From Candidatus Poribacteria bacterium (GTDB taxonomy: Bacteria > Poribacteria > WGA-4E > JAJDTR01), in contig OZ240209.1 in the NCBI GenBank assembly GCA_965197465.1, forward strand, positions 4,288,958 to 4,352,957: DNA of 64,000 bases, written 5' to 3'. How positions within the stretch are numbered: the first letter of the stretch is position 1; each line of letters begins with the position of its first letter. The notes under the pieces were generated by a model. That model saw nothing but the letters and a program-made list of their open reading frames with translations. It searched no databases and was not told the origin of the DNA. The translations under genes were made by a program, and so were the position numbers. Shown piece after piece: positions 1-64,000 of this stretch.

Positions 1-126
1 GATGGGAGTTTCACCGGCAAGCTCGGCGATGGCGATGGGGTAACGGCGGCGCTGCTCCGCAGACACGGCATCCAAGTCATGACCGAAACGGAAATCGAAA
101 CTCATGAACCTTCACAAAGTTCATGA
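1..126 (+). CDS. 3' end of DUF523 / 2-thiouracil desulfurase family protein (partial)
   Basis: Frame 1 reads DGSFTGKLGDGDGVTAALLRRHGIQV...stop at 124-126, matching the typical DUF523 C-terminal DGxF...GxGVTAALL motif. Confidence 0.7.
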   Translation, partial: DGSFTGKLGDGDGVTAALLRRHGIQVMTETEIETHEPSQSS

Positions 127-153
127 GTGCGTAGGTTGGGTTGAACAATCTTC

Positions 154-190
154 GATTAAGCGATTGAATAAGTAGTGCGATAGAAATCCC
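154..190 (+). mobile_element. 37-nt structured mini-element copy
   Basis: GATTAAGCGATTGAATAAGTAGTGCGATAGAAATCCC matches the consensus of more than 20 copies in the window. Confidence 0.8.
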
Positions 191-310
191 TCGGTGATCA
201 TCAATCCCCGATTTCCCCTTTTCTATCTGCACGAGCCCCTAAAAGCACCAGAGGTGCGACAGGTGTATAGCGACGCGAATTCTCAAACACCCCCCAAAGC
301 CCCAGCGAGG

Positions 311-347
311 AATCAACCGAGTGAATAACGAGGGTGATAGAATTCCT
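311..347 (+). mobile_element. 37-nt structured mini-element copy, 3' end hit by a MITE
   Basis: AATCAACCGAGTGAATAACGAGGGTGATAGAATTCCT. Confidence 0.8.
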
Positions 348-531
348 GTAAGTGTTTAGTGGCTAGTGATTAGTGGTTAGTAAACCCCCTGAAGGCATAA
401 GACGGGCAATGAATTGCCCTACTACGAACCAGAGGAATGGGTGTCCACACGTTGTACGCCTGAAAAAATAGCAAAAAGACCGTCTATATTTATAGCACTC
501 GACCCCAGAAAACAATGGACTAAACAGTTAC
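348..531 (+). mobile_element. MITE, 184 bp, TIR GTAA(G/C)TGTTTAGT, 8-bp TSD GAATTCCT
   Basis: Inverted termini; identical GAATTCCT at 340-347 and 532-539; full-length homologue at 49584-49766. Confidence 0.9.
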
Positions 532-762
532 GAATTCCTAATAGTGCTCCCATAGAAATCGGAGTGAAACCCAACACTTCATCGCATGTGATTGTCAATC
601 GCTAATTTCCATTCCTATCTTCCCGACAATCATCAAATCGTCGATTTCCCCTCTTCTTTGCTCGCGACAGGAGGTCGCGACCGGGAGATCGCTCCTACAG
701 GAGGTTTGTAGTAGTGCGATTTTTTGCATGTCCGGTGTCGGATTTGCCATCCGCTGTCTTCT

Positions 763-1533
763 TCAACCTACCAACTCACCGCGCACCACGGGTCGGTCAA
801 CCAGCAGTTCTCCCTCTCGGCTTCGCGTCCCGGTAGTCATGTAGTGAATTACCATCGCTCGACGCTCTCGCGCGGACGTATTCGGATTTGATTGGTGAAG
901 TGTCAGGCAATGATGCACCATCGCGTGCCCCGCTTTGACCGGCACCGCCACGGCGCGTTCGGTATCCACCTTAGCTGTCAAAAGAGCGGGCAATTTACCC
1001 TTCTCCGTTATTGCCCGCTCATGCGCCGCAAGCCCCTCGCGGTGGCTGCCCGGAACCACGTTCATGCAGCCGTTCTCCTCATCGGAGTCGTCAAGCGCCA
1101 TCCAGATGCTTACCAGATTCGGAGGGACGCAACCCCAGTAGCCATTGTCCTGATGCCAGTGCACCGCACCGCCATGATTCGCAGGCTTGTAGAGGGCTTG
1201 GTCGAAGAAAACCTGGATATTGGGTCCAATCAGACTCTCGGCAATGTCTAGCAAAGGCGAGTGATATAGCAACTCTCGAAAGACGTCGTTACGTTGCCAC
1301 ATCTGCTGAATCTGCAGCATCTCATCGGAGTGGTCGGCTTCCGGATCATCGGCCGACTCGCCAATCGCGGCGATGTTGCGTAGCCCATCACCGAATGTTC
1401 CGCGTTTCTGCGCGAACAGCGCATCGTAATGTTTTCGCAGAACTGCTAGGTGGTCGTCGGCTAAAACGCGGTGTTCGATTTTGAGATATCCTTCTCGCTG
1501 AAACTGTTCGACAGCTTGCCTTGTTACTTTCAT
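763..1533 (-). CDS. Phytanoyl-CoA dioxygenase (PhyH) family Fe(II)/2-oxoglutarate dioxygenase
   Basis: WHQDNGYW HxD motif, ENGCMNVVPGSH, distal H in LTLHQS and RRA motif; start overlaps trpC stop. Confidence 0.9.
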   Translation of the reverse strand: MKVTRQAVEQFQREGYLKIEHRVLADDHLAVLRKHYDALFAQKRGTFGDGLRNIAAIGESADDPEADHSDEMLQIQQMWQRNDVFRELLYHSPLLDIAESLIGPNIQVFFDQALYKPANHGGAVHWHQDNGYWGCVPPNLVSIWMALDDSDEENGCMNVVPGSHREGLAAHERAITEKGKLPALLTAKVDTERAVAVPVKAGHAMVHHCLTLHQSNPNTSARERRAMVIHYMTTGTRSREGELLVDRPVVRGELVG

Positions 1534-2318
1534 GAAGGCCCCTTTGACCCGAGCAACTCCCGAACCTTCCCGCCGATGTCGGCGCTCCTCATCAGTGACT
1601 CACCCACGAGGATGGCGTTCACATCTGCTTCGCCGAGTCTCAACACGTCCTCGCGGGTGTAAATCCCGCTTTCGCTAACAACGATCCTGTCGTCGGGAAT
1701 TGATTTCCGCAGGTGGAAGGACGCGGCGATGTCCGTGTGGAAGGTTTTCAGGTCTCGGTTGTTGATGCCGATGATTTCCGCCCCAACGTCAAGGGCAATT
1801 TCCAGTTCCGCTTGGGTGTGCACCTCTACTAGGGCGGTGAGATTGAGATGCCCCGCAATTCCAATGAATCCCCGCAACTCTTCCGCTGTCAAGATTGCCA
1901 CGATGAGCAGGATGGCATCTGCTCCCGCTACGCGCGCTTGATAGATGTGGTATTCGTCGATTGTGAAATCTTTCCGCAATAGCGGCAGACCGACAGCGTT
2001 GCGAATCCTACTCAGGTAGTCGAGATTGCCGCCGAAAAACCGATGGTCGGTCAGGACGGAAACTGCCGAGGCGCCGTTCTGCGCGTAGGTTTTGGCAATC
2101 TCCACCGGATTAAAATCTTCGCGGATAATCCCCTTGCTTGGCGATTTCTTCTTTACTTCCGCGATGAGGCTGACGGCGCCGGGTGCCGCCAGTGCAGCCT
2201 TGAAATCCCGCGTCGGCGGTAAATCCGGGATCCGACTCTTCAGCGTTTGGAGCGGTGCTCGTTCCCTGTCCCGCTTGAGTTCTTCTCGTTTGTGCGCAAC
2301 GATTGTATCCAGAATCAA
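1530..2318 (-). CDS. trpC: Indole-3-glycerol phosphate synthase
   Basis: IAEVKKKSPSKG, SVLTD, LRKDF, GINNRDL and VSESGI motifs. Confidence 0.97.
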   Translation of the reverse strand: MILDTIVAHKREELKRDRERAPLQTLKSRIPDLPPTRDFKAALAAPGAVSLIAEVKKKSPSKGIIREDFNPVEIAKTYAQNGASAVSVLTDHRFFGGNLDYLSRIRNAVGLPLLRKDFTIDEYHIYQARVAGADAILLIVAILTAEELRGFIGIAGHLNLTALVEVHTQAELEIALDVGAEIIGINNRDLKTFHTDIAASFHLRKSIPDDRIVVSESGIYTREDVLRLGEADVNAILVGESLMRSADIGGKVRELLGSKGPS

Positions 2319-2342
2319 GGGTTTCTCCGACTGCTTTTCATC

Positions 2343-3353
2343 TCACGCATTCGACTTTGCCTTTAAGCCCTCCAACTTCTTTAATGCCTTCCCGGAATCA
2401 ATTGAATCAATTGCCAACGTTAATCCCTCTTTCAAATATCCCGCTTTGCCGCCGGCAACGATTGCCGCCGCCGCGTTGAGGGCGACAATATCCCGCTTCG
2501 GTCCCCGCTCACCATTGAGAAGTCGCATTACCGTTTCGGCATTCTCCTCCGGTGTCCCACTGATGAGGTCTTCAGTTTGCGCTTTTGGAATCCTCAGATC
2601 GGTTGGGTCAAGTGTATACGTTCTCACGCTGCCGTCAACCAACTCCGTGACCCGTGTGGTGGTGGTCGTTGTAATCTCGTCCAAGCCATCATTGCCATGC
2701 ACAACGAAGGCGTGCTTGCTACCGAAACTCTTGAGCGCGTTCGCATGCGTTTCCGTGAGTTCGGGCGCGTACACGCCAAGCACCTGCGCGCGTGCACCCG
2801 CCGGGTTGGTCAAGGGGGCAATGGTATTGAAAATGGTGCGGAGTCCAATTTCTCGACGTGGCCCAATGGCATATTTCATCGCACCGTGCAGCACCGGCGC
2901 GAAAAGGAATCCGATGCCGACATCGTCAATACACTGACCGACATGTTCCGGCGTAATCTCAATATTCACGCCGAGCGCCATCAACACATTCGCACTCCCG
3001 CTTGTACGGGTCACCCCTCGATTGCCGTGTTTTGCCACCGGTAGCCCTGCGCCCGCTACGACGAAGGCAGAAGTCGTTGAGATATTGAACGAATCCAAAC
3101 GTGTACCGCCCGTACTACAGGTATCAACGACCAAAGCATGTTTGGTCTTGACCGGAGTCGCCTTTGACCGCATGACGCGAGTGGCTCCGGTAATCTCCTC
3201 CAATGTTTCACCTTTCATCCGAAGTGCGGTGATGAAACTGGCAATTTGGGCATCCGTCGCCTCGCCCGACATAATTTCATTCATGGTATCCGTCATTTCA
3301 GTTTCGGTTAAATTATGTCCATCAACCACTTTCTGAATCGCTTCGCGAATCAT
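2343..3353 (-). CDS. trpD: Anthranilate phosphoribosyltransferase
   Basis: DTCSTGG...FNIST, KHGNR, GxDGLDE motifs; ATG at 3353 preceded by GAGGAGG RBS. Confidence 0.96.
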   Translation of the reverse strand: MIREAIQKVVDGHNLTETEMTDTMNEIMSGEATDAQIASFITALRMKGETLEEITGATRVMRSKATPVKTKHALVVDTCSTGGTRLDSFNISTTSAFVVAGAGLPVAKHGNRGVTRTSGSANVLMALGVNIEITPEHVGQCIDDVGIGFLFAPVLHGAMKYAIGPRREIGLRTIFNTIAPLTNPAGARAQVLGVYAPELTETHANALKSFGSKHAFVVHGNDGLDEITTTTTTRVTELVDGSVRTYTLDPTDLRIPKAQTEDLISGTPEENAETVMRLLNGERGPKRDIVALNAAAAIVAGGKAGYLKEGLTLAIDSIDSGKALKKLEGLKAKSNA

Positions 3354-3475
3354 CCTGGAATTCCTCCTCAATTTTTGGGACAGTTCATCCTGCGCTGGAT
3401 TGTTATTATCGGTAGTCTCAAGCAGGGCCGGCAACGACTTAATTTGCGTTTGGATACACCCCATCTCTAGCTTTC

Positions 3476-3504
3476 ATTATAACCCACGCACATAGGGCGA
3501 TCAA
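3476..3504 (-). promoter_or_regulatory. sigma70-type promoter for trpD-trpC-phyH
   Basis: TTGATC-17 nt-TATAAT on the minus strand. Confidence 0.65.
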
Positions 3505-3526
3505 GCGCTTTTTAGGAATCAGCGTC

Positions 3527-3805
3527 AAGCCACAGAGGTGAAACACTCATCAGCGCGGCTAAGTTTTTTGTAGGGTGCGCACCGCGATCAAACGAGTGAA
3601 TAACGAGTGCGATAGGGATCGCACCAGCCTTTGAAAGCGTCAGTGGCCATCTTCGATTATCAAATCTCTGATGGAATCTTTAAGGTGTATCGTAGGAAAA
3701 AGAATGAAAACAATCCTCCTCAAATGACCAAAAATGGCATTGACTCCTATTCTTCAAACAGGCGCTAAGCCAAAGAGGTGAAACACCCATCCGCGCGGGT
3801 AGGTT
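3527..3805 (+). repeat. Imperfect ~39-bp direct repeat pair (AAGCCAnAGAGGTGAAACACnCATCnGCGCGG) 240 bp apart
   Basis: Copies at ~3527-3565 and ~3767-3805. Confidence 0.7.
3586..3620 (+). mobile_element. Mini-element inserted into a GTAGGGTGCGCAC-type REP
   Basis: Filled site GTAGGGTGCGCACCGC[35 nt]GCACCA versus empty site at 25621-25642 (minus strand). Confidence 0.85.
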
Positions 3806-3926
3806 GAAGTTGCATCAGAAGGTCCGCGATATTCGCCCGTTGCACCCAGTGTGCACAATTGCGCTCGCATCGAAGGATATGCTATCATTCCGATGAACCC
3901 ATGTCTCAATGTGAGGTATATAATTT

Positions 3927-4862
3927 ATGAAAATCACTGAAAGGCTCCCCTACCTTGCCGTTATCGCGATCGCGTGGTTTGTGCGTTGCTTGCCCAAGCG
4001 ATTGGCGATGGCTTTCGGCAGCGCAATCGGCAGATTTCTGTATCGGGCGCTCGACAAACGCCGTAAGATTGCTTTAGAGAACCTGAAAATTGCATTTGGA
4101 AATGCGTTGCCAGACCGGGAACATAGAGAGATATGTCTACAAAGTTTCATCAACATCGGCAAAACAGCAATCGAATTTCTGCGTTTCCCGAAATTGACTC
4201 GCGGGAATATTTGGCAAGAGGTAAGTGTTACGGGCACGGAACACCTCGTACAATCGCTAGATGAAGGACGAGGCGCAGTTGTCTTTCTTCCACATTTCGG
4301 TAATTGGGAACTTCTGGCATTGGTTTACGGTGTTATCATCCCGGATAAGGCAAAAGCACTTGCTTTTCCCCTCAAAAACAGATGGCTTAACGCATTAGTT
4401 TGGAAGTATAGGGAGCATCTGAGCTTGAAGTTAATTCCTCGCCAGCAAGCTATTAGGGAAACTTTCCGAGCCTTGAAAACCAACTACGCCGTCGGTTTCT
4501 TCGCCGACCAGGATGCCGGTCGGGAAGGAGTTTTCGTGGATTTCTTCGGACGACCTGCCTCAGCCGTCCGGGGCCCCGTCACCTTTGCACTTAAAACAGG
4601 TGCGCCACTACATTTCTCTCTAGATATCCGCCAGTCTGATGACCGACACCATGTGCATATCTCGCCACGGATTGATCTTGATCGGTCCGGCAATTTCGAG
4701 CAGGATGTTCAGACGAATACCGCCCGCTTGATGAATTATCTTGAGGAATTCATCCGTCAATATCCGGCTCAATGGCTTTGGCTGCACAATCGGTGGAAAA
4801 CTCAGCCAGATTCGGATTGGCAAACCAAACGCCGACAGCGCGACTTCCTAGAAAGGCGTTGA
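3927..4862 (+). CDS. Lipid A biosynthesis / lysophospholipid acyltransferase (LpxL/HtrB family)
   Basis: HFGNWE, DQD and PAQWLWLHNRWKT motifs. Confidence 0.9.
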   Translation: MKITERLPYLAVIAIAWFVRCLPKRLAMAFGSAIGRFLYRALDKRRKIALENLKIAFGNALPDREHREICLQSFINIGKTAIEFLRFPKLTRGNIWQEVSVTGTEHLVQSLDEGRGAVVFLPHFGNWELLALVYGVIIPDKAKALAFPLKNRWLNALVWKYREHLSLKLIPRQQAIRETFRALKTNYAVGFFADQDAGREGVFVDFFGRPASAVRGPVTFALKTGAPLHFSLDIRQSDDRHHVHISPRIDLDRSGNFEQDVQTNTARLMNYLEEFIRQYPAQWLWLHNRWKTQPDSDWQTKRRQRDFLERR

Positions 4863-4874
4863 CGGCTATTTCAG

Positions 4875-4903
4875 TTGCGAGGCATAGCAGGTCATGTTAT
4901 AAT
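4875..4903 (+). promoter_or_regulatory. sigma70-type promoter upstream of ctpA
   Basis: TTGCGA-17 nt-TATAAT with extended TG. Confidence 0.6.
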
Positions 4904-5066
4904 TAGGTTCTCAACTGCGTGTTTTACTGTCTGATTTGAAGAATATCCGTTCAGAATTCATTCAATATTCGATGTCCAGTTACTAATCTCTTCCCATCAA
5001 GAGGGAGAACTTACCTTGAGCAATATCTCAAGATAAATCTCGCTATCACAATACGAAGGAGCTACC

Positions 5067-6539
5067 ATGATTTATCCCAGTAGGAAACACGTTTTACCTA
5101 TCATTTTCTTGACAACTATTGTGGTAGTATCGCTGCAATTTGTGCCCGTGGCTGGAAAAGATGCGTTAAGCAATCGAGACAGACGCATCACCAGTCCGAT
5201 GTTTTACAAGGCCATTGTGGAGGCGGTAAAAAAGACCGATGAATATTACTATCTGGAAATAAATCGAAAAAAGATGTATGAGGGCGCCATTAAAGGCGCT
5301 CTTGCCGCACTAGGAGACCCCTACACCTTCTATTTGCCTGCGAGAGAGCAAAAGCGGGAAAAGGAAGATCTTTACCATAGCAAATTTGGAGGGCTAGGAA
5401 TAAAAATCTACGTTGATAAAGGTTTAATAAAAATTTCTCGACCTTTGCCCGATACTCCCGCCATCAAAGCAGGATTACAGGCTGGAGATTATATTGTCAA
5501 AGTCGGCGATGTTTCAATTGATATTGGCGGGCCCGCGGGACAGACACTTGCCGATGTAATTGATATTTTGCGGGGACGTGTAGGAACGAAGGTTACAATC
5601 ACTGTACGACGCCGGGGGCTACAGGAATTATTTGATGTAACCCTCACACGAGAGGAAATTTTGCCCCAAAGCGTCAAAAAGGAAATGCTGGAAAACCAGA
5701 TTGGTTATATTCAAATAGAGAGTTTTACCGGAAGAACTAACGCCGAGTTCAAGAAGGCTATAACGGAGTTGCAAGAAGAAGAAATGACGGCACTCATTCT
5801 AGACTTGAGAAACAATGCAGGTGGTCTGCTTGAGCAAGCCAATTATGTCGTAGATGCCTTCATTTCCGAGGGGCCCATCGTCTCGACAAGAGGACGGGGA
5901 CATAGATTCAATCAAGAATACCCGGCACACGGCGGTCTGCTCTGTCCCCCCGACATTCCACTCGTGGTGATGGTTAACGAGTGGAGCGCCAGCGGTTCCG
6001 AGATTGTTGCCGGGGCAATCAAAGATACTAAACGCGGCGTCTTGGTTGGCACTGAAACTTTTGGGAAAGGGCTTGTCCAACAACGCTTCCCATTGAATAA
6101 TGGTGGTGGTTCTATTTCACTAACGATCTCGGAATATTTCACACCAAGTGGAGCTAGAATTCACAATAAAAGTATCGCGCCACATGTGTTCGTTGAGAAC
6201 TGGACAACTGGAGTAGTACATGTTGATAGGTCTATCAAGAATTTCGTAGAGAAGTGGATTGAAGCGGAGGAGAAAAGCGCGGGCAAAACCCTTACAGAGG
6301 CCGACTTTATGGCGCTTGAGGCAGAACTTCCCGATCTGATTACATCCCTAGAGCAAGAATTTATGACAAACCTGCAAAAATCAATTCGGCTCAAAGCGCG
6401 TAGGTTTTTTGACGTCAACCTTGGAATCTACAAACTTGTAGATTTGCCAAATGACAAACAGTTGGTGGAGGCAATCCGAATACTCAACGAGGGTGAAGTC
6501 GAAGGGATTCTAGCGGCAGCCCCAACGGCAAATCTGTAA
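5067..6539 (+). CDS. ctpA: Carboxy-terminal processing protease (S41A) with PDZ domain
   Basis: FGGLGI PDZ loop, DLRNNAGG, SASGSEI and TFGKG motifs; N-terminal signal. Confidence 0.92.
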   Translation: MIYPSRKHVLPIIFLTTIVVVSLQFVPVAGKDALSNRDRRITSPMFYKAIVEAVKKTDEYYYLEINRKKMYEGAIKGALAALGDPYTFYLPAREQKREKEDLYHSKFGGLGIKIYVDKGLIKISRPLPDTPAIKAGLQAGDYIVKVGDVSIDIGGPAGQTLADVIDILRGRVGTKVTITVRRRGLQELFDVTLTREEILPQSVKKEMLENQIGYIQIESFTGRTNAEFKKAITELQEEEMTALILDLRNNAGGLLEQANYVVDAFISEGPIVSTRGRGHRFNQEYPAHGGLLCPPDIPLVVMVNEWSASGSEIVAGAIKDTKRGVLVGTETFGKGLVQQRFPLNNGGGSISLTISEYFTPSGARIHNKSIAPHVFVENWTTGVVHVDRSIKNFVEKWIEAEEKSAGKTLTEADFMALEAELPDLITSLEQEFMTNLQKSIRLKARRFFDVNLGIYKLVDLPNDKQLVEAIRILNEGEVEGILAAAPTANL

Positions 6540-6553
6540 ATTAACGGAGACTT

Positions 6554-6691
6554 AACCTATGGATAGATTTATGGTCCTCTCTTGCAATTGTAGGAGCGAT
6601 GTCCGAATCGCGACTCCGATTCCTGACAGGTCGCGATTCGGACATCGCTCCTACGGGGAGGCGAAATATAACAAATCTATCTATATAGGTT
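6554..6691. repeat. MITE-like unit (AACCTAT..GATAGATTT termini) enclosing a REPIN with perfect 25-bp arms
   Basis: GTAGGAGCGATGTCCGAATCGCGAC at 6590-6614 and its exact reverse complement at 6630-6654; related end at ~28041-28074. Confidence 0.8.
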
Positions 6692-6769
6692 CAGACTGCT
6701 CCTGCTAGTTTGGCAAATCCAGCAGATTTTTATGATTCCATAATGAGAAGAAACTCTTAACAAGAGCCG

Positions 6770-7111
6770 TTAGCCCCAAGGCGGACGGTGCCCGCTCAAA
6801 TTTTCGATATAATCGGCTGTTTCCCGAAGTTCCCGCGCGTGATGTGCTTTCGCCTTTTTCTTCGCGGCATCTTCAGTTTGATAGTCAAGTCGCCATGTTC
6901 CTTTCTTGAGTCGCGTGAGTACAAACTCACCCTCCGTGTGTGCGTTTACATATCTGAGGAAATCGTGTAAAATCCAATAGACGTCCGACGCGGAATATCT
7001 AAGCGGATTGGATTTGGATTCCCGACCAACATATTCCAACGCTATCTTAACAAACTCAGCAACTTCTGGCACCGTATAAGAGCCGTTGGCATCTAACTGA
7101 ATTTTATCCAT
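6770..7111 (-). CDS. Hypothetical protein, 113 aa
   Basis: ATG ORF directly downstream of and co-oriented with xdhC; protein-like composition. Confidence 0.6.
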   Translation of the reverse strand: MDKIQLDANGSYTVPEVAEFVKIALEYVGRESKSNPLRYSASDVYWILHDFLRYVNAHTEGEFVLTRLKKGTWRLDYQTEDAAKKKAKAHHARELRETADYIENLSGHRPPWG

Positions 7112-7142
7112 TATTGTGACCGCGGCGGCGTTGGCGGCGGGA

Positions 7143-8255
7143 CTATTGAACGTTCAATTTAACCGTGGGCATTCGCGCGGGTTGCGCATCAAACCGAGTT
7201 TCCGGCTTTGCGCTATTACGCACTTGAATCAATTGAGCGGCAATACTCACGGCGATTTCGGGGACAGTTTTTGAATTTATATCTAAACCAATGGGAGCGT
7301 AAACCCGGGCGAGGTCATCCTCTGAAATACCGATCTCCATTAAATCATCCAGAATCAGTTTAATCTTTCGACGGCTGCCGATTAAGCCGACGTAATGGGC
7401 TTTGGACTCAACAACGCTGTGAAGCGCGTCCTCATCATGCTGATGCCCTCTAGTGACAATGACGACGTAAGTTAGGTGATTGATAGGGTACTTTCGCAAC
7501 TCTTCGGCAATGTCACCGATGATAATCTCTTTTGCTTCTGGCAGACGCTCCGTCGACGCAAAATCGGGGCGATCATCGACAATGGCAATGTCAAAGTCCA
7601 GCCATTCACCAAGATGGCATAGCGCTTGGCCGACATGACCTGCACCGGCGATGAGAAGTGTTGGCCGCGGTTGTACCGGGTCAAGAAAAACCCACACATC
7701 GTCATGTTTCCAGCGAAACACACCCGGCGAATTCTCCTCCAGCACCTCACCGAGTTCGTTCTCGATTTCCGACTCTAATTCTGCGTTCCCCAACGAACCA
7801 ATTCGCCCATCATTCATGGTACGAATCATCTTCATGCCGGCCTGAACACCTTCCACTTCACTCTTCACAACAGTTGCGACAACCAAAGGCACCTTCTCGT
7901 CGTTCAATTCCTGTAGACGGGAAAACATGGCAGCTTCATGTTTAGTCTTCGGGAGATCTATGAATATCTGCATGTTACCGCCGCAGATGAGACCATCATC
8001 CCAACCGTAGTCACTGTCCAACTGAAAATTAAGCAGACGCGGCATACCTCCCTGCATTAAACCAATCGCTTGTCGGCGTGCTTCCGCTTCCACACAGCCA
8101 CCTCCGAGTGTTCCAACGTTCCGCAGATCTGGCAGGATGAGCAACTTGGAACCGGGCTTTTGCGGCGTTGATCCCTTTGTTTCGACGACCATGCAATACG
8201 CCCCCACCTCCTGTGCTTCAATGAGATTAAGAATTTCCTTATATATCTCTCTCAT
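7143..8255 (-). CDS. xdhC: XdhC/CoxI family molybdenum-cofactor chaperone
   Basis: GSTPQKPG, GTLGGGCVE, GLICGG, GAGHVG, TRGH, GLIGSRRK and APIGLDI motifs. Confidence 0.92.
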   Translation of the reverse strand: MREIYKEILNLIEAQEVGAYCMVVETKGSTPQKPGSKLLILPDLRNVGTLGGGCVEAEARRQAIGLMQGGMPRLLNFQLDSDYGWDDGLICGGNMQIFIDLPKTKHEAAMFSRLQELNDEKVPLVVATVVKSEVEGVQAGMKMIRTMNDGRIGSLGNAELESEIENELGEVLEENSPGVFRWKHDDVWVFLDPVQPRPTLLIAGAGHVGQALCHLGEWLDFDIAIVDDRPDFASTERLPEAKEIIIGDIAEELRKYPINHLTYVVIVTRGHQHDEDALHSVVESKAHYVGLIGSRRKIKLILDDLMEIGISEDDLARVYAPIGLDINSKTVPEIAVSIAAQLIQVRNSAKPETRFDAQPARMPTVKLNVQ

Positions 8256-8260
8256 TCTCT

Positions 8261-9172
8261 TTATCTCCACCTGATGTGATTTCGCATTTTCGCTTGTTGG
8301 TCGGCAATGCTTCTCGATACCAACTGAGTAAATTGCTGCTGTTGTTTGTCGGTCAATTCCAATTTAATAATTTCTTCCACGCCGCAGCCTCCAATCTTCG
8401 CTGGTACGCTCAAATATACTGATGAGGTGCTCGCCTGAATCAGCGTGCCCACACTGATTATTTTCTTTTTGTCTAACCCAATTGCACCGACAATTTGCCG
8501 GAGACACACTGAAAGATTGTAAGGACTATCCGCATGTGCCCGTGCGGATTCATTTATACCTGTGAGTTCACGAATCTGCGAGTCGCTGAGAAGTTGGTCA
8601 ATGGGAATACCATTTATGCGGCAATACTGAGGTAGAACTAGAACTCTCTCGTCATTTCCTACTACCAGTGTAGCGACATCCGTAGCTGAAACGCGAAAAT
8701 GATTGGCGATTTGATGTTTCAAGTAAGCACTTGCCCGAATACTTGAAAGCCCAATTACTTGCCCCGGTTCCGATTCTAGCTCCCGGTGTATCAAGTGAGC
8801 GAGGAAATTCGCAGGCGGCATCGCAACGAGGATTCGCGCCTGTGGAGCATGTTGTTTGAGATTCTTGGCAGAATAGCGCGCAAGTGCCAGATTGGCGTTT
8901 CGGTTTGTCTGCTGTGAATTGACGGCAGCGCGGGAGGAAGGGGAAAGCAGAATCACCACTTCGGAATCCGCAAGTGCAGCAGAAGTGCGAGAGACTGAAA
9001 TCGTTACGTCATGTCCTCCAACAGCCAATGACGCTTCTAATTCCTGTGTAACGCCGCGAGGTAACCCCTGAGTCTCATCAACGAGGACGACCTCCGAAAC
9101 AACATGGGAGTGGCAGATTTCGGAGGCAACAGCAAGCGTTGAATCACCTCGACCAAGGATACTTACTTTCAT
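8261..9172 (-). CDS. Malate/lactate dehydrogenase-fold protein lacking catalytic residues
   Basis: LDH/MDH layout (VVLVDE, ALADSEVVI, SVPAKIGGCGVEEIIKLEL) but the GxGxxG, LD..R and GxHG motifs are replaced. Confidence 0.75.
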   Translation of the reverse strand: MKVSILGRGDSTLAVASEICHSHVVSEVVLVDETQGLPRGVTQELEASLAVGGHDVTISVSRTSAALADSEVVILLSPSSRAAVNSQQTNRNANLALARYSAKNLKQHAPQARILVAMPPANFLAHLIHRELESEPGQVIGLSSIRASAYLKHQIANHFRVSATDVATLVVGNDERVLVLPQYCRINGIPIDQLLSDSQIRELTGINESARAHADSPYNLSVCLRQIVGAIGLDKKKIISVGTLIQASTSSVYLSVPAKIGGCGVEEIIKLELTDKQQQQFTQLVSRSIADQQAKMRNHIRWR

Positions 9173-9442
9173 GTCGATTAGGGGCTAGGATTCAAGCGTT
9201 ATCTCAGAGGTTAATCCCTGTCTAAATGGTCCATTCGCTATAAAGTGTAAGGTATAAAATCAAGTATTTTGGAGCTCTGAAATCAAGACAATCTAAAGCA
9301 GTGGCTAGTGGTCAGTGAGATTGTTTTCAAGTTCTACTTGAAGGGGCGGGTTGGAAACCCGCCCTACGGGGGTTGTGGAACAAGATTCTTGTGCCAGTTT
9401 CGTAATTATTAAATACTTAGCGAATGAAACACTAAATAGGAA

Positions 9443-12286
9443 TTACAAGATAGTATCTATGACGCCTTGGAACTGTTGCTCAAGAACCTTCCTCTGGTTG
9501 TCCATCTCTGATTTGGACGCAATCTTTGTTTCGAGGAGTTGATCGTATCTTTCAACATATTCCAATAAGGACTCCACTTCCTTGCCATAACAGACTGCTG
9601 TGGAAAGTACCTTTTCCTTAATCAATGTCGGAAGTTCATCCGCTGTAATTTGAGTGAGTTCCCAGCGCCACAGTTTCTCAGAGATATAATCTACAAATTG
9701 CTTCAGAGCTTCGCCCTTATAACCTGCATCCTGAAGGTTCTTCAACTCTTGAATCAAATCTAACACGACATCAAACGTAGCCGGTGAGTCCCCGTTCTCT
9801 GCGACGCTGGACGAAGCCTTTCTCAGATTCATCAAGAAACGACCAGTGGTGGAGATAGGCAACTGGTACTCAAGTAAAAACGCCCTCAGATTTGGATAAT
9901 CATCAGCCGATTTGATGTTTTCTAGCCAGGTTTTCTCTATGGGTGGCAGTTCCTGTAGATTGAAGTTCATCACCTGATGCCGCCGAATTTGGTCTAGCTG
10001 AGTAGATCGGGAATCAATGCCTGCCTCAACCAAGACCGGTGCCGCATTTGTATAAGGTGTCAGGAATTCGATAAGTTCAGCGATCTTTGGCTTTTCCTCC
10101 TCAATCCATTCAAGAGTTTCCGCCACGGATTCGGACAACGATGCCTTGGTTTTAGCTTGCCCCTTCTTCCTACCGGCCTGTTTTCTTTGGGCTTTGGGGC
10201 TTGCAATCCGCAAAGCGCGTTTTTCTAAAGTTCGCTGATAGTCGAGAAGTTCCTCTCGTAAGAAGCAGAACAGCGTGTCCCCATGGATTTCCAGTATTGA
10301 GGGTGTTGTTGTATCGCGCAGCCCCCGCCCACTCTTTGATAGAAGGGCGCGATCGAGATTTCGTTTCAGACCGTTAAGGTCTTTTTCGTCACGTATGATG
10401 ATTTGGCCGCTCAAAACCAAATCAATCAACCGTTTTGCTTCTAGCGGAATACTAAGATTAATGTCGCATAGAGGGCGAAAGCTCTGGGTAAGCAACTCTC
10501 TGATTTTTCCATCGGTCAGTATCATCCATAACGTTGCATAATATTGGTCAAGTGAGCTCCGTTCCTTTGGTGAATTCAAAATCCAGCGCCTAATGATGGG
10601 AAAGTTGTCTCTGAGCTGATTGACGAGGTGCCGGAATTCTTCGTCCGGAATTTCAAATCCGCTGAATTGGTCATCCTTTCTTCTTGAAGTTCGGCGTAAT
10701 CTACCACTCGATGTCGATTGTTTCGGCATCAATAGGGGATCTACCAAAGACTGAATGACGGTTTCAAACTGCTGACGGTGCTGGCTTGCGAAGTTAGCGA
10801 TTTGCAACAATTCTAACCAGAGAGTTCGCAGCCGCTCAATCTGCTTGGAATGCACCGAAGCATTCAGAGCAAAACGGTGAAGCCGTTCACGCACCGTCTT
10901 TTTCGTCCATGCAGGCAAATGGATTTCGTCAACCAGCTCGCCATTGTCAAGCACAAAGGCTTCTATCGTATGAATATAACCAGATTCTATGAAGTATTTC
11001 TCGAACAGAAGATCGTAGAGAATACTTGTCGCCCGGTCTAACACCTGATTCGCTAGTTTATATCCCGACAGAATGATACTTTTGAGCGTACTTTGACGTA
11101 GGTCGTAGATTTGCCACGACTCTATCATTGGGTCAATGCTATGCCTGAGTTCATCCCGCTTTCCATCTGCTATTTCTGAATCAAAATGTTCGCCGACGTA
11201 TTCACCGAAGAATTCGGTAAACTCGAGCATACGATTTCGTAGATCGTGATTGACAAGCTCATCCCAGACTTTATCATGAACACGCTGCCCTGGTTGGAGG
11301 ACAAGAGCTTGGAGTCGAGTCTCAATGCGTTGTTGAAATGCGGACATTATCTGGAATGCTTGTTGACTGGCTTTTGACACATAGCCATCAACCATTGATG
11401 AACATTCAGTGATAGCCTCGTTAATCTGCTCGGATGTTCCGTCTAGGGCAATTGGGACAAGCTGGATTACATCCTGCTGTAGCGGATCGTAGACTGCCGC
11501 TGTCGGGAAAACCTGGATTTCGGACGCGTCTTGCGCCGATTCAAAAGGCGAAATGTTTGATACAATGTCGTCCTGATCGGAATTTCCGCGCAGATACGCA
11601 TCCAGCGTCAAACAGTAGCCAATGTCAACAAGATCAGGGTAACGTTTAGCGTGCGTGCGAAACACAACTAGAAGCGCGTCATAGTTAGTCGCAGCAATTG
11701 ACTCGAACAGTTCATCCTCATTCAGATGTACCCGGTGGATATTCGTTTGTTCAGGGATAATGACTTTTGCCGTGGTTGAGGATCCGTCGGCAGAGTCTGT
11801 GAGGATGTAACTCCCCGTTTTGGCAGAACTTGGTACTGTCAACTCAACGTTCAAAACCTCTTGAGATAACTCAGATAGGGTCAGCGACTTGCCTAGGTGC
11901 TGAACTGTAATATCTGTCAGCACACCATCAGCAAAATCTACGACTTGGCGGGCATTACGTTCTAACTCTTGTACACTTTTCCGAACGCGTTCGTAATCGT
12001 CACTTGTCTCCGCAGCGATTTTTGCCTCGTCAACCCAAGATGCCCATGCTCCAGGGCGTCCCTTCATCTTTAGTCTAAGTTTGCCATCTTCGGAGTCAAA
12101 TCCAGGGAGAATCTGTCCTTCTGAAGAACTCTTGGGCGTCCATACAAGTAGGTACTTATCCGTTTTGGCGCCGAGTCCCACGCCGAAGGTGTCTCCCCAA
12201 TCCATCCGCCCTTCGACGCTTGATTTAATTTTCTCAGTTAAAGCGAAAAGTGAGTCAGAACGAAAATTAAGCGATAGGTCTTGCAT
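9443..12286 (-). CDS. Large hypothetical protein, 947 aa, helical/coiled-coil rich
   Basis: Long uninterrupted ORF; no recognisable motif. Confidence 0.8.
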   Translation of the reverse strand: MQDLSLNFRSDSLFALTEKIKSSVEGRMDWGDTFGVGLGAKTDKYLLVWTPKSSSEGQILPGFDSEDGKLRLKMKGRPGAWASWVDEAKIAAETSDDYERVRKSVQELERNARQVVDFADGVLTDITVQHLGKSLTLSELSQEVLNVELTVPSSAKTGSYILTDSADGSSTTAKVIIPEQTNIHRVHLNEDELFESIAATNYDALLVVFRTHAKRYPDLVDIGYCLTLDAYLRGNSDQDDIVSNISPFESAQDASEIQVFPTAAVYDPLQQDVIQLVPIALDGTSEQINEAITECSSMVDGYVSKASQQAFQIMSAFQQRIETRLQALVLQPGQRVHDKVWDELVNHDLRNRMLEFTEFFGEYVGEHFDSEIADGKRDELRHSIDPMIESWQIYDLRQSTLKSIILSGYKLANQVLDRATSILYDLLFEKYFIESGYIHTIEAFVLDNGELVDEIHLPAWTKKTVRERLHRFALNASVHSKQIERLRTLWLELLQIANFASQHRQQFETVIQSLVDPLLMPKQSTSSGRLRRTSRRKDDQFSGFEIPDEEFRHLVNQLRDNFPIIRRWILNSPKERSSLDQYYATLWMILTDGKIRELLTQSFRPLCDINLSIPLEAKRLIDLVLSGQIIIRDEKDLNGLKRNLDRALLSKSGRGLRDTTTPSILEIHGDTLFCFLREELLDYQRTLEKRALRIASPKAQRKQAGRKKGQAKTKASLSESVAETLEWIEEEKPKIAELIEFLTPYTNAAPVLVEAGIDSRSTQLDQIRRHQVMNFNLQELPPIEKTWLENIKSADDYPNLRAFLLEYQLPISTTGRFLMNLRKASSSVAENGDSPATFDVVLDLIQELKNLQDAGYKGEALKQFVDYISEKLWRWELTQITADELPTLIKEKVLSTAVCYGKEVESLLEYVERYDQLLETKIASKSEMDNQRKVLEQQFQGVIDTIL

Positions 12287-12444
12287 CTGGTTGTAGTAAT
12301 GTCAGTCCTCCATGCCTGACTGTGAGCACTATATTAGTTGTGAAGTCATAAAAAAAAGGCAATTCTTACCCCATATCTTTATGACAACATGGGAAATCCT
12401 TGCCTGAGAAAAACCTACAAAGTAGACGTTTAGTCGGAATTCTA

Positions 12445-12993
12445 TTAAGAATTAACGCTCAACCCAGGTTGAGGGATATCATTATTTGCCACTAACTTGT
12501 CTCGATCAAATATGAAATCGCTACGCGAGCGTCCCAATATTTCACCGTCTTTCTGCTGTTCTCTGAAGTATTGCGGCAAAGTAATGCCTGTCATCTGAAT
12601 GGCATCTTCCGGGCATGCTTCCACACAGTACCCGCAAAAGATGCAACGCAGCATATTGATTTCGAAAACATCCGGATACTTCTCGCGTTGGAAACCTTCC
12701 TTAGTTTCCCATCCCTCCGGGGCAGGAGCGGCCTTAATTGTAATGCAATCAGCAGGACAAGCCGTCGCACACAGGAAACAAGCTACACACTTAATATGTT
12801 CCTGCGCATCGGTTGTGAGTTTATGGATACCACGATAGCGCTCATTTCGCTCATTCACGCTCCGCGGATCTTCCGGGTACTGACATGTGAACTTCTTCAT
12901 CGGAATGTGTTTCAGGGTTGTAAGCATTCCCTTGACAAGCGCCGGGATATAGAGCTTGTCCCAAAACGACATTTCTTCATTAACTTTCTTCAT
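12445..12993 (-). CDS. nuoI: NADH-quinone oxidoreductase subunit I
   Basis: Two CxxCxxCxxxCP clusters, QYPE...RYRG and RCIFCGYCVEACP. Confidence 0.93.
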   Translation of the reverse strand: MKKVNEEMSFWDKLYIPALVKGMLTTLKHIPMKKFTCQYPEDPRSVNERNERYRGIHKLTTDAQEHIKCVACFLCATACPADCITIKAAPAPEGWETKEGFQREKYPDVFEINMLRCIFCGYCVEACPEDAIQMTGITLPQYFREQQKDGEILGRSRSDFIFDRDKLVANNDIPQPGLSVNS

Positions 12994-13467
12994 AACAAAT
13001 TATAATTGCACCTTCCTCAAGAATAATTCTGCACATCCCACACAAAACTCGCTCTCGCCAAGGAAGTTTCATCTGTACTGTCGTAGCGCCACCGAACCGT
13101 ACAAACCTCCAATACGTCTCTTGCGTACAGTGATGGTAGCACGATTGTGCATTTATGTCAAGCATTACATGACCGAAGTCCAGGGCAATCGCACCTGATT
13201 CCAGGCAATATGCAGTCATCAATCGCCGATTTCCCCTCTTCCAAGCGTTGTTCCCTTCCTCTTTCTCTCTTTGTAGGGAATACCGATCGTTATTCCCTAC
13301 TTCAACTTCAACAAAAAAGCCCCGGAGTGAAATCGACAATCATCAAATCTTCTCCCCTTCTCTTTTCATTGCTCGTCCAGCCGAGACCGAGGTAGAGACA
13401 CCTCTACAACCAAAAATTAGATGCGGTTGCCCTAAGCTGAGCTTTCATGACTCCGTTTCCACAGAGG

Positions 13468-14982
<1,515 letters not shown>

Positions 14983-15178
14983 TCAACATGGGCGATTTGC
15001 GTAAAGTGGGGGCGGGTAAATCCAGTTGATTTGGAGACACAAGTCGGTCTACTATTTTTTCAATACGAGATGACTTTTCGCTTGGTAAACGCTATGTGGA
15101 TTTACGAAATGAACAGCTAGGCAAATCCATAAGGCGGTCTGAGAGGTAAGAACAACCAGTTGCTTCATTTAGGTTAAA

Positions 15179-15208
15179 ATAATATCACATCTCCGAGCGT
15201 ATTGTCAA
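15179..15208 (-). promoter_or_regulatory. sigma70-type promoter for guaB
   Basis: TTGACA-18 nt-TATTAT with extended TG on the minus strand. Confidence 0.5.
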
Positions 15209-15419
15209 AGAAAAGGAAAGAATCTTGCACTCGTTAGGAAGTCATCACCGGGCGAACAAGGAGTGCTGGAAATGCCATGCCGGAACTCCACAGAAATCCC
15301 AGACCTTCCAAAATGTGGTGAGTTATGGTATAATTCACCAGGGTGTGGAGTTTAGGGATTCTCCCGCCAAGGAAATGCTCCTTTCCGTCGATTCAAAAAA
15401 TCAACGTGAACTAACCACA

Positions 15420-15520
15420 GTAGTAGGCATACTCCGTATGCCGTAACTATTGTGCAAATTGCGACACGGCGGAGCTTGTCTACTGCATTTTGTGGACGGC
15501 ACGCGGAGCGTGCCTACTAC
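15420..15520. repeat. Cluster of GTAGTAGGCA(C/T)-type REP hairpins
   Basis: GTAGTAGGCATACTCCGTATGCCGT plus two inverted copies; same family at 44180-44204 and 52490-52514. Confidence 0.75.
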
Positions 15521-15525
15521 TCTTA

Positions 15526-16287
15526 ATGATTACGACTTCTGAACTCACCAAGAGATTCGGCAAACTCGCTGCCGTGGATCGCTTGACGATGGAAATTGAA
15601 TCGGGCGAACTTTTCGGGTTCTTAGGCCCGAATGGAGCAGGAAAGACCACCACGATTAACATGCTCACCGGCTTGATTCGGCCAACCTCCGGAGTCGCGA
15701 CAATCTGCGGTTATGATGTTCAAACTCAGTCACTGCAGGCAAAATCAATTACCGGGCTAATGCCTGACACGCCACAGCTATACGAGACCTTGACCGGCCG
15801 ACAGTTTGTTCGTTTAATCGCGGATCTTTACGAAGTCGATCCAAAGCAATCTGAAAAACGCATGGAGAACATGCTCGAAATGTTTGACTTGAGAGGTGCG
15901 GGCGACGATCTCATCAAGAGTTATTCGTACGGGATGCAAAAGAAAATCCTTATGGTAGCAGTGCTAGTACATGCACCCCGCGTTCTTTTCTTGGACGAAC
16001 CCACAAGTGGTCTTGACCCCAAGAGCGCCCGTGCAGTAAAGGAGATACTACGTGAACAATGCGACCTAGGTTGCACGGTGTTCATGACAACACACATTCT
16101 CGAAATCGCCGAGCGAGTTTGTGACCGAATCGGCATCATCAATAAAGGCAGATTGGTTGCTGTTGGAACCATGAGCGAATTGCGCAAACACAGTACCACT
16201 TCTAATCTGAGTCTTGAAGATATTTTTCTCGACCTCACCGACGATGCTGAATATAACAAGATTGAGAAAGGAGAGGGGTTGTCATAG
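15526..16287 (+). CDS. ABC transporter ATP-binding protein
   Basis: GPNGAGKT Walker A, YSYGM signature, LDEPTSGLD. Confidence 0.95.
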   Translation: MITTSELTKRFGKLAAVDRLTMEIESGELFGFLGPNGAGKTTTINMLTGLIRPTSGVATICGYDVQTQSLQAKSITGLMPDTPQLYETLTGRQFVRLIADLYEVDPKQSEKRMENMLEMFDLRGAGDDLIKSYSYGMQKKILMVAVLVHAPRVLFLDEPTSGLDPKSARAVKEILREQCDLGCTVFMTTHILEIAERVCDRIGIINKGRLVAVGTMSELRKHSTTSNLSLEDIFLDLTDDAEYNKIEKGEGLS

Positions 16288-16395
16288 TTCTTTTCGTGTC
16301 GATCGGTTTGAACGTGTACAACTAAAATTGGGGGAATTACGCTTCCAGTCGTTCAAGAACAGTGCTCCCAGATTTCTCTTAGACCAAACTGAAGA

Positions 16396-18012
16396 ATGCC
16401 TGAGTCCTTCTCGCTTCAAAATCCCGGTATATACACGTTCAGAATCTTATTGGGCGCTAGCTGGCAGCGCTGGTTGAATGGTATTCGATTTCGCGCGGAA
16501 GTCAAGCGAAAGCGCCTGATCGAAGTGATTGGATTTGCGATATTTATTGCAGCATTGTACTTGATGGGGCATGCCATTCTGAGCGAACTGAGCCGTCCCA
16601 ATCCCGAAATAGTATTGAGAGTAATCAGTGCGTTCATGGCGCTTGGCGTTTTTGTGCTGGCAAAGGACGCCATGGAAAAGACGTTAAAACTTCTGTATGA
16701 AGCCCCGGAGACCTCTCTGCTCTTGTCACTCCCCTTGTCGCCTTTAACCGTATTTGGATACAAGCTGACTGAGTTGATTGCTGCCAATCTATTCGGCATG
16801 GTAGTCTGGTTGATTCCGCCGTGGATTGCGTTTGGACAGTTGTTCCATCTGCCGTGGCATTTCTATCTTGCTCTCATCCCAGCGTGTTGTTGTCTGCACA
16901 TCATCATAATTAGTCAGGTCACAATGGGGATGATGATCCTCACCCGTTATTTCTCCTCCCGCGGTATGATCAGGGGCATCAAGATTATTGGTGTGTTGAT
17001 AGGGGTGTCTGCCGGGTTTCTGATGTCTGCAAGTTTTCTAGCGTTGGATCGAGCTGATCAAATCACACAATTCCTCCTCAATCAATTCAATGCTCCTGCT
17101 TCAAGCTGGTATCCTCACGCTTGGGCTGCCAACCTATTGATGGGCTGGCTTCCCAACGCCGACCTTGAATTGTGGCGGTGGGGCGGGCTGCTTCTCGGCG
17201 GAAGCGTCGGTTTACCGGTTCTCGCAGCGCTGTTAGCTTCAAAGATTTACGTACGAAGCTGGGAATGTGCGAAACATGTGGAAGTAATGCCCAAGCGGGG
17301 AGTTAATATATCGAGGCGATTTTTCCCCTTGGGCAGAGGAAGGCTCCGTTCGATGATGGCGAAGGATTTCTTGGTCTTTATCAAGCATCGGGGCTGGTTA
17401 ACTATGATAATAATGCTAACGCTGGTCCTACTGGTAACATTGATTGTTTCAACTTATGATTTACGGCAGAGCGGTATCCGTCATCAAAGTTTCAATGTCC
17501 CATTATTAAGGCTTAGTACTCAAGCGATGCTTTACAGCGCAATGATTACGCTCGGGCTTACGTGGGCTGGATTTAAAAATGAAGGGAAGACATGGTGGTT
17601 GTTAAAGTCAATTCCAACTTCCGCTGCCCTACTCTTTCATAGTAGGTTCCTCGTTGCTACCTTCTGTGCTACAATCTATGCGAATTCTTGGATTCTTTTG
17701 GGATTAATCTTGTTTAAGCCCCCGTTAGGTTTGTGGTTGTCGACTTTGGCTGCAACAACCTTGGTTACAGCTACTTCCGCTGCATTCAACACCGCCCTCG
17801 GAGCGTTGCCCTGGGTCGCAGAGACCGAAACGGCAAACAGTGGAGTAGCAAAAAAGCCGATTCTCCGCATCCTTACCATGACGGGAGGAATCATCGCCAA
17901 TGTGACGTTTGTCGTCATATCGGCAACTACTACTAAGTTCGTAATCTTGGTCCTCGTTTGGGTGGGGTCATATTTCGCTGGAAAAGAAATCCTGAGAAGG
18001 CTGTTGGCATAG
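16396..18012 (+). CDS. Putative ABC exporter permease
   Basis: Many hydrophobic helices, FKNEGKTWWLLKSIP motif, adjacent to the ATPase. Confidence 0.8.
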   Translation: MPESFSLQNPGIYTFRILLGASWQRWLNGIRFRAEVKRKRLIEVIGFAIFIAALYLMGHAILSELSRPNPEIVLRVISAFMALGVFVLAKDAMEKTLKLLYEAPETSLLLSLPLSPLTVFGYKLTELIAANLFGMVVWLIPPWIAFGQLFHLPWHFYLALIPACCCLHIIIISQVTMGMMILTRYFSSRGMIRGIKIIGVLIGVSAGFLMSASFLALDRADQITQFLLNQFNAPASSWYPHAWAANLLMGWLPNADLELWRWGGLLLGGSVGLPVLAALLASKIYVRSWECAKHVEVMPKRGVNISRRFFPLGRGRLRSMMAKDFLVFIKHRGWLTMIIMLTLVLLVTLIVSTYDLRQSGIRHQSFNVPLLRLSTQAMLYSAMITLGLTWAGFKNEGKTWWLLKSIPTSAALLFHSRFLVATFCATIYANSWILLGLILFKPPLGLWLSTLAATTLVTATSAAFNTALGALPWVAETETANSGVAKKPILRILTMTGGIIANVTFVVISATTTKFVILVLVWVGSYFAGKEILRRLLA

Positions 18013-18172
18013 ATAGGCAAGCAATGGGGGGACCATTGAGAACTAGCCTATCAGGATTAACACGTTGCTGTAACACTGCTAGACACCTCCTCAACCTACA
18101 TCTTGATACCTTGCGGCAAGAATTTGAGGCCTTGCTAAATTGAAAGGTAAACAGTTCCGTCTTGGAGGTAAT

Positions 18173-18694
18173 ATGCTTATAGATTTTGAAGGATTATCGC
18201 CGAAAATTCATCCTACTGTCTTCATTGCTCCCGGCGCAATGATTATCGGCGATGTCACTATCGGTGAAGATTCGGGGGTTTGGTTCAATTGTGTTCTACG
18301 GGCGGATATCGATAGAATCGAGATTGGAAAGCGATCGAACGTTCAGGACGGTACAGTCATTCATCTGGACACAGGCATTCCCACTATCATTGGCGACGAT
18401 GTTACAATCGGCCACGCAGCCATTATCCATGCCTGCACTATCGGTGACGCGGCATTGATTGGTATGGGCGCGATTGTCCTCTCCGGCGCAGAAATCGGTG
18501 AGGAAGCAATTGTCGCCGCGGGGACGCTCGTCCGCGAGGGGCAGGAAATCCCGCCACGCTCGGTAGCTATGGGCGTGCCCGCGCAAATCAGACGAGAAGT
18601 GACCGAGGAAGATCTCAAACGCATGCGAGATAATGCCGAGGGGTATGCCCGTCGCGGAGCAATCATGCGAAAAACGATTGCGGACACACAATAA
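18173..18694 (+). CDS. Gamma-class carbonic anhydrase family protein
   Basis: Hexapeptide repeats, NVQDGTVIH and TIGHAAIIHAC; GGAGG RBS. Confidence 0.92.
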   Translation: MLIDFEGLSPKIHPTVFIAPGAMIIGDVTIGEDSGVWFNCVLRADIDRIEIGKRSNVQDGTVIHLDTGIPTIIGDDVTIGHAAIIHACTIGDAALIGMGAIVLSGAEIGEEAIVAAGTLVREGQEIPPRSVAMGVPAQIRREVTEEDLKRMRDNAEGYARRGAIMRKTIADTQ

Positions 18695-18814
18695 AACCAC
18701 GGCGCGCCGGCCGCTCCTGTTGGATTGACAAATTCGGCAGATCTAATCTGCTGAACGTGTATATATTTTATATTTAAACCTGCTTGTCGCGTTAACTCAA
18801 ACAAGACATTACAG

Positions 18815-19126
18815 ATGATGCTTGACCTAAATGCAAATCTCCCAATGACGCTTGACGAAATACCCGAATCTGAACAACAAGCGTTACTAGAAAAAGTTGC
18901 GACACAGATTGTGAAGCGGCGATTGACTGTGCCTGCCATCATCGCTCTTGAAATTTGTAAACCCCTTAACTTTCTGGGTAGTCAAGCCCTTATAGCCTTC
19001 AATCCCTTTGTTCACTCAATCTTTAACTCAGCCGACTACCAGAAGTTTGCATTAATCATCGAAAAAGACGCGAACGTCGAATCCCTAATCAAACTAATTG
19101 AAGATCTAGACAAAGAGGAGAGATGA
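18815..19126 (+). CDS. Hypothetical protein coupled to the GlmL-like gene
   Basis: ORF stop overlaps the next ATG (ATGA). Confidence 0.75.
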   Translation: MMLDLNANLPMTLDEIPESEQQALLEKVATQIVKRRLTVPAIIALEICKPLNFLGSQALIAFNPFVHSIFNSADYQKFALIIEKDANVESLIKLIEDLDKEER

Positions 19127-20994
19127 GGAAAAATAGTGTGTCAGAAACGGTAAATTCCTCCGAAGATATTAAGACATCGTCGGGCGTAACAAAGGAGATT
19201 CGCTCAATTATTGCGACAGATTGCGGCAGCACGACGACGAAGGCAATCCTAATCGAAAAACGGGATGATGAATATCGGCTTATCATTCGTGGTGAAGCGC
19301 CGACGACTGTTGAAGCGCCTGTTGAAGACGTTACCGCCGGGGTGATTAACGCAATCACGGAGGTTGAAGAACTCGCTGGACGCCGGCTCTTGGATGACGG
19401 GCAAATCATCAAACCACAGCAAAATGACACTGGGGTCGATCTGTATATCTCAACCAGTAGTGCTGGCGGAGGGTTGCAGATGATGGTCGCAGGCGTCGTC
19501 CGAAATCTCACCGCGGAAAGTGCAGAACGTGCGGCGCTCGGTGCCGGCGCGATTGTGATGGACGTAATCGCTTCGAACGATAAGCGTCTGCCTCACGAAA
19601 AGATTGAGCGCATTCGAGCCCTCCGTCCGGATATGATACTCTTGTCGGGCGGCGTTGATGGAGGCACGACCTCTCACGTCACCGAACTCGCAGAAATCAT
19701 CGCGGCTGCCAACCCGACCGCACGCTTAGGAATCGGTTACGAGTTGCCCGTCATCTACGCGGGGAACAAGGACGCTAGCAACCTTATTGCTGAGGAACTT
19801 GAGGGAAAGATGTCGCTAGAGATTGTAGACAATTTGCGCCCGGTGTTGGAACACGAAAACCTGATGCCTACTCGTCTGAAGATTCAGGATCAGTTTCTGG
19901 AGCATGTTATGGCGCATGCGCCCGGATATGGGAAGTTGATTGACTGGACAGATGCACCGATTATGCCGACGCCGGGCGCCGTAGGTGCGATTATGCAAGC
20001 GGTTGCGGACCAACAGAAGATTCAGGTCGTTGGTGTTGACATCGGCGGCGCAACAACGGACGTGTTCTCCGTCTTTAAGAATCGCGAAGGCCAATCGACG
20101 TTTAATCGAACCGTGAGCGCCAACCTCGGAATGAGCTACAGCATTTCCAATGTGCTTGCCGAGGCAGGACTGGAACGCATCCTGCGATGGGTGCCGTTCG
20201 AAATCGATCAAGCCGACCTGCGCAACCGAATCAGGAACAAGACCATCCGTCCAACGACCATTCCACAAACCCTTCAGGAATTGATCGTTGAGCAGGCAAT
20301 TGCCCGCGAGGCTCTGCGCCTAGCCTTTGAACAACACAAGCAACTTGCTGTTGAGTTGCGTGGTACACAGCAACAGCGTACAATTTCGGAAGCCTTCGCT
20401 CAATCCGAAGGCGGGGGAACGCTTGTAGATATGTTTGGGTTGGACATGATTGTCGGCAGCGGCGGTGTACTTTCGCACGCCCCTCGACGGCAGCAAGCTA
20501 TGCTAATGATGATTGATGCTTTTCAGCCGGAAGGAATCACCCGCCTCGCTGTCGATAGTATCTTTATGATGCCGCAACTCGGTGTCCTCGCGCAGGTCAA
20601 TCAGGAGGCAGCGACGCAGGTGTTTGAACGTGATTGTCTTGTCCATCTAGGCACCTGTATCGCTCCCGTAGGAGCCGCAAAGCCTGGAGAGACCTGTCTC
20701 TCAATCAGCGTGGAACAATCAGAAAAAGAGACCATTATTGAAGATGTGCCATTCGGTCAATTACGGTTGTATTCGCTCGGGGTTGGACAAAATGCGAAGG
20801 TTAGCCTTCAGCCAGACCGTCGTTTCGACGTGGGCGCCGATCGTGGACATCCTGTGGAGACAGAGGTGACCGGGGGTGTAGTAGGTTTGGTCGTGGATAC
20901 ACGAGGACGTCCATTCGAGGTTTCGCCCGACCCCAAACTGCGCGTTGCCGACCTCAAGAAATGGACGGAGGCGCTGGAGGTGTATAATCTCTAG
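19123..20994 (+). CDS. Glutamate mutase L (GlmL/MutL-type) ASKHA ATPase
   Basis: DCGSTTTK, SSAGGGL, LLSGGVDGG, MPTPGAV and VDIGGATTDVFS motifs. Confidence 0.85.
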   Translation: MRKNSVSETVNSSEDIKTSSGVTKEIRSIIATDCGSTTTKAILIEKRDDEYRLIIRGEAPTTVEAPVEDVTAGVINAITEVEELAGRRLLDDGQIIKPQQNDTGVDLYISTSSAGGGLQMMVAGVVRNLTAESAERAALGAGAIVMDVIASNDKRLPHEKIERIRALRPDMILLSGGVDGGTTSHVTELAEIIAAANPTARLGIGYELPVIYAGNKDASNLIAEELEGKMSLEIVDNLRPVLEHENLMPTRLKIQDQFLEHVMAHAPGYGKLIDWTDAPIMPTPGAVGAIMQAVADQQKIQVVGVDIGGATTDVFSVFKNREGQSTFNRTVSANLGMSYSISNVLAEAGLERILRWVPFEIDQADLRNRIRNKTIRPTTIPQTLQELIVEQAIAREALRLAFEQHKQLAVELRGTQQQRTISEAFAQSEGGGTLVDMFGLDMIVGSGGVLSHAPRRQQAMLMMIDAFQPEGITRLAVDSIFMMPQLGVLAQVNQEAATQVFERDCLVHLGTCIAPVGAAKPGETCLSISVEQSEKETIIEDVPFGQLRLYSLGVGQNAKVSLQPDRRFDVGADRGHPVETEVTGGVVGLVVDTRGRPFEVSPDPKLRVADLKKWTEALEVYNL

Positions 20995-21025
20995 GTGCGT
21001 TTAGGAGTCTGTGGTTCCGTCTGCC

Positions 21026-21610
21026 TTAAGGATGCGACGGCAATTGAATCGCCCCGCAGCCGATTCTCGCCCCGGCATTACCCGACGGTTGTGAGGTAAA
21101 ATCGTCCGCGCCCGCATGGACGATAATGCCTCGTCCAACGACATCCACGTTGGAGCCGGTACCAATCTCCCAAAGGCTTGTCGTCAACTTAATACTGCCG
21201 GTCCCATCCTCGCCGACGTTGATATTTCCGATGTCTCCAAGATGGAACTCGCCTTCGCCCCACACTCCGTGTGCAACACCGGTGGGATTCCAATGGCCGC
21301 CAGTCGACTTTCCGTCCGGGGAGCTGCAATCACCGAATTCATGGATATGAACGGCGTGAAGCCCCGGAGACACGTTGTTGATCTCAACGAGGAGCGAAAT
21401 TTGATCGCCGGTCTGGTTGAAAGTTGCTGTCCCGGTCACGTTACTTCCGCTCGTCGGTCCTATTATCGCAACCGCCTGTTGAGAAGAAGGAACATCGGCT
21501 CCCTGAAATGCATCTTGAAGTAAACTGCAACTCGCCAAACCCATAACGATTCCAACTAACAGCAGTGGAAACCAGTACCTAACATTGTACGCGTTTAAAG
21601 TCTTTTTCAT
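21026..21610 (-). CDS. sodC: Cu/Zn superoxide dismutase, lipoprotein
   Basis: HAVHIHE, GGHWNP, HLGDIGN, IVHAGADD and GARIGCG motifs; lipobox LASC. Confidence 0.93.
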   Translation of the reverse strand: MKKTLNAYNVRYWFPLLLVGIVMGLASCSLLQDAFQGADVPSSQQAVAIIGPTSGSNVTGTATFNQTGDQISLLVEINNVSPGLHAVHIHEFGDCSSPDGKSTGGHWNPTGVAHGVWGEGEFHLGDIGNINVGEDGTGSIKLTTSLWEIGTGSNVDVVGRGIIVHAGADDFTSQPSGNAGARIGCGAIQLPSHP

Positions 21611-21872
21611 TGCTAAATCCTCCGAGTCTAAGTAAAATTGGGACGCTTGAATGCCGCTTTCCCAGTAAAATTCATTGTAAGGATCAGGCTTACCAAGGCA
21701 ATGACTTGAGTTTAACACAAGGAATATGGAATATCAACTCCAATGCACGGAGTTTCATTATCCTTGAGTTTGTCCGAAGTTGCGCCCCCATTAGACCAAC
21801 TGAACTTCTGATCCGCAACCTTGCTAATGCTTCGGTAACCGCATTCCGCTTTCCTTGAAGGAGAAGTTAACA

Positions 21873-22919
21873 ATGGCAGTAGAAAAGCCGATGGACAACA
21901 TTGAACCGGGCATCAAAGTAGCTGCCCAAATGTCTCCAGAACCCAACGAAGAAGATTTGCAATTTGCCCGGCAGATGGGAGTCGAATACGTCGTACTGTG
22001 GACCGACGGTGCACACGCAAACTACGACTATTTCATGAGCCGCCGCGAGATTTTCGAGAGTGCCGGTCTCAAAATATACGGCTTCGGCAACGGCGATGTG
22101 CACTGCCAAGCGGCGCTCGTGCTAAACCTGCCTAACCGCGATGAGAAGGTCGAACAGTACAAACGCTACATTCGCGATTTGGGAAAAGCAGGGATTCCCT
22201 ACACCACCTATGCCCACATGGCAAACGGTGTCTGGAGCACTGATCCCGAGCAAACCCGCGGCGGTGCTCAGGCGCGAGCTTTCGATCTAGCCAAAGCTGA
22301 GAACAAGGGCGAAACAGCAAATCAGACATCACTAACCCACGGGCGCGAATACTCCGAGGAGGAGATTTGGGACAACTTCACCCATTTCATCAAAGAGGCG
22401 GCTCCGGTCGCGGAGGAAGCGGGTGTGATGATCGGTATCCACCCGGACGATCCGCCCGGGCCAAATCTAGGTGGCATTCCACGCTGTATTTTCAGCAACT
22501 TCGAGGGGTATGAACGCGCCCTTGACATCGCCGATAGTCCAAACGTGGGGATGTGTTTCTGTGTGGGCTGCTGGTTGGAAGGCGGCGAATTGATGGGGAA
22601 GGATGTGTTGGAGTCCATCCGCCACTTTGGCGAGCAGGGAAAGATCTTTAAGGTACACTTCCGCAATGTGGACAAACCACTACCGCATTTTGTAGAAACA
22701 TTTGTGGATGACGGTTACATGGACATGTATCAGGTGATGCAGGTCATGCGTGAGGTCAATTTTAAGGGGGTGGCGATTCCGGACCATATCCCTCAGATGG
22801 CGGACGACGGTCGGGTCGGCACAGCCTATACCATCGCTTATATGAATGCACTTGTGAAACGCGCCAATGAGGAAGTAGGGAACGCAGATCTGCGTTCCCT
22901 ACAAAAAACAATCTGGTGA
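21873..22919 (+). CDS. uxuA: Mannonate dehydratase (UxuA) family protein
   Basis: IHPDDPP, FCVGC, VHFRNV, ETFVDDG and PDHIP motifs. Confidence 0.85.
   Translation: MAVEKPMDNIEPGIKVAAQMSPEPNEEDLQFARQMGVEYVVLWTDGAHANYDYFMSRREIFESAGLKIYGFGNGDVHCQAALVLNLPNRDEKVEQYKRYIRDLGKAGIPYTTYAHMANGVWSTDPEQTRGGAQARAFDLAKAENKGETANQTSLTHGREYSEEEIWDNFTHFIKEAAPVAEEAGVMIGIHPDDPPGPNLGGIPRCIFSNFEGYERALDIADSPNVGMCFCVGCWLEGGELMGKDVLESIRHFGEQGKIFKVHFRNVDKPLPHFVETFVDDGYMDMYQVMQVMREVNFKGVAIPDHIPQMADDGRVGTAYTIAYMNALVKRANEEVGNADLRSLQKTIW
22875..22902. repeat. Perfect 28-bp GTAG palindrome inside the uxuA 3' end
   Basis: GTAGGGAACGCAGATCTGCGTTCCCTAC. Confidence 0.9.
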
Positions 22920-23044
22920 TTACTAGGTTGCCTCGGTCTTGTATAGCGATAATTTTGATGCTGCCCCTTAAGAGCACGCGTTTGTCCTTCACCTGCTCTA
23001 GACATCAATAGACCAAGCACGTACTTGATAAGGAAACGCTTTCT

Positions 23045-25487
23045 ATGTATAAACGTCATCTCATTTCCGTTATAATTGGGGCTCGGCATCGCATCGCGTT
23101 CATCAGCCTATTGACCCTCATCGTGGGCTCTCAACATATATCCGCCCAATCGCAGCTAGCTCAAGATGCCTATGCCATCTTTGAGGGGAGCTGCCTCATC
23201 TGCCACTGCCCGACGGCGCCTATCGAGAAACACTCCTAATGGAACACGCCGCGCTCATCGAAAAGGGCACGGTTGTTCCGGGAAACCCCGATGCATCCGA
23301 GTTGTATAAGCGACTGCTTGGAACCACTGAAAATGGCGGGGCACAGATGCCGCTTGGACAACCGCAGCTCCCCGATCAGTCAATTGAGGCGATTCGACGC
23401 TGGATATTAGCCGGCGCCCCCGATTGGGCAACAACCCTTACAACCGATAGCCGATTTATCTCTCCCGGTGAAATACTTAATACCATCAAGAACCACCTCA
23501 CGACACTCGAACCGTTCGACCGCGCCTTCGCCCGGTACTTCACACTGACGCATCTCTATAACGCAGACGAGACATCACCCGAGATACTTAGTGAGTACCG
23601 AAAAGTGCTCTCCAAACTCGTCAACAGCCTCTCATGGGGACTTGATGTCATCAACCCAATCCCCATCGACTCGCAAGCAACCATCTTCTATATTGATCTC
23701 AGACACTACGAGTGGGATGTCAATGACGGTTGGACCAAGATAGAAGGAGAGTATTCCTATCACATCACCTTTGATGCACCCGCACAGTCCGCACTACGCG
23801 AACAATTGACGTGGTTACAGACACAGATGAAGTGTGATGTACCATCGATTCATATCGACTGGTTTATTGCAAGGGCTTCAACTCCACCACTTTATCACGA
23901 ACTGCTTTCGCTGCCATTGTGGGTTACGGTAGAATATAGAACTCGTTTGGTACAGCAACCCGGGTTCCCCAAAGGGGGCCGAAAATAGAGGGACCGTGGC
24001 TGTGGGTCGTGTTACCGGAGAGAAGACTGAGCAGCGATACGGACTTGCTGTCGGAAGCAAGCAGGGGCGCCGTGACTGAAGCGGAGATTGCTACGCATGG
24101 GGCAACCGCAGGAAACACCGTCGGTGATGCCGTATGGATATCCCATAGACTTCCCTCAACAGGAGAACACAATGTCGAACAGATGCTTGGAGGCCGCATT
24201 GATGGCGCCAGCATTTACGGAACCGCAACTTTTTATGCGCCGCGTAAACAAGATACGACGATCTATGTGGGCAGTCATGAGAGTTTTAAGGTGTGGCTCA
24301 ACGGGGTGATGATTTACGAATCCTTGCGTCATCATGCCTCGATTGACTACATGGACTTTCTACCGGTCACTCTCCGACAGGGAAAAAATGTCCTCTTAGT
24401 CGCGTGTGAGGCGCGGTACAACGCCTTTTTTGGGTTTGAACCCGGCACCGAGTATTCGGTGGCAACCGGTATCGGCTACACTTTTTCCGAAACGCCGATT
24501 CACATAGGCGATACCTTTACCTTTAATGTCCGTGCAGAAAATGTCTCCAACTTGACGGGGTGGCAGTTTGATATTGCATTCGACCCTGCCGTTCTTGAAG
24601 CGGTTGATGTGAGCGAACGCGACTTCCTGAAGATGGACGGCGGGGCGACTTTCTTCCAGAGCGGGCGCATTGACAATTCAGCAGGTAAAATTGCAGGACT
24701 AATTGCGCGACGAATCAGCGAAGGCGGCGTGAGCGGCAGCGGCTCCGTGCTTCAGGTGAGATTCAAAGCGAAATCCGAAGGCGAAACGGAATTAGCCCTT
24801 CAGAACTTCCTGTTCGGCACTGTGGCCGAGGAGAGTATCCCCGCAGGGCCGCTTGAAATCCACATCACTGTAGAGGAACGGCTACTAACCGGGGATGTGA
24901 ATCGTGACGGGGTTGTCAATATTCTGGATTTGATTCGCGTCGCTCAACAGTTGGGGAAAAGGGTACCCCCTAACTCGGCTGTGGACGTCAACCGAGATGG
25001 GGTGGTTAATATTTTCGACCTCACGCTCTTGGCACAAGGGATTGGGGGAGCCGCCGCTCCGTCAGCTCGGGGCATTGGCTCGTCGACGATAGAGGCGTGG
25101 ATTAAGGAAGCACGTCTGGTAGATGACGGTTCGATTGCCTTTCGACAGGGTATTGCGAATCTCCAAAACCTGTTAGCCTCGCTGATTATTCCGCAAGAGA
25201 CGGCGTTGCACGCCAACTATCCGAATCCGTTCAACCCTGAAACGTGGATACCGTATCAGTTGGCTGCACCCGCAGAGGTGACGTTGACGATTTATGATAT
25301 GAATGGCGGCGCGGTTCGGCGTTTCGAGATGGGACATCAAGCGACGGGTATCTATCGGAGTCGCAGCCGCGCTGCCTATTGGGACGGTCGCAATCAGGGT
25401 GGGGAAACTGTCGCCAGCGGTTTATATTTCTATACACTGCGGGCGGGTGAGTTCACGGGGACGCGGAAGATGTTGATAAGGAAGTAA
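23045..25487 (+). pseudogene. Disrupted secreted protein: planctomycete-type cytochrome c + cohesin + dockerin + FlgD-Ig tail
   Basis: Signal peptide and CLICH, then a frameshift near 23210 (DGAYRETLLME continues in another frame); VVPGNPDASEL..MP cytochrome motif; second break near 23920-23980; cohesin, GDVNRDGVVNILDL dockerin pair and NYPNPFNPETWIPY domain in 24009-25487. Confidence 0.8.
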
Positions 25488-25511
25488 AACCACGATGTCT
25501 CGATTCGGAGA

Positions 25512-25561
25512 GGGATCTCTATCAGGATTTACTATCGCAGTCGCTATCCGCTCGCTCGATC
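25512..25561 (-). mobile_element. Two nested mini-element copies within a REP remnant
   Basis: Minus strand GATCGAGCGAGCGGATAGCGACTGCGATAGTAAATCCT-GATAGAGATCCC-TCTCCGAATCG. Confidence 0.75.
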
Positions 25562-25656
25562 TCCGGTGGAGCGAAGGCTGGAGAAGTCGCGAACAGGAGA
25601 TCGCTCCTACAGAGAAGGGCTGGTGCGCAGTGCGCACCCTACAACTGCTACTATCC

Positions 25657-27852
25657 TTAATGCTCAAGCGGTGGCAAGGCCACATCCACGACCCACCCCC
25701 TCGTCTTGGCAGGTTTGTACTCTCCGCCGCGCAGGTATTCGGAGGTATGCCATAAACAGAGCTGCTTCCCATCGGGCAACCACGTAACAGACGTGAGATT
25801 GCTCGTCGTTCGAGCAACGGCTCGCTTCCGATTCGTTTCTAAATCAAGTACCCACACTTTCCATCGCAACCCCATACAATCCTCATGCTCCATATATGCC
25901 AGGTGTTTCCCTTGCGGCGACCACGATGGCGATGTATGTTTGAGAATCCTCGTTCGTTGTCGTTCATTCACATCCGTAACATGAAGACGTTTGTCAAGTA
26001 AGCGGTCAGGACGAATACTCCCAAGCAACACATAAGCAAGTTCTGTTCCGTCCGCCGACCAGTTCATCTGCTTGACTCGCAGATGCTGAGTGCGAATCTC
26101 TCCGTGCCTTGTTCCATTGATATTCTGCAATCGAATGCGAGCATACCCTGACTTGTAGTGTTGATGATCTAGCCCAATAGCGATTTGCTCCCCATCAGGC
26201 GACCAAGACGGCTTATCCAAAAAACTGAACGCGCCGACCCGTCCTTCAATCGGAATACGAGCAATCGGCGCCAAGCCGGTTGTATCGCTGTTAATTCGAT
26301 AAACAACGTCAACACCTTCTTCCCACCGTCTGAATGCAAGTTTATTCGCAACCGGCGACCATACCGGCGCATCGCCGCTAACCAGGTGAGTTAGACGCGC
26401 GGTCTTCAAATCGAATGTCCATACCTCGCTCTCACCCTCTCTACGAGCCTCAAATGCAAGCAGATTACCGTTGAAAGACCATGACAGGTGTGGATTGTAG
26501 AACTTCCCCGCACACAACTTCCGAAAGCGCTTCGCTTCCCTATCCGTAATCCAGAGTTCGCTTGCTTTCCAATATTGTCCGGAGAGATTTGTTCGTTTGA
26601 AAAACGCGATTGTTTTTCCATCAGGCGACCAGTGCGGATATTCACCACCTTCAATAAGTTCCAAGGTACGGATGGTGGAGCAAATTGAGGTGTTGAATTG
26701 CACGTCATCGGTTTCTTCAAACCTACCGATGGCAAATTCGTCCATCCACCCGGAGGCGCCATCTGGAAGTTCAACTTGATACCATCCTTTCTCTTCATTC
26801 AGAATCGGGAGCTCGACGCCGTCGTTGAGATGCAGTTGCACAGGAGAATCGGAATCTTTCGCAGAATACACAGCTGCCTCATCGTGTACTACGATTCCAA
26901 CTTGACGTTTGTCCGGTTGTGGTAGCGAAGACTCCGCTGTCTGATTCTCGAAGGCATACACATAGCCATCATGGGACGTGACGTAGAGCAGACCATCAGA
27001 GACCGCAGGTGCCGCGTCAACATATCCCTGCGTTTCGTATGACCAGACCTTTTCTTTCGCTGCAACGTCTATGGCGTGGATTCGACTATCTCGCGCACCA
27101 ATATAAACTACGCCATTGGCAATGACAGGATAACTGTAAGTGTAATCTACATAACCCCGCCACAAGTCAGCTTGATGTTCTGGAGTGATTGGACGCAATT
27201 TACCTTGAACACAGCCGAAATCAATCCCATCAATCCGCACGCGACTCTGATACCTTCCTTCCGCTTCCCCCGTTGTTGCATTAATGACATGAATCGTCCG
27301 CGTGAATGCACCGATGTAGACCTGCCCATTGGAGATTACTGGCGGAGAATCCATCCACGTTTCCGATTTAAACTTCCAAATTAACTCGCCAGTTTTGGCG
27401 TTGAGGGCATACACACGATTATCTCTTGCACTAAAGTAGACCTGATTGTTCCAGACTGCCGCAGGATACCGGATGGCATCGCCACTCTGGAACGTCCATT
27501 TCACCTCCCACCGCTTTGCATTAAGCGCGTACAGCTTGCCATCTGTTGAGCCGACATATAGCGTGCCATCAACAATAATGGGGCTTGCGTGGATAGGACC
27601 GCCGGTCTTGAATTTCCAGCGCGGCTTTAACGGCGGCTTGAGCGTCTGATCCGGACTCTTACCCGAAAAATGCACATCGTGCATGAACATCGCCCAATCT
27701 TCGGGTCGGGTCTGTGGCACACCGCGCCCTCCAGTTGACCTAGGTGAGGTTTCAACTGGCGACTTCGTACTCTGGGAATCTTGAGATTGGCACCCGAGCA
27801 GTAAAATGAAAGGCACGGAAAAAATAAGGATTAGACGCCAAGCCATTGACAT
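25657..27852 (-). CDS. Lipoprotein with PQQ-like (BamB-type) propeller, SH3b-like domain and TolB/PD40 propeller
   Basis: Lipobox LLLGC; YVGSTDGKLYALNA repeats; GWYQVELPDGASGW; WSPDG repeats. Confidence 0.85.
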   Translation of the reverse strand: MSMAWRLILIFSVPFILLLGCQSQDSQSTKSPVETSPRSTGGRGVPQTRPEDWAMFMHDVHFSGKSPDQTLKPPLKPRWKFKTGGPIHASPIIVDGTLYVGSTDGKLYALNAKRWEVKWTFQSGDAIRYPAAVWNNQVYFSARDNRVYALNAKTGELIWKFKSETWMDSPPVISNGQVYIGAFTRTIHVINATTGEAEGRYQSRVRIDGIDFGCVQGKLRPITPEHQADLWRGYVDYTYSYPVIANGVVYIGARDSRIHAIDVAAKEKVWSYETQGYVDAAPAVSDGLLYVTSHDGYVYAFENQTAESSLPQPDKRQVGIVVHDEAAVYSAKDSDSPVQLHLNDGVELPILNEEKGWYQVELPDGASGWMDEFAIGRFEETDDVQFNTSICSTIRTLELIEGGEYPHWSPDGKTIAFFKRTNLSGQYWKASELWITDREAKRFRKLCAGKFYNPHLSWSFNGNLLAFEARREGESEVWTFDLKTARLTHLVSGDAPVWSPVANKLAFRRWEEGVDVVYRINSDTTGLAPIARIPIEGRVGAFSFLDKPSWSPDGEQIAIGLDHQHYKSGYARIRLQNINGTRHGEIRTQHLRVKQMNWSADGTELAYVLLGSIRPDRLLDKRLHVTDVNERQRTRILKHTSPSWSPQGKHLAYMEHEDCMGLRWKVWVLDLETNRKRAVARTTSNLTSVTWLPDGKQLCLWHTSEYLRGGEYKPAKTRGWVVDVALPPLEH

Positions 27853-28118
27853 TCCTCAACGATTGTGTGGGAGACGGTGCCCCTGTTTCAACGAAAGAAG
27901 GACACTCGCCAGAAGGAAGGATACGGCTAAACCAGATGCAAGTATAGCATTCGTGGGTACGCGCGTCAACGAAAATCTCGTGCCGTACAAAGGTGTTCGC
28001 ACGTGATTCTAACGAATCTTCGATTGTCAGAATTCACATCATATAGATAGATTTGCGATATTTTGCGTCTCCCCATTCGTTCGCCTGATCCTACCGACAA
28101 ACCGTACCCGTAGGAGGG

Positions 28119-28156
28119 GATCAAGCGAGTGAACACGGAGCGCGATAGAAATTCCC
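28119..28156 (+). mobile_element. Mini-element inserted in a GTAGGAGGG-type REP
   Basis: GATCAAGCGAGTGAACACGGAGCGCGATAGAAATTCCC. Confidence 0.8.
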
Positions 28157-28357
28157 GTGCCCCGACGGCAGGAGTCGCGATCAGGAGATTGTTCCTACAT
28201 TAGGTTCGTCGAAACAATCTTCAATTTCCATTCTTTTCATTGCACGTCCCGTTTTCACATTTTCTCGTGCTCCACGCCGTACCTCAAGGGGTTCAGGTCT
28301 GGAATTTCTGTCAGCGGAACGGCGCATTGGGACTGCGCGACGCGCCGGATATTTTAC

Positions 28358-28386
28358 TTGAAACTGCCTAGTATCTGTGATACAAT
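28358..28386 (+). promoter_or_regulatory. sigma70-type promoter for glyA-folC
   Basis: TTGAAA-17 nt-TACAAT with extended TG. Confidence 0.65.
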
Positions 28387-28505
28387 TTTTTCCTCCCGGA
28401 TGGCATGAATCGTCCGCATAATAAGGGTTAAACTTTGACGATTCAAGATTGTCGTTACCAATGGGATGTTTGCCGTAGAATTGAATCCGGAAGCACGGTG
28501 GAATA

Positions 28506-29780
28506 TTGGAAAATCTGATGGATAGGTCGCTCTACGACGTTGACCCCGAACTTGTCGAAATAACGCTCCAAGATCTGGAACGCCAGCAGAATTGCCTCAC
28601 CTTGATCCCTTCCGAGAATTATGCCAGTATAGCCGTGATGCAGGCACAAGGTAGCATTTTGGCTAACAAGTATGCCGAAGGTTACCCGGAAGCCCGTTAC
28701 TATAACGGTTGTCAGTTCATGGATGGCGTTGAGTCCTTGGCAATAGAGCGCGCTAAGCAACTCTTCGGCGTTGACCATGTAAATGTTCAACCCCATGCCG
28801 GCACCCAAGCGAATATGGCGGCTTACCATGCGCTCCTTGAACCGGGCGACACCATTCTGTCGCTGAAGCTTGATCACGGCGGGCATCTGAGCCATGGACT
28901 GAAGCAGAACTTTTCCGGCAGGTACTACAATATTGTTCATTACGGCGTCGATCCCGAGACGGAACGCATCGACATGAACGCCGTCGGGGAACTCGCGGAG
29001 CAGTATCGCCCGAAGCTGATTGTGGTTGGCGCCACGGCTTATCCGCGCCGGTTCGATTTCGCGGAATGGCGAGCGATTGCCGATTCAGTGAATGCGTATC
29101 TCTTGGCAGACATCGCCCACATCGCAGGGCTTATCGCCGCAGGCGTTCATCCGGATCCGGCGCCGTATTGCGACGTGATAACCACGACCACGCATAAAAC
29201 CTTGCGCGGACCACGCGGCGCGATGGTGATGTGCCGGCAAGAGTTCGCCGAAGCCACTGATCGAGCCGTGTTTCCCGGGTTGCAGGGCGGTCCGTTCATG
29301 CACTCCATAGCCGCCAAAGCGGTTGCCTTCAAGGAAGCGATGGAACCCGCCTTCAAAGAATACCAGACGCAAGTGGTCAAGAATGCGCAGGCGATGGCAG
29401 AAACTCTCAAGTCGAACGGACTTCGTCCAATTACCGGCGGCACGGAGAATCATTTGATGTTAATCGACCTGAGCACATCATACGAAAAGTTAAGCGGGCG
29501 GCAAGCTGCAGACCACCTTGAGGAAGCGGGAATTATCGTCAATAAGAATACAATTCCCTTCGACAAGCGTTCAGCCGTGACAACAAGCGGAATTCGCCTC
29601 GGCACCCCAATGGTGACGACACGCGGGATGCAAGAGACGGAAATGAAGGTAATTGCTGATTTAATCACCGAAACACTCGAAGGCCGGCGCGACTCGGAAT
29701 TCAAGAAACGTGTTAAGGCTAAAGTTTTAGAGCTTTCCCACCAGTTCCCCGTCTACGAAAATCTTCGGCTCTTGCCGTAA
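28506..29780 (+). CDS. glyA: Serine hydroxymethyltransferase
   Basis: [34 protein letters not shown] and PGLQGGP motifs. Confidence 0.98.
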
Positions 29781-29818
29781 GCTGTACGCCGCACGATGTG
29801 CCATTTTTTGCGTTTCAC

Positions 29819-31150
29819 ATGATGTTGAATTATGAAGAGGCGCTTGCCTATATCAATTCTTTTATCAACGCCGAGAGAAGTCCCGATTTCTCCAGGCTAG
29901 CACGCCTTTATAACCTCGATCGTATCTCTCGCCTCTTAAATCGACTTGGGAATCCACATCGCAATCTCAAGGTGGTTCATGTCGCCGGCAGCAAGGGCAA
30001 AGGATCCACGGCTACATTCATCGCGTCGATATTCAGCCATGCCGGTTTCAAGACGGGCTTGTTTACCTCTCCCCATCTGGTGACCGCGCGCGAACGCTGC
30101 CGCATCGACTCGAATCTTATCTCGACGGCCGCGTTCGCCGACTACGTAAATCGGCTCAAACCTGAAATAGAAGCGGTTTCGGCGATAGACGGAATCGGAG
30201 ATGTCTCTTTCTTTGAAATATATACGGCGCTTGCGTTTACCTATTTTGCCGACGAAGGGGTAGATTTTGCGGTTGTCGAAGTTGGACTCGGCGGGCGCTT
30301 GGACGCAACTAATATTGTTGACCCGCTCGTGAGTGTCATCACCCAAATCAGCTTGGAGCACACGACAATCCTGGGGAACACGCACGAAGCCATTGCGAAG
30401 GAAAAGGCGGATATTATCAAGCCGAACCGCCCGGTTGTGCTTGCGCCGCAGTCCGAGGAGGCGCAATCGGTTTTTGAAGTTGTCGCCGCAGATCGGAACG
30501 CGCCTGTCTCTCTGGTCGGACGGGACGTAAAATGGGAACACGGGGTGCACGATATTCATGGGCAGACATTCGATGTCCGCACCCCGAAGGAAACCTACCC
30601 AGACCTCTTTTTGCCGCTATTGGGGGTACATCAAGCAATCAACGCGGCTACAGCTATCACATGTATTGACAGGATTCAAGCGTCGGGTTATGAAATCTCC
30701 ACAACAAGCGTATACGGCGGGTTGAAGGAGGCACGCTTACCCGGTCGTTTGCAGTTGGTTGGGGGCGCACCCACTATCCTGCTTGATGGCGCACACTCTC
30801 CGGCGTCGGTGGAGATGTTATGCGACACAATCAACGAGGTCTTTCGCTACGAAAAGTTAATCCTCATCGTCGGATTCATGAGAGACAAGGATTTGCGAGG
30901 GATCGGGCAGACCTTATGCCCTATGGCGGATACGGTTATCGCGACCGAGATGCGGGACAACCCTCGCGCAGTTAGCGCGGACGAAATTGTCCGGACGTGG
31001 TCGGACATTGGAGGCGATCTTCGTGTCAGTTCATCGGTTAGCGATGCGATTGCAACGGCAAAATCAATCGCGAGTCCATGTGACCTAATCTGTATAACGG
31101 GGTCGATGATACTTATTGGAGAGACGATGCAGGCGTTGGGGCTTGCTTAA
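29819..31150 (+). CDS. folC: Folylpolyglutamate synthase / dihydrofolate synthase
   Basis: HVAGSKGKGS, FTSPHL, EVGLGGRLDATN and LDGAH motifs. Confidence 0.96.
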   Translation: MMLNYEEALAYINSFINAERSPDFSRLARLYNLDRISRLLNRLGNPHRNLKVVHVAGSKGKGSTATFIASIFSHAGFKTGLFTSPHLVTARERCRIDSNLISTAAFADYVNRLKPEIEAVSAIDGIGDVSFFEIYTALAFTYFADEGVDFAVVEVGLGGRLDATNIVDPLVSVITQISLEHTTILGNTHEAIAKEKADIIKPNRPVVLAPQSEEAQSVFEVVAADRNAPVSLVGRDVKWEHGVHDIHGQTFDVRTPKETYPDLFLPLLGVHQAINAATAITCIDRIQASGYEISTTSVYGGLKEARLPGRLQLVGGAPTILLDGAHSPASVEMLCDTINEVFRYEKLILIVGFMRDKDLRGIGQTLCPMADTVIATEMRDNPRAVSADEIVRTWSDIGGDLRVSSSVSDAIATAKSIASPCDLICITGSMILIGETMQALGLA

Positions 31151-31157
31151 TAAACGT

Positions 31158-31533
31158 TAGGATTTGCGCAGTTGAACACCAAATGGTTTGTAGGAGCGAT
31201 CTCCGAATCGCGACCTATCGTCGTGAATTGGAATGCCTTCGTGATGTCGGGAATCGGAGAAGATCTCTATCGATCAACTGAGTGGATAGCGAAGACGATA
31301 GAATATCCTACTCCCTATTCACTCGGTTGATCCTCGTTGTCCACTCGGTTGATCGGTCACTATCTGTTCCCTTGATCTCGCTTGATTTATCCGCTCAGTT
31401 AATCGGTTTCGGGAGACTCGTGTTGGGTTTCACTCAGGTTGCGGAGGTGTAAATCAAGACGAGAATGGCAGATGTAATTCAGATTTTCGGGTTTTTCGGG
31501 AGTTTCCGCTCAACCCAACCTACATAAGATCTA
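31158..31533. mobile_element. Degenerate TAGGACTTACGCA-type MITE carrying REPs and a stack of mini-elements
   Basis: TAGGATTTGCGCAGTTGAAC left end, TACATAAGATCTA degenerate right end; similar left ends at 34096, 61265 and 63244. Confidence 0.55.
31259..31405. mobile_element. Stack of about six full or partial mini-element copies in both orientations
   Basis: Forward copy 31272-31309 inside a reverse copy, followed by four more reverse 5' halves. Confidence 0.8.
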
Positions 31534-31618
31534 TAGAGTCTGGAAACTGTTACTTTGGTGGGGCGATTTGTCGCCCATTGAGAGTTGTTTATACCACACT
31601 TTAGAAAAAGGAGTTGCA

Positions 31619-33982
31619 ATGTCAGAAAATCCTCAACGAAAGTGGTGTCGTCGGATAAACCGGCGATGCCTGATATTTCTTGTCTTATTGTTGAGCATGG
31701 TCGTAACCAATTTCGCTCTTGCCGAAACGGATGGGAAGCTTCCGCCTGTGCCGGACGCTTGGTGGATTACGCTAATCGGTTCGATTGTTGCTTTGGTGTT
31801 TGCGTTCGCTTTTTACAAATCCGTCATGAAGCAGAGTGAGGGAACGGACGTCATGCGTGAGATTGCGCAGGCAGTACGCGACGGGGCGATGGCTTACCTA
31901 CGACAGCAATATAGAGTGGTGACAATCGTCTTTATCGTGCTGTGTGTCATTTTCCTCATCATGGCTTTTGGGCTGAACGCGCAAAACAAGGTCGTCCCGT
32001 TTGCGTTCCTGACGGGAGGATTTTTCTCGGGGCTTTGCGGATTTCTGGGAATGAAGACTGCCACTAACGCGTCTGCCCGCACAACGTGTGCCGCAATGGA
32101 CGGACTCAACGCGGGGCTGCGAGTCGCTTTTCGCGCGGGCGCCGTGATGGGATTGGTGGTCGTCGGTTTTGCTCTATTGGACATCGCGGGCTGGTTTCTA
32201 ATCCTCTACTATCTGTTCCCAAAGATTTTCCCGGGTTTCTTGGGAGACAACCCTCTACCTCAAATCACCGTAATCATGTTGAGTTTCGGTATGGGGGCTT
32301 CAACCCAAGCGCTCTTCGCTCGCGTGGGCGGCGGAATCTACACCAAGGCGGCGGATGTGGGCGCCGATCTGGTAGGCAAGGTGGAGGCGGGCATTCCCGA
32401 GGACGATCCGCGTAACCCTGCGGTCATCGCGGACAACGTTGGCGACAACGTGGGTGATGTCGCGGGCATGGGAGCGGATCTCTACGAATCTTATGCCGGT
32501 TCAATCCTGGCTACCGCCGCACTCGGCGTCGCTGCCGTAGCCGCCAAAGATCACGCTAACATCGCGCTTCAGTTGAAGTACCTATCGGCGCCGATGATAC
32601 TGGCGGGTATCGGCGTGATTCTGTCCGTGTTGGGAATCTACATGGTGCGCACCAAAGAAGGCGCGAGTATGAAGCAGTTGATGGGGGCGCTCAATCTGGG
32701 TATCAACGGTAGCGCAGTTGGGATTGCTATACTGGCAATCCCGGTGCTGATGTATTTGGACCTGCCGAACAAATGGCAAATTTGGGGCGCGATTGTGGCA
32801 GGTTTGTCCGCGGGCTTGATTATCGGTAAAGTTACCGAAGTCTACACATCCCACGACTACAGTCCGACGCAAGCCATTGCCAAGCAAGCAGAAACTGGCC
32901 CAGCGACAGTAATTATTGAGGGAATCGCCGTGGGTATGCAGTCAACTGCCATCCCCGTGATAACGATCATTGCCGCGGTCGCTGTCAGTTTTTATCTGCC
33001 GGGCGGCGCCGATGACACGCTAATGGGATTGTACGGCGTTGGCATTGCCGCGGTCGGTATGCTCGCAACACTCGGAATTACGCTTGCAACCGATGCCTAC
33101 GGACCGATTGCCGACAATGCGGGGGGCAACGCCGAGATGGCTGATCTCGACCCAGCCGTCCGTCAGCGGACAGATCAGTTGGATTCGCTCGGCAACACGA
33201 CTGCCGCAACCGGTAAGGGGTTTGCCATCGGTTCCGCTGCGCTGACCGCACTTGCTCTCCTCGCCGCCTACTTAGAGGAGATTCGGTACGGCTTGGTGCA
33301 CCTTGCAGGTAAAACGCACCTCGACATCCCTGGCGTCGGCTCAGTAGATACTTTAGAGGTGAGTATTTCTCAGTTCATGACTTACTACGACGTGACGTTG
33401 ATGAACCCTCAAGTCTTGATTGGCTTGTTTATCGGGGCAGTTATGGCGTTTTTCTTCTGCGCGTTGACCATGAAGGCTGTTGGGCGCGCCGCAGGAGCCA
33501 TGGTGCAGGAGGTGCGTCGACAGTTTCATGAAAATCCCGGAATCATGAAGGGCGAAGTAAAGCCCGACTATGCCACATGTGTGGCAATCTCCACAACTGG
33601 CGCACAGAAAGAGATGATCTTCCCGTCACTCATCGCGATTATCGTGCCTGTGGCGGTGGGGCTTGTCTTCAACGTCGCGGGAGTTCTCGGTCTACTCGCC
33701 GGCGGGCTTACGACCGGATTTGTCCTCGCGGTGATGATGGCGAACGCAGGCGGCGCCTGGGATAACGCCAAGAAATATATTGAGCAAGGCGCATATGGCG
33801 GCAAAGGCTCCGAAAACCACAAAGCCACCGTGGTCGGCGACACTGTCGGCGATCCGTTCAAAGACACCTCCGGTCCTTCGCTGAATATCCTGATTAAACT
33901 GATGTCCATGGTTTCCGTCGTATTTGCCGGGTTAATCGCCAAGTACGGTACGGTAATCGGCGATTTGTTGGGGATGAGCTAG
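31619..33982 (+). CDS. hppA: Membrane-bound K+-dependent ion-translocating pyrophosphatase
   Basis: GGGIYTKAADVGADLVGKVE, DNVGDNVGD, GNTTAA (K+-dependent Ala) and GDTVGDPFKDTSGP. Confidence 0.96.
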   Translation: MSENPQRKWCRRINRRCLIFLVLLLSMVVTNFALAETDGKLPPVPDAWWITLIGSIVALVFAFAFYKSVMKQSEGTDVMREIAQAVRDGAMAYLRQQYRVVTIVFIVLCVIFLIMAFGLNAQNKVVPFAFLTGGFFSGLCGFLGMKTATNASARTTCAAMDGLNAGLRVAFRAGAVMGLVVVGFALLDIAGWFLILYYLFPKIFPGFLGDNPLPQITVIMLSFGMGASTQALFARVGGGIYTKAADVGADLVGKVEAGIPEDDPRNPAVIADNVGDNVGDVAGMGADLYESYAGSILATAALGVAAVAAKDHANIALQLKYLSAPMILAGIGVILSVLGIYMVRTKEGASMKQLMGALNLGINGSAVGIAILAIPVLMYLDLPNKWQIWGAIVAGLSAGLIIGKVTEVYTSHDYSPTQAIAKQAETGPATVIIEGIAVGMQSTAIPVITIIAAVAVSFYLPGGADDTLMGLYGVGIAAVGMLATLGITLATDAYGPIADNAGGNAEMADLDPAVRQRTDQLDSLGNTTAATGKGFAIGSAALTALALLAAYLEEIRYGLVHLAGKTHLDIPGVGSVDTLEVSISQFMTYYDVTLMNPQVLIGLFIGAVMAFFFCALTMKAVGRAAGAMVQEVRRQFHENPGIMKGEVKPDYATCVAISTTGAQKEMIFPSLIAIIVPVAVGLVFNVAGVLGLLAGGLTTGFVLAVMMANAGGAWDNAKKYIEQGAYGGKGSENHKATVVGDTVGDPFKDTSGPSLNILIKLMSMVSVVFAGLIAKYGTVIGDLLGMS

Positions 33983-34301
33983 TCAGCCGGACACTTGGAA
34001 TCGACACCTCTTCGTGTTATCGCGGCAATTTCCGTTCAGATGTGCCGATTCCAAGTTTCCGTATGAAACAGTTTTCCAATTGTTCAGGATTGTGTCAGGA
34101 CATACGCAGTTGAACACCCGGTAGGAGCGATCTCCGAATCGCGACTTTAATTCACCCCAGTGACACATTGACATTATAGAGAAATGGATTGGTTGCCGGA
34201 AGTACGCAAGTCATACCACTTTTGGGCAAATAGCGCAAGAACCGCCGGACAAATTGCCATGCGGTTGAATCCGCATGAATCTGCTCCACCAATAGGAAAA
34301 A

Positions 34302-35990
34302 GTGAACATCATGTCAAGTAAACTCAAACGCCAAAGCTATGTAATCACCGACGGCCCGGATAGAGCGGCCGCACGAGCAATGCTAATGTTCGGAGATGGC
34401 GGATTGTCTCCGGAAGATTTGGACCGTCCAATTATCGGCGTTGCCAATACGTGGATTGAAATTGGTCCGTGCAATTTCCATCTCCGGCGGCTCGCGGCGA
34501 AGGTTAAAGAGGGCATTCGAGCCGCGGGCGGAACACCGCTGGAGTTTAACACCGTCAGCATTTCGGATGGCATCACGATGGGGAGCGAGGGGATGAAGGC
34601 ATCGCTGGTCAGCCGCGAGATTGTCGCGGATTCCATTGAGCTAGTGACGCGCGGGAACATGTTCGACGGCGTTGTTGCCCTCTCCGGATGCGACAAGACC
34701 GTGCCCGGCACCGTCATGGCGCTGGTGCGTCTTGATATTCCGTCGCTGGTAATCTACGGCGGCTCCATCATGCCCGGCAGGTTTCAGGGACAGGATGTCA
34801 CAATCCAAGACGTGTTCGAGGCGGTGGGCAAACATGCCAACGGCACGATAACCGTTGAAGAACTGGACGACCTCGTCAGTAAGGGCTGCCCGGGTCCGGG
34901 AGCCTGCGGAGGACAATTCACCGCCAACACGATGGCGACGGCAATCGAAGTGCTCGGCATTGCGCCAATGGGGAGTGGAAGCGTCCCGGCAACGCACCCG
35001 GACAAAGACCAAGTCGCGTTCGAGGCGGGGAAACTTGTCATGGATATGCTGGAACATGATCGCCGACCAAGCCAAATCATCACGCGCAAGTCGCTTGAGA
35101 ATGCGGTGGCTTCGATAGCTACGACGGGCGGGTCAACCAACGGCGTGCTTCACCTGCTCGCGATTGCGAACGAGGCGAATATTCCATTCGAGATTGACGA
35201 TTTTCAGGAAATCAATTCCCGCACGCCGACTTTTGTCGACCTCAAGCCCGGAGGGCGTTTCGTTGCCGCCGATTTGCATCAGGCGGGCGGCATTCCCTTG
35301 GTAGCTCAGAGGCTGCTTGAGGCAGGACTTCTGCACGCCGATGAACTGACGGTGACTGGGGACACCATCGGCGAAGAGGCGTCAAGAGCGCTGGAAACGG
35401 ACGGGCAAGATGTTGTTCGCCCAATATCGGATGCGATCAAGCCAACGGGCGGGCTTGTCATCCTGCGCGGCAACTTGGCGCCGGACGGTTGTGTCATAAA
35501 GGTCGCCGCCAGCAAAAGAACGGTTCACCGAGGACCTGTCCGCGTTTTCGAACGTGAGGAGGACACGTTTGCCGCAATTAAGGGTGGACAAATCAACCCC
35601 GGCGATGTGGTCGCTATCCGCTATGAAGGACCAGCGGGCGGTCCCGGTATGCGCGAGATGCTTGGCATCACTGCCGCAATCGTCGGCGCCGGGCTTGGCG
35701 AGTCGGTGGCGCTCTTGACCGACGGAAGATTTTCGGGCGCCACACGCGGTTTTATGGTTGGTCACGTTGCTCCCGAAGCTGCGCGAGGCGGACCGATTGC
35801 GGCACTGCGGGATGGCGATATCGTCGTGATTGATGTAGAGAATCGCCGAATAGACGTGGAACTGTCGAAGGATGAGTTGCGTGCGCGACTCGACGCATGG
35901 ACGGCGCCGGAATCGCGCTACACGCGCGGCGTGTTTGCAAAGTATGCCAAGAGCGTTTCTTCGGCATCGGAAGGTGCGGTTACGGGGTAA
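34302..35990 (+). CDS. ilvD: Dihydroxy-acid dehydratase
   Basis: PCNFHL, SDGITMG, GCDKT, CGGQFTANTM, GGSTN, GGPGMREM and TDGRFSG. Confidence 0.97.
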   Translation: MNIMSSKLKRQSYVITDGPDRAAARAMLMFGDGGLSPEDLDRPIIGVANTWIEIGPCNFHLRRLAAKVKEGIRAAGGTPLEFNTVSISDGITMGSEGMKASLVSREIVADSIELVTRGNMFDGVVALSGCDKTVPGTVMALVRLDIPSLVIYGGSIMPGRFQGQDVTIQDVFEAVGKHANGTITVEELDDLVSKGCPGPGACGGQFTANTMATAIEVLGIAPMGSGSVPATHPDKDQVAFEAGKLVMDMLEHDRRPSQIITRKSLENAVASIATTGGSTNGVLHLLAIANEANIPFEIDDFQEINSRTPTFVDLKPGGRFVAADLHQAGGIPLVAQRLLEAGLLHADELTVTGDTIGEEASRALETDGQDVVRPISDAIKPTGGLVILRGNLAPDGCVIKVAASKRTVHRGPVRVFEREEDTFAAIKGGQINPGDVVAIRYEGPAGGPGMREMLGITAAIVGAGLGESVALLTDGRFSGATRGFMVGHVAPEAARGGPIAALRDGDIVVIDVENRRIDVELSKDELRARLDAWTAPESRYTRGVFAKYAKSVSSASEGAVTG

Positions 35991-36331
35991 GTTCAGTCAT
36001 CAACTACGTCAGGGAGTGGAAGGGGTTCTTCCATCCTTCCACTCCTACTCTCTAGCCGCTCTTGGCTATAGAAATTCAAATAGCCTCTCATTTGACGCGA
36101 AGCCGTGTTCACCGAGTCCGAGTCGTTGAGACAATTCTCCCCAAATTTGACACTCTGTCTCTGCCGTCCCGAACGATGGCTATATTGACCGCTTCAAGAA
36201 GGGGACAGCCAGCGATTTGATGATTAAGCTAGGCTTCATGGCAGACTATGCCATAAAAACCGGGTATTCAAACGGGGTTCCAAGGTTTTTTTCCGCAATC
36301 ACGACTGTCATCACGCAGAGTGAAAAGCAAA

Positions 36332-37084
36332 TCATCGTCGCGGTGAACTCTTTATTTCTCCCCAAGTGGTAGTCAGACGAGGACGGCCAATGTTGGGAAT
36401 TTTCGGCCCCGTTATCGTGACCCCATCAAGGTGAACAATAATCCCATCACCATGTACGCGAAATCTCACAGTGCCTGGACGTGCCGTTTCTCTATCTTTA
36501 TACCGGGTTACGAGGTTGTCATTGAAATAGAACTCAAATGAGTGCATCTTGGCCACGATTTTGATTGGGAGCCACTGATTTGTTTCTATCGGGAGTCTGA
36601 AACGTTCAAATCGGACAAACCCGATCCAGCAATCGGCTTCTGGTGACGTAGAAAACACCTGTATTTCTTGGAAGCGTGGATCCACCCGCATCGCTTGATA
36701 AGCAGCCACCCTGCAAGAAAAATTTTCGTTCATTCGCACCTTTCGTTCTTTGCCTTTTCGAACATCTACGCCAAAATGTACGGGCGATCCCTCCTGCCGA
36801 ACTTCCGAGAATCTAATTAGACAGGTCAGAGTATAAGAATTCCACTAATCCGCATTGCCTGTTTTTAATTCCAAGGTTGCTGACCCTATCCCTCGCTCAC
36901 ACACTGTGTCCATGACTAGATATCCATCTTCAATCCTTAGAAGATCTGGGAAAGGGGGACCAGGAGCTAGAGAGATATCCCATCCATCAAGATTTCCATC
37001 ACTAAAATCTTCCAGAAACGTACCGGAATACACAGCGATGACAGGCGATACGGCGATTAGCAAAACTATCATTAACCATCTCAT
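36332..37084 (-). pseudogene. Secreted beta-sandwich (DUF1080/LamG-like) protein with TTWG tail, interrupted by one in-frame TAG
   Basis: ORFs 36845-37084 and 36332-36844 share a frame (TGNAD*WNSYTLTCLIRF); the intact paralogue at 38557-39318 reads TGDWENWDSYTLTCRIRF. Confidence 0.85.
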
Positions 37085-37188
37085 GAAAATTCCCTCCAAT
37101 TTAAGAAAGTGGTTTTTTCGCTCTCGCTTGAACTCATGAATAACTAGCGAAATGTGTTTTGTTAAGACAGATCGTCGGTCATGACGTC

Positions 37189-37590
37189 TTACTGACCACT
37201 CGCCACTTGCCACTTGCCACTGATTACTGCTTCTCTTGACATCGAAGGCAATCTATTCTGAAACGGCGGGACTTCCTGAATCTTAAACGCGACGGCGTCT
37301 GGCACTAACAACGAACTTCGAAACTGTACGCGCGGCTCAGTTTCCACTGTTACCAAAACTCCATCGGCATCGCGGTAACTCAAGCGGTTGCCAACTGCCG
37401 TTGGATAATAGGTAGTGGATATAGGTACGGCTTCATTGCGCTTCTCGTCTCCTACGGTCTCAACCATAGGCTTGTCCACGGATTCCTCTCCGCCACACCC
37501 GCAAATCAATAGAACGCCAAGAAGAAACGCAACTCCTCTAGTTCTGCTCCTCCGAGGGAATTGTCGCTTAAAAAAACAACGTATGGACAT
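37189..37590 (-). pseudogene. Probably truncated lipoprotein ending in a heptamer repeat tract
   Basis: Lipobox LICGC and TYYPTAVGN motif; the ORF ends in AGTGGCA heptamer repeats (37190-37222). Confidence 0.5.
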
Positions 37591-37638
37591 ATTTGCCTCC
37601 TTACAGGAAGTGCCAGTGATTTAAGACTGAGCGAAATG

Positions 37639-38505
37639 CTACAGTGCAACCGATTTGGCACATCGAAAACCGGTGAGAACGGTTCTAGCCCCTGGTTTTG
37701 CTCCGCCCCGTTTACTGGTGCGCAGATACTCGTCCCCGTTGCTCCACGACCCACCTCGCACGACCCGGTAGGTCACTGTGTGGATAAAATTTTTCATGAC
37801 CAATCTCATGTCGTCACCCGCAAGCGGGTTCTTTCGATAGGGACCTCTATGATAGACATCAGGTTGATACTGATCCAAGCACCATTCCCATACATTGCCT
37901 ACCATATCATATAGGCCGGAGCCATTGGGCGGATAGCTCCCAACATCAGTGGGCTTCTGTGCATGAATACCTCCATGGTTCAACTTCGTTTCGTCGGGGC
38001 GGGCATCTCCGCATGGGTATGTCTTCCCACTCAAACCGCCGCGAGCGGCTTTTTCCCATTCCGCTTCGGTAGGCAATCTATTGCCTGCCCATCTGCAATA
38101 AGTCATTGCATCATGCCAAGAAACACCTACAACCGGCTGATTTGGTTCATTAAGATCCGGGTTATCCCAATAGGAAGGGGGATGGTACCCGGTTGCCTCA
38201 AGGAATTTTTTGTACCGGGCATTCGTCACTTCATAGATATCCATGTAAAACGCATCCAGGTAGACGGTGTGAACCGGTGCCTCATCAGCTTTCCCCTTGT
38301 CGCTTCCCATCTGAAATTCGCCGGCAGGAATCAGCACCATCGGTGTGCCGTCTTTACCGGTGATGCGTTTTGGAATCTTCTCCTGCGCTGATTCGCTCGG
38401 AGGCGCTGACATCTCATCGGAATTGATCGCCATCGTCAGGAAAATTAAGAAAAACAGAAAAAGCAATGAACACAAAGAAATGGCTATGAGACTAGTGTCT
38501 TTCAT
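37639..38505 (-). CDS. Formylglycine-generating enzyme (FGE-sulfatase/SUMF1) domain protein
   Basis: IPAGEFQMGS, RLPTEAEWEKAARGG, GLYDMVGNVWEW, RGGSW and GFRC motifs. Confidence 0.92.
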   Translation of the reverse strand: MKDTSLIAISLCSLLFLFFLIFLTMAINSDEMSAPPSESAQEKIPKRITGKDGTPMVLIPAGEFQMGSDKGKADEAPVHTVYLDAFYMDIYEVTNARYKKFLEATGYHPPSYWDNPDLNEPNQPVVGVSWHDAMTYCRWAGNRLPTEAEWEKAARGGLSGKTYPCGDARPDETKLNHGGIHAQKPTDVGSYPPNGSGLYDMVGNVWEWCLDQYQPDVYHRGPYRKNPLAGDDMRLVMKNFIHTVTYRVVRGGSWSNGDEYLRTSKRGGAKPGARTVLTGFRCAKSVAL

Positions 38506-38556
38506 GGTAAACACCCTTCATAATCACCACCGCCATCTTGAAGAGAAAAGAACAAA

Positions 38557-39318
38557 TCATCTTCGTGACGAATTCTTTATGTCGCCCCAAGTAGTGGCTA
38601 TATTCGTTTCATGATTAACGCTATGAGGAACGCCTACTCCCGTAATGGTAACGTCATCAAGATGAACAACGAGCCCACTGAGTGTCAGAAAACTCACGGT
38701 TCCCGGCACCGCGGTTTCGTCTTCGTATCGAGTTACCAAATTGCCATCGTAATGATACTCGAAGAAGTTCTTCTCAGCCACGATTTCGATTGGGATCCAT
38801 TGGTTCAGTTCTATCGGACGTCGGAGATGTTGGCGCTCAAGCGTTTCACGGTGAATCCGTCCTTTTATCCCTGCGGGCTCGTCCTCGGCATTGGGTGGGA
38901 TAGTGTAAACTTGTACACGTTGAGCCGCCGGATCAATCAGCATGTATCGCACAGTAACCACGCCACAACACCCCTCGCCTCTCCGATCCCAAACATAAAA
39001 CTCTCCGGTTTTCTGCCGCGGAAATTCATCAAACCTGATTCGACAAGTCAGGGTATAAGAATCCCAGTTCTCCCAGTCGCCCGTTCTTACTTCCATGTGC
39101 ACATTCGCTCTACGAATGTGCAATGCGTTTGCTGGTGCTGCGTCCATCACTAAGAGTCCGTTTTTCACCCTCACACGATCCGGGAAAACAGGTTTCGGAA
39201 ATCCAGACACACGCCATCCATCAAGGTCGCTATCACTGAAATCATCCCTAAATGTACCGGAATATGCGGCGAAGACAGGCGGTAATGTGATTAGCAAAGC
39301 TATCACAAACCATCTCAT
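38557..39318 (-). CDS. Secreted beta-sandwich protein with C-terminal TTWGDIK motif
   Basis: Signal peptide, GTFRDDFSD start, HLDDVTITG...ATTWGDIK end. Confidence 0.8.
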   Translation of the reverse strand: MRWFVIALLITLPPVFAAYSGTFRDDFSDSDLDGWRVSGFPKPVFPDRVRVKNGLLVMDAAPANALHIRRANVHMEVRTGDWENWDSYTLTCRIRFDEFPRQKTGEFYVWDRRGEGCCGVVTVRYMLIDPAAQRVQVYTIPPNAEDEPAGIKGRIHRETLERQHLRRPIELNQWIPIEIVAEKNFFEYHYDGNLVTRYEDETAVPGTVSFLTLSGLVVHLDDVTITGVGVPHSVNHETNIATTWGDIKNSSRR

Positions 39319-39549
39319 GGGGATTCATCCATAGTGGGAAATAGCTCTTTTGTTGTCGTTTGAACTCTCGGACGAAGTGCAAGATCGATTCTGTCAAGAC
39401 AGGTCTTCGTTGGCTGGGGTACAGCAATTGCCTTCATGAGAAGGCAACCAATCATGTCTTCCAGCATAGATGTAAAAGCGATCCCATCCTCATCGGGCAA
39501 CCGACCGGGAAAGACAGCCTGACCCCATAGAATACCATCACTGCATGTC

Positions 39550-39671
39550 GGATAAGCGAATAGATCAAATGAGCGATCAACCGAACGAATAGTGAGGGCG
39601 ATAGTAGATCCCATAGTGAATGCGATAGCGATCCCTGACAGCGAGTGTGATAGAACTTTAATGTAACTCCC
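39550..39671 (+). mobile_element. Three-level nest of mini-elements
   Basis: GATCAAATGAGC[GATCAACCGAACGAATAGTGAGGGCGATAGTAGATCCC]ATAGTGAATGCGATAGCGATCCC within a third degenerate copy. Confidence 0.85.
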
Positions 39672-39887
39672 AGTGCGGTAGGAATCCCGACAAGCTACAT
39701 CGTATCAGAAATTGCTCGCACTGCTTCGGATGCACTAGGGTGGGTGAAATGCCTGTTCTGGTCTGCAGAGGCAGATGCGACTTTTTCGATGGTCAACCAA
39801 AAAGACCAGACGATTAAAATCTCACCTGCCATCCTTCGACTCTTCTCTGACATCGTCCGTCATCCGCTTAAATGTACAAAGTCGGTC

Positions 39888-40859
39888 TTAAGGAAAGGAG
39901 GTATGAGCCCGGTTTTTAATGCTTCCCCAAATAGACCTTAACTTACCTCTAGGCTCCACCGTCCTAGCAAAGCGAAGATCGAACCAGTTTGGTTCGCTGT
40001 CGGTCGCCGGATTGTCCGTCAGCCTAGTTTGTTTCCCCCCAACGGCACGCACGACGTAGATTTCAAAGTTCCCGTCCCGCCTAGAGACAAAGGTAATCTT
40101 TTCACCGTCAGGCGACCAGGCTGGATAGTCGTCCACCAGTTTGTTGCTTGTTAGCCTACGTGGGTGTTCTCCATCGGCATCCATGACATAGATTTCTTTG
40201 TTCCCATCACGAGTGGATGCGAAGGCAATCTTTTGACCGCCAGGAGACCACGCTGGATTCGAGTCAAATGCTCTAATTTTATTGTTTGTCAATTTCTGTT
40301 GATTGTTCCCATCGGCGTCCATGACAAAGACTGTGGGGCGCCCGCGCCACGTGGCGTGATAGCCAATTTTTTGACTGTCAGGAGACCATGTCGGAGCGGT
40401 AGCCCACCCTTTGACTGTTAACCTGCGCTGATTGTTCCCGTCGGTATCCATGACGTAGATTTCATTGTTCTCATCTCGACGGGAGTAGAAGGCGATTTTT
40501 CTGCCGTCAGGCGACCACGCAGGACTGGCGTCGGTCGCTTCATTGTTTGTCAACCTGCGTTGATTGTTCCCATCGGCGTCCATGACGTAGATTTCTTTGT
40601 TCCCATCCCGTTTGGAGACGAAAGCAATCTTTTGACCGCTGGCAGACCAAGTTGGCTGCTCGTCGGATGCTCCATTGTTTGTCAATCTGCGTTGATTGTT
40701 CCCGTCGGCGTCCATGACGTAAATCTCATTGTTCCCATCTCGATCGGAATGGAATACAATCTGCCCCGATTCAGACTCTTGCGCGGATGGATTTGTCAAT
40801 ATCACAACACCGCTCAATAGCAGGACAGACGCTAACATCGTAGATACGAATTTCCTCAT
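39888..40859 (-). CDS. Secreted TolB-like PD40-repeat propeller with VEPRGKLxSxWGxIK tail
   Basis: Repeats of IAFxSxRDGNxEIYVMDADG..RLT..PAWSPDG; GGAGG RBS. Confidence 0.9.
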   Translation of the reverse strand: MRKFVSTMLASVLLLSGVVILTNPSAQESESGQIVFHSDRDGNNEIYVMDADGNNQRRLTNNGASDEQPTWSASGQKIAFVSKRDGNKEIYVMDADGNNQRRLTNNEATDASPAWSPDGRKIAFYSRRDENNEIYVMDTDGNNQRRLTVKGWATAPTWSPDSQKIGYHATWRGRPTVFVMDADGNNQQKLTNNKIRAFDSNPAWSPGGQKIAFASTRDGNKEIYVMDADGEHPRRLTSNKLVDDYPAWSPDGEKITFVSRRDGNFEIYVVRAVGGKQTRLTDNPATDSEPNWFDLRFARTVEPRGKLRSIWGSIKNRAHTSFP

Positions 40860-41076
40860 GCCGAAAACCTCCGGAGTAACCGCACGCCTACTACAACTCG
40901 ACTTTGTACATTTGAGTGTGATACCAGACAGTGTCAATCAGACGTTCGTGAAGAGCGGGTAGGATTTTAATCATCTGGTGTTCTTCGTTGATCACTGAAA
41001 AAGTCCCCAGCAGTTTCTGATTCTACAGAGTCGCGAGTGCAACTCGCTCCTACAGGTTAAGTGTGGGCGGGGCAGA

Positions 41077-41199
41077 GGGAGTTCTATTACACGGGATTTA
41101 CTATCGCTCTCCCTAGGGGATCTCTATCAGGATCTACTATCGCCTTCCTTATCCAGTCAGTTGATCGTTCCCTATTCGGTCACTTGATCTACTTCGATC
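41077..41199 (-). mobile_element. Three- to four-level nest of mini-elements in a GGGCGG..CCGCCC REP
   Basis: Three 5' halves followed by four 3' GATAG-ATCCC-like tails on the minus strand. Confidence 0.8.
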
Positions 41200-41338
41200 C
41201 CGCCCTGCAAATTATCTGTTGGACTACGGTATCAAGTTGTGACACTATGAAAGAATCGTACCAACTGATCTACTGATGCGTCATTGGAGAAAGATACGCC
41301 GGTTTCTTCAAACCCTGCCTAACATCTATGTTTTCTTT

Positions 41339-41737
41339 GTAACTGTTTAGTCTAACGGTTTTTCGAGTGAAGCGGGGCAATCGCTTATGATTATAGCGTG
41401 AATTGGCCAACGTATGTCAGCCTTATTTTTGCAAAGACATTCCCAGCGCTATTATCTACTTTACAAGCTATCGTAGGAATTCACATTCCGCTCCTCTGGA
41501 GCGGGAGAGACAGACACTCCTGGGCTACAAACATGGGGGATCTCTATCGTACGGGATTTACTATCGCACTCACTATTCGTTCGCTTGATCGTTATTCACT
41601 CGCTTGATCCCCGCTGGAGTGCAAGACACGGTCAACACTAAACTATATCAGTCGTTTGATCCCGCGCTGGGGCTTTCTGCAGGAAGTGGTGGGCGGTGCC
41701 CACCCTACAAATGTACAAAGTCGGGCTAAACAGTTAC
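41339..41737. mobile_element. MITE, TIR GTAACTGTTTAG, 8-bp TSD TTTTCTTT, with nested REPs and mini-elements
   Basis: TTTTCTTT at 41331-41338 and 41738-41745 flanks inverted termini. Confidence 0.88.
41537..41609 (-). mobile_element. Mini-element cleanly nested in another copy
   Basis: GATCAAGCGAGTGAATAAC[GATCAAGCGAACGAATAGTGAGTGCGATAGTAAATCCC]GTACGATAGAGATCCC. Confidence 0.88.
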
Positions 41738-41874
41738 TTTTCTTTTATAGTCTCAAATCCACAACATCCCAAGCAGGTTGGTACAAAAATGCGACAGTTG
41801 TTATAAGAGCGAGAGTCGCCGCTGAACCTTAAATTGATGTACGTGCGGTGTCAAATCGTGGACGGAATGAATCC

Positions 41875-44139
41875 TTACTTCCGTATCAACATCTTCCGCT
41901 TGGCACTAAAATCTCCAGCAGTCAGCGTGCAGAAATAGACGCCACTAGCCACCGGCTCCCCCTGCTGATTGCGACAGTTCCAATAAGCTGCGCGGCCCCG
42001 GCTAAGGTAGGAGCCGGCAGGTTGGTGTCCCACCACGATTGTTCGAACTCTTTGCCCACTCATATCATAAATCGTCAACACCACGTCCGCAGGGGTCTCA
42101 AGTTGATACGGTATCCACGTCTCGGGGTTGAACGGGTTCGGGTAGTTTGGCAGGAGCACGGTTTCTGGCGGATTTACCGGAGCGGCCGAAGGCGAAAGCA
42201 CCATCAACTGGCTCATACCATCTGTGTCCGCTACTCTCCTAATATCGCCCCACGTCGTGGGGCGCGTGAGGTCCCACAGCAGGATCGTGCCATCGGGACT
42301 CCCGCTCGCAAGCGTTAGCCCGTCGGGAGAAAACGCCACGGAATCAGCACCCCACACATGACCGAAGAGGGTTTGCAGGTTCTCCCCGGTGCGAACATCC
42401 CACAAGCGAATGGTGCCGTCCCAACTCCCACTAGCGAGCATGTAGCCATCCGGAGAAAACGCTATGGAAGTCACCCTGCTGGTATGTCCTTCAATTGTTC
42501 GCAGGCGTTCACCCGTGTTGGGGTTCCACATACGAATCGTGTAATCCGAGCTCCCGCTCGCAAGCGTGAGTCCATCGGGAGAAAACGCCACGGATGTAAC
42601 GCTGTCCTTGTGCCCCACCAGGGCGTGCGTCGCTTTCGCCGTGCGGACATCCCACAAACGAACTGTATTGCCCATCCAACCACCGCCGCTAGCAAGCATG
42701 GCGCCATCGGGCGAGAACGCGACGGATGAGACATGGCCCAAATGTCCCGTAAGAGATTCCAGCAGTTCGCCCGTGCCGACATTCCACAAACATACTGCGT
42801 AGTGTCCTGCAGTGGCAAGCTTTCTCCCATCGGGAGAGAACGCCACAGAATCGACATCGTCCCACTTCCCCCACTCCCTCAGGATACGCAAACTCTTGCC
42901 GGTGCGCCCATCCCATAATCGTGCTGTACTGTCCCAACCGCCGCCGCTTGCGAGCATGGAACCATCGGGCGAGAATGCCAGGGACTCTACACGGCGCTCA
43001 TGCCCCTCAAGGGTACGAAATCTACCCCCGGTTGGCACATCCCACAAATGAATCACTTCTTCATAATACCCCGTATTGCTGGCGAGCGTAAGACCATCGG
43101 GATGGTATACCACGGAAGAGACACCCTGGGTATGATTTGTGATGGTCCGCAGACATTCTCCGGTGTGCACACTCCAGAAGCAAATCGTTCCGTACCCTCT
43201 ATTCCCGCTTGCTATCGTGAGTCCATCAGGGGAATAGGCTATGAAATCAACCGTCCCGTTATGCCCGTAAATGCCCTTCAGATGTTTCCGCGTACGGACA
43301 TCCCATAGATGAATCGACTCATCGTTACTCCCGCTGGCAATTGTGGAGCCATCAGCAGAGAATGCTATTGGTGCATCGCTACTCCCATGCTCCGCGAGAA
43401 TCTGTGCATCTGCCTCGGTACGAATGTCCCACAATCGAACTGTCTTGTCCCTGCCTCCGCTTGCAATCGTGTGTCCATCAGGCGAGAGGGCGACGGATAG
43501 CACCGCCTCCGAATGCCCGGGAAGCGTCCGTAATTCCTCTCCTGTTCGGGTGTCCCACAATCGAATCGTACCGTCAGAACTCCCGCTGGCAAGTATCGGC
43601 TCGGCGTGCGAAAACGCTACGGCACTAACATACCTCGTATGCCCTTCAAGTGTGAGAATACGTTTACCCGTGTGCACATTCCACAGTCGTATCTTTGCGT
43701 CATGACCTCCGCTTGCAAGCGTGGATCCATCGGGTGAGAATGTAAGGGAACGCACCTCACCCACATCGTCGAACAGAGTCCGGAGGCTCTCGCCGGTGCG
43801 GCCATCCCACAGCCGAATCGTCTCGTCCCAGCTTCCACTGGCAAGTATGGAGCCGTCAGGCGAGAATGCTACGCAACTTACCGCGTACGTATGTCCGGTG
43901 AGGAGGTTGACTTCAGCCCCCGTATGTGCATCATAGATCCAGACACCGATGCTGCAGGCGACCGCAAGCAGAGTTCCGTCCGGGGAGTATACAATGTTAC
44001 CGGATATCCCACCTTTACCAAGTCTCGCTTTGGCGCCTTCGGGCAAACCCCATCGGGTATAATCTTGGGCAAAACTGCTCTGCAGAAATAGAGCGGAAAC
44101 CAACACAAGGCAAAGCGTGACAAACCGAATTTTTTTCAT
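41875..44139 (-). CDS. Secreted WD40-repeat protein with TTWG linker and FlgD-Ig/T9SS-like C-terminal domain
   Basis: Signal SFA-QD; about 14 GH...FSPDG..LASG..D.TIRLWD repeats; PTTWGDIRR; LLPNYPNPFNPETWIPYQL. Confidence 0.93.
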   Translation of the reverse strand: MKKIRFVTLCLVLVSALFLQSSFAQDYTRWGLPEGAKARLGKGGISGNIVYSPDGTLLAVACSIGVWIYDAHTGAEVNLLTGHTYAVSCVAFSPDGSILASGSWDETIRLWDGRTGESLRTLFDDVGEVRSLTFSPDGSTLASGGHDAKIRLWNVHTGKRILTLEGHTRYVSAVAFSHAEPILASGSSDGTIRLWDTRTGEELRTLPGHSEAVLSVALSPDGHTIASGGRDKTVRLWDIRTEADAQILAEHGSSDAPIAFSADGSTIASGSNDESIHLWDVRTRKHLKGIYGHNGTVDFIAYSPDGLTIASGNRGYGTICFWSVHTGECLRTITNHTQGVSSVVYHPDGLTLASNTGYYEEVIHLWDVPTGGRFRTLEGHERRVESLAFSPDGSMLASGGGWDSTARLWDGRTGKSLRILREWGKWDDVDSVAFSPDGRKLATAGHYAVCLWNVGTGELLESLTGHLGHVSSVAFSPDGAMLASGGGWMGNTVRLWDVRTAKATHALVGHKDSVTSVAFSPDGLTLASGSSDYTIRMWNPNTGERLRTIEGHTSRVTSIAFSPDGYMLASGSWDGTIRLWDVRTGENLQTLFGHVWGADSVAFSPDGLTLASGSPDGTILLWDLTRPTTWGDIRRVADTDGMSQLMVLSPSAAPVNPPETVLLPNYPNPFNPETWIPYQLETPADVVLTIYDMSGQRVRTIVVGHQPAGSYLSRGRAAYWNCRNQQGEPVASGVYFCTLTAGDFSAKRKMLIRK

Positions 44140-44207
44140 CGGATGATTCTCCTTGTTGCGATTTCAGACCTCCTGGGTGACGGCACACGGCGTGTGTCTA
44201 CTACTTT

Positions 44208-44422
44208 TTACTTGCCGACCAACATCTTCCGCGTAACACGAGAATTTCCCGCCCTTAGGGTGCAGAAATAGACGCCATTCGCCACCGTCTCTCCCTGCCG
44301 ATTTCGTCCGTCCCAATATGCCGCGCGACTCCGGCTCCGATACACGCCGGCGGGCTGGTGTCCCACTTCCAGCGTCCGAACCATCTTCCCGTTCATACCA
44401 TAAATCGTCAATGTCACCTCAA
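44208..44422 (-). pseudogene. Orphan 3' remnant of a WD40-FlgD gene
   Basis: EVTLTIYGMNG...AAYWDGRN...RKMLVGK with no upstream part. Confidence 0.8.
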
Positions 44423-44432
44423 TATACACTCT

Positions 44433-45503
44433 TTATTTCTCGGCACGTTTTCGCCCTGACTGCTTTATCTCGCCCCAAGTGACGGTGCGTTTGACCTTAG
44501 GAGATACGGATACCGTAAGCGCAATCATGGGATCGAACCAAGCTGGATTCTTATCTTTGGCGGGGTGATTCGTCAGTTTTACCAGATTGTTTCCGTCGGA
44601 ATTCATCACATAAATCTCATTGTTTCTGTCACGATTCGTAGAGAAGGCAATCTTCTTACCGCTCGGCGACCACGTGGGGTGGCCGTCCCAGACGAAGACA
44701 TTCTTGGTCAACTGTGTGACGTTCCCTCCATTCGCATCCATGAGGTAGATTTCGCTGTCCCCGTCTCGGTCCGAGGCAAAAGCGATTTTTTCCCCCCACG
44801 GCGGCTGCCATTCCGGATCCTTGTCTTCCTTGGGATGATTCGTAAGATTTTTCTTATTGCCCCCGTCTCTGTCCATGACGAATATATCGTAATTGCCGGT
44901 GCGATTGCTCGACCATGCAATCTGTCGTCCGTCTGGCGACCACGAAGGGCTTTCGTCTTGCGAGCGGTGTGTCGTGAGTCTGAAACTGTTAATCCCATCA
45001 CCGTCACCGAGTTCTTCAAATCTATACGGTTCCATCCTCTTCTCATTCTGCAGCCGGACAATCCAGACATCATAATTCCAATTGTCATCGGGGGTCGAGT
45101 AAACACAGGCGATCCAATTCCCATTCGGCGACCAAGACGGCGTCAGACCCCGGAATCCGACGGTAATTTGTATAAGGTCTTCCGCCCTATCATCAACGTT
45201 CAGAACAAAGATATTCTCCCACCAGCCATACGGAATGGAGGACATGGCGAACCGAGTGCCGTCCGGCGACCACGCTGGCGATATGTCATGAAGGGGATTG
45301 GTTGTCAGTCTATCCACGTTTGCCCCATCGGCATCCATGGCAAAGATATCCGTATTCTTTCCTATTGATCGGTTTGACTCAAAAAGGATGCGAGCGACCT
45401 GTGGACGCTCCTGTGCAGTCCCATTCACTACGAAGAGAAAAATGCTCATCAAGGTCCCGCAAAAAAGAATATTCATGCCGAAACATTGCCTATAACTTTT
45501 CAT
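44433..45503 (-). CDS. Secreted TolB-like PD40-repeat protein with VSPKVKRTVTWGEIK tail
   Basis: WSPDG/PD40 repeats; ATG at 45503 after a GGAGG RBS. Confidence 0.88.
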   Translation of the reverse strand: MKSYRQCFGMNILFCGTLMSIFLFVVNGTAQERPQVARILFESNRSIGKNTDIFAMDADGANVDRLTTNPLHDISPAWSPDGTRFAMSSIPYGWWENIFVLNVDDRAEDLIQITVGFRGLTPSWSPNGNWIACVYSTPDDNWNYDVWIVRLQNEKRMEPYRFEELGDGDGINSFRLTTHRSQDESPSWSPDGRQIAWSSNRTGNYDIFVMDRDGGNKKNLTNHPKEDKDPEWQPPWGEKIAFASDRDGDSEIYLMDANGGNVTQLTKNVFVWDGHPTWSPSGKKIAFSTNRDRNNEIYVMNSDGNNLVKLTNHPAKDKNPAWFDPMIALTVSVSPKVKRTVTWGEIKQSGRKRAEK

Positions 45504-45523
45504 ACCACCCTCCATTTTTAGCC

Positions 45524-45629
45524 TAAGTTGATTCGGTGTCCCTTTCTCGATTGTTCCAGTCGGTTCAATCGCAAGTGCGCCACCGAAAATGAGCAACCAC
45601 GAAATCAATACAACAACAGATATTCTCGT
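45524..45629 (-). pseudogene. 5' stub of a divergent-type WD40 gene (start ATG apparently mutated to ACG)
   Basis: RISVVVLISWLLIFGGALAIEPTGTIEKG aligns with the start of 57217-59493 (KTFVVVFFSWLLIFGEALAIEPVGSIGKG); GGAGGAGG RBS. Confidence 0.75.
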
Positions 45630-45773
45630 TGTCCTCCTCCTCCGCGGCGTGAATGAGTTATCACTATGCCCATACGACATTTGTTGCATGGAGGTCAAAG
45701 ACAAAACGGACTTTAATGCTGCGGATTGGTTAATTGTTACGCCTACATCTCTGCTTTGAGTAAACTTCAGAGG

Positions 45774-45902
45774 GCAAATGCTATGCCAAGTGCGTACGGG
45801 GCAGATAAACCTTCTCTGCGAGGGTTTCTAGCGTCGCACAGCCCCCGCGTGAGGGAATTCAGCCTGTACACTCTCCGGACAGAACTGTGCAGAAAGTGAG
45901 AC
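45774..45902 (-). promoter_or_regulatory. sigma54 (-24/-12) promoter with tandem activator sites
   Basis: TTGGCATAGCATTTGC at 45789-45774; TGTAC-N7-GGACA at 45865 and TGTGC at 45886. Confidence 0.75.
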
Positions 45903-46361
45903 GTGTTTAGGCTTTTTTAACGGATGGAGCGGCGGTAAAAAAGACAACCCGAGATGAAAGGAACGCACTGCGTCGTGCCAGGTTTTAATTGCTTCCTCTC
46001 CTTGGCAATTTTCGGTGGTAGGATTACAAATCGGAGGCGAGATTCAGATTGGAACGGCACCAAAACGAAACAGCCATGTTGCGGAGAATTGTGTTCGCGG
46101 CGGCGGCTTTATGATACGCCACTGTAACCCGGGAGGCGCTGTATTATCGAAGACGCCTGCCAACTTAGCCGGTGTTCCGCATCATCGTGAAGCGATTGAT
46201 GCACCAAATAGTTAAAGAGTTGAACTCGGGCTGCACCCATTCGTGCATGCTGCTACTAGCTCCGGATTCTGACCCGTAGGTTAGATTGAAAATCGACCGA
46301 GTGAATCGCCGGGCATCAAGCGACTGAACAGTAAGCGAAGGAAAGGCTCGAATAACCAACT

Positions 46362-48629
46362 CTATTTGCCCAACAGCATCTTTCGCGTGGATGTGAGATC
46401 ATCAGCGGATAAGGTGTAAAAATAGACGCCGTTCGCCACGGTCTCGCCCTGCTGATTGCGCCCGTCCCAATATGCCGCACGATTACGGCTCCGATACACA
46501 CCGGCAGGCTGGCGTCCCACTTCCAGCGTCCGAACCGCCTGCCCGTTCATATCATAAATCGTGAACGTGATGCTTGCTGGTTCCGCTAGTTGATACGGTA
46601 TCCACGTCTCGGGGTTGAACGGATTCGGGTAGTTTGGCAGAAGAACTGTTTCCACCGGCATCACCACAGCGGCTGTGGGCGCAGGTTCCGAGAATCGCCC
46701 CGTCCTACGCACCACCACACGTGTTCGTTTGACATCACCCCACATCGTCCCAAGCCTGAAGTCCCACAGCAAGACCGTCCCATCCGAACCCCAACTCGCC
46801 AACGTATGTCCATCGGCGGCAAATTCTACGGAATAGATGCTGCTTGTGTGCCCCTCAAACTGCCATAACGGCGCGCCGGTGCGAACGTCCCACAATCGAA
46901 TCGTGTCATCCCCGCCGGTGGCAAGCATATTCCCGTCAGACGAAAACGATAGTGCCCTGACCGCGCTCGAGCTTCCGTGTCCCGTTAGCGTATGCAGTAT
47001 TTCCCGAGTTCGAGTATCCCACACATGAACTGTCAAGCGGCTGCTTACGCTCGCGAACGTGTGACCATCGGGAGAAAATGCTATAGAGGTAATTGACGAG
47101 TACTCATCCAGTGTGTAAAGAAGCTCGCCGGTGCGCACATCCCAAACGTGAATCCCGGAATACAGACTTCCGGTGAAAACGCTTCTCCCATCCGGTGAAA
47201 ACGCCACCGCCTGTACATATTCCTCATCGGAGGAAATGACGCGAAGAGGGTCTCCGGTGCGCACATCCCACAAGCGAAGCAGACTGTTACCTTCATGGGG
47301 CCAGCCACCCGCAAAAACCCTTCCATCGGGTGAAAATGCGGCGGACACGAGATAGTCCGTGTGCGCCTCGAGAGTTTGCAGGACTTTTCCCGAACGCACA
47401 TCGCACAAGAGTATAGAGTGATGTCCACGTCTAATAGCAAGTGTGGTTCCATCAGGCGAAAACGCGAGGACACTGCCCGTAAGTCCGGGAAGGGTTCTCA
47501 ACTTCTCCCCGGAGTGGGCATCCCAAATCTCAATCGCGTCCGCGCTGCCAACTGCAAGGGTCTTTCCGTCGGGCGAGAATGCAAATCTCCAAACCGAGTG
47601 CACCAGCGTACGTAGATGCTCCCCGGTGCGGGTATCCCACAGACGAATCGAGCCGCGGCTCGCACTTGCCAGCCTGCCCCCATCGGGTGAGAAAACTATT
47701 GAGTTGACTCCCCCTGTGTGCCCTTGTAGGATTCGATCTTCCTCGCCGGTGCGGGCGTTCCACAATCGAACAGTGTCGTCATACCATCCGCCTCCACTCG
47801 CAAGCACGTCTCCGTCGGGCGAGAACGCCACGCAACCGACCGTGTGCGAATGCCCCTCAAGTGTCTGCACCAGTTCACCGGTGCGTGTGTCCCACAACTT
47901 AATCCTGCCAGCTCGGCTCAACCTAGGATTCACGCTGCCCGGTCTCCCGGCACTGGCGAGGGTAAGTCCGTCGGGCGAGAACGCGACCGACTTTACCGGG
48001 TGCTCATGACCTTTGAGCGTACGCAACTTTTTTCCGGTTTGGATGTCCCAAAACATGAGCGCACCGTCCCTACTCCCACTCGCGAGAGTCAATCCGTCGG
48101 GCGAGAAGGCTACGGTATCGACCCGTTCCGAGTGTCCCTCTAGCGTTCGCATGAGATCTGCGGTCCACACATCCCATAAACGGATAAGTTTGTCTTCGCC
48201 CGCACTGGCAAGCGTGGATCCATCGGGCGAGAACCTTACCGAGCGAACCGATCCCCCATGCCCTTCAATGGTTTCGAAGAGTGTACCGCTGCGGACATTC
48301 CATCCCCGAACCGTTCCGTCCGCCCCTCCGCTTGCAAGCGTATTTCCGCTGGGAGAAAACGCGACCGTATGCACTAAATCCGTATGCCCCGGGAGGAGCT
48401 TGAGCGTGACGCCGCTGCGTGCATCATACATCCATATATCTTCGTGAGTCGCAGCCGCGATCCGCCTCCCATCCGGTGAATATGCAATCTCGAATATCGG
48501 CGCTTTTCCGATGCGCATCTTGGCGCGCTCGGGCAGTCCCCATCGTGTTGAGTCCTGGGCATAACTGCTCCGCAGAAACACGGCGGAAACAAACAATAGG
48601 CAAAACCTGAAAATCCATGAGGTTCTCAT
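46362..48629 (-). CDS. Secreted WD40-repeat protein with TWG linker and FlgD-Ig tail
   Basis: Same architecture as 41875-44139; GTMWGDVKR linker. Confidence 0.93.
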   Translation of the reverse strand: MRTSWIFRFCLLFVSAVFLRSSYAQDSTRWGLPERAKMRIGKAPIFEIAYSPDGRRIAAATHEDIWMYDARSGVTLKLLPGHTDLVHTVAFSPSGNTLASGGADGTVRGWNVRSGTLFETIEGHGGSVRSVRFSPDGSTLASAGEDKLIRLWDVWTADLMRTLEGHSERVDTVAFSPDGLTLASGSRDGALMFWDIQTGKKLRTLKGHEHPVKSVAFSPDGLTLASAGRPGSVNPRLSRAGRIKLWDTRTGELVQTLEGHSHTVGCVAFSPDGDVLASGGGWYDDTVRLWNARTGEEDRILQGHTGGVNSIVFSPDGGRLASASRGSIRLWDTRTGEHLRTLVHSVWRFAFSPDGKTLAVGSADAIEIWDAHSGEKLRTLPGLTGSVLAFSPDGTTLAIRRGHHSILLCDVRSGKVLQTLEAHTDYLVSAAFSPDGRVFAGGWPHEGNSLLRLWDVRTGDPLRVISSDEEYVQAVAFSPDGRSVFTGSLYSGIHVWDVRTGELLYTLDEYSSITSIAFSPDGHTFASVSSRLTVHVWDTRTREILHTLTGHGSSSAVRALSFSSDGNMLATGGDDTIRLWDVRTGAPLWQFEGHTSSIYSVEFAADGHTLASWGSDGTVLLWDFRLGTMWGDVKRTRVVVRRTGRFSEPAPTAAVVMPVETVLLPNYPNPFNPETWIPYQLAEPASITFTIYDMNGQAVRTLEVGRQPAGVYRSRNRAAYWDGRNQQGETVANGVYFYTLSADDLTSTRKMLLGK

Positions 48630-48748
48630 CGATTGATGCTCCCTTTCGGCAGCCGTAAATTACTTCGTGAGTTCAATAGTCAACCGGGGCAAGAAAATTT
48701 GAGGGGACAGAATGCCAACGGGTCAACTAGCGGCGATTTAGATGGATC

Positions 48749-48921
48749 GTAATTGTTTAGTCCATCGGTCTGGATTTGCCAATCCAGACCGAGCGGGGGG
48801 CAGGGAACGCGCCGAGTAGGGAAGTACAATGCTAATTCCGGCTAATCGGGGGCTTACATGCCCAGACCGGACGTGCGACGATCTGTAATACTACGAACCA
48901 AACGATGCACTAAACAGTTAC
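48749..48921. mobile_element. MITE of the GTAACTGTTTAG family with degenerate TSD
   Basis: GTAATTGTTTAGT...ACTAAACAGTTAC; flanks GATGGATC / GCCGGATC. Confidence 0.7.
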
Positions 48922-48966
48922 GCCGGATCCTATAAAATCCGAAGGCGGCGTAGGAACGTCCGAGGT

Positions 48967-49530
48967 TTATCGCGACGCTTCAATCCTTTCTTCGCTGAAT
49001 GCTTCGTCGCCCCACTCTAAAATTCGCCATTCGCCGTCTCTCAATTCAAAGATAAACAGATTATCTCCTTCGGCATACCACCCGGTATATCCGCCCTCGA
49101 GCGAGACTCCGTCTGCCACGAATCCTTGAATCCTATAGTGGACCCTAACTTCAGCTCTGTTGCGCTCCGCGTTCAACTCCACCTCGGGCGGCTCTTCCAA
49201 CTCAATCTCAATGTCTTGGAACAATGCAAACACGCGAATGGCAGATTCTCGCTCTTCACGAATATCATCAAACGTCACATCATCCGTCGCATCGTCGGGT
49301 GTACCCATATCCGAGACATAACGGAAGCCGTCCGTCCAGAAAGCATTGATGTACGCATCTACATCCTCGGTTTCATAACCGGTACGCCACGCTCTCAACA
49401 CCTCTTCAATCTCAGCCAACTCTTTGGATTTCGGTTCACCGAACTTTTCAACATCGCTGCAACTCAGAAAGCATGAAGTCATAAGAACAGTGAGTAGTAG
49501 CATGCCTGTTCTGGCAAAAGCGTTAAACAT
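48967..49530 (-). CDS. Lipoprotein, NTF2/SnoaL-like fold
   Basis: Lipobox FLSC; IEEVLRAWRTGYETEDVDAY...FELRDGEWRI pattern; AGGAGG RBS. Confidence 0.7.
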   Translation of the reverse strand: MFNAFARTGMLLLTVLMTSCFLSCSDVEKFGEPKSKELAEIEEVLRAWRTGYETEDVDAYINAFWTDGFRYVSDMGTPDDATDDVTFDDIREERESAIRVFALFQDIEIELEEPPEVELNAERNRAEVRVHYRIQGFVADGVSLEGGYTGWYAEGDNLFIFELRDGEWRILEWGDEAFSEERIEASR

Positions 49531-49583
49531 GATTGAAAACCTCCTTAAGCTCTAAATGTTAGGATTTTGATTAAAGAAAATAG

Positions 49584-49766
49584 GTAACTGTTTAGTCCCT
49601 TGATTTCTGGAGTCGAGCACTGTGAATCTAGACTGCTTTTTTCCCATTTTCTAGGCGGGTCTCGTGTGGATGCTCATTTTTCCGGTTTGTAATAGGGCAA
49701 TTCATTGCCCGTCCTATGGCTCTGGGGGTTTTACTGACCACTAATCACTAGCCACTAAACACTTAC
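49584..49766 (-). mobile_element. MITE, 183 bp, 8-bp TSD GAAAATAG
   Basis: Full-length inverted homologue of 348-531; GAAAATAG at 49576-49583 and 49767-49774. Confidence 0.9.
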
Positions 49767-49773
49767 GAAAATA

Positions 49774-49983
49774 GTAACTGCTTAGTCCATCAATCTATAT
49801 CGCCGTTGTCGGTATGTAGTAGCGCAATTCATTGCACGTCCGCCGTAGTTCGTATCGGGGCAAGGATGCCCCTCCCACAAGGGAATGCTGCTTTCTCAGA
49901 GGGATGCTCTTCCTACCGTCAATCGGGCCCAAATAAATGCCAAGCTGATTTTTCCTCATTTTTGAACCGAACTAAACAGTTAG
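49774..49983. mobile_element. Adjacent older MITE with the same TIR family, containing REPs
   Basis: GTAACTGCTTAGTCC...ACTAAACAGTTAG. Confidence 0.65.
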
Positions 49984-50191
49984 AAAAATGTAATACACGT
50001 GTAATACATGATGGATTCACATTGTAGAATTGAAGAAGTAAAGAGTTGTCCAATCAAAGAGATATACATGCACCGCAAAACCAGTCCCGCCGACTCATAT
50101 GGATTTACGGCGAGCACCGGAACTCTCTCTGTTCCGTTCCCAATAGCATTGTTACTCTTCATAATTTTATGCGCGAGGGGGAGTATCAACC

Positions 50192-52450
50192 CTATTTGCC
50201 GACCAACATTTTGCGCGTCGCAGTAAAATCACCCGCAGTCAGCGTGCAGAAATAGACGCCATTCGCCACCGTCTCGCCCTGCTGATTCCTGCCGTCCCAA
50301 TATGATGCGCGACCTCGATCAGTGTAGAATCCGGCTGATTGATACCCTAAATCAAATTGTCGCACCAACACACCTGCCGCATCATAGATGGTGAGCGTCG
50401 CATCGGCGTCGTCCGCGAGATGGAACGGTATCCACGTCTCCGGATTGAAGGGGTTCGGGTAATTTGGAAGAAGTGCAGTGGTTGTCGGAGTTAAAGGCGT
50501 GACCGAAGGTGATAGCCCCAACGATTGCCTCGTCCCATCAACGATTCCCATTTGTTTAATGTCACCCCATGTTGTGCCAAATCTCGTTCCCCACAGCAGT
50601 ATTGTGCCGTCGTTACTCCCGCTGACAAGCGTGAAACCATCGGGCGAGAACGCTAAGGAGGTGACAGTTTCCGTATGCCCCTCAAGGGCGTACAACTCCG
50701 CGCTGGTATGCGCATTCCACAATCGAATCGTCGTGTCGCCGCTCCCACCGGCAAGTGTGAAATCATTGGGTGAGAACGCCACGGAAGTAATTTGGTCTGT
50801 GTGCCGTCCGATTAGAAACCACAATCGCCCGGTGCGAGAATCCCACAGACGAATACTCCCGTCCTCATAGCCCCCGCCGCTGGCAAGTATGGAACCGTCG
50901 GTCGAGAACGCTACGGAACGCACCTCACTCATCTGCCTCTCTATGCCATATGGTGTTCCATCCTTGGTATCCCACAGACGAACTGCCGCGCTAGTGCTTC
51001 CGCCCGCAAGTGTAGACCCGTCCGGAGAAAACGCGATCGACAGAATCTCGTCGCCGTAATGCCGATGCTTCCACAAGTGTTCCCCGGTGTGTGCATTCCA
51101 CAGACGAATCGTCTCGTCGCTGCTCCCGCTTGCAAGCGTGGAACCATCGAGCGAAAATGCCAGGCACAAAATGTCATGGGTATGCCTTTCAAGCGTCTGC
51201 AGGTGTTCGCCGCTGTGCGCATCCCACAGGCGAATCGTGGCATCGCCGCCTCCGCTGGCAAGCGTGGAACCGTCTGGAGAAAACGCAACGCAATAGATGT
51301 CTTCCGTATGTCCCTCCAGCGTCTTCAGGAGTTCTCCGGTGTGCGCGTCCCACAAACGAATCGACGTGTCACCGTTCACACTGGCAACTGTAAACCCATT
51401 GGGTGAGAACGCTACGAAACGCACCTCGCGCGTATCGCCTTTAATCGTCCCCCGAAGTTTGCCGGTAGGCACGTCCCACAATTGAATCGTGTTGTCCCTA
51501 CTCGCACTTGCAATCGTTAGGTCGTCGGGTGAAAACGTCACCGAATTAACGGTATTAACGGTATGGTGATGCTCGTCGATTGTGCGCAAACCTTCCCGCT
51601 TATGGACATCCCACAACCGAATGGTGTTGTCTTCGCTCGTACTGGCGAGTGTTGTCCCGTCGGAGGAGAACGCAATGGAACCAACTGCCCATTGCCCCCC
51701 AAGAGCGCCCAAATAGTTTCCAGAGCGCACATCCCACAAACGAACCCTTTTCAAGTCGCCGCTGGCGAGCATTCTTCCGTCAGGTGAAAATGCGACCGAT
51801 AAGACGCCGCCGAAGTGTCCCTCAAAAGTACCCAGGTGCTCGCCCGTGTGGGGGTTCCACAAACGAACCGTGTTGTCGTTCCATTTGCTTCCACTGGCAA
51901 GCGTAACGCCGTTGGGTGAGAACACCAAGGCGAGAACCGCGCTCGTATGTCCTTGAAGGCGGCGCAAACGCTCTCCGGTGCGAACATCCCACAGAGGAAT
52001 TTCCCTGCCGTCTCCTGCAGCAAGCGTCGAACCATCGGACGAAAACGCGACCGAAGTTATATGATTCGTGTGCCCCTCGAAGATCTTTAAGGGTTTCCCG
52101 GTGCGAACATCCCACGTACGAACGGTGTTGTCTCCGTCAGCTCCGCAACTGGCAAGCATAGCGCCATCCGGCGAGAAATCTATGCACCGTACGGGGCGCG
52201 TATGCCCACTCAGCAAGTTGACTTCGGCGCCTGTGGTTGCATCGTAGAGCCAGGTCCCGATGCTACTCGCGACTGCGAGCAGGGATCCATCAGGCGAATA
52301 TGCGACATCGCCGGATATCCAGCCCTTGCCGAGTCTTACTTTTGCGCCATCGGGCAGTCCCCAGCGGACATGGTCTTGGGCAAAGCTAGTCTGTAAAATC
52401 AGTGTATAAACGAATAAAATGCTGAGTTTGAAAAACCGCGATTTTCTCAT
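50192..52450 (-). CDS. Secreted WD40-repeat protein with TTWG linker and FlgD-Ig tail
   Basis: WD40 repeats, GTTWGDIKQ, LLPNYPNPFNPETWIPF. Confidence 0.93.
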   Translation of the reverse strand: MRKSRFFKLSILFVYTLILQTSFAQDHVRWGLPDGAKVRLGKGWISGDVAYSPDGSLLAVASSIGTWLYDATTGAEVNLLSGHTRPVRCIDFSPDGAMLASCGADGDNTVRTWDVRTGKPLKIFEGHTNHITSVAFSSDGSTLAAGDGREIPLWDVRTGERLRRLQGHTSAVLALVFSPNGVTLASGSKWNDNTVRLWNPHTGEHLGTFEGHFGGVLSVAFSPDGRMLASGDLKRVRLWDVRSGNYLGALGGQWAVGSIAFSSDGTTLASTSEDNTIRLWDVHKREGLRTIDEHHHTVNTVNSVTFSPDDLTIASASRDNTIQLWDVPTGKLRGTIKGDTREVRFVAFSPNGFTVASVNGDTSIRLWDAHTGELLKTLEGHTEDIYCVAFSPDGSTLASGGGDATIRLWDAHSGEHLQTLERHTHDILCLAFSLDGSTLASGSSDETIRLWNAHTGEHLWKHRHYGDEILSIAFSPDGSTLAGGSTSAAVRLWDTKDGTPYGIERQMSEVRSVAFSTDGSILASGGGYEDGSIRLWDSRTGRLWFLIGRHTDQITSVAFSPNDFTLAGGSGDTTIRLWNAHTSAELYALEGHTETVTSLAFSPDGFTLVSGSNDGTILLWGTRFGTTWGDIKQMGIVDGTRQSLGLSPSVTPLTPTTTALLPNYPNPFNPETWIPFHLADDADATLTIYDAAGVLVRQFDLGYQSAGFYTDRGRASYWDGRNQQGETVANGVYFCTLTAGDFTATRKMLVGK

Positions 52451-52517
52451 TGATTGATTCTCCTTGCTGCGAATTCGGCCCCTGGGGTTACGGCACACGG
52501 CGTGTGCCTACTACCTT

Positions 52518-54821
52518 CTACTTGCTCACCAACATTTTCCGTGTGGCGGTGAAATCTCCTGCGGTCAGCGTGCAGAAGTAGACGCCATTCACTACTGTCT
52601 CTCCCTGCTGATTTTGTCCGTCCCAATATGCCGCGTGACCTCGCTCGGTGTAGAATCCCGCTGGTTGATATCCCAAATCAAATTGCCGCACCAACGCACC
52701 TTTCCCGTCATGGATCGTGAGCGTGACATCGGCGTCGCCCGCGAGATGGTACGGCATCCACGTCTCCGGGTTGAACGGATTCGGATAGTTGGGCAGAAGC
52801 GCCGTTTCTGTAGGCGTTAGGGGTGCGGTTGAAGTTGAGGGTTCCGGGAATTGCCTCATCCCATCGGTAACCGACGCTCGCTTGGTGTTGCTCCAAGTCG
52901 TCGCACGCATCAGGTCCCAGAGTAAAATTGTGCCATCGCCGCTCCCACTCGCAAGCGTGAGTCCATCCGGAGAAAATGCTACAGAACTTACCCAATCGGC
53001 ATGTCCTTCAAATGTCCGCAGGTGTTCCCCGGTGCCAGAATTCCATAGACGGACTGTGTCGTCCCAACTCCCGCTCGCAAGCGATACGCCGTCGGGAGAA
53101 AACGCTACGGACCCCACCCCGCTCGTATGTCCTTCAATTGTCCGCAGACGTTCACCAGTGATCGCATCCCATATACGAATCGTGTCGTCCGAACCCCCGC
53201 TCGCAAGCGTAAGCCCATCGGGAGAAAACGCCACGGACGTGACAGAGTATTGGTGCCCCACTAGAGCGTGCGTGGCATTCGCCGTACGGAGATCCCAGAG
53301 ACGAACTGTCGCGTCGTTCCATCCGCCGCCGCTCGCAAGCATAGAACCATCGGGCGTAAACGCTATGGTAGAGACAGTGCCCACATGGCCCGTTAGAGTT
53401 TCCAGCCTCTCACCGGTGCGGACATTCCATAAATGAACCTTGCTGCCATACCCACTGGCAAGCAGTCTCCCGTTGGGTGAAATCGCCACGGAATCGACAT
53501 CTCCCCATCCCAATCCAATCCTCTCCCAAAGGATATGTAAACTTTCGCCGGTGTGCGCATCCCACAAACGAGCTGTAAGGTCTGAACTGCCGCCGCTAGC
53601 AAGCGTGGAGCCTTGCGGCGAGAACGCCAAGGACACGACTCGGGTCTCATGTCCCTTCAGGGCAAGGAAGTTTCTTCCGGTATGCACATCCCACAGAAGA
53701 ATCGGATCGTCAATATATCCTGTGCCACTCGCAAGCGTAATGCCATCGGGAGAATATGCGATGGAATTCACAGGCGTCGTGTGTTCTACGATGGCCAGAA
53801 TATCTTCGCCAGTGTGCACATCCCATAACCACACCGTTCCGTCCCGACTACCCCCGCCCGCAATTGTCAACCCATCCGGCGAAAACACTATGAAATCAGC
53901 AGAACCAGTATGCCCATACAATGCCTTTAGATGTTCCCCGGTGTGGACATCCCACAATCGTACAGGGTCGTTTGAGCCTCGACCTCCACTCGCAAGCGTA
54001 AGACCATCGGGCGAGAACGATATGGAACTCACACCGACCGCTCGTTCTTCAAACGGACGCAGGAGTTCTCCGGTGCTGACACCCCATAGAAGAATTGTGG
54101 TGTCCACCCAACTGTAGCTGCCACTGGCAAGCATTGAGCCATCGGGCGAGAACGCTACCTCACTGACTCCACGGACCTGCCCCTTGAGCGTGTGCAGGAG
54201 CTCACCGGTGTGGACATGCCACAGACGAATTGTGCTCACCTCCCAACCGCCTCCGCTCGCAAGTGTGGAACCATCGGGCGAAAACTGAACAACTTCGACC
54301 GACTGCGAATGACCGGAAAGTGCTCGCAAGAACTCCCCGGTGCGAATATCCCACAATCGAACCGTCTTGTCGCCGCTCCCGCTGGCGAGCGTAAGTCCAT
54401 CAGGCGAGAACACCACAGATTCGACCGAGCGCGAATGTCCCTCAAGTGTATGCAGATGCGTCCCGGTGCGCACATCCCACAGACGGACTGTTTTGTCTCT
54501 CGACCCTCCGCCGCTAGCGAGCGTAAGTCCATCAGGCGAGAACGCTACGGCATACACCCTATCTGAATGCCCGGTGAGAAGATTGACTTCGGCGCCAGTT
54601 TTCGCGTCATAGAGCCATACGCCGATGATACTTGGGACAGCGAGCAGGGCTCTGTCCGGGGAATAGGCAATCTTGCCGGTTATCTCACCCTTGCCGAGCC
54701 GCATCTTGGCGCCATCGGGCAACCCCCACCGGGTATAGTCTTGGGCATAGCTAGTCTGCAAAGACAATGACAATGCGGTACCGAACATGACGCTGAGTAT
54801 GAAAAACCGAGATCTTCTCAT
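52518..54821 (-). CDS. Secreted WD40-repeat protein with TTW linker and FlgD-Ig tail
   Basis: WD40 repeats, ATTWSNTKR, LLPNYPNPFNPETW. Confidence 0.93.
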   Translation of the reverse strand: MRRSRFFILSVMFGTALSLSLQTSYAQDYTRWGLPDGAKMRLGKGEITGKIAYSPDRALLAVPSIIGVWLYDAKTGAEVNLLTGHSDRVYAVAFSPDGLTLASGGGSRDKTVRLWDVRTGTHLHTLEGHSRSVESVVFSPDGLTLASGSGDKTVRLWDIRTGEFLRALSGHSQSVEVVQFSPDGSTLASGGGWEVSTIRLWHVHTGELLHTLKGQVRGVSEVAFSPDGSMLASGSYSWVDTTILLWGVSTGELLRPFEERAVGVSSISFSPDGLTLASGGRGSNDPVRLWDVHTGEHLKALYGHTGSADFIVFSPDGLTIAGGGSRDGTVWLWDVHTGEDILAIVEHTTPVNSIAYSPDGITLASGTGYIDDPILLWDVHTGRNFLALKGHETRVVSLAFSPQGSTLASGGSSDLTARLWDAHTGESLHILWERIGLGWGDVDSVAISPNGRLLASGYGSKVHLWNVRTGERLETLTGHVGTVSTIAFTPDGSMLASGGGWNDATVRLWDLRTANATHALVGHQYSVTSVAFSPDGLTLASGGSDDTIRIWDAITGERLRTIEGHTSGVGSVAFSPDGVSLASGSWDDTVRLWNSGTGEHLRTFEGHADWVSSVAFSPDGLTLASGSGDGTILLWDLMRATTWSNTKRASVTDGMRQFPEPSTSTAPLTPTETALLPNYPNPFNPETWMPYHLAGDADVTLTIHDGKGALVRQFDLGYQPAGFYTERGHAAYWDGQNQQGETVVNGVYFCTLTAGDFTATRKMLVSK

Positions 54822-54851
54822 CGGATAATTTTCTTCCGGCAAACGTAAATT

Positions 54852-57140
54852 CTATTTCCTGATTAACATTTTCCGCGTCGTACTAAAACCGCCTGCCCTT
54901 AGGGTGCAGAAATAGACGCCATTTGCTACCGTCTCGCCCTGTTGATTGCGTCCGTCCCAATACGCCGCCCGCTCGCGGCTCCGGTACGCACCAGCCGGCT
55001 GGTATCCCACTGCCAGTGTCCAAACCGCTCGCCCGTTCATATCATATATCGCCAGCGACACCTCAGCGGGCTTCTCCAACTGGTACGGTATCCAGGTCTC
55101 GGGATTGAACGGGTTCGGGTAGTTCGGCAGGAGCGCCGTTGGTGCTAAGGGTGCGGCTGAAGGTGAGAGTGCCGGCAATTGCCTCGTCAAATCGGTAACC
55201 GACACTCGCTTGGCGTCGCCCCAAGTCGTTGCACGCATCAGGTCCCACAGTAGAACCGTGCCGTCTGTGCTCGCGCTAGCCAAGGTTGAGCCATCGGGCG
55301 AGAAAGCCACGCTGGTGACTGACAACCAATTCCAGTTGAAGGTCTTCCTGATCTCCCCGGTGTGTACATCCCGCAATCGAATCACGGCGTCTCGGCCCCC
55401 GCTGGCAAGCATGCCCTCACGGCGCGAAAACGCAATAGCATTGAGCCCACCGGATTCGTCACCGAGGATTCGCAGACTTTTCCCGGAGTGTACATCCCAC
55501 AATCGGATGGTATCGTCTCGACTCCCACTGGCAAGCATGGAACCGTCCGACAGGAACACTACGGAAATGACTTCGTCTGTGTGTCCCTCCAGCATCCCCA
55601 AGTTTTCTCCTGTACGTACGTCCCACAAACGAATCGTGTCGTCTAGACTACCACTGGCAAGTGTGGATCCGTCCGGAGAAAACACTACGGACGAAACCGC
55701 GTTTACGTGTCGACCGAGGGTATGTATTCCTTTTCCCGTGCCCGAATCCCACAACCGAACTGTGTTGTCCCAACCACCACTAGCGACCGTGCGCCCGTCG
55801 GGTGAGAACGCCACCGAATACACCTCGCCCGCATGCGCCTCAAGCGTATGTAGCCGTTCTCCGGAGCGGATATCCCATAACCGAACCGTTCCGTCGTATT
55901 CGCCGCCGCCGCTGGAAAGCGTATACCCATCGGGCGAAAATGCCAAACAACTCACTCCGTGCGTATGTCCCTCGAGTGTTTGCTTGTGCTCCCAAGTTCG
56001 TGCATCCCACACACGAATCGTACCGTAAACGCCGCTGTGTGCAAAGAGATGGCCATCAAGCGAAAAAGCAATAGCGCCTTCCGTGTACGGATATCCCCCA
56101 CGATATCCCTCGATGGTATGCTTGTGTTCCCGAATTCGCATATCCCAAAAACGAATCGTACCGTCCCAACTTGCGCTGACAAGCGTGAGCCCGTCGGGTG
56201 AGATTGCTACAGAAGTCACCCCATCCGTATGTCCGGTTAGCGTCTTCAGGTGTTCTCCCGTATGCCCATCCCACAATCGTATGGTCTCGTCCCGACCTCC
56301 GCTGCAGAGTATGAGTCCATCCGGGGAGAACGCTACCGAGGTTACTTCTTTCACATGCCCCTCAAGCGTATGCAGGTGTTCACCCGTACGCGCATCCCAC
56401 AAACGCACTGCGTTGTCATACCAACCGCCAGCGCTGGCAAGCGTTGAACTGTCAGGCGAGAACGCTAACCAATTGGATTCATCCTTATGCCCCTCAAGCG
56501 TATGCAGGTGCTCACCCGTGCGGACATCCCACAAGCGAATTGTCTCCTCCCGACCGTCTGCGCTGGCTAGCATGGAACCATCCGGGGAGAACGCCACCGC
56601 GTTCACCGAAATTTTGTGACCGTGAAACGAGCGCAGGTGCTCACCCGTACGCACATCCCACAGACTGATTGAGTCGTCCCGCTCTGAGCCGATACGATTT
56701 CCGCTAGCGAGGGTAGAGCCGTCGGGGGAAAACGCCAGAGCAGTTATATAAAGCGCATGACCCTTGAGCGTTCGCCGGTGCTCACCCGTATAGGCGTCCC
56801 ACAAACGAATTGTAGGGTCGTCCCTGCCGCGGCCGCCGCTAGCAAGCGTGGCGCCGTCCGGAGAAAACGCGACGGAACCGACCCGAGCTGTATGCCCTGT
56901 GAGCAGGTTGAGTTCGGTGCCGGTCCCGGCATCATAAATCCAAATACCGGCATTGCTCGCGATCGCGATCCGAGTCCCGTCGGGTGAATAGGAAATATTG
57001 CTGGTTATTTCACCCTTCCCGATGCGCGTTTTCGCGCCTTTGGGCAATCCCCATCGTGTATAATCTTGGGCGAAACTGCGCGGCACAAACAGAGCAACAG
57101 CGAGCAATAGGTAAAGTTTGAATATCCATTTACTCCTCAT
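54852..57140 (-). CDS. Secreted WD40-repeat protein with TTWG linker and FlgD-Ig tail
   Basis: WD40 repeats, ATTWGDAKR, LLPNYPNPFNPETWIPYQL. Confidence 0.93.
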   Translation of the reverse strand: MRSKWIFKLYLLLAVALFVPRSFAQDYTRWGLPKGAKTRIGKGEITSNISYSPDGTRIAIASNAGIWIYDAGTGTELNLLTGHTARVGSVAFSPDGATLASGGRGRDDPTIRLWDAYTGEHRRTLKGHALYITALAFSPDGSTLASGNRIGSERDDSISLWDVRTGEHLRSFHGHKISVNAVAFSPDGSMLASADGREETIRLWDVRTGEHLHTLEGHKDESNWLAFSPDSSTLASAGGWYDNAVRLWDARTGEHLHTLEGHVKEVTSVAFSPDGLILCSGGRDETIRLWDGHTGEHLKTLTGHTDGVTSVAISPDGLTLVSASWDGTIRFWDMRIREHKHTIEGYRGGYPYTEGAIAFSLDGHLFAHSGVYGTIRVWDARTWEHKQTLEGHTHGVSCLAFSPDGYTLSSGGGEYDGTVRLWDIRSGERLHTLEAHAGEVYSVAFSPDGRTVASGGWDNTVRLWDSGTGKGIHTLGRHVNAVSSVVFSPDGSTLASGSLDDTIRLWDVRTGENLGMLEGHTDEVISVVFLSDGSMLASGSRDDTIRLWDVHSGKSLRILGDESGGLNAIAFSRREGMLASGGRDAVIRLRDVHTGEIRKTFNWNWLSVTSVAFSPDGSTLASASTDGTVLLWDLMRATTWGDAKRVSVTDLTRQLPALSPSAAPLAPTALLPNYPNPFNPETWIPYQLEKPAEVSLAIYDMNGRAVWTLAVGYQPAGAYRSRERAAYWDGRNQQGETVANGVYFCTLRAGGFSTTRKMLIRK

Positions 57141-57216
57141 TCGATTGTTCTCCTTGCGATGAGCATCTTTTCTCACAGCTTGCTCATTTTTTGCGCCGTG
57201 CAGACAGCATTATCGC

Positions 57217-59493
57217 TTATTTCACAAGATTCATCCGGCGGGTGTTATGAGATTCGCCCGCCTGCAACGAATAGAAATATAATCCGCTCGAAACGGTCTC
57301 GCCCGCATCATTCCGCCCATCCCAATAGGCGGCTTGGGACCGAGAAAGATAATCGCCCGCCGGCTTAGCTCCGAGATTTAGCGTTCGCACCTGACGCCCC
57401 GACGCATCGTGAATCCGGATGTTTACGTTGGCTAACTCGCTCAGTCGATACGGTATCCAGGTTTCCGGGTTGAACGGGTTGGGAAAGTTCGGCAGCAACG
57501 CTGTTTTCTTGACCTGTCCCAAGAGCGTCGGTCTAGGGAGAAGGCGTGCATTGACATCCCAGATCTGCGGCGACGGGTATGTGAGACGTGTGAGGAGCAC
57601 TGATCCATCCTGAGCCACATCCCAATATTCAGGCACGAATGGGTGTTCAAGCGGTTGATTGGCACGCCAATTCCAAATCTGCAAACCATCCTTTCCGTTC
57701 AAGAACAGGTAACGCCCGTCTGCGCTGAAATGTGCCGGGCCTCTGCCGTCTATCCGAAACACCTGTTCCGGCCCTTGTTCCCCGAGTCGCCATCCCATAA
57801 CGGAGGAGGACGACGCAAAAACCAGAATCGGGGGCGTCGCATGTGGATGAAAAACGAGGTTTGCACCGTAGGTATAATGCATTTGCATAGGTGGGATCCA
57901 TGCATAGCGATAACTGTACCCGTGTTCGCCCTGTTCCCACAGGTGCAATCGAGTATGCTGATCCGATGCGGCAAGACAATGGTCGTCTTCACTGAATGCA
58001 ATGAAAAATCCCGGGTTGATTCCTAGCAACTCGCGCCGGTGCGGTTGATCGACGTCTACTACAATTATTGCGTTATTCCGATTAGCGCCCGTCGCAATGC
58101 GGTTTCCGTGGTTACTAAACGTAAGCCCCAGCGCCGCCCTAGCGTCGGGAAGATACGTCTGCAGCTCACCGGTATGTATATCCCGGACTTCCGTGCCGTC
58201 TGCGTACAACCCGACCGCGAATTGCCGACTATCCGCAGAGATGGCTAACGTCTGACGATAGTTCTGCATACCCTCGAATACAATTTGCCGCAACGAGCCC
58301 GATGGCACATCCCATATCTTAATCAACGTGTTATTTACCTCCACGAGCGATCTACCGTCCGGGCTGAGCTTACTCCGACCACCGCCGCCGTAATCTGCCC
58401 ATAGTCTTAACTGTCGATTCTGTTTCATGTCCCAAAGAACGGCAACTTGACCGTGATACTGAAGAATCGCAAGGCTTTCGTCGGGAGATACTGAGACGTG
58501 CCTGAGTGCGGTCGGTTCCGCACGGATTTCGTTGATTGACGCGCCTGTCTCAACGTCCCAGACGCGCAGTCGGTCATTGAACGTATTCCTATATGCCGGA
58601 TACCGCGTTCTGGTCCCCACGTACAGCCGTCGGCTATCTCGGCTGAAAAAGAGCTCGAACACCTCGCCCGCACGGCGAGATTCCGAGTCTCCATTCCGCA
58701 ACGTTCGCACCAGTTGGCGGGTCTCGGCGTTCCACAGGTAGACCTTCGTCGACTCCACCTCGGTCGTGGCAATCCATTGTCCATCGGGGCTGTAGGCAAC
58801 TTTGGTAACCCAGCCATCATGACCTTCCAAATGCCCGGCAAGCTTTCGTGTCTCAAGATCCCAAATTTCGGCATCCGGACGTTTCGATCCAACCACGAGA
58901 AATCGAGCGTCGGGACTGAAGGCTATGGAGAAGACAAATGGCGCATGGTCGCTACAGTTCGAACTGCTCCAGCCACTGCCAGATCGACGATAACATGCAT
59001 GGATAGATCTCCTCTTATCTTCCAGCCGACCAACCCATTCTCCCGTCTCCCAATCCAGCAGCAAAATCTCGTCTGACCCGCCATTTACCGCAACAAGCGG
59101 CTGTGTCCTACCGAATGCAACCAGAAATGGATAATCCAACACTCCCCCCGACCATGATCGGACAGATTCAAATTCCCATTCGCCGAGTTTCTCCTGTCCG
59201 TTAATGTCCCAGAGTTCGACCGTGTCTCTTCTTCTAATAACAAGCTGCTTGCCATCCGGACTGACAATCACCGACCCTAAGAATTCCGAGCTTTCGGCGA
59301 AGTTTGCAAGCACTACGTCGTTGTCCGGATCCACAATTTCAATATGCTTTGGCATAACGCGAATCATATTTCCGTCAGGAAGGAAAGTCAGTTGACGCAG
59401 TGACCCTTTCCCAATCGATCCAACAGGTTCAATCGCCAGCGCTTCGCCGAAGATGAGCAGCCACGAAAAGAATACGACTACAAATGTTTTCAC
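57217..59493 (-). CDS. Divergent secreted WD40/beta-propeller protein with FlgD-Ig tail (operon leader)
   Basis: GTG start, signal ALA-IE, degenerate WD blades, LLPNFPNPFNPETWIPY. Confidence 0.88.
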   Translation of the reverse strand: MKTFVVVFFSWLLIFGEALAIEPVGSIGKGSLRQLTFLPDGNMIRVMPKHIEIVDPDNDVVLANFAESSEFLGSVIVSPDGKQLVIRRRDTVELWDINGQEKLGEWEFESVRSWSGGVLDYPFLVAFGRTQPLVAVNGGSDEILLLDWETGEWVGRLEDKRRSIHACYRRSGSGWSSSNCSDHAPFVFSIAFSPDARFLVVGSKRPDAEIWDLETRKLAGHLEGHDGWVTKVAYSPDGQWIATTEVESTKVYLWNAETRQLVRTLRNGDSESRRAGEVFELFFSRDSRRLYVGTRTRYPAYRNTFNDRLRVWDVETGASINEIRAEPTALRHVSVSPDESLAILQYHGQVAVLWDMKQNRQLRLWADYGGGGRSKLSPDGRSLVEVNNTLIKIWDVPSGSLRQIVFEGMQNYRQTLAISADSRQFAVGLYADGTEVRDIHTGELQTYLPDARAALGLTFSNHGNRIATGANRNNAIIVVDVDQPHRRELLGINPGFFIAFSEDDHCLAASDQHTRLHLWEQGEHGYSYRYAWIPPMQMHYTYGANLVFHPHATPPILVFASSSSVMGWRLGEQGPEQVFRIDGRGPAHFSADGRYLFLNGKDGLQIWNWRANQPLEHPFVPEYWDVAQDGSVLLTRLTYPSPQIWDVNARLLPRPTLLGQVKKTALLPNFPNPFNPETWIPYRLSELANVNIRIHDASGRQVRTLNLGAKPAGDYLSRSQAAYWDGRNDAGETVSSGLYFYSLQAGESHNTRRMNLVK

Positions 59494-59535
59494 TTTTATG
59501 CCCTTCAATGCTGTACATGGTTTTCGTAACACATA

Positions 59536-59660
59536 TGCAAATGCTATGCCAAGCGTGTATATGACGGAAAAACCTGTCACTACACGGATTTCTAGCGCTA
59601 TGCGGCGTACTCGACGGGTTTAAACTGTTCAGTTTCTGGACAGGATTGTTCAATAATGGG
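59536..59660 (-). promoter_or_regulatory. sigma54 (-24/-12) promoter with tandem activator sites
   Basis: TTGGCATAGCATTTGCA at 59552-59536; TGTTC-N7-GGACA at 59626 and TGTTC at 59647. Confidence 0.8.
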
Positions 59661-60099
59661 TTTATGGAGTGTTCGAGAATGGGCAGGCAGGGGTCTGGGA
59701 ATTGAAATCGGACAACAATTGATAGGATTGGAGTGCCACTTATAGATAGTCGCCAGAGACAGGCTTACCGGTAGGATAAGGGATTCAAGATAGAGAATCC
59801 GGCTAGATTATTTGGTGCAATTACGGAGATGCTACAAACAGAAGAACAGCAGGGGAAACACATCTGATTTTAGGTAATCGACCATCAGAAAATCAAAAAA
59901 GAGATTTTTCAAAGTGAGTAGCAACACTGATTCGTTACACAGCAGAAGCCCCAGATGGGCGACACTTGAATAGCGCAAAAAACGAAAGGTGCCCGCCGGG
60001 CAGCCGTTGCGGCATTCTAGGTTAACTTCCGTAACACTCGGATTCGCCTATAATCCAAAATTCGATCTTAATACTGTCGATGCCCTCAAGACACGACCG

Positions 60100-60172
60100 A
60101 CCTGTCGCCCCGCCGGGGCATGGGAATGAGGGCGTCTGCTGATTCTATACACCTTCCGCACCGCTGGTGCTA
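60100..60172. repeat. REP-like GCCCC..GGGGC / CTATACACCT family repeat
   Basis: Inverted homologue of 243-307; related pieces at ~41485-41620 and ~59945-59960. Confidence 0.6.
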
Positions 60173-60280
60173 AAGATTGCAAAACCCATGCAGCGGAAAA
60201 CAACCGCTGTGATTATCTTTGGTGCAAGCATGATCGAGGGATTTTAGATGCGTTTCCCCTGAGAAGAACAGGCCAAATAC

Positions 60281-60308
60281 TTGACTTCTTAAGATTCGAT
60301 GCTATAAT
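60281..60308 (+). promoter_or_regulatory. sigma70-type promoter for rlmB
   Basis: TTGACT-16 nt-TATAAT with extended TG. Confidence 0.65.
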
Positions 60309-60449
60309 GGCTCAAGTGGTTACCTGTCGGTAATCGTTGGATTAGAATTCCGCTTGACTTGAATAGACGTACACAAGCCCAGCCCGCGAGCGGTGATTGA
60401 CTGAATTTAACTCCCGTTCTCTTGTTCCAAGAAACACGCACGCAGTCTA

Positions 60450-61220
60450 ATGGATAAACAGCATACAACCTCAAACCCATATGCAATCGTCGGACGGAAT
60501 TCCGTGTTGGAACTCTTGCGTGGAGGTGAGCGTGAGATTGAGCTAATCCAGATTGCGCAGGGACGAGACCACCCACGGCTGCGTCAAATCACCTCGCTCG
60601 CTCAGAAAAAGGGAATCCGCTGTGATTTTGTTCCCCGCATTGAACTAGATCGACTTGAGTCAACAATCCCTCATCAGGGCGTTATCGCCATTGCCAGCCC
60701 CAAGAAATACTTGGAAATCGGAACGCTGCTTGAGCAAATCCAGGGCGAACGGGGAGACCGCCCTCCCTTGATTGTAATGTTGGATGGGGTTCAAGATCCG
60801 CACAACCTCGGCGCAGTCATGCGAACAGCCGACGCTGCGGGCGTGGATGGGATTGTGATTCCAAAGAATAGAGCGGTGGGGGTAACGACAACCGTCCATA
60901 AAGCATCGGCGGGCAGCGCGGAATATATCCCGGTTGCCCAAGTCACGAATCTCGCGCGAACTATCGAGCGTATAAAAGACTCCGGACTTTGGGTTATCGG
61001 AGCTGAGCAGGAAGCGCCGCAAATTTACACAAAAGCAGATTTCAGCGTGCCGCTTTGTCTCGTCTTGGGCAATGAAGCGGAGGGGCTGCGAAGGCTCGTG
61101 AGGGAAAAATGCGATTCGCTGGTTCGTTTACCGATGCACGGTCATTTGCCGTCTTTGAACGTGTCGGTAGCGGCGGGAGTGCTACTATACGAGGTTCTTC
61201 GGCAAAGGACGCAAGCGTGA
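60450..61220 (+). CDS. rlmB: 23S rRNA (G2251-2'-O)-methyltransferase
   Basis: HQGVIA, LDGVQDPHNLGA, LGNEAEG and SLNVSVA SPOUT motifs. Confidence 0.93.
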   Translation: MDKQHTTSNPYAIVGRNSVLELLRGGEREIELIQIAQGRDHPRLRQITSLAQKKGIRCDFVPRIELDRLESTIPHQGVIAIASPKKYLEIGTLLEQIQGERGDRPPLIVMLDGVQDPHNLGAVMRTADAAGVDGIVIPKNRAVGVTTTVHKASAGSAEYIPVAQVTNLARTIERIKDSGLWVIGAEQEAPQIYTKADFSVPLCLVLGNEAEGLRRLVREKCDSLVRLPMHGHLPSLNVSVAAGVLLYEVLRQRTQA

Positions 61221-61294
61221 ATCCTCACGGCGGTTAGAGTTATTGCAACCAAGAATTATACACATAGGACTTACACAGTCCAGTCTGTAGGAGC

Positions 61295-61378
61295 GATCAA
61301 CTGAGCGGACAGCGAAGGCGATAGAGATCCCTCTCCGAGTCGATCAAGCGACTGAACAAGGAGCGCGATAGTAATCCA
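61295..61378 (+). mobile_element. Two separate mini-element insertions in one GTAGGAGCGATCTCC REP
   Basis: Empty REP at 31190 and 34121 reads GTAGGAGCGATCTCCGAATCGCGAC; here it is split twice by +35 nt. Confidence 0.88.
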
Positions 61379-61499
61379 TACCTGTCGGGAATCGGAATTC
61401 CCTCCTACGGGGGCGATTGGCTCTTTCCGTTTTCCCCGGTATCAGCAAATTGCTTTATTTGTCATTGCGAAATTTCTCTCAAGACCCAAGATGACCGCG

Positions 61500-62195
61500 T
61501 CAAATCCCTCCCTCCTCCTTCAAGCTGGTATAGATTCCATCTCCGATGATGATGTGATCCAGCACTGGGATTTGGATGTGATTTCCCGCCGCGATTAACT
61601 CCTTTGTCGCCCGAATGTCCTCTTTGCTCGGAGCGGGATCCCCGGACGGGTGGTTGTGAACCAAAAGAATAGCGGCTGCCGCCTCCTCGATGGCGAATCG
61701 AAAAACCTCGCGCGGATGGATAATGCTGGCGTTCAGGCTGCCTTCAAAGATTTGGCGCCTCTTGATTACGTTGTGCTTGGTATCAAGGCAGAGAACGTAC
61801 AATACCTCCTGTTTGAGATCCCGCATGGATGACATCATTAGCCGCGCAACGTCGGACGGCGCGGAGATTTGAAATTTCTCCTCAAAATACGACGCCATGC
61901 GACGTCCCAACTCAAAAGACGCTTTGATTTGAGCCGCCTTTACCGCCCCCAAGCCCTTGACACCCTCTCCCAGTTGCTGCGGAGTCTCATCTGCGATTCG
62001 TTTCAGGTTGCCATCGTACTTTTTCAACAACTGCTCCGCCACCTGCACGGCGGTGGCTTGCCCGGTTCCGGTGCGGATAATGATTGCCAGCAACTCCGAC
62101 GTTTTCAGCGCCTCGGGACCATGCTCTCGGAGACGTTCCATCGGACGCTCGTCTGCCGGCAGATCTTTCAACCGAATGTGATACTCAGATTCCAT
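61500..62195 (-). CDS. radC: RadC/UPF0758 JAB-domain protein
   Basis: ERPMERL, KGLGAVKA, HPREVF, HNHPSGDP and LDHIIIG. Confidence 0.95.
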   Translation of the reverse strand: MESEYHIRLKDLPADERPMERLREHGPEALKTSELLAIIIRTGTGQATAVQVAEQLLKKYDGNLKRIADETPQQLGEGVKGLGAVKAAQIKASFELGRRMASYFEEKFQISAPSDVARLMMSSMRDLKQEVLYVLCLDTKHNVIKRRQIFEGSLNASIIHPREVFRFAIEEAAAAILLVHNHPSGDPAPSKEDIRATKELIAAGNHIQIPVLDHIIIGDGIYTSLKEEGGI

Positions 62196-62231
62196 TTTTC
62201 CCAATATGCCTTACGCGGCATTGGTCGAGGA

Positions 62232-63200
62232 TTACAGGTTAATCTGCTTTCCTTGGGCGAACGATTCACTCGCCGCCAGCGTAACTTCCACGGTTTTCAG
62301 CCCTTCGGAATAAGGAGCGAGAATCTCCGACGAATCTCCGCTCTTGACGGCGTCAATAAAGACTCGATCCTCGCGCACAGAGCCGTTGACATCATTGTCG
62401 ATCGATTGGGTTTCCCCGGCGCGATTGACAGCGGTGTCACCGGAATTGACTTCGACGACGAGTCCGCGGCAGTGCACCTCAAGCTTTACCCTACCCCACC
62501 CTTCCAGCATGCAGGCGGAGGTTATGTTTGCAACGGCGCCATTGGCAAATTTAAGATTGACAACACTCATATCGTCAACATCGTAGTTTGGTACGTCGGT
62601 CATGCTGCCTTGGGCAGCGAATCCGTGCACGGCGACGACATCACTCCCGACGAGATAGCGGCACAGATCGAAGATGTGGGTCGTCTGCTCAACGTGTTGT
62701 CCGCCCGACTCGGCGCGAACACGCCACCACGGAACTCCCGGCATACCGCCCATCCAGTAGCCTAGCGCGCCCACTACGCTTGCGCCTTCAAGAGCGGCTT
62801 TTGCTTTGCGCGTGTGACCCTGATAACGCCAATGATAGCCGACGCTGGTAATAATGCCGCTGCTTTGCACGGCTTCGTGAATCTCTTGTGCCACGTCCCT
62901 ACAAGTGCCGACCGGCTTCTCAATAAAAAATGGAATGCATTTTTCGCACGCAATCAACTCCTGTTCCCCATGCACGAAGGGGGGAGTACAGATGTATACG
63001 GCGTCCAACTCCTCTTTGTCATACATCTCTTTGTAGTCGGTGTAAGGGGTGCCGCCATATTTTTGTGAGGCGTCGTTAGCCCGCTCCTCCGAGATGTCGC
63101 ACATGGCGGCAAATTCGACATCGTCAAATCCCGCCAGATTCCTCATGTGGCCGCCTGCCCTTCCGCCAACGCCGATCTCGCCAATTTTTACTATATCCAT
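62232..63200 (-). CDS. Gfo/Idh/MocA family oxidoreductase
   Basis: Rossmann GVGG, ICTPPFVH, EKP and SGGQ..EQTTH.FD motifs. Confidence 0.92.
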   Translation of the reverse strand: MDIVKIGEIGVGGRAGGHMRNLAGFDDVEFAAMCDISEERANDASQKYGGTPYTDYKEMYDKEELDAVYICTPPFVHGEQELIACEKCIPFFIEKPVGTCRDVAQEIHEAVQSSGIITSVGYHWRYQGHTRKAKAALEGASVVGALGYWMGGMPGVPWWRVRAESGGQHVEQTTHIFDLCRYLVGSDVVAVHGFAAQGSMTDVPNYDVDDMSVVNLKFANGAVANITSACMLEGWGRVKLEVHCRGLVVEVNSGDTAVNRAGETQSIDNDVNGSVREDRVFIDAVKSGDSSEILAPYSEGLKTVEVTLAASESFAQGKQINL

Positions 63201-63243
63201 TTTTTCCTCCGTTAATTCCGACTCTTGCGCATCGCGAATCAAA

Positions 63244-63406
63244 TAGGTCTTACGCAGTTGAACTCCCCGACGCCTCGTAATGGCGATTCATTATGCGTAA
63301 TGGGATTTGCTATCGCCCTCGCTGTTCACTCGGTTGATCGATAGAACTCCCATTACTTAACATCCTTATCTTATTCTATGAATCGGGGCAACCTGAGTAA
63401 GTTCTA
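63244..63406. mobile_element. TAGGACTTACGCA-type MITE carrying nested mini-elements (63302-63351)
   Basis: TAGGTCTTACGCAG...CTGAGTAAGTTCTA termini; reverse copy GATCAACCGAGTGAACAGCGAGGGCGATAGCAAATCCC abutting a forward 3' tail. Confidence 0.65.
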
Positions 63407-63418
63407 AAAAAGTCAGTT

Positions 63419-64000
63419 CTAAAGCCACTGTTTCATGTACGTTGCCGATTTCGGGAGCTCAATTTCGCGGGGCCCCGGGATGGCGCATTCCAACGCCATG
63501 TAGTCCTGATAGCCGATTCGTCTCAACGCTGCAAATCCGTCAGCGAAATCTGTGTGTCCGTATCCCGGAAGTTCGCGGGTGCTGTCCGCCAGATGGACGT
63601 GCCTGATGTACTCGCCCGCCGCCTCAATGCTCTCCGGAATGTTTCTCTCCTCAAGGCTCATGTGAAAGAAGTCCGCCATAATCGCAACGTTGGGACTGCC
63701 TACCCGCTTGCAGATTTCAACCCCGTTGTTGAGGGTTTTGATAAAGTGCGTTTCATAGCGATTGAGGGGTTCAAGCAGCACAATAGACCCGACCTCCTCG
63801 GCATAGCCACCGAGATCCTTCAGAATTTCAACGAGAAGTTCGGTTTCAAGTTCTGCGGTAGATTTGTACGGGCTTAAGTCACTGATGCGCGGCGCGCCAA
63901 AAATGGGCACCATAATCAGCCCGACAGCGCCGATCGCCGCCCCAACCTTCAGCAGAGATCTGATTCCCGAGATCGCAAGCTCTCGTTGCTCGGGATCGCT
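63419..64000 (-). CDS. Sugar phosphate isomerase/epimerase (TIM barrel), 5' end outside the window
   Basis: LEPLNRYE, DFFHM, HVHLADS..PG.G..DF and ALEC motifs. Confidence 0.9.
   Translation of the reverse strand, partial: SDPEQRELAISGIRSLLKVGAAIGAVGLIMVPIFGAPRISDLSPYKSTAELETELLVEILKDLGGYAEEVGSIVLLEPLNRYETHFIKTLNNGVEICKRVGSPNVAIMADFFHMSLEERNIPESIEAAGEYIRHVHLADSTRELPGYGHTDFADGFAALRRIGYQDYMALECAIPGPREIELPKSATYMKQWL

What the first reader, a model, noticed from the sequence alone, without database searches (positions are those of the whole stretch)
154..63351. A 37-nt mobile element whose sequence drifts freely but whose hairpin is conserved by covariation
Seen: more than 20 full or partial intergenic copies (154, 311, 3586, 25512, 28119, 31259-31405, 39550-39671, 41077-41199, 41537-41609, 46313, 61295, 61342, 63302) of GATCAA-n7-n8-GA-n11-n12-GRAYA-n18-n19-GA-n22-n23-GCGATAG(a/t)RATCCC. 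In my hand alignment of 16 copies, positions 7:23, 8:22, 11:19 and 12:18 are Watson-Crick or G-T in 59 of 64 cases. The paired bases vary widely (outer pair GC/GC, CC/GG, AC/GT, CT/AG, GT/AC, AT/AT; inner pair GT/AC, GC/GC, CT/AG, CC/GG, AC/GT). The near-invariant GA...GA between them would form tandem G-A/A-G pairs, usually in the Py-GA-Pu context known to favour sheared geometry, closed by a GRAYA pentaloop; ATC(2-4) can also pair with GAT(26-28). The fold works on one strand only, because the complement gives T-C/C-T mismatches. Inference: the element is propagated as a folded ssDNA or RNA recognised by shape, not sequence. The nearest precedent I know is the 21-27 nt small dispersed repeats described in Nostoc; I know of no description of this family, and no cognate enzyme is in the window.
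Basis: partly seen in the sequence, partly recalled or inferred. Interest (0 to 1): 0.92.

Follow-up and report, generated by a model that had tools for sequence, protein, structure and literature searches.

The report
Tiny mobile hairpin repeat in Poribacteria
A 30-37 base repeat present about a thousand times in this sponge-symbiont genome keeps a small G-A-rich hairpin by paired base changes and inserts into other hairpin repeats and into itself, so it is a real and apparently undescribed miniature mobile element whose enzyme is still unknown.

Summary
The four proposed pairs are the top mutual-information pairs and are paired in 92-95% of copies against 50-80% expected. On 150 distinct copies they are 94.3% paired against 62.4% shuffled and 24-59% slid. 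G-T outnumbers A-C 515 to 95, so one strand folds.

It is not free drift: 19 of the 30 core positions are at least 90% fixed.

The element is dynamic. Of 40 mapped element-bearing sites in the closest species, 29 have none in this genome. It sits inside GTAG-type REP hairpins, 8-9 nt from GTAG in 193 of 233 cases, and nests in its own copies.

High copy numbers occur only in two Poribacteria genera of 31 genera in the 176 genomes searched. Rfam has no match. None of the three Y1/RAYT groups traced tracks it.

Best reading: an SDR-like or REP-like non-autonomous element, probably moved as ssDNA. The enzyme is unidentified.

The parts
154..190 (+). full copy; a GTAGGTTGGGTTGAAC-type REP lies just upstream (about 131-146)
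   Evidence: 46.1 bits; 4 of 4 pairs
311..347 (+). full copy (AATCAA head) behind a CCCCAGCGAGG hairpin-repeat remnant
   Evidence: 47.9 bits
3586..3622 (+). full copy
   Evidence: 51.6 bits
25512..25561 (-). full copy (25525-25561) plus a second tail (GATAGAGATCC) downstream of it on the - strand
28119..28155 (+). full copy with both inner pairs broken; preceded by GTAGGAGG
31272..31308 (+). full copy inserted, in opposite orientation, into the tail of a minus-strand array
31316..31404 (-). four head/hairpin modules in tandem (31316, 31338, 31361, 31388). The orthologous site has 0 to 3 units in other species of the genus
39563..39688 (+). truncated head (39563), full copy (39575-39611) and further tails (39622-39635, 39675-39688)
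41094..41189 (-). nested array: complete 23-nt hairpin unit (41173-41189 head), full copy 41130-41166, then two or three tails
41537..41609 (-). nested array: unit truncated after nt 19 (41593-41609 head), full copy 41554-41590, second tail 41537-41550
46314..46330 (+). head fragment only (CATCAAGCGACTGAACA), no tail
61283..61378 (+). GTAGGAGC REP arm carrying two full copies (61295-61331, 61342-61378). The same REP arm in the closest species is empty
   Evidence: (cluster 40)
63303..63351 (-). full copy 63303-63339 (-) abutting a plus-strand tail-like piece at 63339-63351

Best explanation
The feature is a family of very small non-autonomous mobile DNA modules in a Candidatus Poribacteria genome.

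Anatomy. The conserved core is 30 nt: GATCAA, a 17-nt irregular hairpin, then GCGATAG. A lineage-specific tail of about 7 nt follows; it is ARATCCC in this genus.

Fold (inferred). One strand folds as two 2-bp Watson-Crick steps (7-8:22-23 and 11-12:18-19). These are separated by a tandem G-A/A-G pair (9-10:20-21) and capped by a G13-A17 pair closing a three-base loop. A6-G24 and ATC/GAT may extend the stem. Only the four Watson-Crick pairs are free to vary, and they vary in step.

Behaviour (shown). Copies appear and disappear between related species. They are found inside other hairpin-forming repeats: GTAG-type REP arms, a CCAG(A/C)GG hairpin repeat, and resident copies of the element itself. 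That nesting produces the head-head-tail-tail arrays.

Mechanism (inferred). The element is copied or moved as a single strand, most likely ssDNA at replication. A structure- and sequence-specific enzyme encoded elsewhere would read the invariant G-A platform and flanks. An HUH/Y1 (RAYT-like) protein is the leading but unproven candidate. Copies that cannot fold are not propagated, which keeps the covariation.
For: Abundance and covariation:
- 1076 copies against 0 in the reversed genome.
- The four pairs are 92-95% paired against 50-80% expected, with mutual information of 1.02, 0.86, 0.72 and 0.34 bits.
- On 150 distinct copies from several genomes, 94.3% of cells are paired against 62.4% shuffled (0 of 500 shuffles reach it). 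There are 268 double-change cells against 47.5, and slid controls give 24-59%. RNAalifold predicts the same four pairs.
- It is not a few subfamilies: 685 distinct 30-mers, and outer and inner pair types combine almost freely.

Strand specificity and context:
- G-T 515 against A-C 95.
- Wobble pairs are tolerated at 7:23 (268) and 12:18 (191), but only 28 each occur at the two pairs that flank the tandem G-A.
- A almost never precedes a conserved G (11, 10, 22 and 11 of 1076 at positions 8, 12, 19, 23). T almost never follows a conserved A (16, 14, 13 and 5 at positions 7, 11, 18, 22). This fits the Py-GA-Pu preference of sheared G-A pairs, which I recall rather than tested.

Location and mobility:
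- 999 of 1076 copies lie outside long ORFs in a genome that is 79% coding by the same crude call.
- The orthologous spacer at window 31271-31538 holds 0, 1, 2, 3 or 4+1 units in ten species of the genus.
- 29 of 40 mapped element-bearing sites of the closest species have no element here.
- Clean filled/empty pairs are seen in clusters 40, 59 and 71.

Nesting:
- 193 of 233 copies with a nearby GTAG start 8 or 9 nt from it. In 120 of those 233 the complement of the last 5 host nt lies within 25 nt downstream, against 13 in a control.
- About 19-25% of two REP families carry the element at that spot.
- Tandem head spacing peaks at 23, 19, 17 and 18 nt.

DNA-level strand dependence:
- Neighbouring copies within 200 nt are direct in 201 cases against 28 inverted.
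- The folding strand lies on the regionally C-rich strand in 302 cases against 195, after balancing for gene orientation.
- Orientation relative to adjacent genes is only 279 against 199.

Candidate enzymes:
- 10 PF01797 loci are in the genome.
- 7 of those 10 have a copy within about 600 nt, against 22-25% of all genes.
- Only weak or broken reverse-transcriptase matches were found.
Against: - No enzyme is tied to the element. High copy number occurs in genus g1 (10 of 10 genomes, own included) and g4 (4 of 4). Among the 40 relatives, the subclass-1.2-like Y1 is in g1 9/9, g4 2/4, g6 7/7 and g3 5/10. RAYT group R2 is in g1 6/9, g4 2/4 and g6 3/7. Group R1 is in g1 6/9, g4 3/4, g6 6/7 and g3 3/10. 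One g1 genome (G007, 844 copies) matched neither R1 nor R2.
- The enrichment near Y1 genes may be indirect, because RAYT genes are flanked by REPs and the element inserts into REPs.
- Junctions are not precise. Between 0 and 4 host nucleotides are replaced and the inserted length varies from 33 to 37 nt. That is unlike the exact cut-and-paste of known HUH transposases.
- If the leading strand is G-rich as usual, the folding strand sits mostly on the leading-strand template. This is opposite to IS608 as I recall it. The genome's cumulative skew is flat, so the polarity is uncertain.
- Nearest-neighbour DNA parameters give almost no stability: mean -1.14 kcal/mol, chimeras -1.07, and all four pairs in the minimum-energy fold in only 122 of 1076 copies. 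RNA parameters give -4.56 and 788 of 1076. The DNA parameter set may simply lack sheared G-A terms.
Confidence: 0.6

Rival explanations
1. The fold acts in RNA. The copies would be transcribed protein-binding or stabilising motifs (tandem G-A internal loop), or would be spread through an RNA intermediate and reverse transcription.
For: - RNA parameters give a clear top-strand fold: -4.56 against -1.94 kcal/mol for the bottom strand, with all four pairs in the minimum-energy fold in 788 of 1076 copies.
- G-U tolerance is typical of RNA.
- There is a modest excess of copies co-oriented with flanking genes, 279 against 199.
Against: - 42% of copies would be antisense to their neighbours.
- Orientation follows regional strand composition independently of gene orientation, 302 against 195.
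- Neighbouring copies are 88% direct.
- Only weak or broken reverse-transcriptase hits were found.
- No Rfam family matches, even at E up to 10.
- No T-run follows the element (position table).
Confidence: 0.15
2. The element has no mobility of its own. It entered a few REPs once and is carried along when REPs/REPINs are copied by their RAYTs. Arrays would arise by slippage or unequal recombination.
For: - 220-233 of 1076 copies sit at a fixed place in GTAG REPs.
- Y1 genes are enriched near copies.
- The same element variant is found in opposite arms of one REPIN in two species (cluster 40). This suggests exchange between the arms.
Against: - 495 of 1076 copies are in none of the four named repeat contexts that one search scored (GTAG REP, tandem behind a head, CCAG(A/C)GG hairpin, reverse tail).
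- Copies inside one REP family carry many different pair combinations.
- At least five REP families with unrelated stems, plus a non-GTAG hairpin, carry it.
- Units within an array differ at the variable pairs, so they are not recent slippage products.
- Genera rich in the same RAYT groups, such as g6, lack the element.
Confidence: 0.15
3. The complementarity is made by the copying mechanism rather than kept by selection. Examples would be snap-back synthesis of the 3' arm on the 5' arm, or mismatch correction within an extruded hairpin.
For: - Pair types are numerous and mix freely.
- Elements at one orthologous site can differ at 7 of 8 variable positions while the flanks are about 90% identical (cluster 30).
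Against: - The G-A/A-G and G13-A17 mismatches are kept in about 95% of copies instead of being 'corrected'.
- Wobble tolerance depends on position: 268 and 191 against 28 and 28.
- Two orthologous copies (clusters 27 and 28) differ only by ordinary point changes, one of which breaks a pair.
Confidence: 0.07
4. It is a double-stranded DNA binding site (palindromic operator or nucleoid-protein site) that happens to be repeated.
For: Intergenic location; many invariant positions.
Against: - The half-sites covary instead of being conserved.
- G-T against A-C asymmetry is 515 to 95.
- The invariant G-A/A-G positions are not self-complementary.
- Copies nest and turn over rapidly between species.
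Confidence: 0.03

Closest known systems
Small dispersed repeats (SDR, especially SDR5) of Nostocaceae (Elhai et al. 2008, Genome Res 18:1484)
   Same: - These are very small modules (21-27 nt as the finding and my recollection have it). The complete hairpin unit here is 23 nt.
- They insert at a defined point inside another repeat. [quoted passage not shown] Here the REP arm GTAGGAGCGATC... is filled after GCG, before ATC.
- The enzyme is unknown in both cases.
   Different: - Different phylum: Poribacteria, not cyanobacteria. HIP1 is not enriched here (128 against 101 expected).
[quoted passage not shown]
- The hosts here are GTAG REPs.
- I do not recall the tandem G-A motif for SDRs.
- The 2008 paper is not held. 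Its sequences and its account of hairpins could not be compared; that part rests on recollection.
REP / REPIN elements with RAYT (TnpA-REP) Y1 enzymes
   Same: High-copy intergenic hairpins; the genome is rich in GTAG REPs and has RAYT-like genes; copies are enriched near Y1 genes; in genus g4 some copies form tail-to-tail inverted doublets with a conserved 19-nt spacer.
   Different: The element has no GTAG or CGTC tag of its own. The stem is 2+2 bp with G-A mismatches instead of a long G+C-rich palindrome. In this genome neighbours are direct (201) and not inverted (28). None of the three Y1/RAYT groups traced tracks it. It lies inside REPs as a guest.
Subterminal hairpins of IS200/IS605 elements and their derivatives (PATEs)
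   Same: Imperfect hairpins read on one strand of ssDNA by a Y1 HUH enzyme. Orientation is linked to the replication strand (background in PMC6006769; abstract and passages seen).
   Different: Those hairpins are the ends of longer elements and give exact junctions. Here a single 30-37 nt unit has no cargo and fuzzy junctions. The strand bias is opposite to what I recall for IS608, if the usual skew polarity holds.
Integron attC sites
   Same: Structure is conserved while sequence varies, and the site is recognised as a folded single strand (recalled knowledge).
   Different: attC sites are 57-141 nt, follow cassette ORFs in arrays and carry R/L boxes. None of that applies here. Not tested beyond anatomy.
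RNA motifs with tandem sheared G-A pairs (kink-turn, loop E-like internal loops)
   Same: The G-A/A-G step is flanked by Watson-Crick pairs in a Py-GA-Pu context (one search counts).
   Different: The internal loop is symmetric, with no 3-nt bulge, so it is not a kink-turn. No Rfam match.

Membership tests
GTAG/CGTC-tagged REP (Di Nocera et al. 2013, PMC3733652; abstract and sections 7 and 12 read) | Unpaired GTAG or CGTC tag at one end of the palindrome | tested here: not met
   The element starts GATCAA and ends GCGATAG plus a tail. GTAG occurs 6-14 nt upstream in only 233 of 1076 copies, and there it belongs to the host REP.
GTAG/CGTC-tagged REP | 20-40 bp palindromic repeat, high copy number, intergenic | tested here: inconclusive
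   Size (37 nt), copy number (1076) and intergenic location (999 of 1076) fit. However, only 4 Watson-Crick pairs plus G-A mismatches form the stem.
REPIN (Bertels and Rainey 2011, PMC3116915; abstract and passages read) | Replicative unit is an inverted doublet of REPs | tested here: not met
   In this genome, neighbours within 200 nt are 201 direct, 20 tail-to-tail and 8 head-to-head. Inverted doublets were seen only in some g4 loci.
REPtron (REP plus cognate RAYT) | A RAYT gene flanked by the repeat and sharing its phyletic distribution | tested here: inconclusive
   7 of 10 Y1 loci have a copy within about 600 nt, against 22-25% background. None of the three Y1 groups traced matches the g1+g4 distribution.
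Small dispersed repeats (SDR) | 21-27 nt module inserted at a precise point in other repeated sequences | tested here: met
   The unit is a 23-nt hairpin (tandem spacing peak 23). It sits at a fixed place in REPs (8-9 nt from GTAG in 193 of 233) and in GCG^ATC.
Small dispersed repeats (SDR) | Sequence relationship to SDR1-8 of Nostoc | not testable with these tools
   The defining paper is not held and no SDR sequences were available.
MITE | Terminal inverted repeats matching an IS, and a target-site duplication | tested here: not met
   The only terminal symmetry is GATC...GATC. There is no consistent duplication; 0-4 host nt are replaced. No covariation links the flank and the tail.
Any Rfam RNA family | Match to a curated covariance model | tested here: not met
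   0 matches at gathering score over the window, and 0 at E up to 10 over 61200-61450.

The most novel reading that the evidence does not exclude
This may be a new class of miniature mobile DNA. It would be a single 30-nt G-A-rich hairpin recognised on one strand and moved by an enzyme that is not one of the Y1/RAYT groups present. It would home into the stems of other hairpin repeats and of its own copies, and it would have passed between two Poribacteria genera living in sponges. If the Nostoc SDRs work the same way, the pair would define a widespread, unrecognised mode of 'hairpin-into-hairpin' transposition.
Probability: 0.3. Interest if true: 0.85.

Novelty: new variant of a known kind. 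Interest (0 to 1): 0.68.

Why it matters
Repeats this small (23-37 nt) with direct evidence of turnover are rare. Their mechanism has been open since the Nostoc SDRs were described.

This family offers an unusually clean handle:
- thousands of copies in 14 genomes;
- a fold defined by four covarying pairs around invariant G-A mismatches;
- defined host sites in REPs;
- a patchy distribution that allows a co-occurrence screen for the enzyme.

It also shows that REP hairpins in an uncultured sponge-symbiont phylum act as landing pads for a second layer of mobile DNA. This matters for assembly, for strain typing and for understanding intergenic evolution in these genomes.

Tried and rejected
Candidate enzymes by phyletic pattern. 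I traced the subclass-1.2-like Y1, RAYT group R2 and RAYT group R1. None matches the element's distribution. The subclass-1.2 gene is flanked in several genera by its own short hairpin, CGCTCC-AGMGG-AGCG plus ATGT. In one search only the five plus-strand loci were read in the right orientation by my script; the other seven were read on the wrong strand, though the hairpin repeat was visible in most of them.

A closing helix between the upstream flank and the tail shows no covariation, so I dropped it.

I considered that the 5' arm might be copied from the target (host GCGAC in cluster 40). A plain insertion after a host G explains the junction equally well, so I rejected the idea.

I tested a fixed 8-9 nt distance from GATAG-like tags inside resident copies as an explanation for self-insertion points. 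It does not fit the spacing peaks.

Regional gene-strand bias does not predict orientation: 53 against 55 in convergent or divergent contexts. The cumulative GC skew is flat, so no origin or terminus could be placed.

Sequencing runs. Only assembled contigs were served. They break at the repeats; contigs end at 28119, for example. The joints listed connect different copies. No statement about expression, excision or empty alleles can be drawn from them.

Papers. Elhai 2008 is not held. Searches for Poribacteria with 'repetitive extragenic palindromic' gave 1 unrelated paper. Poribacteria with intergenic, repeat and hairpin gave 0 papers. The Delihas 2011 review (PMC3184786) has no occurrence of 'SDR' or 'Elhai' in its main text. 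Supplements were not consulted.

The multi-copy roughly 1-kb sequence at 24500-25490 is the end of a secreted-protein gene family, not a transposase.

Full report
What is there. It is found 12 times in full in the window. In the genome it is found 159, 606, 995 and 1076 times at 0, 2, 4 and 5 substitutions in the fixed positions. The reversed genome gives 0 at 5 substitutions. A covariance model built from 150 distinct copies finds the same 12 window copies at 46-57 bits. The 17-nt head motif hits 23 window places against 2 in the reversed window. Genome-wide there are 1461 head modules at up to 1 mismatch, against 5 in the control. By a crude long-ORF gene call that covers 79% of the genome, 999 of the 1076 copies are intergenic.

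The hairpin. Across the 1076 copies, pairs 7:23, 8:22, 11:19 and 12:18 are Watson-Crick or G-T in 92.2, 92.7, 92.7 and 95.2% of copies. Column composition predicts 51, 59, 50 and 80%. These are four of the five highest mutual-information pairs in the element; the fifth (34:35) reflects a one-base length shift in the tail. I aligned 150 distinct copies: 12 from the window and 138 from other genomes' loci. In that alignment 94.3% of cells pair against 62.4% in 500 shuffles (none reaches it). There are 268 cells with changes on both sides against 47.5. Sliding the 3' partners by 1-3 columns gives 24-59%. RNAalifold independently returns exactly these four pairs.

The signal is not a matter of a few subfamilies. 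There are 685 distinct 30-mers. The ten or so outer pair types combine almost freely with the eight or so inner types.

The fold belongs to the written strand. G-T/T-G occurs in 515 cells and A-C/C-A in 95 of 4304. With RNA parameters the top strand folds at a mean of -4.56 kcal/mol, the bottom strand at -1.94 and arm-swapped chimeras at -2.45.

Three further regularities point to non-canonical G-A pairs.
- G9, A10, G20 and A21 are each about 95% invariant.
- Wobble pairs are common at 7:23 (268) and 12:18 (191), but only 28 each occur at the two pairs flanking the tandem G-A.
- A almost never precedes a conserved G, and T almost never follows a conserved A: 5 to 22 of 1076 at each of the eight positions.

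The third rule is the Py-GA-Pu context that I recall as favouring sheared G-A. The sheared geometry itself is an inference. The ATC(2-4)/GAT(26-28) pairing appears in predicted folds. It is invariant, so it is untested, and its few variants are not compensatory.

The 'free drift' is limited. Nineteen of the 30 core positions are at least 90% conserved. In a second genus the tail differs (GCGATAG followed by TCTTCTC, TTTTCAC and the like). The conserved unit is therefore nt 1-30.

Organism and distribution. All are titled Candidatus Poribacteria MAGs. In the 176 genomes of the phylum held here, high copy numbers occur in all 10 genomes of the window's genus, at 576-1253 matches each. They also occur in all 4 genomes of one genus of another family, at 189-213 each. 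Seven further genomes have 1-19 matches and 155 have none. The reversed-pattern control is 0 everywhere. HIP1 is not enriched, so this is not a cyanobacterial setting.

Where the copies sit. The genome is full of classical REPs with a 5' GTAG. Of the 233 copies with a GTAG 6-14 nt upstream, 193 start 8 or 9 nt from it. In 120 of the 233, the complement of the last five host bases lies within 25 nt downstream, against 13 in a control. The element therefore lies between the arms of the REP hairpin. Filled forms make up about 83 of 437 GTAGGTGC REPs and 57 of 232 GTAGGCGGG REPs, with smaller shares of three other families. The element takes the place of 0-4 host bases that begin with G.

By my classification of all 1076 copies:
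- 220 are in GTAG REPs;
- 267 are directly behind another head module;
- 54 are in a CCAG(A/C)GG hairpin repeat;
- 40 are inside the reverse tail of another copy;
- 495 are elsewhere.

Tandem heads are spaced 23 (104 cases), 19 (53), 17 (45) or 18 (36) nt apart. The arrays at 41094-41189 and 41537-41609 read as a resident unit, an inserted full copy, and then the resident's tail. Arrays are therefore best explained as nested insertions. Their units differ at the variable pairs, so they are not fresh slippage products.

Turnover. The spacer at window 31271-31538 is the same REP locus in ten species of the genus. It holds no unit in three species, other REPs in three, and one, two and three units in three further species. 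In this genome it holds four units plus an inverted full copy.

In 400 kb of the closest species (genes 85-97% identical) there are 123 elements in 84 clusters. Forty clusters could be mapped by both flanks. In 29 of them the interval in this genome has no element. Only two or three pairs are clearly orthologous.

Three clean comparisons give junctions.
- A REP arm GTAGGAGGGAATTCC is filled after GG-G.
- A 33-nt unit is inserted after nt 10 of a resident copy, within its GATC.
- A unit is inserted at the centre of a GTAGGGTGGGCAC REP.

The REP arm GTAGGAGCGATC... at window 61283 is filled between GCG and ATC. SDR5 of Nostoc is reported to insert at the same point in HIP1 (passage in PMC4390886). 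One element variant sits in opposite arms of the same REPIN in the two species (cluster 40), which suggests exchange between arms. The junctions are not exact, and that is a point against a classical HUH cut-and-paste.

DNA or RNA. Orientation relative to neighbouring co-directional genes is only 279 same against 199 opposite after de-clustering. Neighbouring copies within 200 nt are direct in 201 cases and inverted in 28. After balancing for gene orientation, the folding strand lies on the regionally C-rich strand in 302 cases against 195, p about 2e-6 (unbalanced figures). This holds although gene sense strands are G-rich and copies lean towards gene sense. That pattern argues for a DNA-level, strand-dependent process.

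The polarity is opposite to what I recall for IS608, if leading strands are G-rich here. The genome's cumulative skew is too flat to place an origin. Reverse-transcriptase matches are weak or broken. Rfam has nothing, even at E up to 10. DNA nearest-neighbour parameters give little stability, but they may lack sheared G-A terms. Public runs gave only contigs that break at the repeats, so expression could not be judged.

Enzyme. The genome has 10 PF01797 (Y1) loci, none of them in the window. Seven have a copy within about 600 nt, against 22-25% of genes, p about 0.002. This may be indirect, through REPs. Three loci resemble the 'subclass 1.2' of Quentin et al. 2018 (motifs in a table passage of PMC6006769). 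In several genera these are flanked by their own short hairpin repeat rather than by this element. Two RAYT-like groups are shared with the second element-bearing genus. Neither they nor the subclass-1.2 group follow the element's distribution. The enzyme is therefore not identified.

Comparison and verdict. The element works like a REP or an IS200-type hairpin: one-strand fold, invariant recognition bases and a link to the strand. It behaves like the Nostoc SDRs: a tiny module inserted at a set place in another repeat. It fails the defining tests for GTAG/CGTC REPs (no tag of its own), for REPINs (direct rather than inverted neighbours here), for MITEs (no inverted termini, no duplication) and for every Rfam family. 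Sequence membership in the SDR families could not be tested because the defining paper is not held. [quoted passage not shown] My two searches found no paper on such repeats in Poribacteria.

I rate it a new variant of a known kind. The feature is real, abundant and structurally constrained, with direct comparative evidence of turnover. The mechanism is only partly resolved.

Noticed in passing
whole genome; e.g. window 131-146, 61283-61290: At least six abundant GTAG-type REP families: GTAGGCGGGGCATCTTGCCCCGCC, GTAGGTGCGGTT..AACCGCACCTAC, GTAGGGTGCGCA.., GTAGGAGCGATCTCCGAATCGCGAC, GTAGGTTGGGTTGAAC and GTAGGGAACGCAGATCTGCGTTCC. Their 14-mers occur 85-156 times. I found no report of REPs in Poribacteria.
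   Followed up: partly
window 41488-41504 (-); L001, L019, L020, L022, L028: A second covarying hairpin repeat, CGCTCC-AG(A/C)GG-AGCG (also GCCCC..GGGGC) followed by (C/A)ATGT. It flanks the subclass-1.2-like Y1 genes on both sides, in inverted orientation, in several genera. As I read PMC6006769, that subclass was described as lacking typical IS200 end structures.
   Followed up: partly
L093 and other loci of the second genus (g4): Copies form tail-to-tail inverted doublets separated by a conserved 19-nt spacer (TCTTCACTGTCGGTTAAAA-like). The arrangement is REPIN-like and rare in the window's genome.
   Followed up: no
window 61283-61420 against the closest species (cluster 40): The same element variant (36 of 37 nt identical) sits in the left REP arm in one species and in the mirror position of the right arm, flipped, in the other. 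The arms themselves are not inverted.
   Followed up: partly
window 42244-57137: Long arrays of 126-nt periodic repeats at 60-80% identity on the minus strand. These are WD40-type repeat genes in several paralogous copies.
   Followed up: no
window 24500-25490: The 3' kilobase of ORF 24009-25487 (492 aa, with a C-terminal sorting-domain-like end) matches dozens of places per genome at 72-84% identity in all ten species of the genus. It is a large secreted-protein family, not a transposase.
   Followed up: partly
whole genome: GATC (observed/expected 0.59) and GGCC (0.38) are under-represented. The 1076 copies alone hold 1343 GATC sites.
   Followed up: no

Follow-up and report, generated by a model that had tools for sequence, protein, structure and literature searches.

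The window analysed here, a stretch of 64,000 nt from Candidatus Poribacteria, contains hairpin repeats that occur both intact and split by one and the same short sequence, which raises the question of what this sequence is, whether it moves and how it is joined to its targets. The empty and filled sites described in an earlier note on this DNA (3570 versus 25621; 31190 and 34121 versus 61287-61385; and several nested copies) were all recovered as described, including a copy at 28119 that follows a G (Table 1). The inserted sequence is a non-coding element of 37-38 nt with the consensus GATCAA-NN-GA-NN-GRAYA-NN-GA-NN-GCGATAG-(N)NRATCC, and its conservation ends two bases past the final ATC. 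The exact core was matched 573 times in the genome and a reversed control pattern 0 times, and the family therefore lies far above chance; looser searches of the same genome yielded about 1,100-1,170 copies. The element is non-autonomous and, as a 37-nt hairpin of a sponge symbiont, counts among the smallest mobile DNAs on record.

Table 1. Element copies and empty host repeats; coordinates are positions in the 64,000-nt window.
Feature	Position	Strand	Remarks
Degenerate copy (GATTAAG...)	154..190	+	
Copy in GCCCCAG.G-type hairpin repeat, HP-F-like	311..347	+	
Filled REP-D: GTAGGGTGCGCACCGC / element 3586-3620 / GCACCAGCC	3570..3629	+	Element in 3' arm; net +35; target loss not required
Copy behind GCTCCACCGGA hairpin, then solo 3' remnant of older copy	25524..25561	-	
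Empty REP-D GTAGGGTGCGCACTGCGCACCA	25621..25642	-	
Copy 9 nt behind GTAG (GTAGGAGGG)	28119..28155	+	Preceding base G
Empty REP-C GTAGGAGCGATCTCCGAATCGCGAC	31190..31214	+	
Copy in opposite-strand copy at CTATC/GC	31272..31308	+	Host pieces about 31259-31271 and 31309-31332
Empty REP-C GTAGGAGCGATCTCCGAATCGCGAC	34121..34145	+	Empty in related species G008 too
Nested stack; host cut after position 12 by copy 39575-39612	39563..39635	+	Host resumes at position 15; GR lost; +36
Nested pair; host cut after 23 by copy about 41129-41166	41117..41189	-	Host resumes GATAG; GC lost
Nested pair; host cut after 19 by copy 41553-41590	41535..41609	-	Host resumes at position 22; GA lost
REP-C doublet, copies 61295-61331 and 61342-61376	61287..61410	+	Target GA overwritten by copy 1; in G008, copy 1 in mirror position, copy 2 absent
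Copy behind CTATC of opposite-strand copy	63302..63339	-	

Only one strand of the element folds; the product is a mini-hairpin, and the compensatory changes in it are strong. The outer pairs are A2-T28, T3-A27 and C4-G26; the inner part consists of 7-8 paired with 22-23, tandem G.A and 11-12 paired with 18-19, closed by the loop GRAYA, so that helices of 2-3 bp are interrupted by G.A pairs and there is no long perfect stem. Among 1,167 copies, Watson-Crick pairs were observed versus expected at 733/325, 978/471, 964/405 and 842/500, and G.T pairs (296 and 194) greatly outnumbered A.C (17 and 20). In a set of 131 distinct copies from other genomes, compared with 500 shuffles and with slid controls, 98.2% of the cells were paired versus 80.7% in the shuffles (0/500 matched the observed value), and the covariation score was 0.582 versus 0.211 shuffled and at most 0.099 for the slid controls. 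Such a strongly conserved fold, the location of 84% of the copies (979/1,167) outside crude ORFs and a modest sense bias with respect to flanking genes (384 versus 262) could also be expected of a protein- or RNA-level signal that is under selection at intergenic sites and not primarily mobile. We consider this very improbable, given that copies nest in each other and split REPs, are present or absent at orthologous sites, are patchily distributed (17 of 151 genomes sampled across the phylum) and have no match to an Rfam family within the window. The database matches listed for the element were to Candidatus Poribacteria records only.

The sites of 778 copies were assigned to host sequences: i) 155 sit 8-9 nt behind a GTAG tag; ii) 55 belong to two further hairpin families, which flank IS200-like Y1 genes; and iii) 272 lie within other element copies. 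Most insertion sites are therefore hairpin-forming repeats, as the earlier note had proposed. The main hosts are GTAG-tagged REPs with adjoining RAYT-like genes, which the copy enters in the 5' arm, in 104 units at a distance of 8-9 nt behind the tag, and with a fixed orientation (170 units with a copy in their own orientation, 4 with the opposite only). Self-insertion is confined to a few positions: the host is cut after position 10, 12, 17, 18, 19 or 23 in 229 of 230 cases, and insertion into an opposite-strand copy at CTATC/GC was found 41 times genome-wide. At tandem junctions the tail runs into TCAA (39 times) and never into GATCAA (0 times). The other 296 sites are outside recognised repeats; 278 distinct non-repeat sites were counted, and pairing flanks of at least 6 bp were present at 12 of 185 clean non-repeat sites, versus 2.3% in controls.

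We compared 132 single-filled with 657 empty units from seven repeat families, and added 152 self-insertions. The target motif is R-S^G, with just two informative positions before the junction: R at -1 (650/778) and S at 0 (647/778). Insertion had been thought to follow C and to be directed to CpG steps, but the 778 copies are preceded by C (344), G (303), A (88) or T (43), G^G is nearly as frequent as C^G, and hence there is no CpG rule. The target G coincides with the first G of the element in 7/7 repeat families and 6/6 self-insertion classes; the identity often extends to GA and sometimes to GATC, the four bases that REP-C shares with the 5' end of the element. Beyond the shared G another 0-3 target bases are lost, and as a result the site grows by 33-36 nt. 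In the REP hairpins the loss is reproducible (GG, GA, GCA, GCG(G), GCAT or GGTT) and the net gain is +33 to +35, with +33 in the largest classes. The proposed net gain of +35/36 thus applies to self-insertions (113/152) and less so to REPs. Likewise, the replacement of two bases describes 68 of the 152 resolved self-insertions; the others lost 3 nt (41), 1 nt (20), 4 nt (9), 0 nt (5) or at least 6 nt (9), the REPs vary, and a pure insertion of 34-35 nt would also explain site 3570 and two orthologous cases.

Comparison of filled with empty sites revealed no target-site duplication (TSD) in any class, and the element has no terminal inverted repeat (TIR) beyond the GATC at each end; the flanking bases do not pair with the tail. 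Both observations bear out what had been noted from the window alone, and together with the one-strand orientation and the single folding strand they set the element apart from DDE transposition. A MITE of a DDE transposon would share with it the small size and the intergenic location only, and has next to no probability: target bases are lost instead of duplicated, and neither a TIR of about 10 bp or more nor a TSD of fixed length is present, so that the junctions refute it.

The comparison of orthologous sites that the earlier note had called for produced five clean presence/absence differences with respect to the related species G008, in both directions and some of them in unique, otherwise identical flanks, which shows that the element moves. 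Excision scars were absent (0) from the eight repeat forms searched, as were copies lacking the bases that insertions remove (0); the absence of scars points to copy-and-paste, that is, to copies being added and not moved. A few ancient insertions, with no mobility of their own, might instead have been spread passively by amplification of REPs/REPINs, with larger repeats, by slippage and by gene conversion between repeats with and without a copy. Nine copies indeed occupy the identical place of a longer repeat that lacks the element in G008, many filled REP-A units have common outer flanks, one tandem array contains at least 12 units of 35 nt, and 6/28 and 12/28 unique-flank sites are common to G008. 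Co-amplification from one event, the finding by which the earlier note would have had its reading overturned, therefore holds for the longer repeat, but we judge it improbable as a general account in view of the 379 stem variants, the reuse of single junctions by 7, 7 and 12 variants (with 19, 11 and 17 different outer contexts, respectively), the distinct non-repeat sites, the six fixed self-insertion positions and the orthologous differences in unique flanks, which indicate strain-level gain.

As to how copies are added, we lean, tentatively and at somewhat less than even chance, towards an element that folds on one strand and is joined into hairpin DNA by a trans-acting single-strand nuclease/ligase. 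The folding strand would be released as a single-stranded copy, and a sequence- and structure-specific enzyme would ligate this copy into hairpin DNA that is itself single-stranded, with one S^G nick specificity for both the 5' end of the donor and the target. The preferred candidate would be an HUH Y1 enzyme of the RAYT/IS200 kind, acting replicatively. In line with this, Y1 HUH genes occur in 13/13 element-rich genomes, and in G000 the Y1 loci are flanked by their own REP/hairpin families, which receive element insertions; all 9 of the 9 loci inspected there have a copy at most about 430 nt from the Pfam match. Against it, Y1 genes are also common in element-free genera (7/7 genomes in g6, 8/10 in g3), and neither of two Y1 subfamilies follows the distribution of the element (in the element-free g6, L224-type in 7/7 and L225-type in 6/7); no cognate Y1 gene was found among the Y1 loci of G000 or in the two subfamilies. 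The motif has 2-3 informative bases compared with the 4-5-nt site of IS200/IS605, the sites outside recognised repeats seldom have pairing flanks, and no orientation switch of copies was seen along the chromosome, although its GC skew shows no clear origin. We also know of no HUH transposition, as by IS200/IS605, that results in overwriting of target bases.

The net gain of 33-36 nt, the occasionally missing terminal CC and the truncations with junction identity look more like copying than like clean transesterification. A possible, if doubtful, alternative to the nuclease/ligase is primed copying, similar to target-primed reverse transcription (TPRT) or template switching: a nicked or stalled 3' end in hairpin DNA would anneal to a discrete single-stranded template (RNA or ssDNA) by a match of 1-4 bases (G, GA, GATC), a polymerase would copy to the template end, and the new strand would rejoin the target a few bases downstream. 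This would agree with the shared 5' bases in all seven families and six self-insertion classes (four in REP-C), with the small, site-class-dependent target loss (0-4 nt), with the occasional lack of CC at the 3' end, with the absence of scars, and with 5'-truncated copies that begin at an identity between element and target flank (GC/GATAG 3 times, GCGA/ATAG once, AC/GAGT once). Yet the junctions are reproducible inside each site class, the large REP classes have no 3'-junction identity, and the association between flank bases and element variant is only weak (MI 0.138 versus 0.091 shuffled; 9/1000), which speaks against pairing of donor flanks. In a search with the RVT_1 profile (E<=0.001), 6/9 same-genus and 2/4 g4 carrier genomes had matches; G005, G006, G009, G012 and G021 (completeness 88-96%) had none at this threshold, which a very divergent enzyme might escape. 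The same-genus matches are weak, and the G000 copy that was inspected belongs to the AbiA defence type, so this search revealed no reverse transcriptase common to all carriers of the genus and g4. Neither the HUH nor the TPRT enzyme suggested earlier was thus borne out, and the Y1 and RVT_1 surveys retrieved no enzyme tied to the element. That the element is a gene-less, minimal 'patch-writing' entity, of which a single-stranded template of ~37 nt is copied at hairpin nicks while 1-4 target bases are overwritten, seems to us rather unlikely.

The closest published analogues are the small dispersed repeats (SDRs) of Nostocaceae cyanobacteria (SDR1-8, notably SDR5). Like the Poribacteria element, they are tiny, non-coding and scattered through the genome, and are considered mobile. 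They are reportedly 21-27 nt long, and the element is set apart from them, by the descriptions, through its 37-38 nt and its occurrence in Poribacteria. SDR5 is reported to enter the palindrome GCGATCGC at one exact point, behind its third base, which is the G of GATC (PMC4390886), and two accounts place SDRs solely in Nostocaceae (PMC5861425, PMC4390886). In Poribacteria, too, the junction falls at a G, and GATC forms the start of the element; a junction after the G of GATC was seen in REP-C only, and HIP1 (GCG^ATCGC, GCGATCGC), with just 128 occurrences in the 6.63 Mb genome, is not its target as it is for SDR5. REP/REPIN sequences with their RAYT (HUH Y1) nucleases, GTAG-tagged REPs included, are short, non-autonomous extragenic hairpins thought to move as single strands (PMC3116915, PMC3733652). 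The element is also short, hairpin-forming, extragenic and non-autonomous, but lacks the GTAG/CGTC tag and the near-perfect palindrome, both of which its host repeats have: it inserts into REPs and is not one, and no cognate Y1 gene was found for it. Hairpin-ended miniature derivatives are known in the IS200/IS605 family (PMC6006769). With this family, which recognises hairpins on single-stranded DNA, the element has in common the strand specificity and the lack of TSD and TIR. IS200/IS605 elements carry hairpins at both ends, enter 3' of a fixed 4-5-nt target from which no bases are lost, and excise precisely, whereas the Poribacteria element has one hairpin and a motif of 2-3 bases, removes 1-4 bases and shows no sign of excision. 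TPRT by non-LTR elements (R2, L1) causes small target deletions, micro-identity at junctions and replicative spread, as seen here; R2 and L1 are, however, kilobases long with their own reverse transcriptase and endonuclease, and the element has no genes and no reverse transcriptase common to its carriers in the RVT_1 search. The mobile GC clusters and double-hairpin elements of fungal mitochondria and the Rickettsia palindromic elements are likewise tiny hairpin insertions for which no machinery is known and which can nest or settle in other repeats; they differ, as compared by description, in hosts, sequences and target rules.

To our knowledge, mobile DNA below 50 nt is almost unstudied and a mechanism is known for no such element. 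The family provides an unusually clean data set for insertion chemistry: a genome has more than 1,000 copies, compensatory stem variants number in the hundreds, the empty sites are exact, the positions of self-insertion are fixed, strand choice in REPs is strict and the small target loss is reproducible. The 37-nt hairpin with its tandem G.A pairs is a ready in vitro substrate for HUH nucleases or polymerases, and primed 'patch-writing', if true, would represent a new way for DNA to move in bacteria, one that the cyanobacterial SDRs may use too. In a major group of sponge symbionts, the element shapes both the intergenic DNA and the set of REPs. Short-read assemblies break at element copies.

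The 37-38-nt hairpin element of Candidatus Poribacteria inserts strand-specifically and replicatively at R-S^G, where it overwrites the G and zero to three further bases and adds 33-36 nt without target duplication. The empty, filled and nested sites cited in the earlier note were all recovered in the window, which contains 13 copies with at most 4 mismatches to the core (the conserved 5' part of the element, up to GCGATAG).

Sites in the window and loci elsewhere in the same genome (G000); the host is the older copy that a newer copy interrupts
Feature	Position	Strand	Description
Filled unit	3570-3629		GTAGGGTGCGCACCGC + 35-nt stretch GATCAA...GGATC + GCACCAGCC
Empty counterpart	25621-25642	minus	unbroken GTAGGGTGCGCACTGCGCACCA
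Empty units	31190 and 34121		unbroken GTAGGAGCGATCTCCGAATCGCGAC
Doubly filled GTAGGAGCGATCTCCGAATCGCGAC unit	61287		copy cores 61295-61324 and 61342-61371
Nested copy	39575		older copy broken after host position 12
Nested copy	41553-41590	minus	older copy broken after host position 19
Nested copy	41130-41166	minus	older copy broken after host position 23
Copy behind CTATC of opposite-strand copy	31272
Copy preceded by G	28119
Beta-propeller gene, PD40/TolB-like	39888-40937	minus	nested element stacks on both sides
Six paralogous genes	41875-59580	minus	about 755-787 aa, full of WD40 repeats
Tandem array	G000:C1:3218315-3218717		at least 12 units, 35-nt period
L224, Y1 locus	G000:C1:3158364-3158846		IS200-like, 161 aa (L224 and L226: 151-161 aa)
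L226, Y1 locus	G000:C1:6338666-6339118		IS200-like
L183, reverse-transcriptase locus	L183:2388-4379 (G000:C1:1366387-1368393)	minus	AbiA-like, defence (DRT) kind, about 670 aa

The 126-nt periodic repeats that a repeat search returned within the window are explained by the six WD40-repeat paralogues.

We compared empty and single-filled units of the hairpin repeat families used as targets: REP-A (166 empty, 48 single-filled), REP-B (121 and 35), REP-C (155 and 7), REP-D (102 and 9), REP-E (62 and 8), HP-F (33 and 17) and HP-G (18 and 8). Losses were scored against the major empty forms, with the element start set at its G. In REP-A, GGTT between GTAGGTGC and TCTAACC was gone in 29 units (+33), and GG in the TTTCC variant (+35 in 12 units and in a further 2, +36 in 2); REP-B had lost GCAT between GTAGGCGGG and CTTGCC (22 units, +33), REP-C GA or GAT (+34 to +36), REP-D and REP-E GCA (+34), and HP-F and HP-G GCG, GCGG or GCGA (+33 or +34). 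The claimed absence of target duplication holds in every site class compared with its empty form, and the claimed replacement of two bases describes some junctions, such as the REP-A TTTCC variant, but not those where GGTT, GCAT, GCA and others disappeared. The first base lost was a G in every case throughout the seven families, and the target G is therefore indistinguishable from the element's own; in REP-C, target and element share GATC, and the event can also be written as a pure 35-nt insertion with an ambiguity of 1-2 nt. The possibility that the filled sites are co-amplified descendants of one event accounts for part of them, as nine copies lie in one longer repeat whose counterpart in the closest related species (G008) is empty. 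Single junctions, however, occurred with 7 (REP-A GGTT), 7 (REP-A GG) and 12 (REP-B) stem variants and in 19, 11 and 17 outer contexts, respectively, and the sites must therefore have been struck repeatedly.

The copy followed the orientation of the repeat unit in 170 units and had only the opposite orientation in 4, a choice of strand that is informative because the REP stem presents an identical arm sequence on both strands. In 104 units of GTAG-tagged REPs (as treated in PMC3733652) the distance between the G of the tag and the start of the copy was 8 or 9 nt. The 778 copies found genome-wide with a looser pattern were distributed over: positions 8-9 nt behind GTAG (155), same-orientation copies (230), opposite-strand copies (42, of which 41 between CTATC and GC), hairpins of the HP-F/HP-G type (55) and other sites (296). 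The preceding base was C in 344 of these copies, G in 303, A in 88 and T in 43; the counts at the 296 other sites were C 123, G 125, A 27 and T 21, with G (156) or A (93) as the second base upstream, and those for 163 copies in genomes of other Poribacteria were G 81, C 36, A 25 and T 21. These junction counts do not support the proposed insertion after C at CpG steps; they make R-S^G, rather than C^G, the target motif. The preceding base was weakly associated with the stem variant. Hairpins were weakly enriched at the non-repeat sites (12/185 versus 2.3%), in a test that is insensitive as the insertion itself shortens the left arm. Orientation with respect to neighbouring genes was mildly biased (384 versus 262, tandem spacers); as regards a replication-strand bias, the cumulative GC skew of G000 displayed no clear origin or terminus.

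Self-insertions cut the host copy after a few positions: 10 (16 cases, resuming at 15), 12 (35, resuming at 15), 17 (24, at 21), 18 (26, at 22), 19 (44, at 22) and 23 (84, at 26), with one case after 21. The predicted net gain of +35/36 nt holds for most of the 152 self-insertions resolved on both sides (+36 in 83, +35 in 30, +34 in 18, +33 in 7, other in 14), but not for REP-A GGTT and REP-B; the corresponding losses were 2 nt (68), 3 nt (41), 1 nt (20), 4 nt (9), 0 nt (5) and at least 6 nt (9). Copies with an 8-nt tail were enriched in self-insertions (109/196 versus 14/137 in REPs; 0/1000 shuffles). Genome-wide, the 8-nt-tail copies (TAAATCCC type) mostly sit within other copies and the 7-nt-tail copies mostly in REPs; this split may reflect subfamilies that differ in target habits or in age. 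Between head-to-tail neighbours the downstream unit always lacked GA (the tail was joined to TCAA 39 times and to GATCAA never), and in the tandem array the initial GA was missing in all units but the first. A census of solo halves yielded 470 5' and 328 3' parts, mostly halves of nested or mutated copies left unpaired by the patterns; no direction of synthesis follows from them.

The conserved unit reads GATCAA NN GA NN GRAYA NN GA NN GCGATAG and has a tail, (N)NRATCC, of 7 or 8 nt. Sequence is conserved as far as the second base past the last ATC (560 copies): the first base was C 468 times and T 87 times, the second C 365 times and T 176 times, and the third was variable. The exact IUPAC core matched 573 times in the 6.63-Mb genome G000 (reversed control: 0); allowing up to 3 mismatches gave 1,116 copies and the two end blocks alone 1,167, of which 188 have their midpoint within crude ORF-based genes that make up 79.5% of the genome. 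Watson-Crick pairs among the 1,167 copies far exceeded the expectation under independence of the two positions: 733 versus 325 at 7:23, 978 versus 471 at 8:22, 964 versus 405 at 11:19 and 842 versus 500 at 12:18, spread over 379 distinct stem combinations. Positions 9-10/20-21 were GA/GA in about 1,000 copies, position 13 was G and position 17 A. G.T pairs were frequent (296 at 7:23, 194 at 12:18) and A.C pairs few (17 and 20), and the fold is therefore a property of the written strand, not of its complement. In an almost gap-free alignment of 131 distinct copies from other genomes, fitted to the fold model, 98.2% of cells paired versus 80.7% in shuffles (0/500), with a covariation score of 0.582 versus 0.211 shuffled (0/500) and at most 0.099 in slid controls. 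With RNA parameters the covariation structure was the minimum-energy fold in 4/4 top and 0/4 bottom strands. It is covariation, and not folding energy, that supports the structure, because the energies were no better than those of shuffles (z from -0.8 to +0.6) and thermodynamic folding with DNA parameters yielded no stable fold. No Rfam family matched within the window.

The core was abundant both in the same genus (9/9 sampled genomes, 328-848 matches) and in one genus that belongs to another family (4/4 genomes, 113-137 matches); elsewhere in the phylum it was sporadic (2, 1, 1 and 14 matches), and the 100 genomes sampled from family f2 yielded none. Altogether 17 of the 151 genomes sampled from the phylum had a match, and in a scan of public sequences every record among the matches listed belonged to Candidatus Poribacteria.

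Comparison with G008, the closest species representative (75-95% identical in syntenic blocks; 1.2 Mb of it compared), revealed unique orthologous flanks for 28 of 250 G008 copies and for 28 G000 copies. The site was filled in both genomes for 6/28 and 12/28, and 28-42 nt shorter in the other genome for 6 and 4, respectively. Inspection of ten orthologous alignments and one paralogous pair, three orthologous ones being too diverged to read (G008 pieces 23955, 205021 and 396152, local numbering), left five clean presence/absence differences, in both directions. Three copies are restricted to G008: one occupies a REP-E 3' arm and removed no base (+35), a second occupies a REP-E 5' arm whose flanks do not differ otherwise between the genomes (at the G between GTAGGGTGG and CACTGCCC, +34), and the third lies in a GTAGGGAATAAC REP (alignment read with the family consensus). 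Two self-insertions are restricted to G000; one follows host position 12 (+36), and the other replaces four host bases (+33). At window 61287-61410, copy 2 was confined to G000 and copy 1, here in the left arm, had a near-identical, reverse-complemented counterpart in the right (mirror) arm of the G008 doublet; judged from these sequences, the doublet appears to have flipped between the two species. In other genomes of the genus the genes were about 85% identical and the spacers unalignable. None of eight predicted forms of excision scar occurred in G000, and copies deprived of the bases that self-insertions remove numbered 0 in every class, versus 573 for intact copies and 9-111 for empty forms; the element therefore spreads by addition. 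Public short-read data (four runs) consisted of short contigs ending at repeats, with joint sides of 21-36 nt that are not trustworthy. Short-read assemblies of these symbionts are broken up by the element family: within window 22000-41900, unitigs from four related samples end at element borders, e.g. 28119, 31214 and 39600.

As to mechanism, the folding strand would give rise to a single-stranded copy, which an enzyme acting in trans would join into hairpin DNA that is likewise single-stranded; an HUH-type nuclease/ligase is our favoured candidate for this enzyme. We prefer this reading tentatively, at somewhat less than even chance, because of the strict strand choice and the fixed distance to the GTAG tag, because the target hairpins belong to Y1 (HUH) genes and because donor and target share the same S^G. 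Almost as plausible, if doubtful in itself, is primed copying of a discrete template, which is suggested by the 1-4 bases in common at the 5' junction, the small losses that vary by site, the terminal CC that is missing now and then, and truncated copies with junction identity. Y1_Tnp matches were present in 34/41 relatives, including 13/13 element-rich genomes and also 8/10 and 7/7 genomes of two genera listed as lacking the element (g3 and g6). Each of the 9/9 inspected Y1 loci in G000 has an element copy within about 430 nt. The Y1 genes are flanked by hairpin families of their own: two IS200-like genes (for the IS200/IS605 family, see PMC6006769) have HP-F and HP-G next to them, and RAYT-like genes have REP-C. 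These families are targets of the element. L224 and L226 are each flanked by their own hairpin family (GCCCCAGAGGGGC... and GCTCCAGAGGAGC...); they resemble REP-RAYT units (REP/REPIN elements: PMC3116915) in combining a gene with its own flanking hairpins, but differ in lacking the GTAG tag. Neither the L224-type query (9/9 in the same genus, 2/4 in the element-rich genus g4 of the other family, 7/7 in g6) nor that of the Y1 locus L225, a RAYT-like gene of 186 aa (6/9, 3/4 and 6/7), tracked the element. RVT_1 matches (E<=0.001) were found in 6/9 same-genus genomes, where they were weak, and in 2/4 of g4; the L183 protein matched PADLOC AbiA (E=3.7e-75) and, weakly, Pfam RVT_1.

A literature search retrieved no description of this Poribacteria element. 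In the portions of PMC4390886 and PMC5861425 that concern SDRs, SDR5 is placed between bases 3 and 4 of GCGATCGC (HIP1) and none are reported outside Nostocaceae; a link to HIP1 was dropped, G000 having only 128 such sites. G000 also contains, outside the window, a second mini-element of 36 nt, composed of GATC, a hairpin that covaries and has a C[AG]TCAA loop, and a tail, TTTCCCCTCTTA. Its position in REP-D/REP-E is exactly that of the 37-38-nt element, with GCA replaced (+33), and it occurs as a pair in REP-C units.
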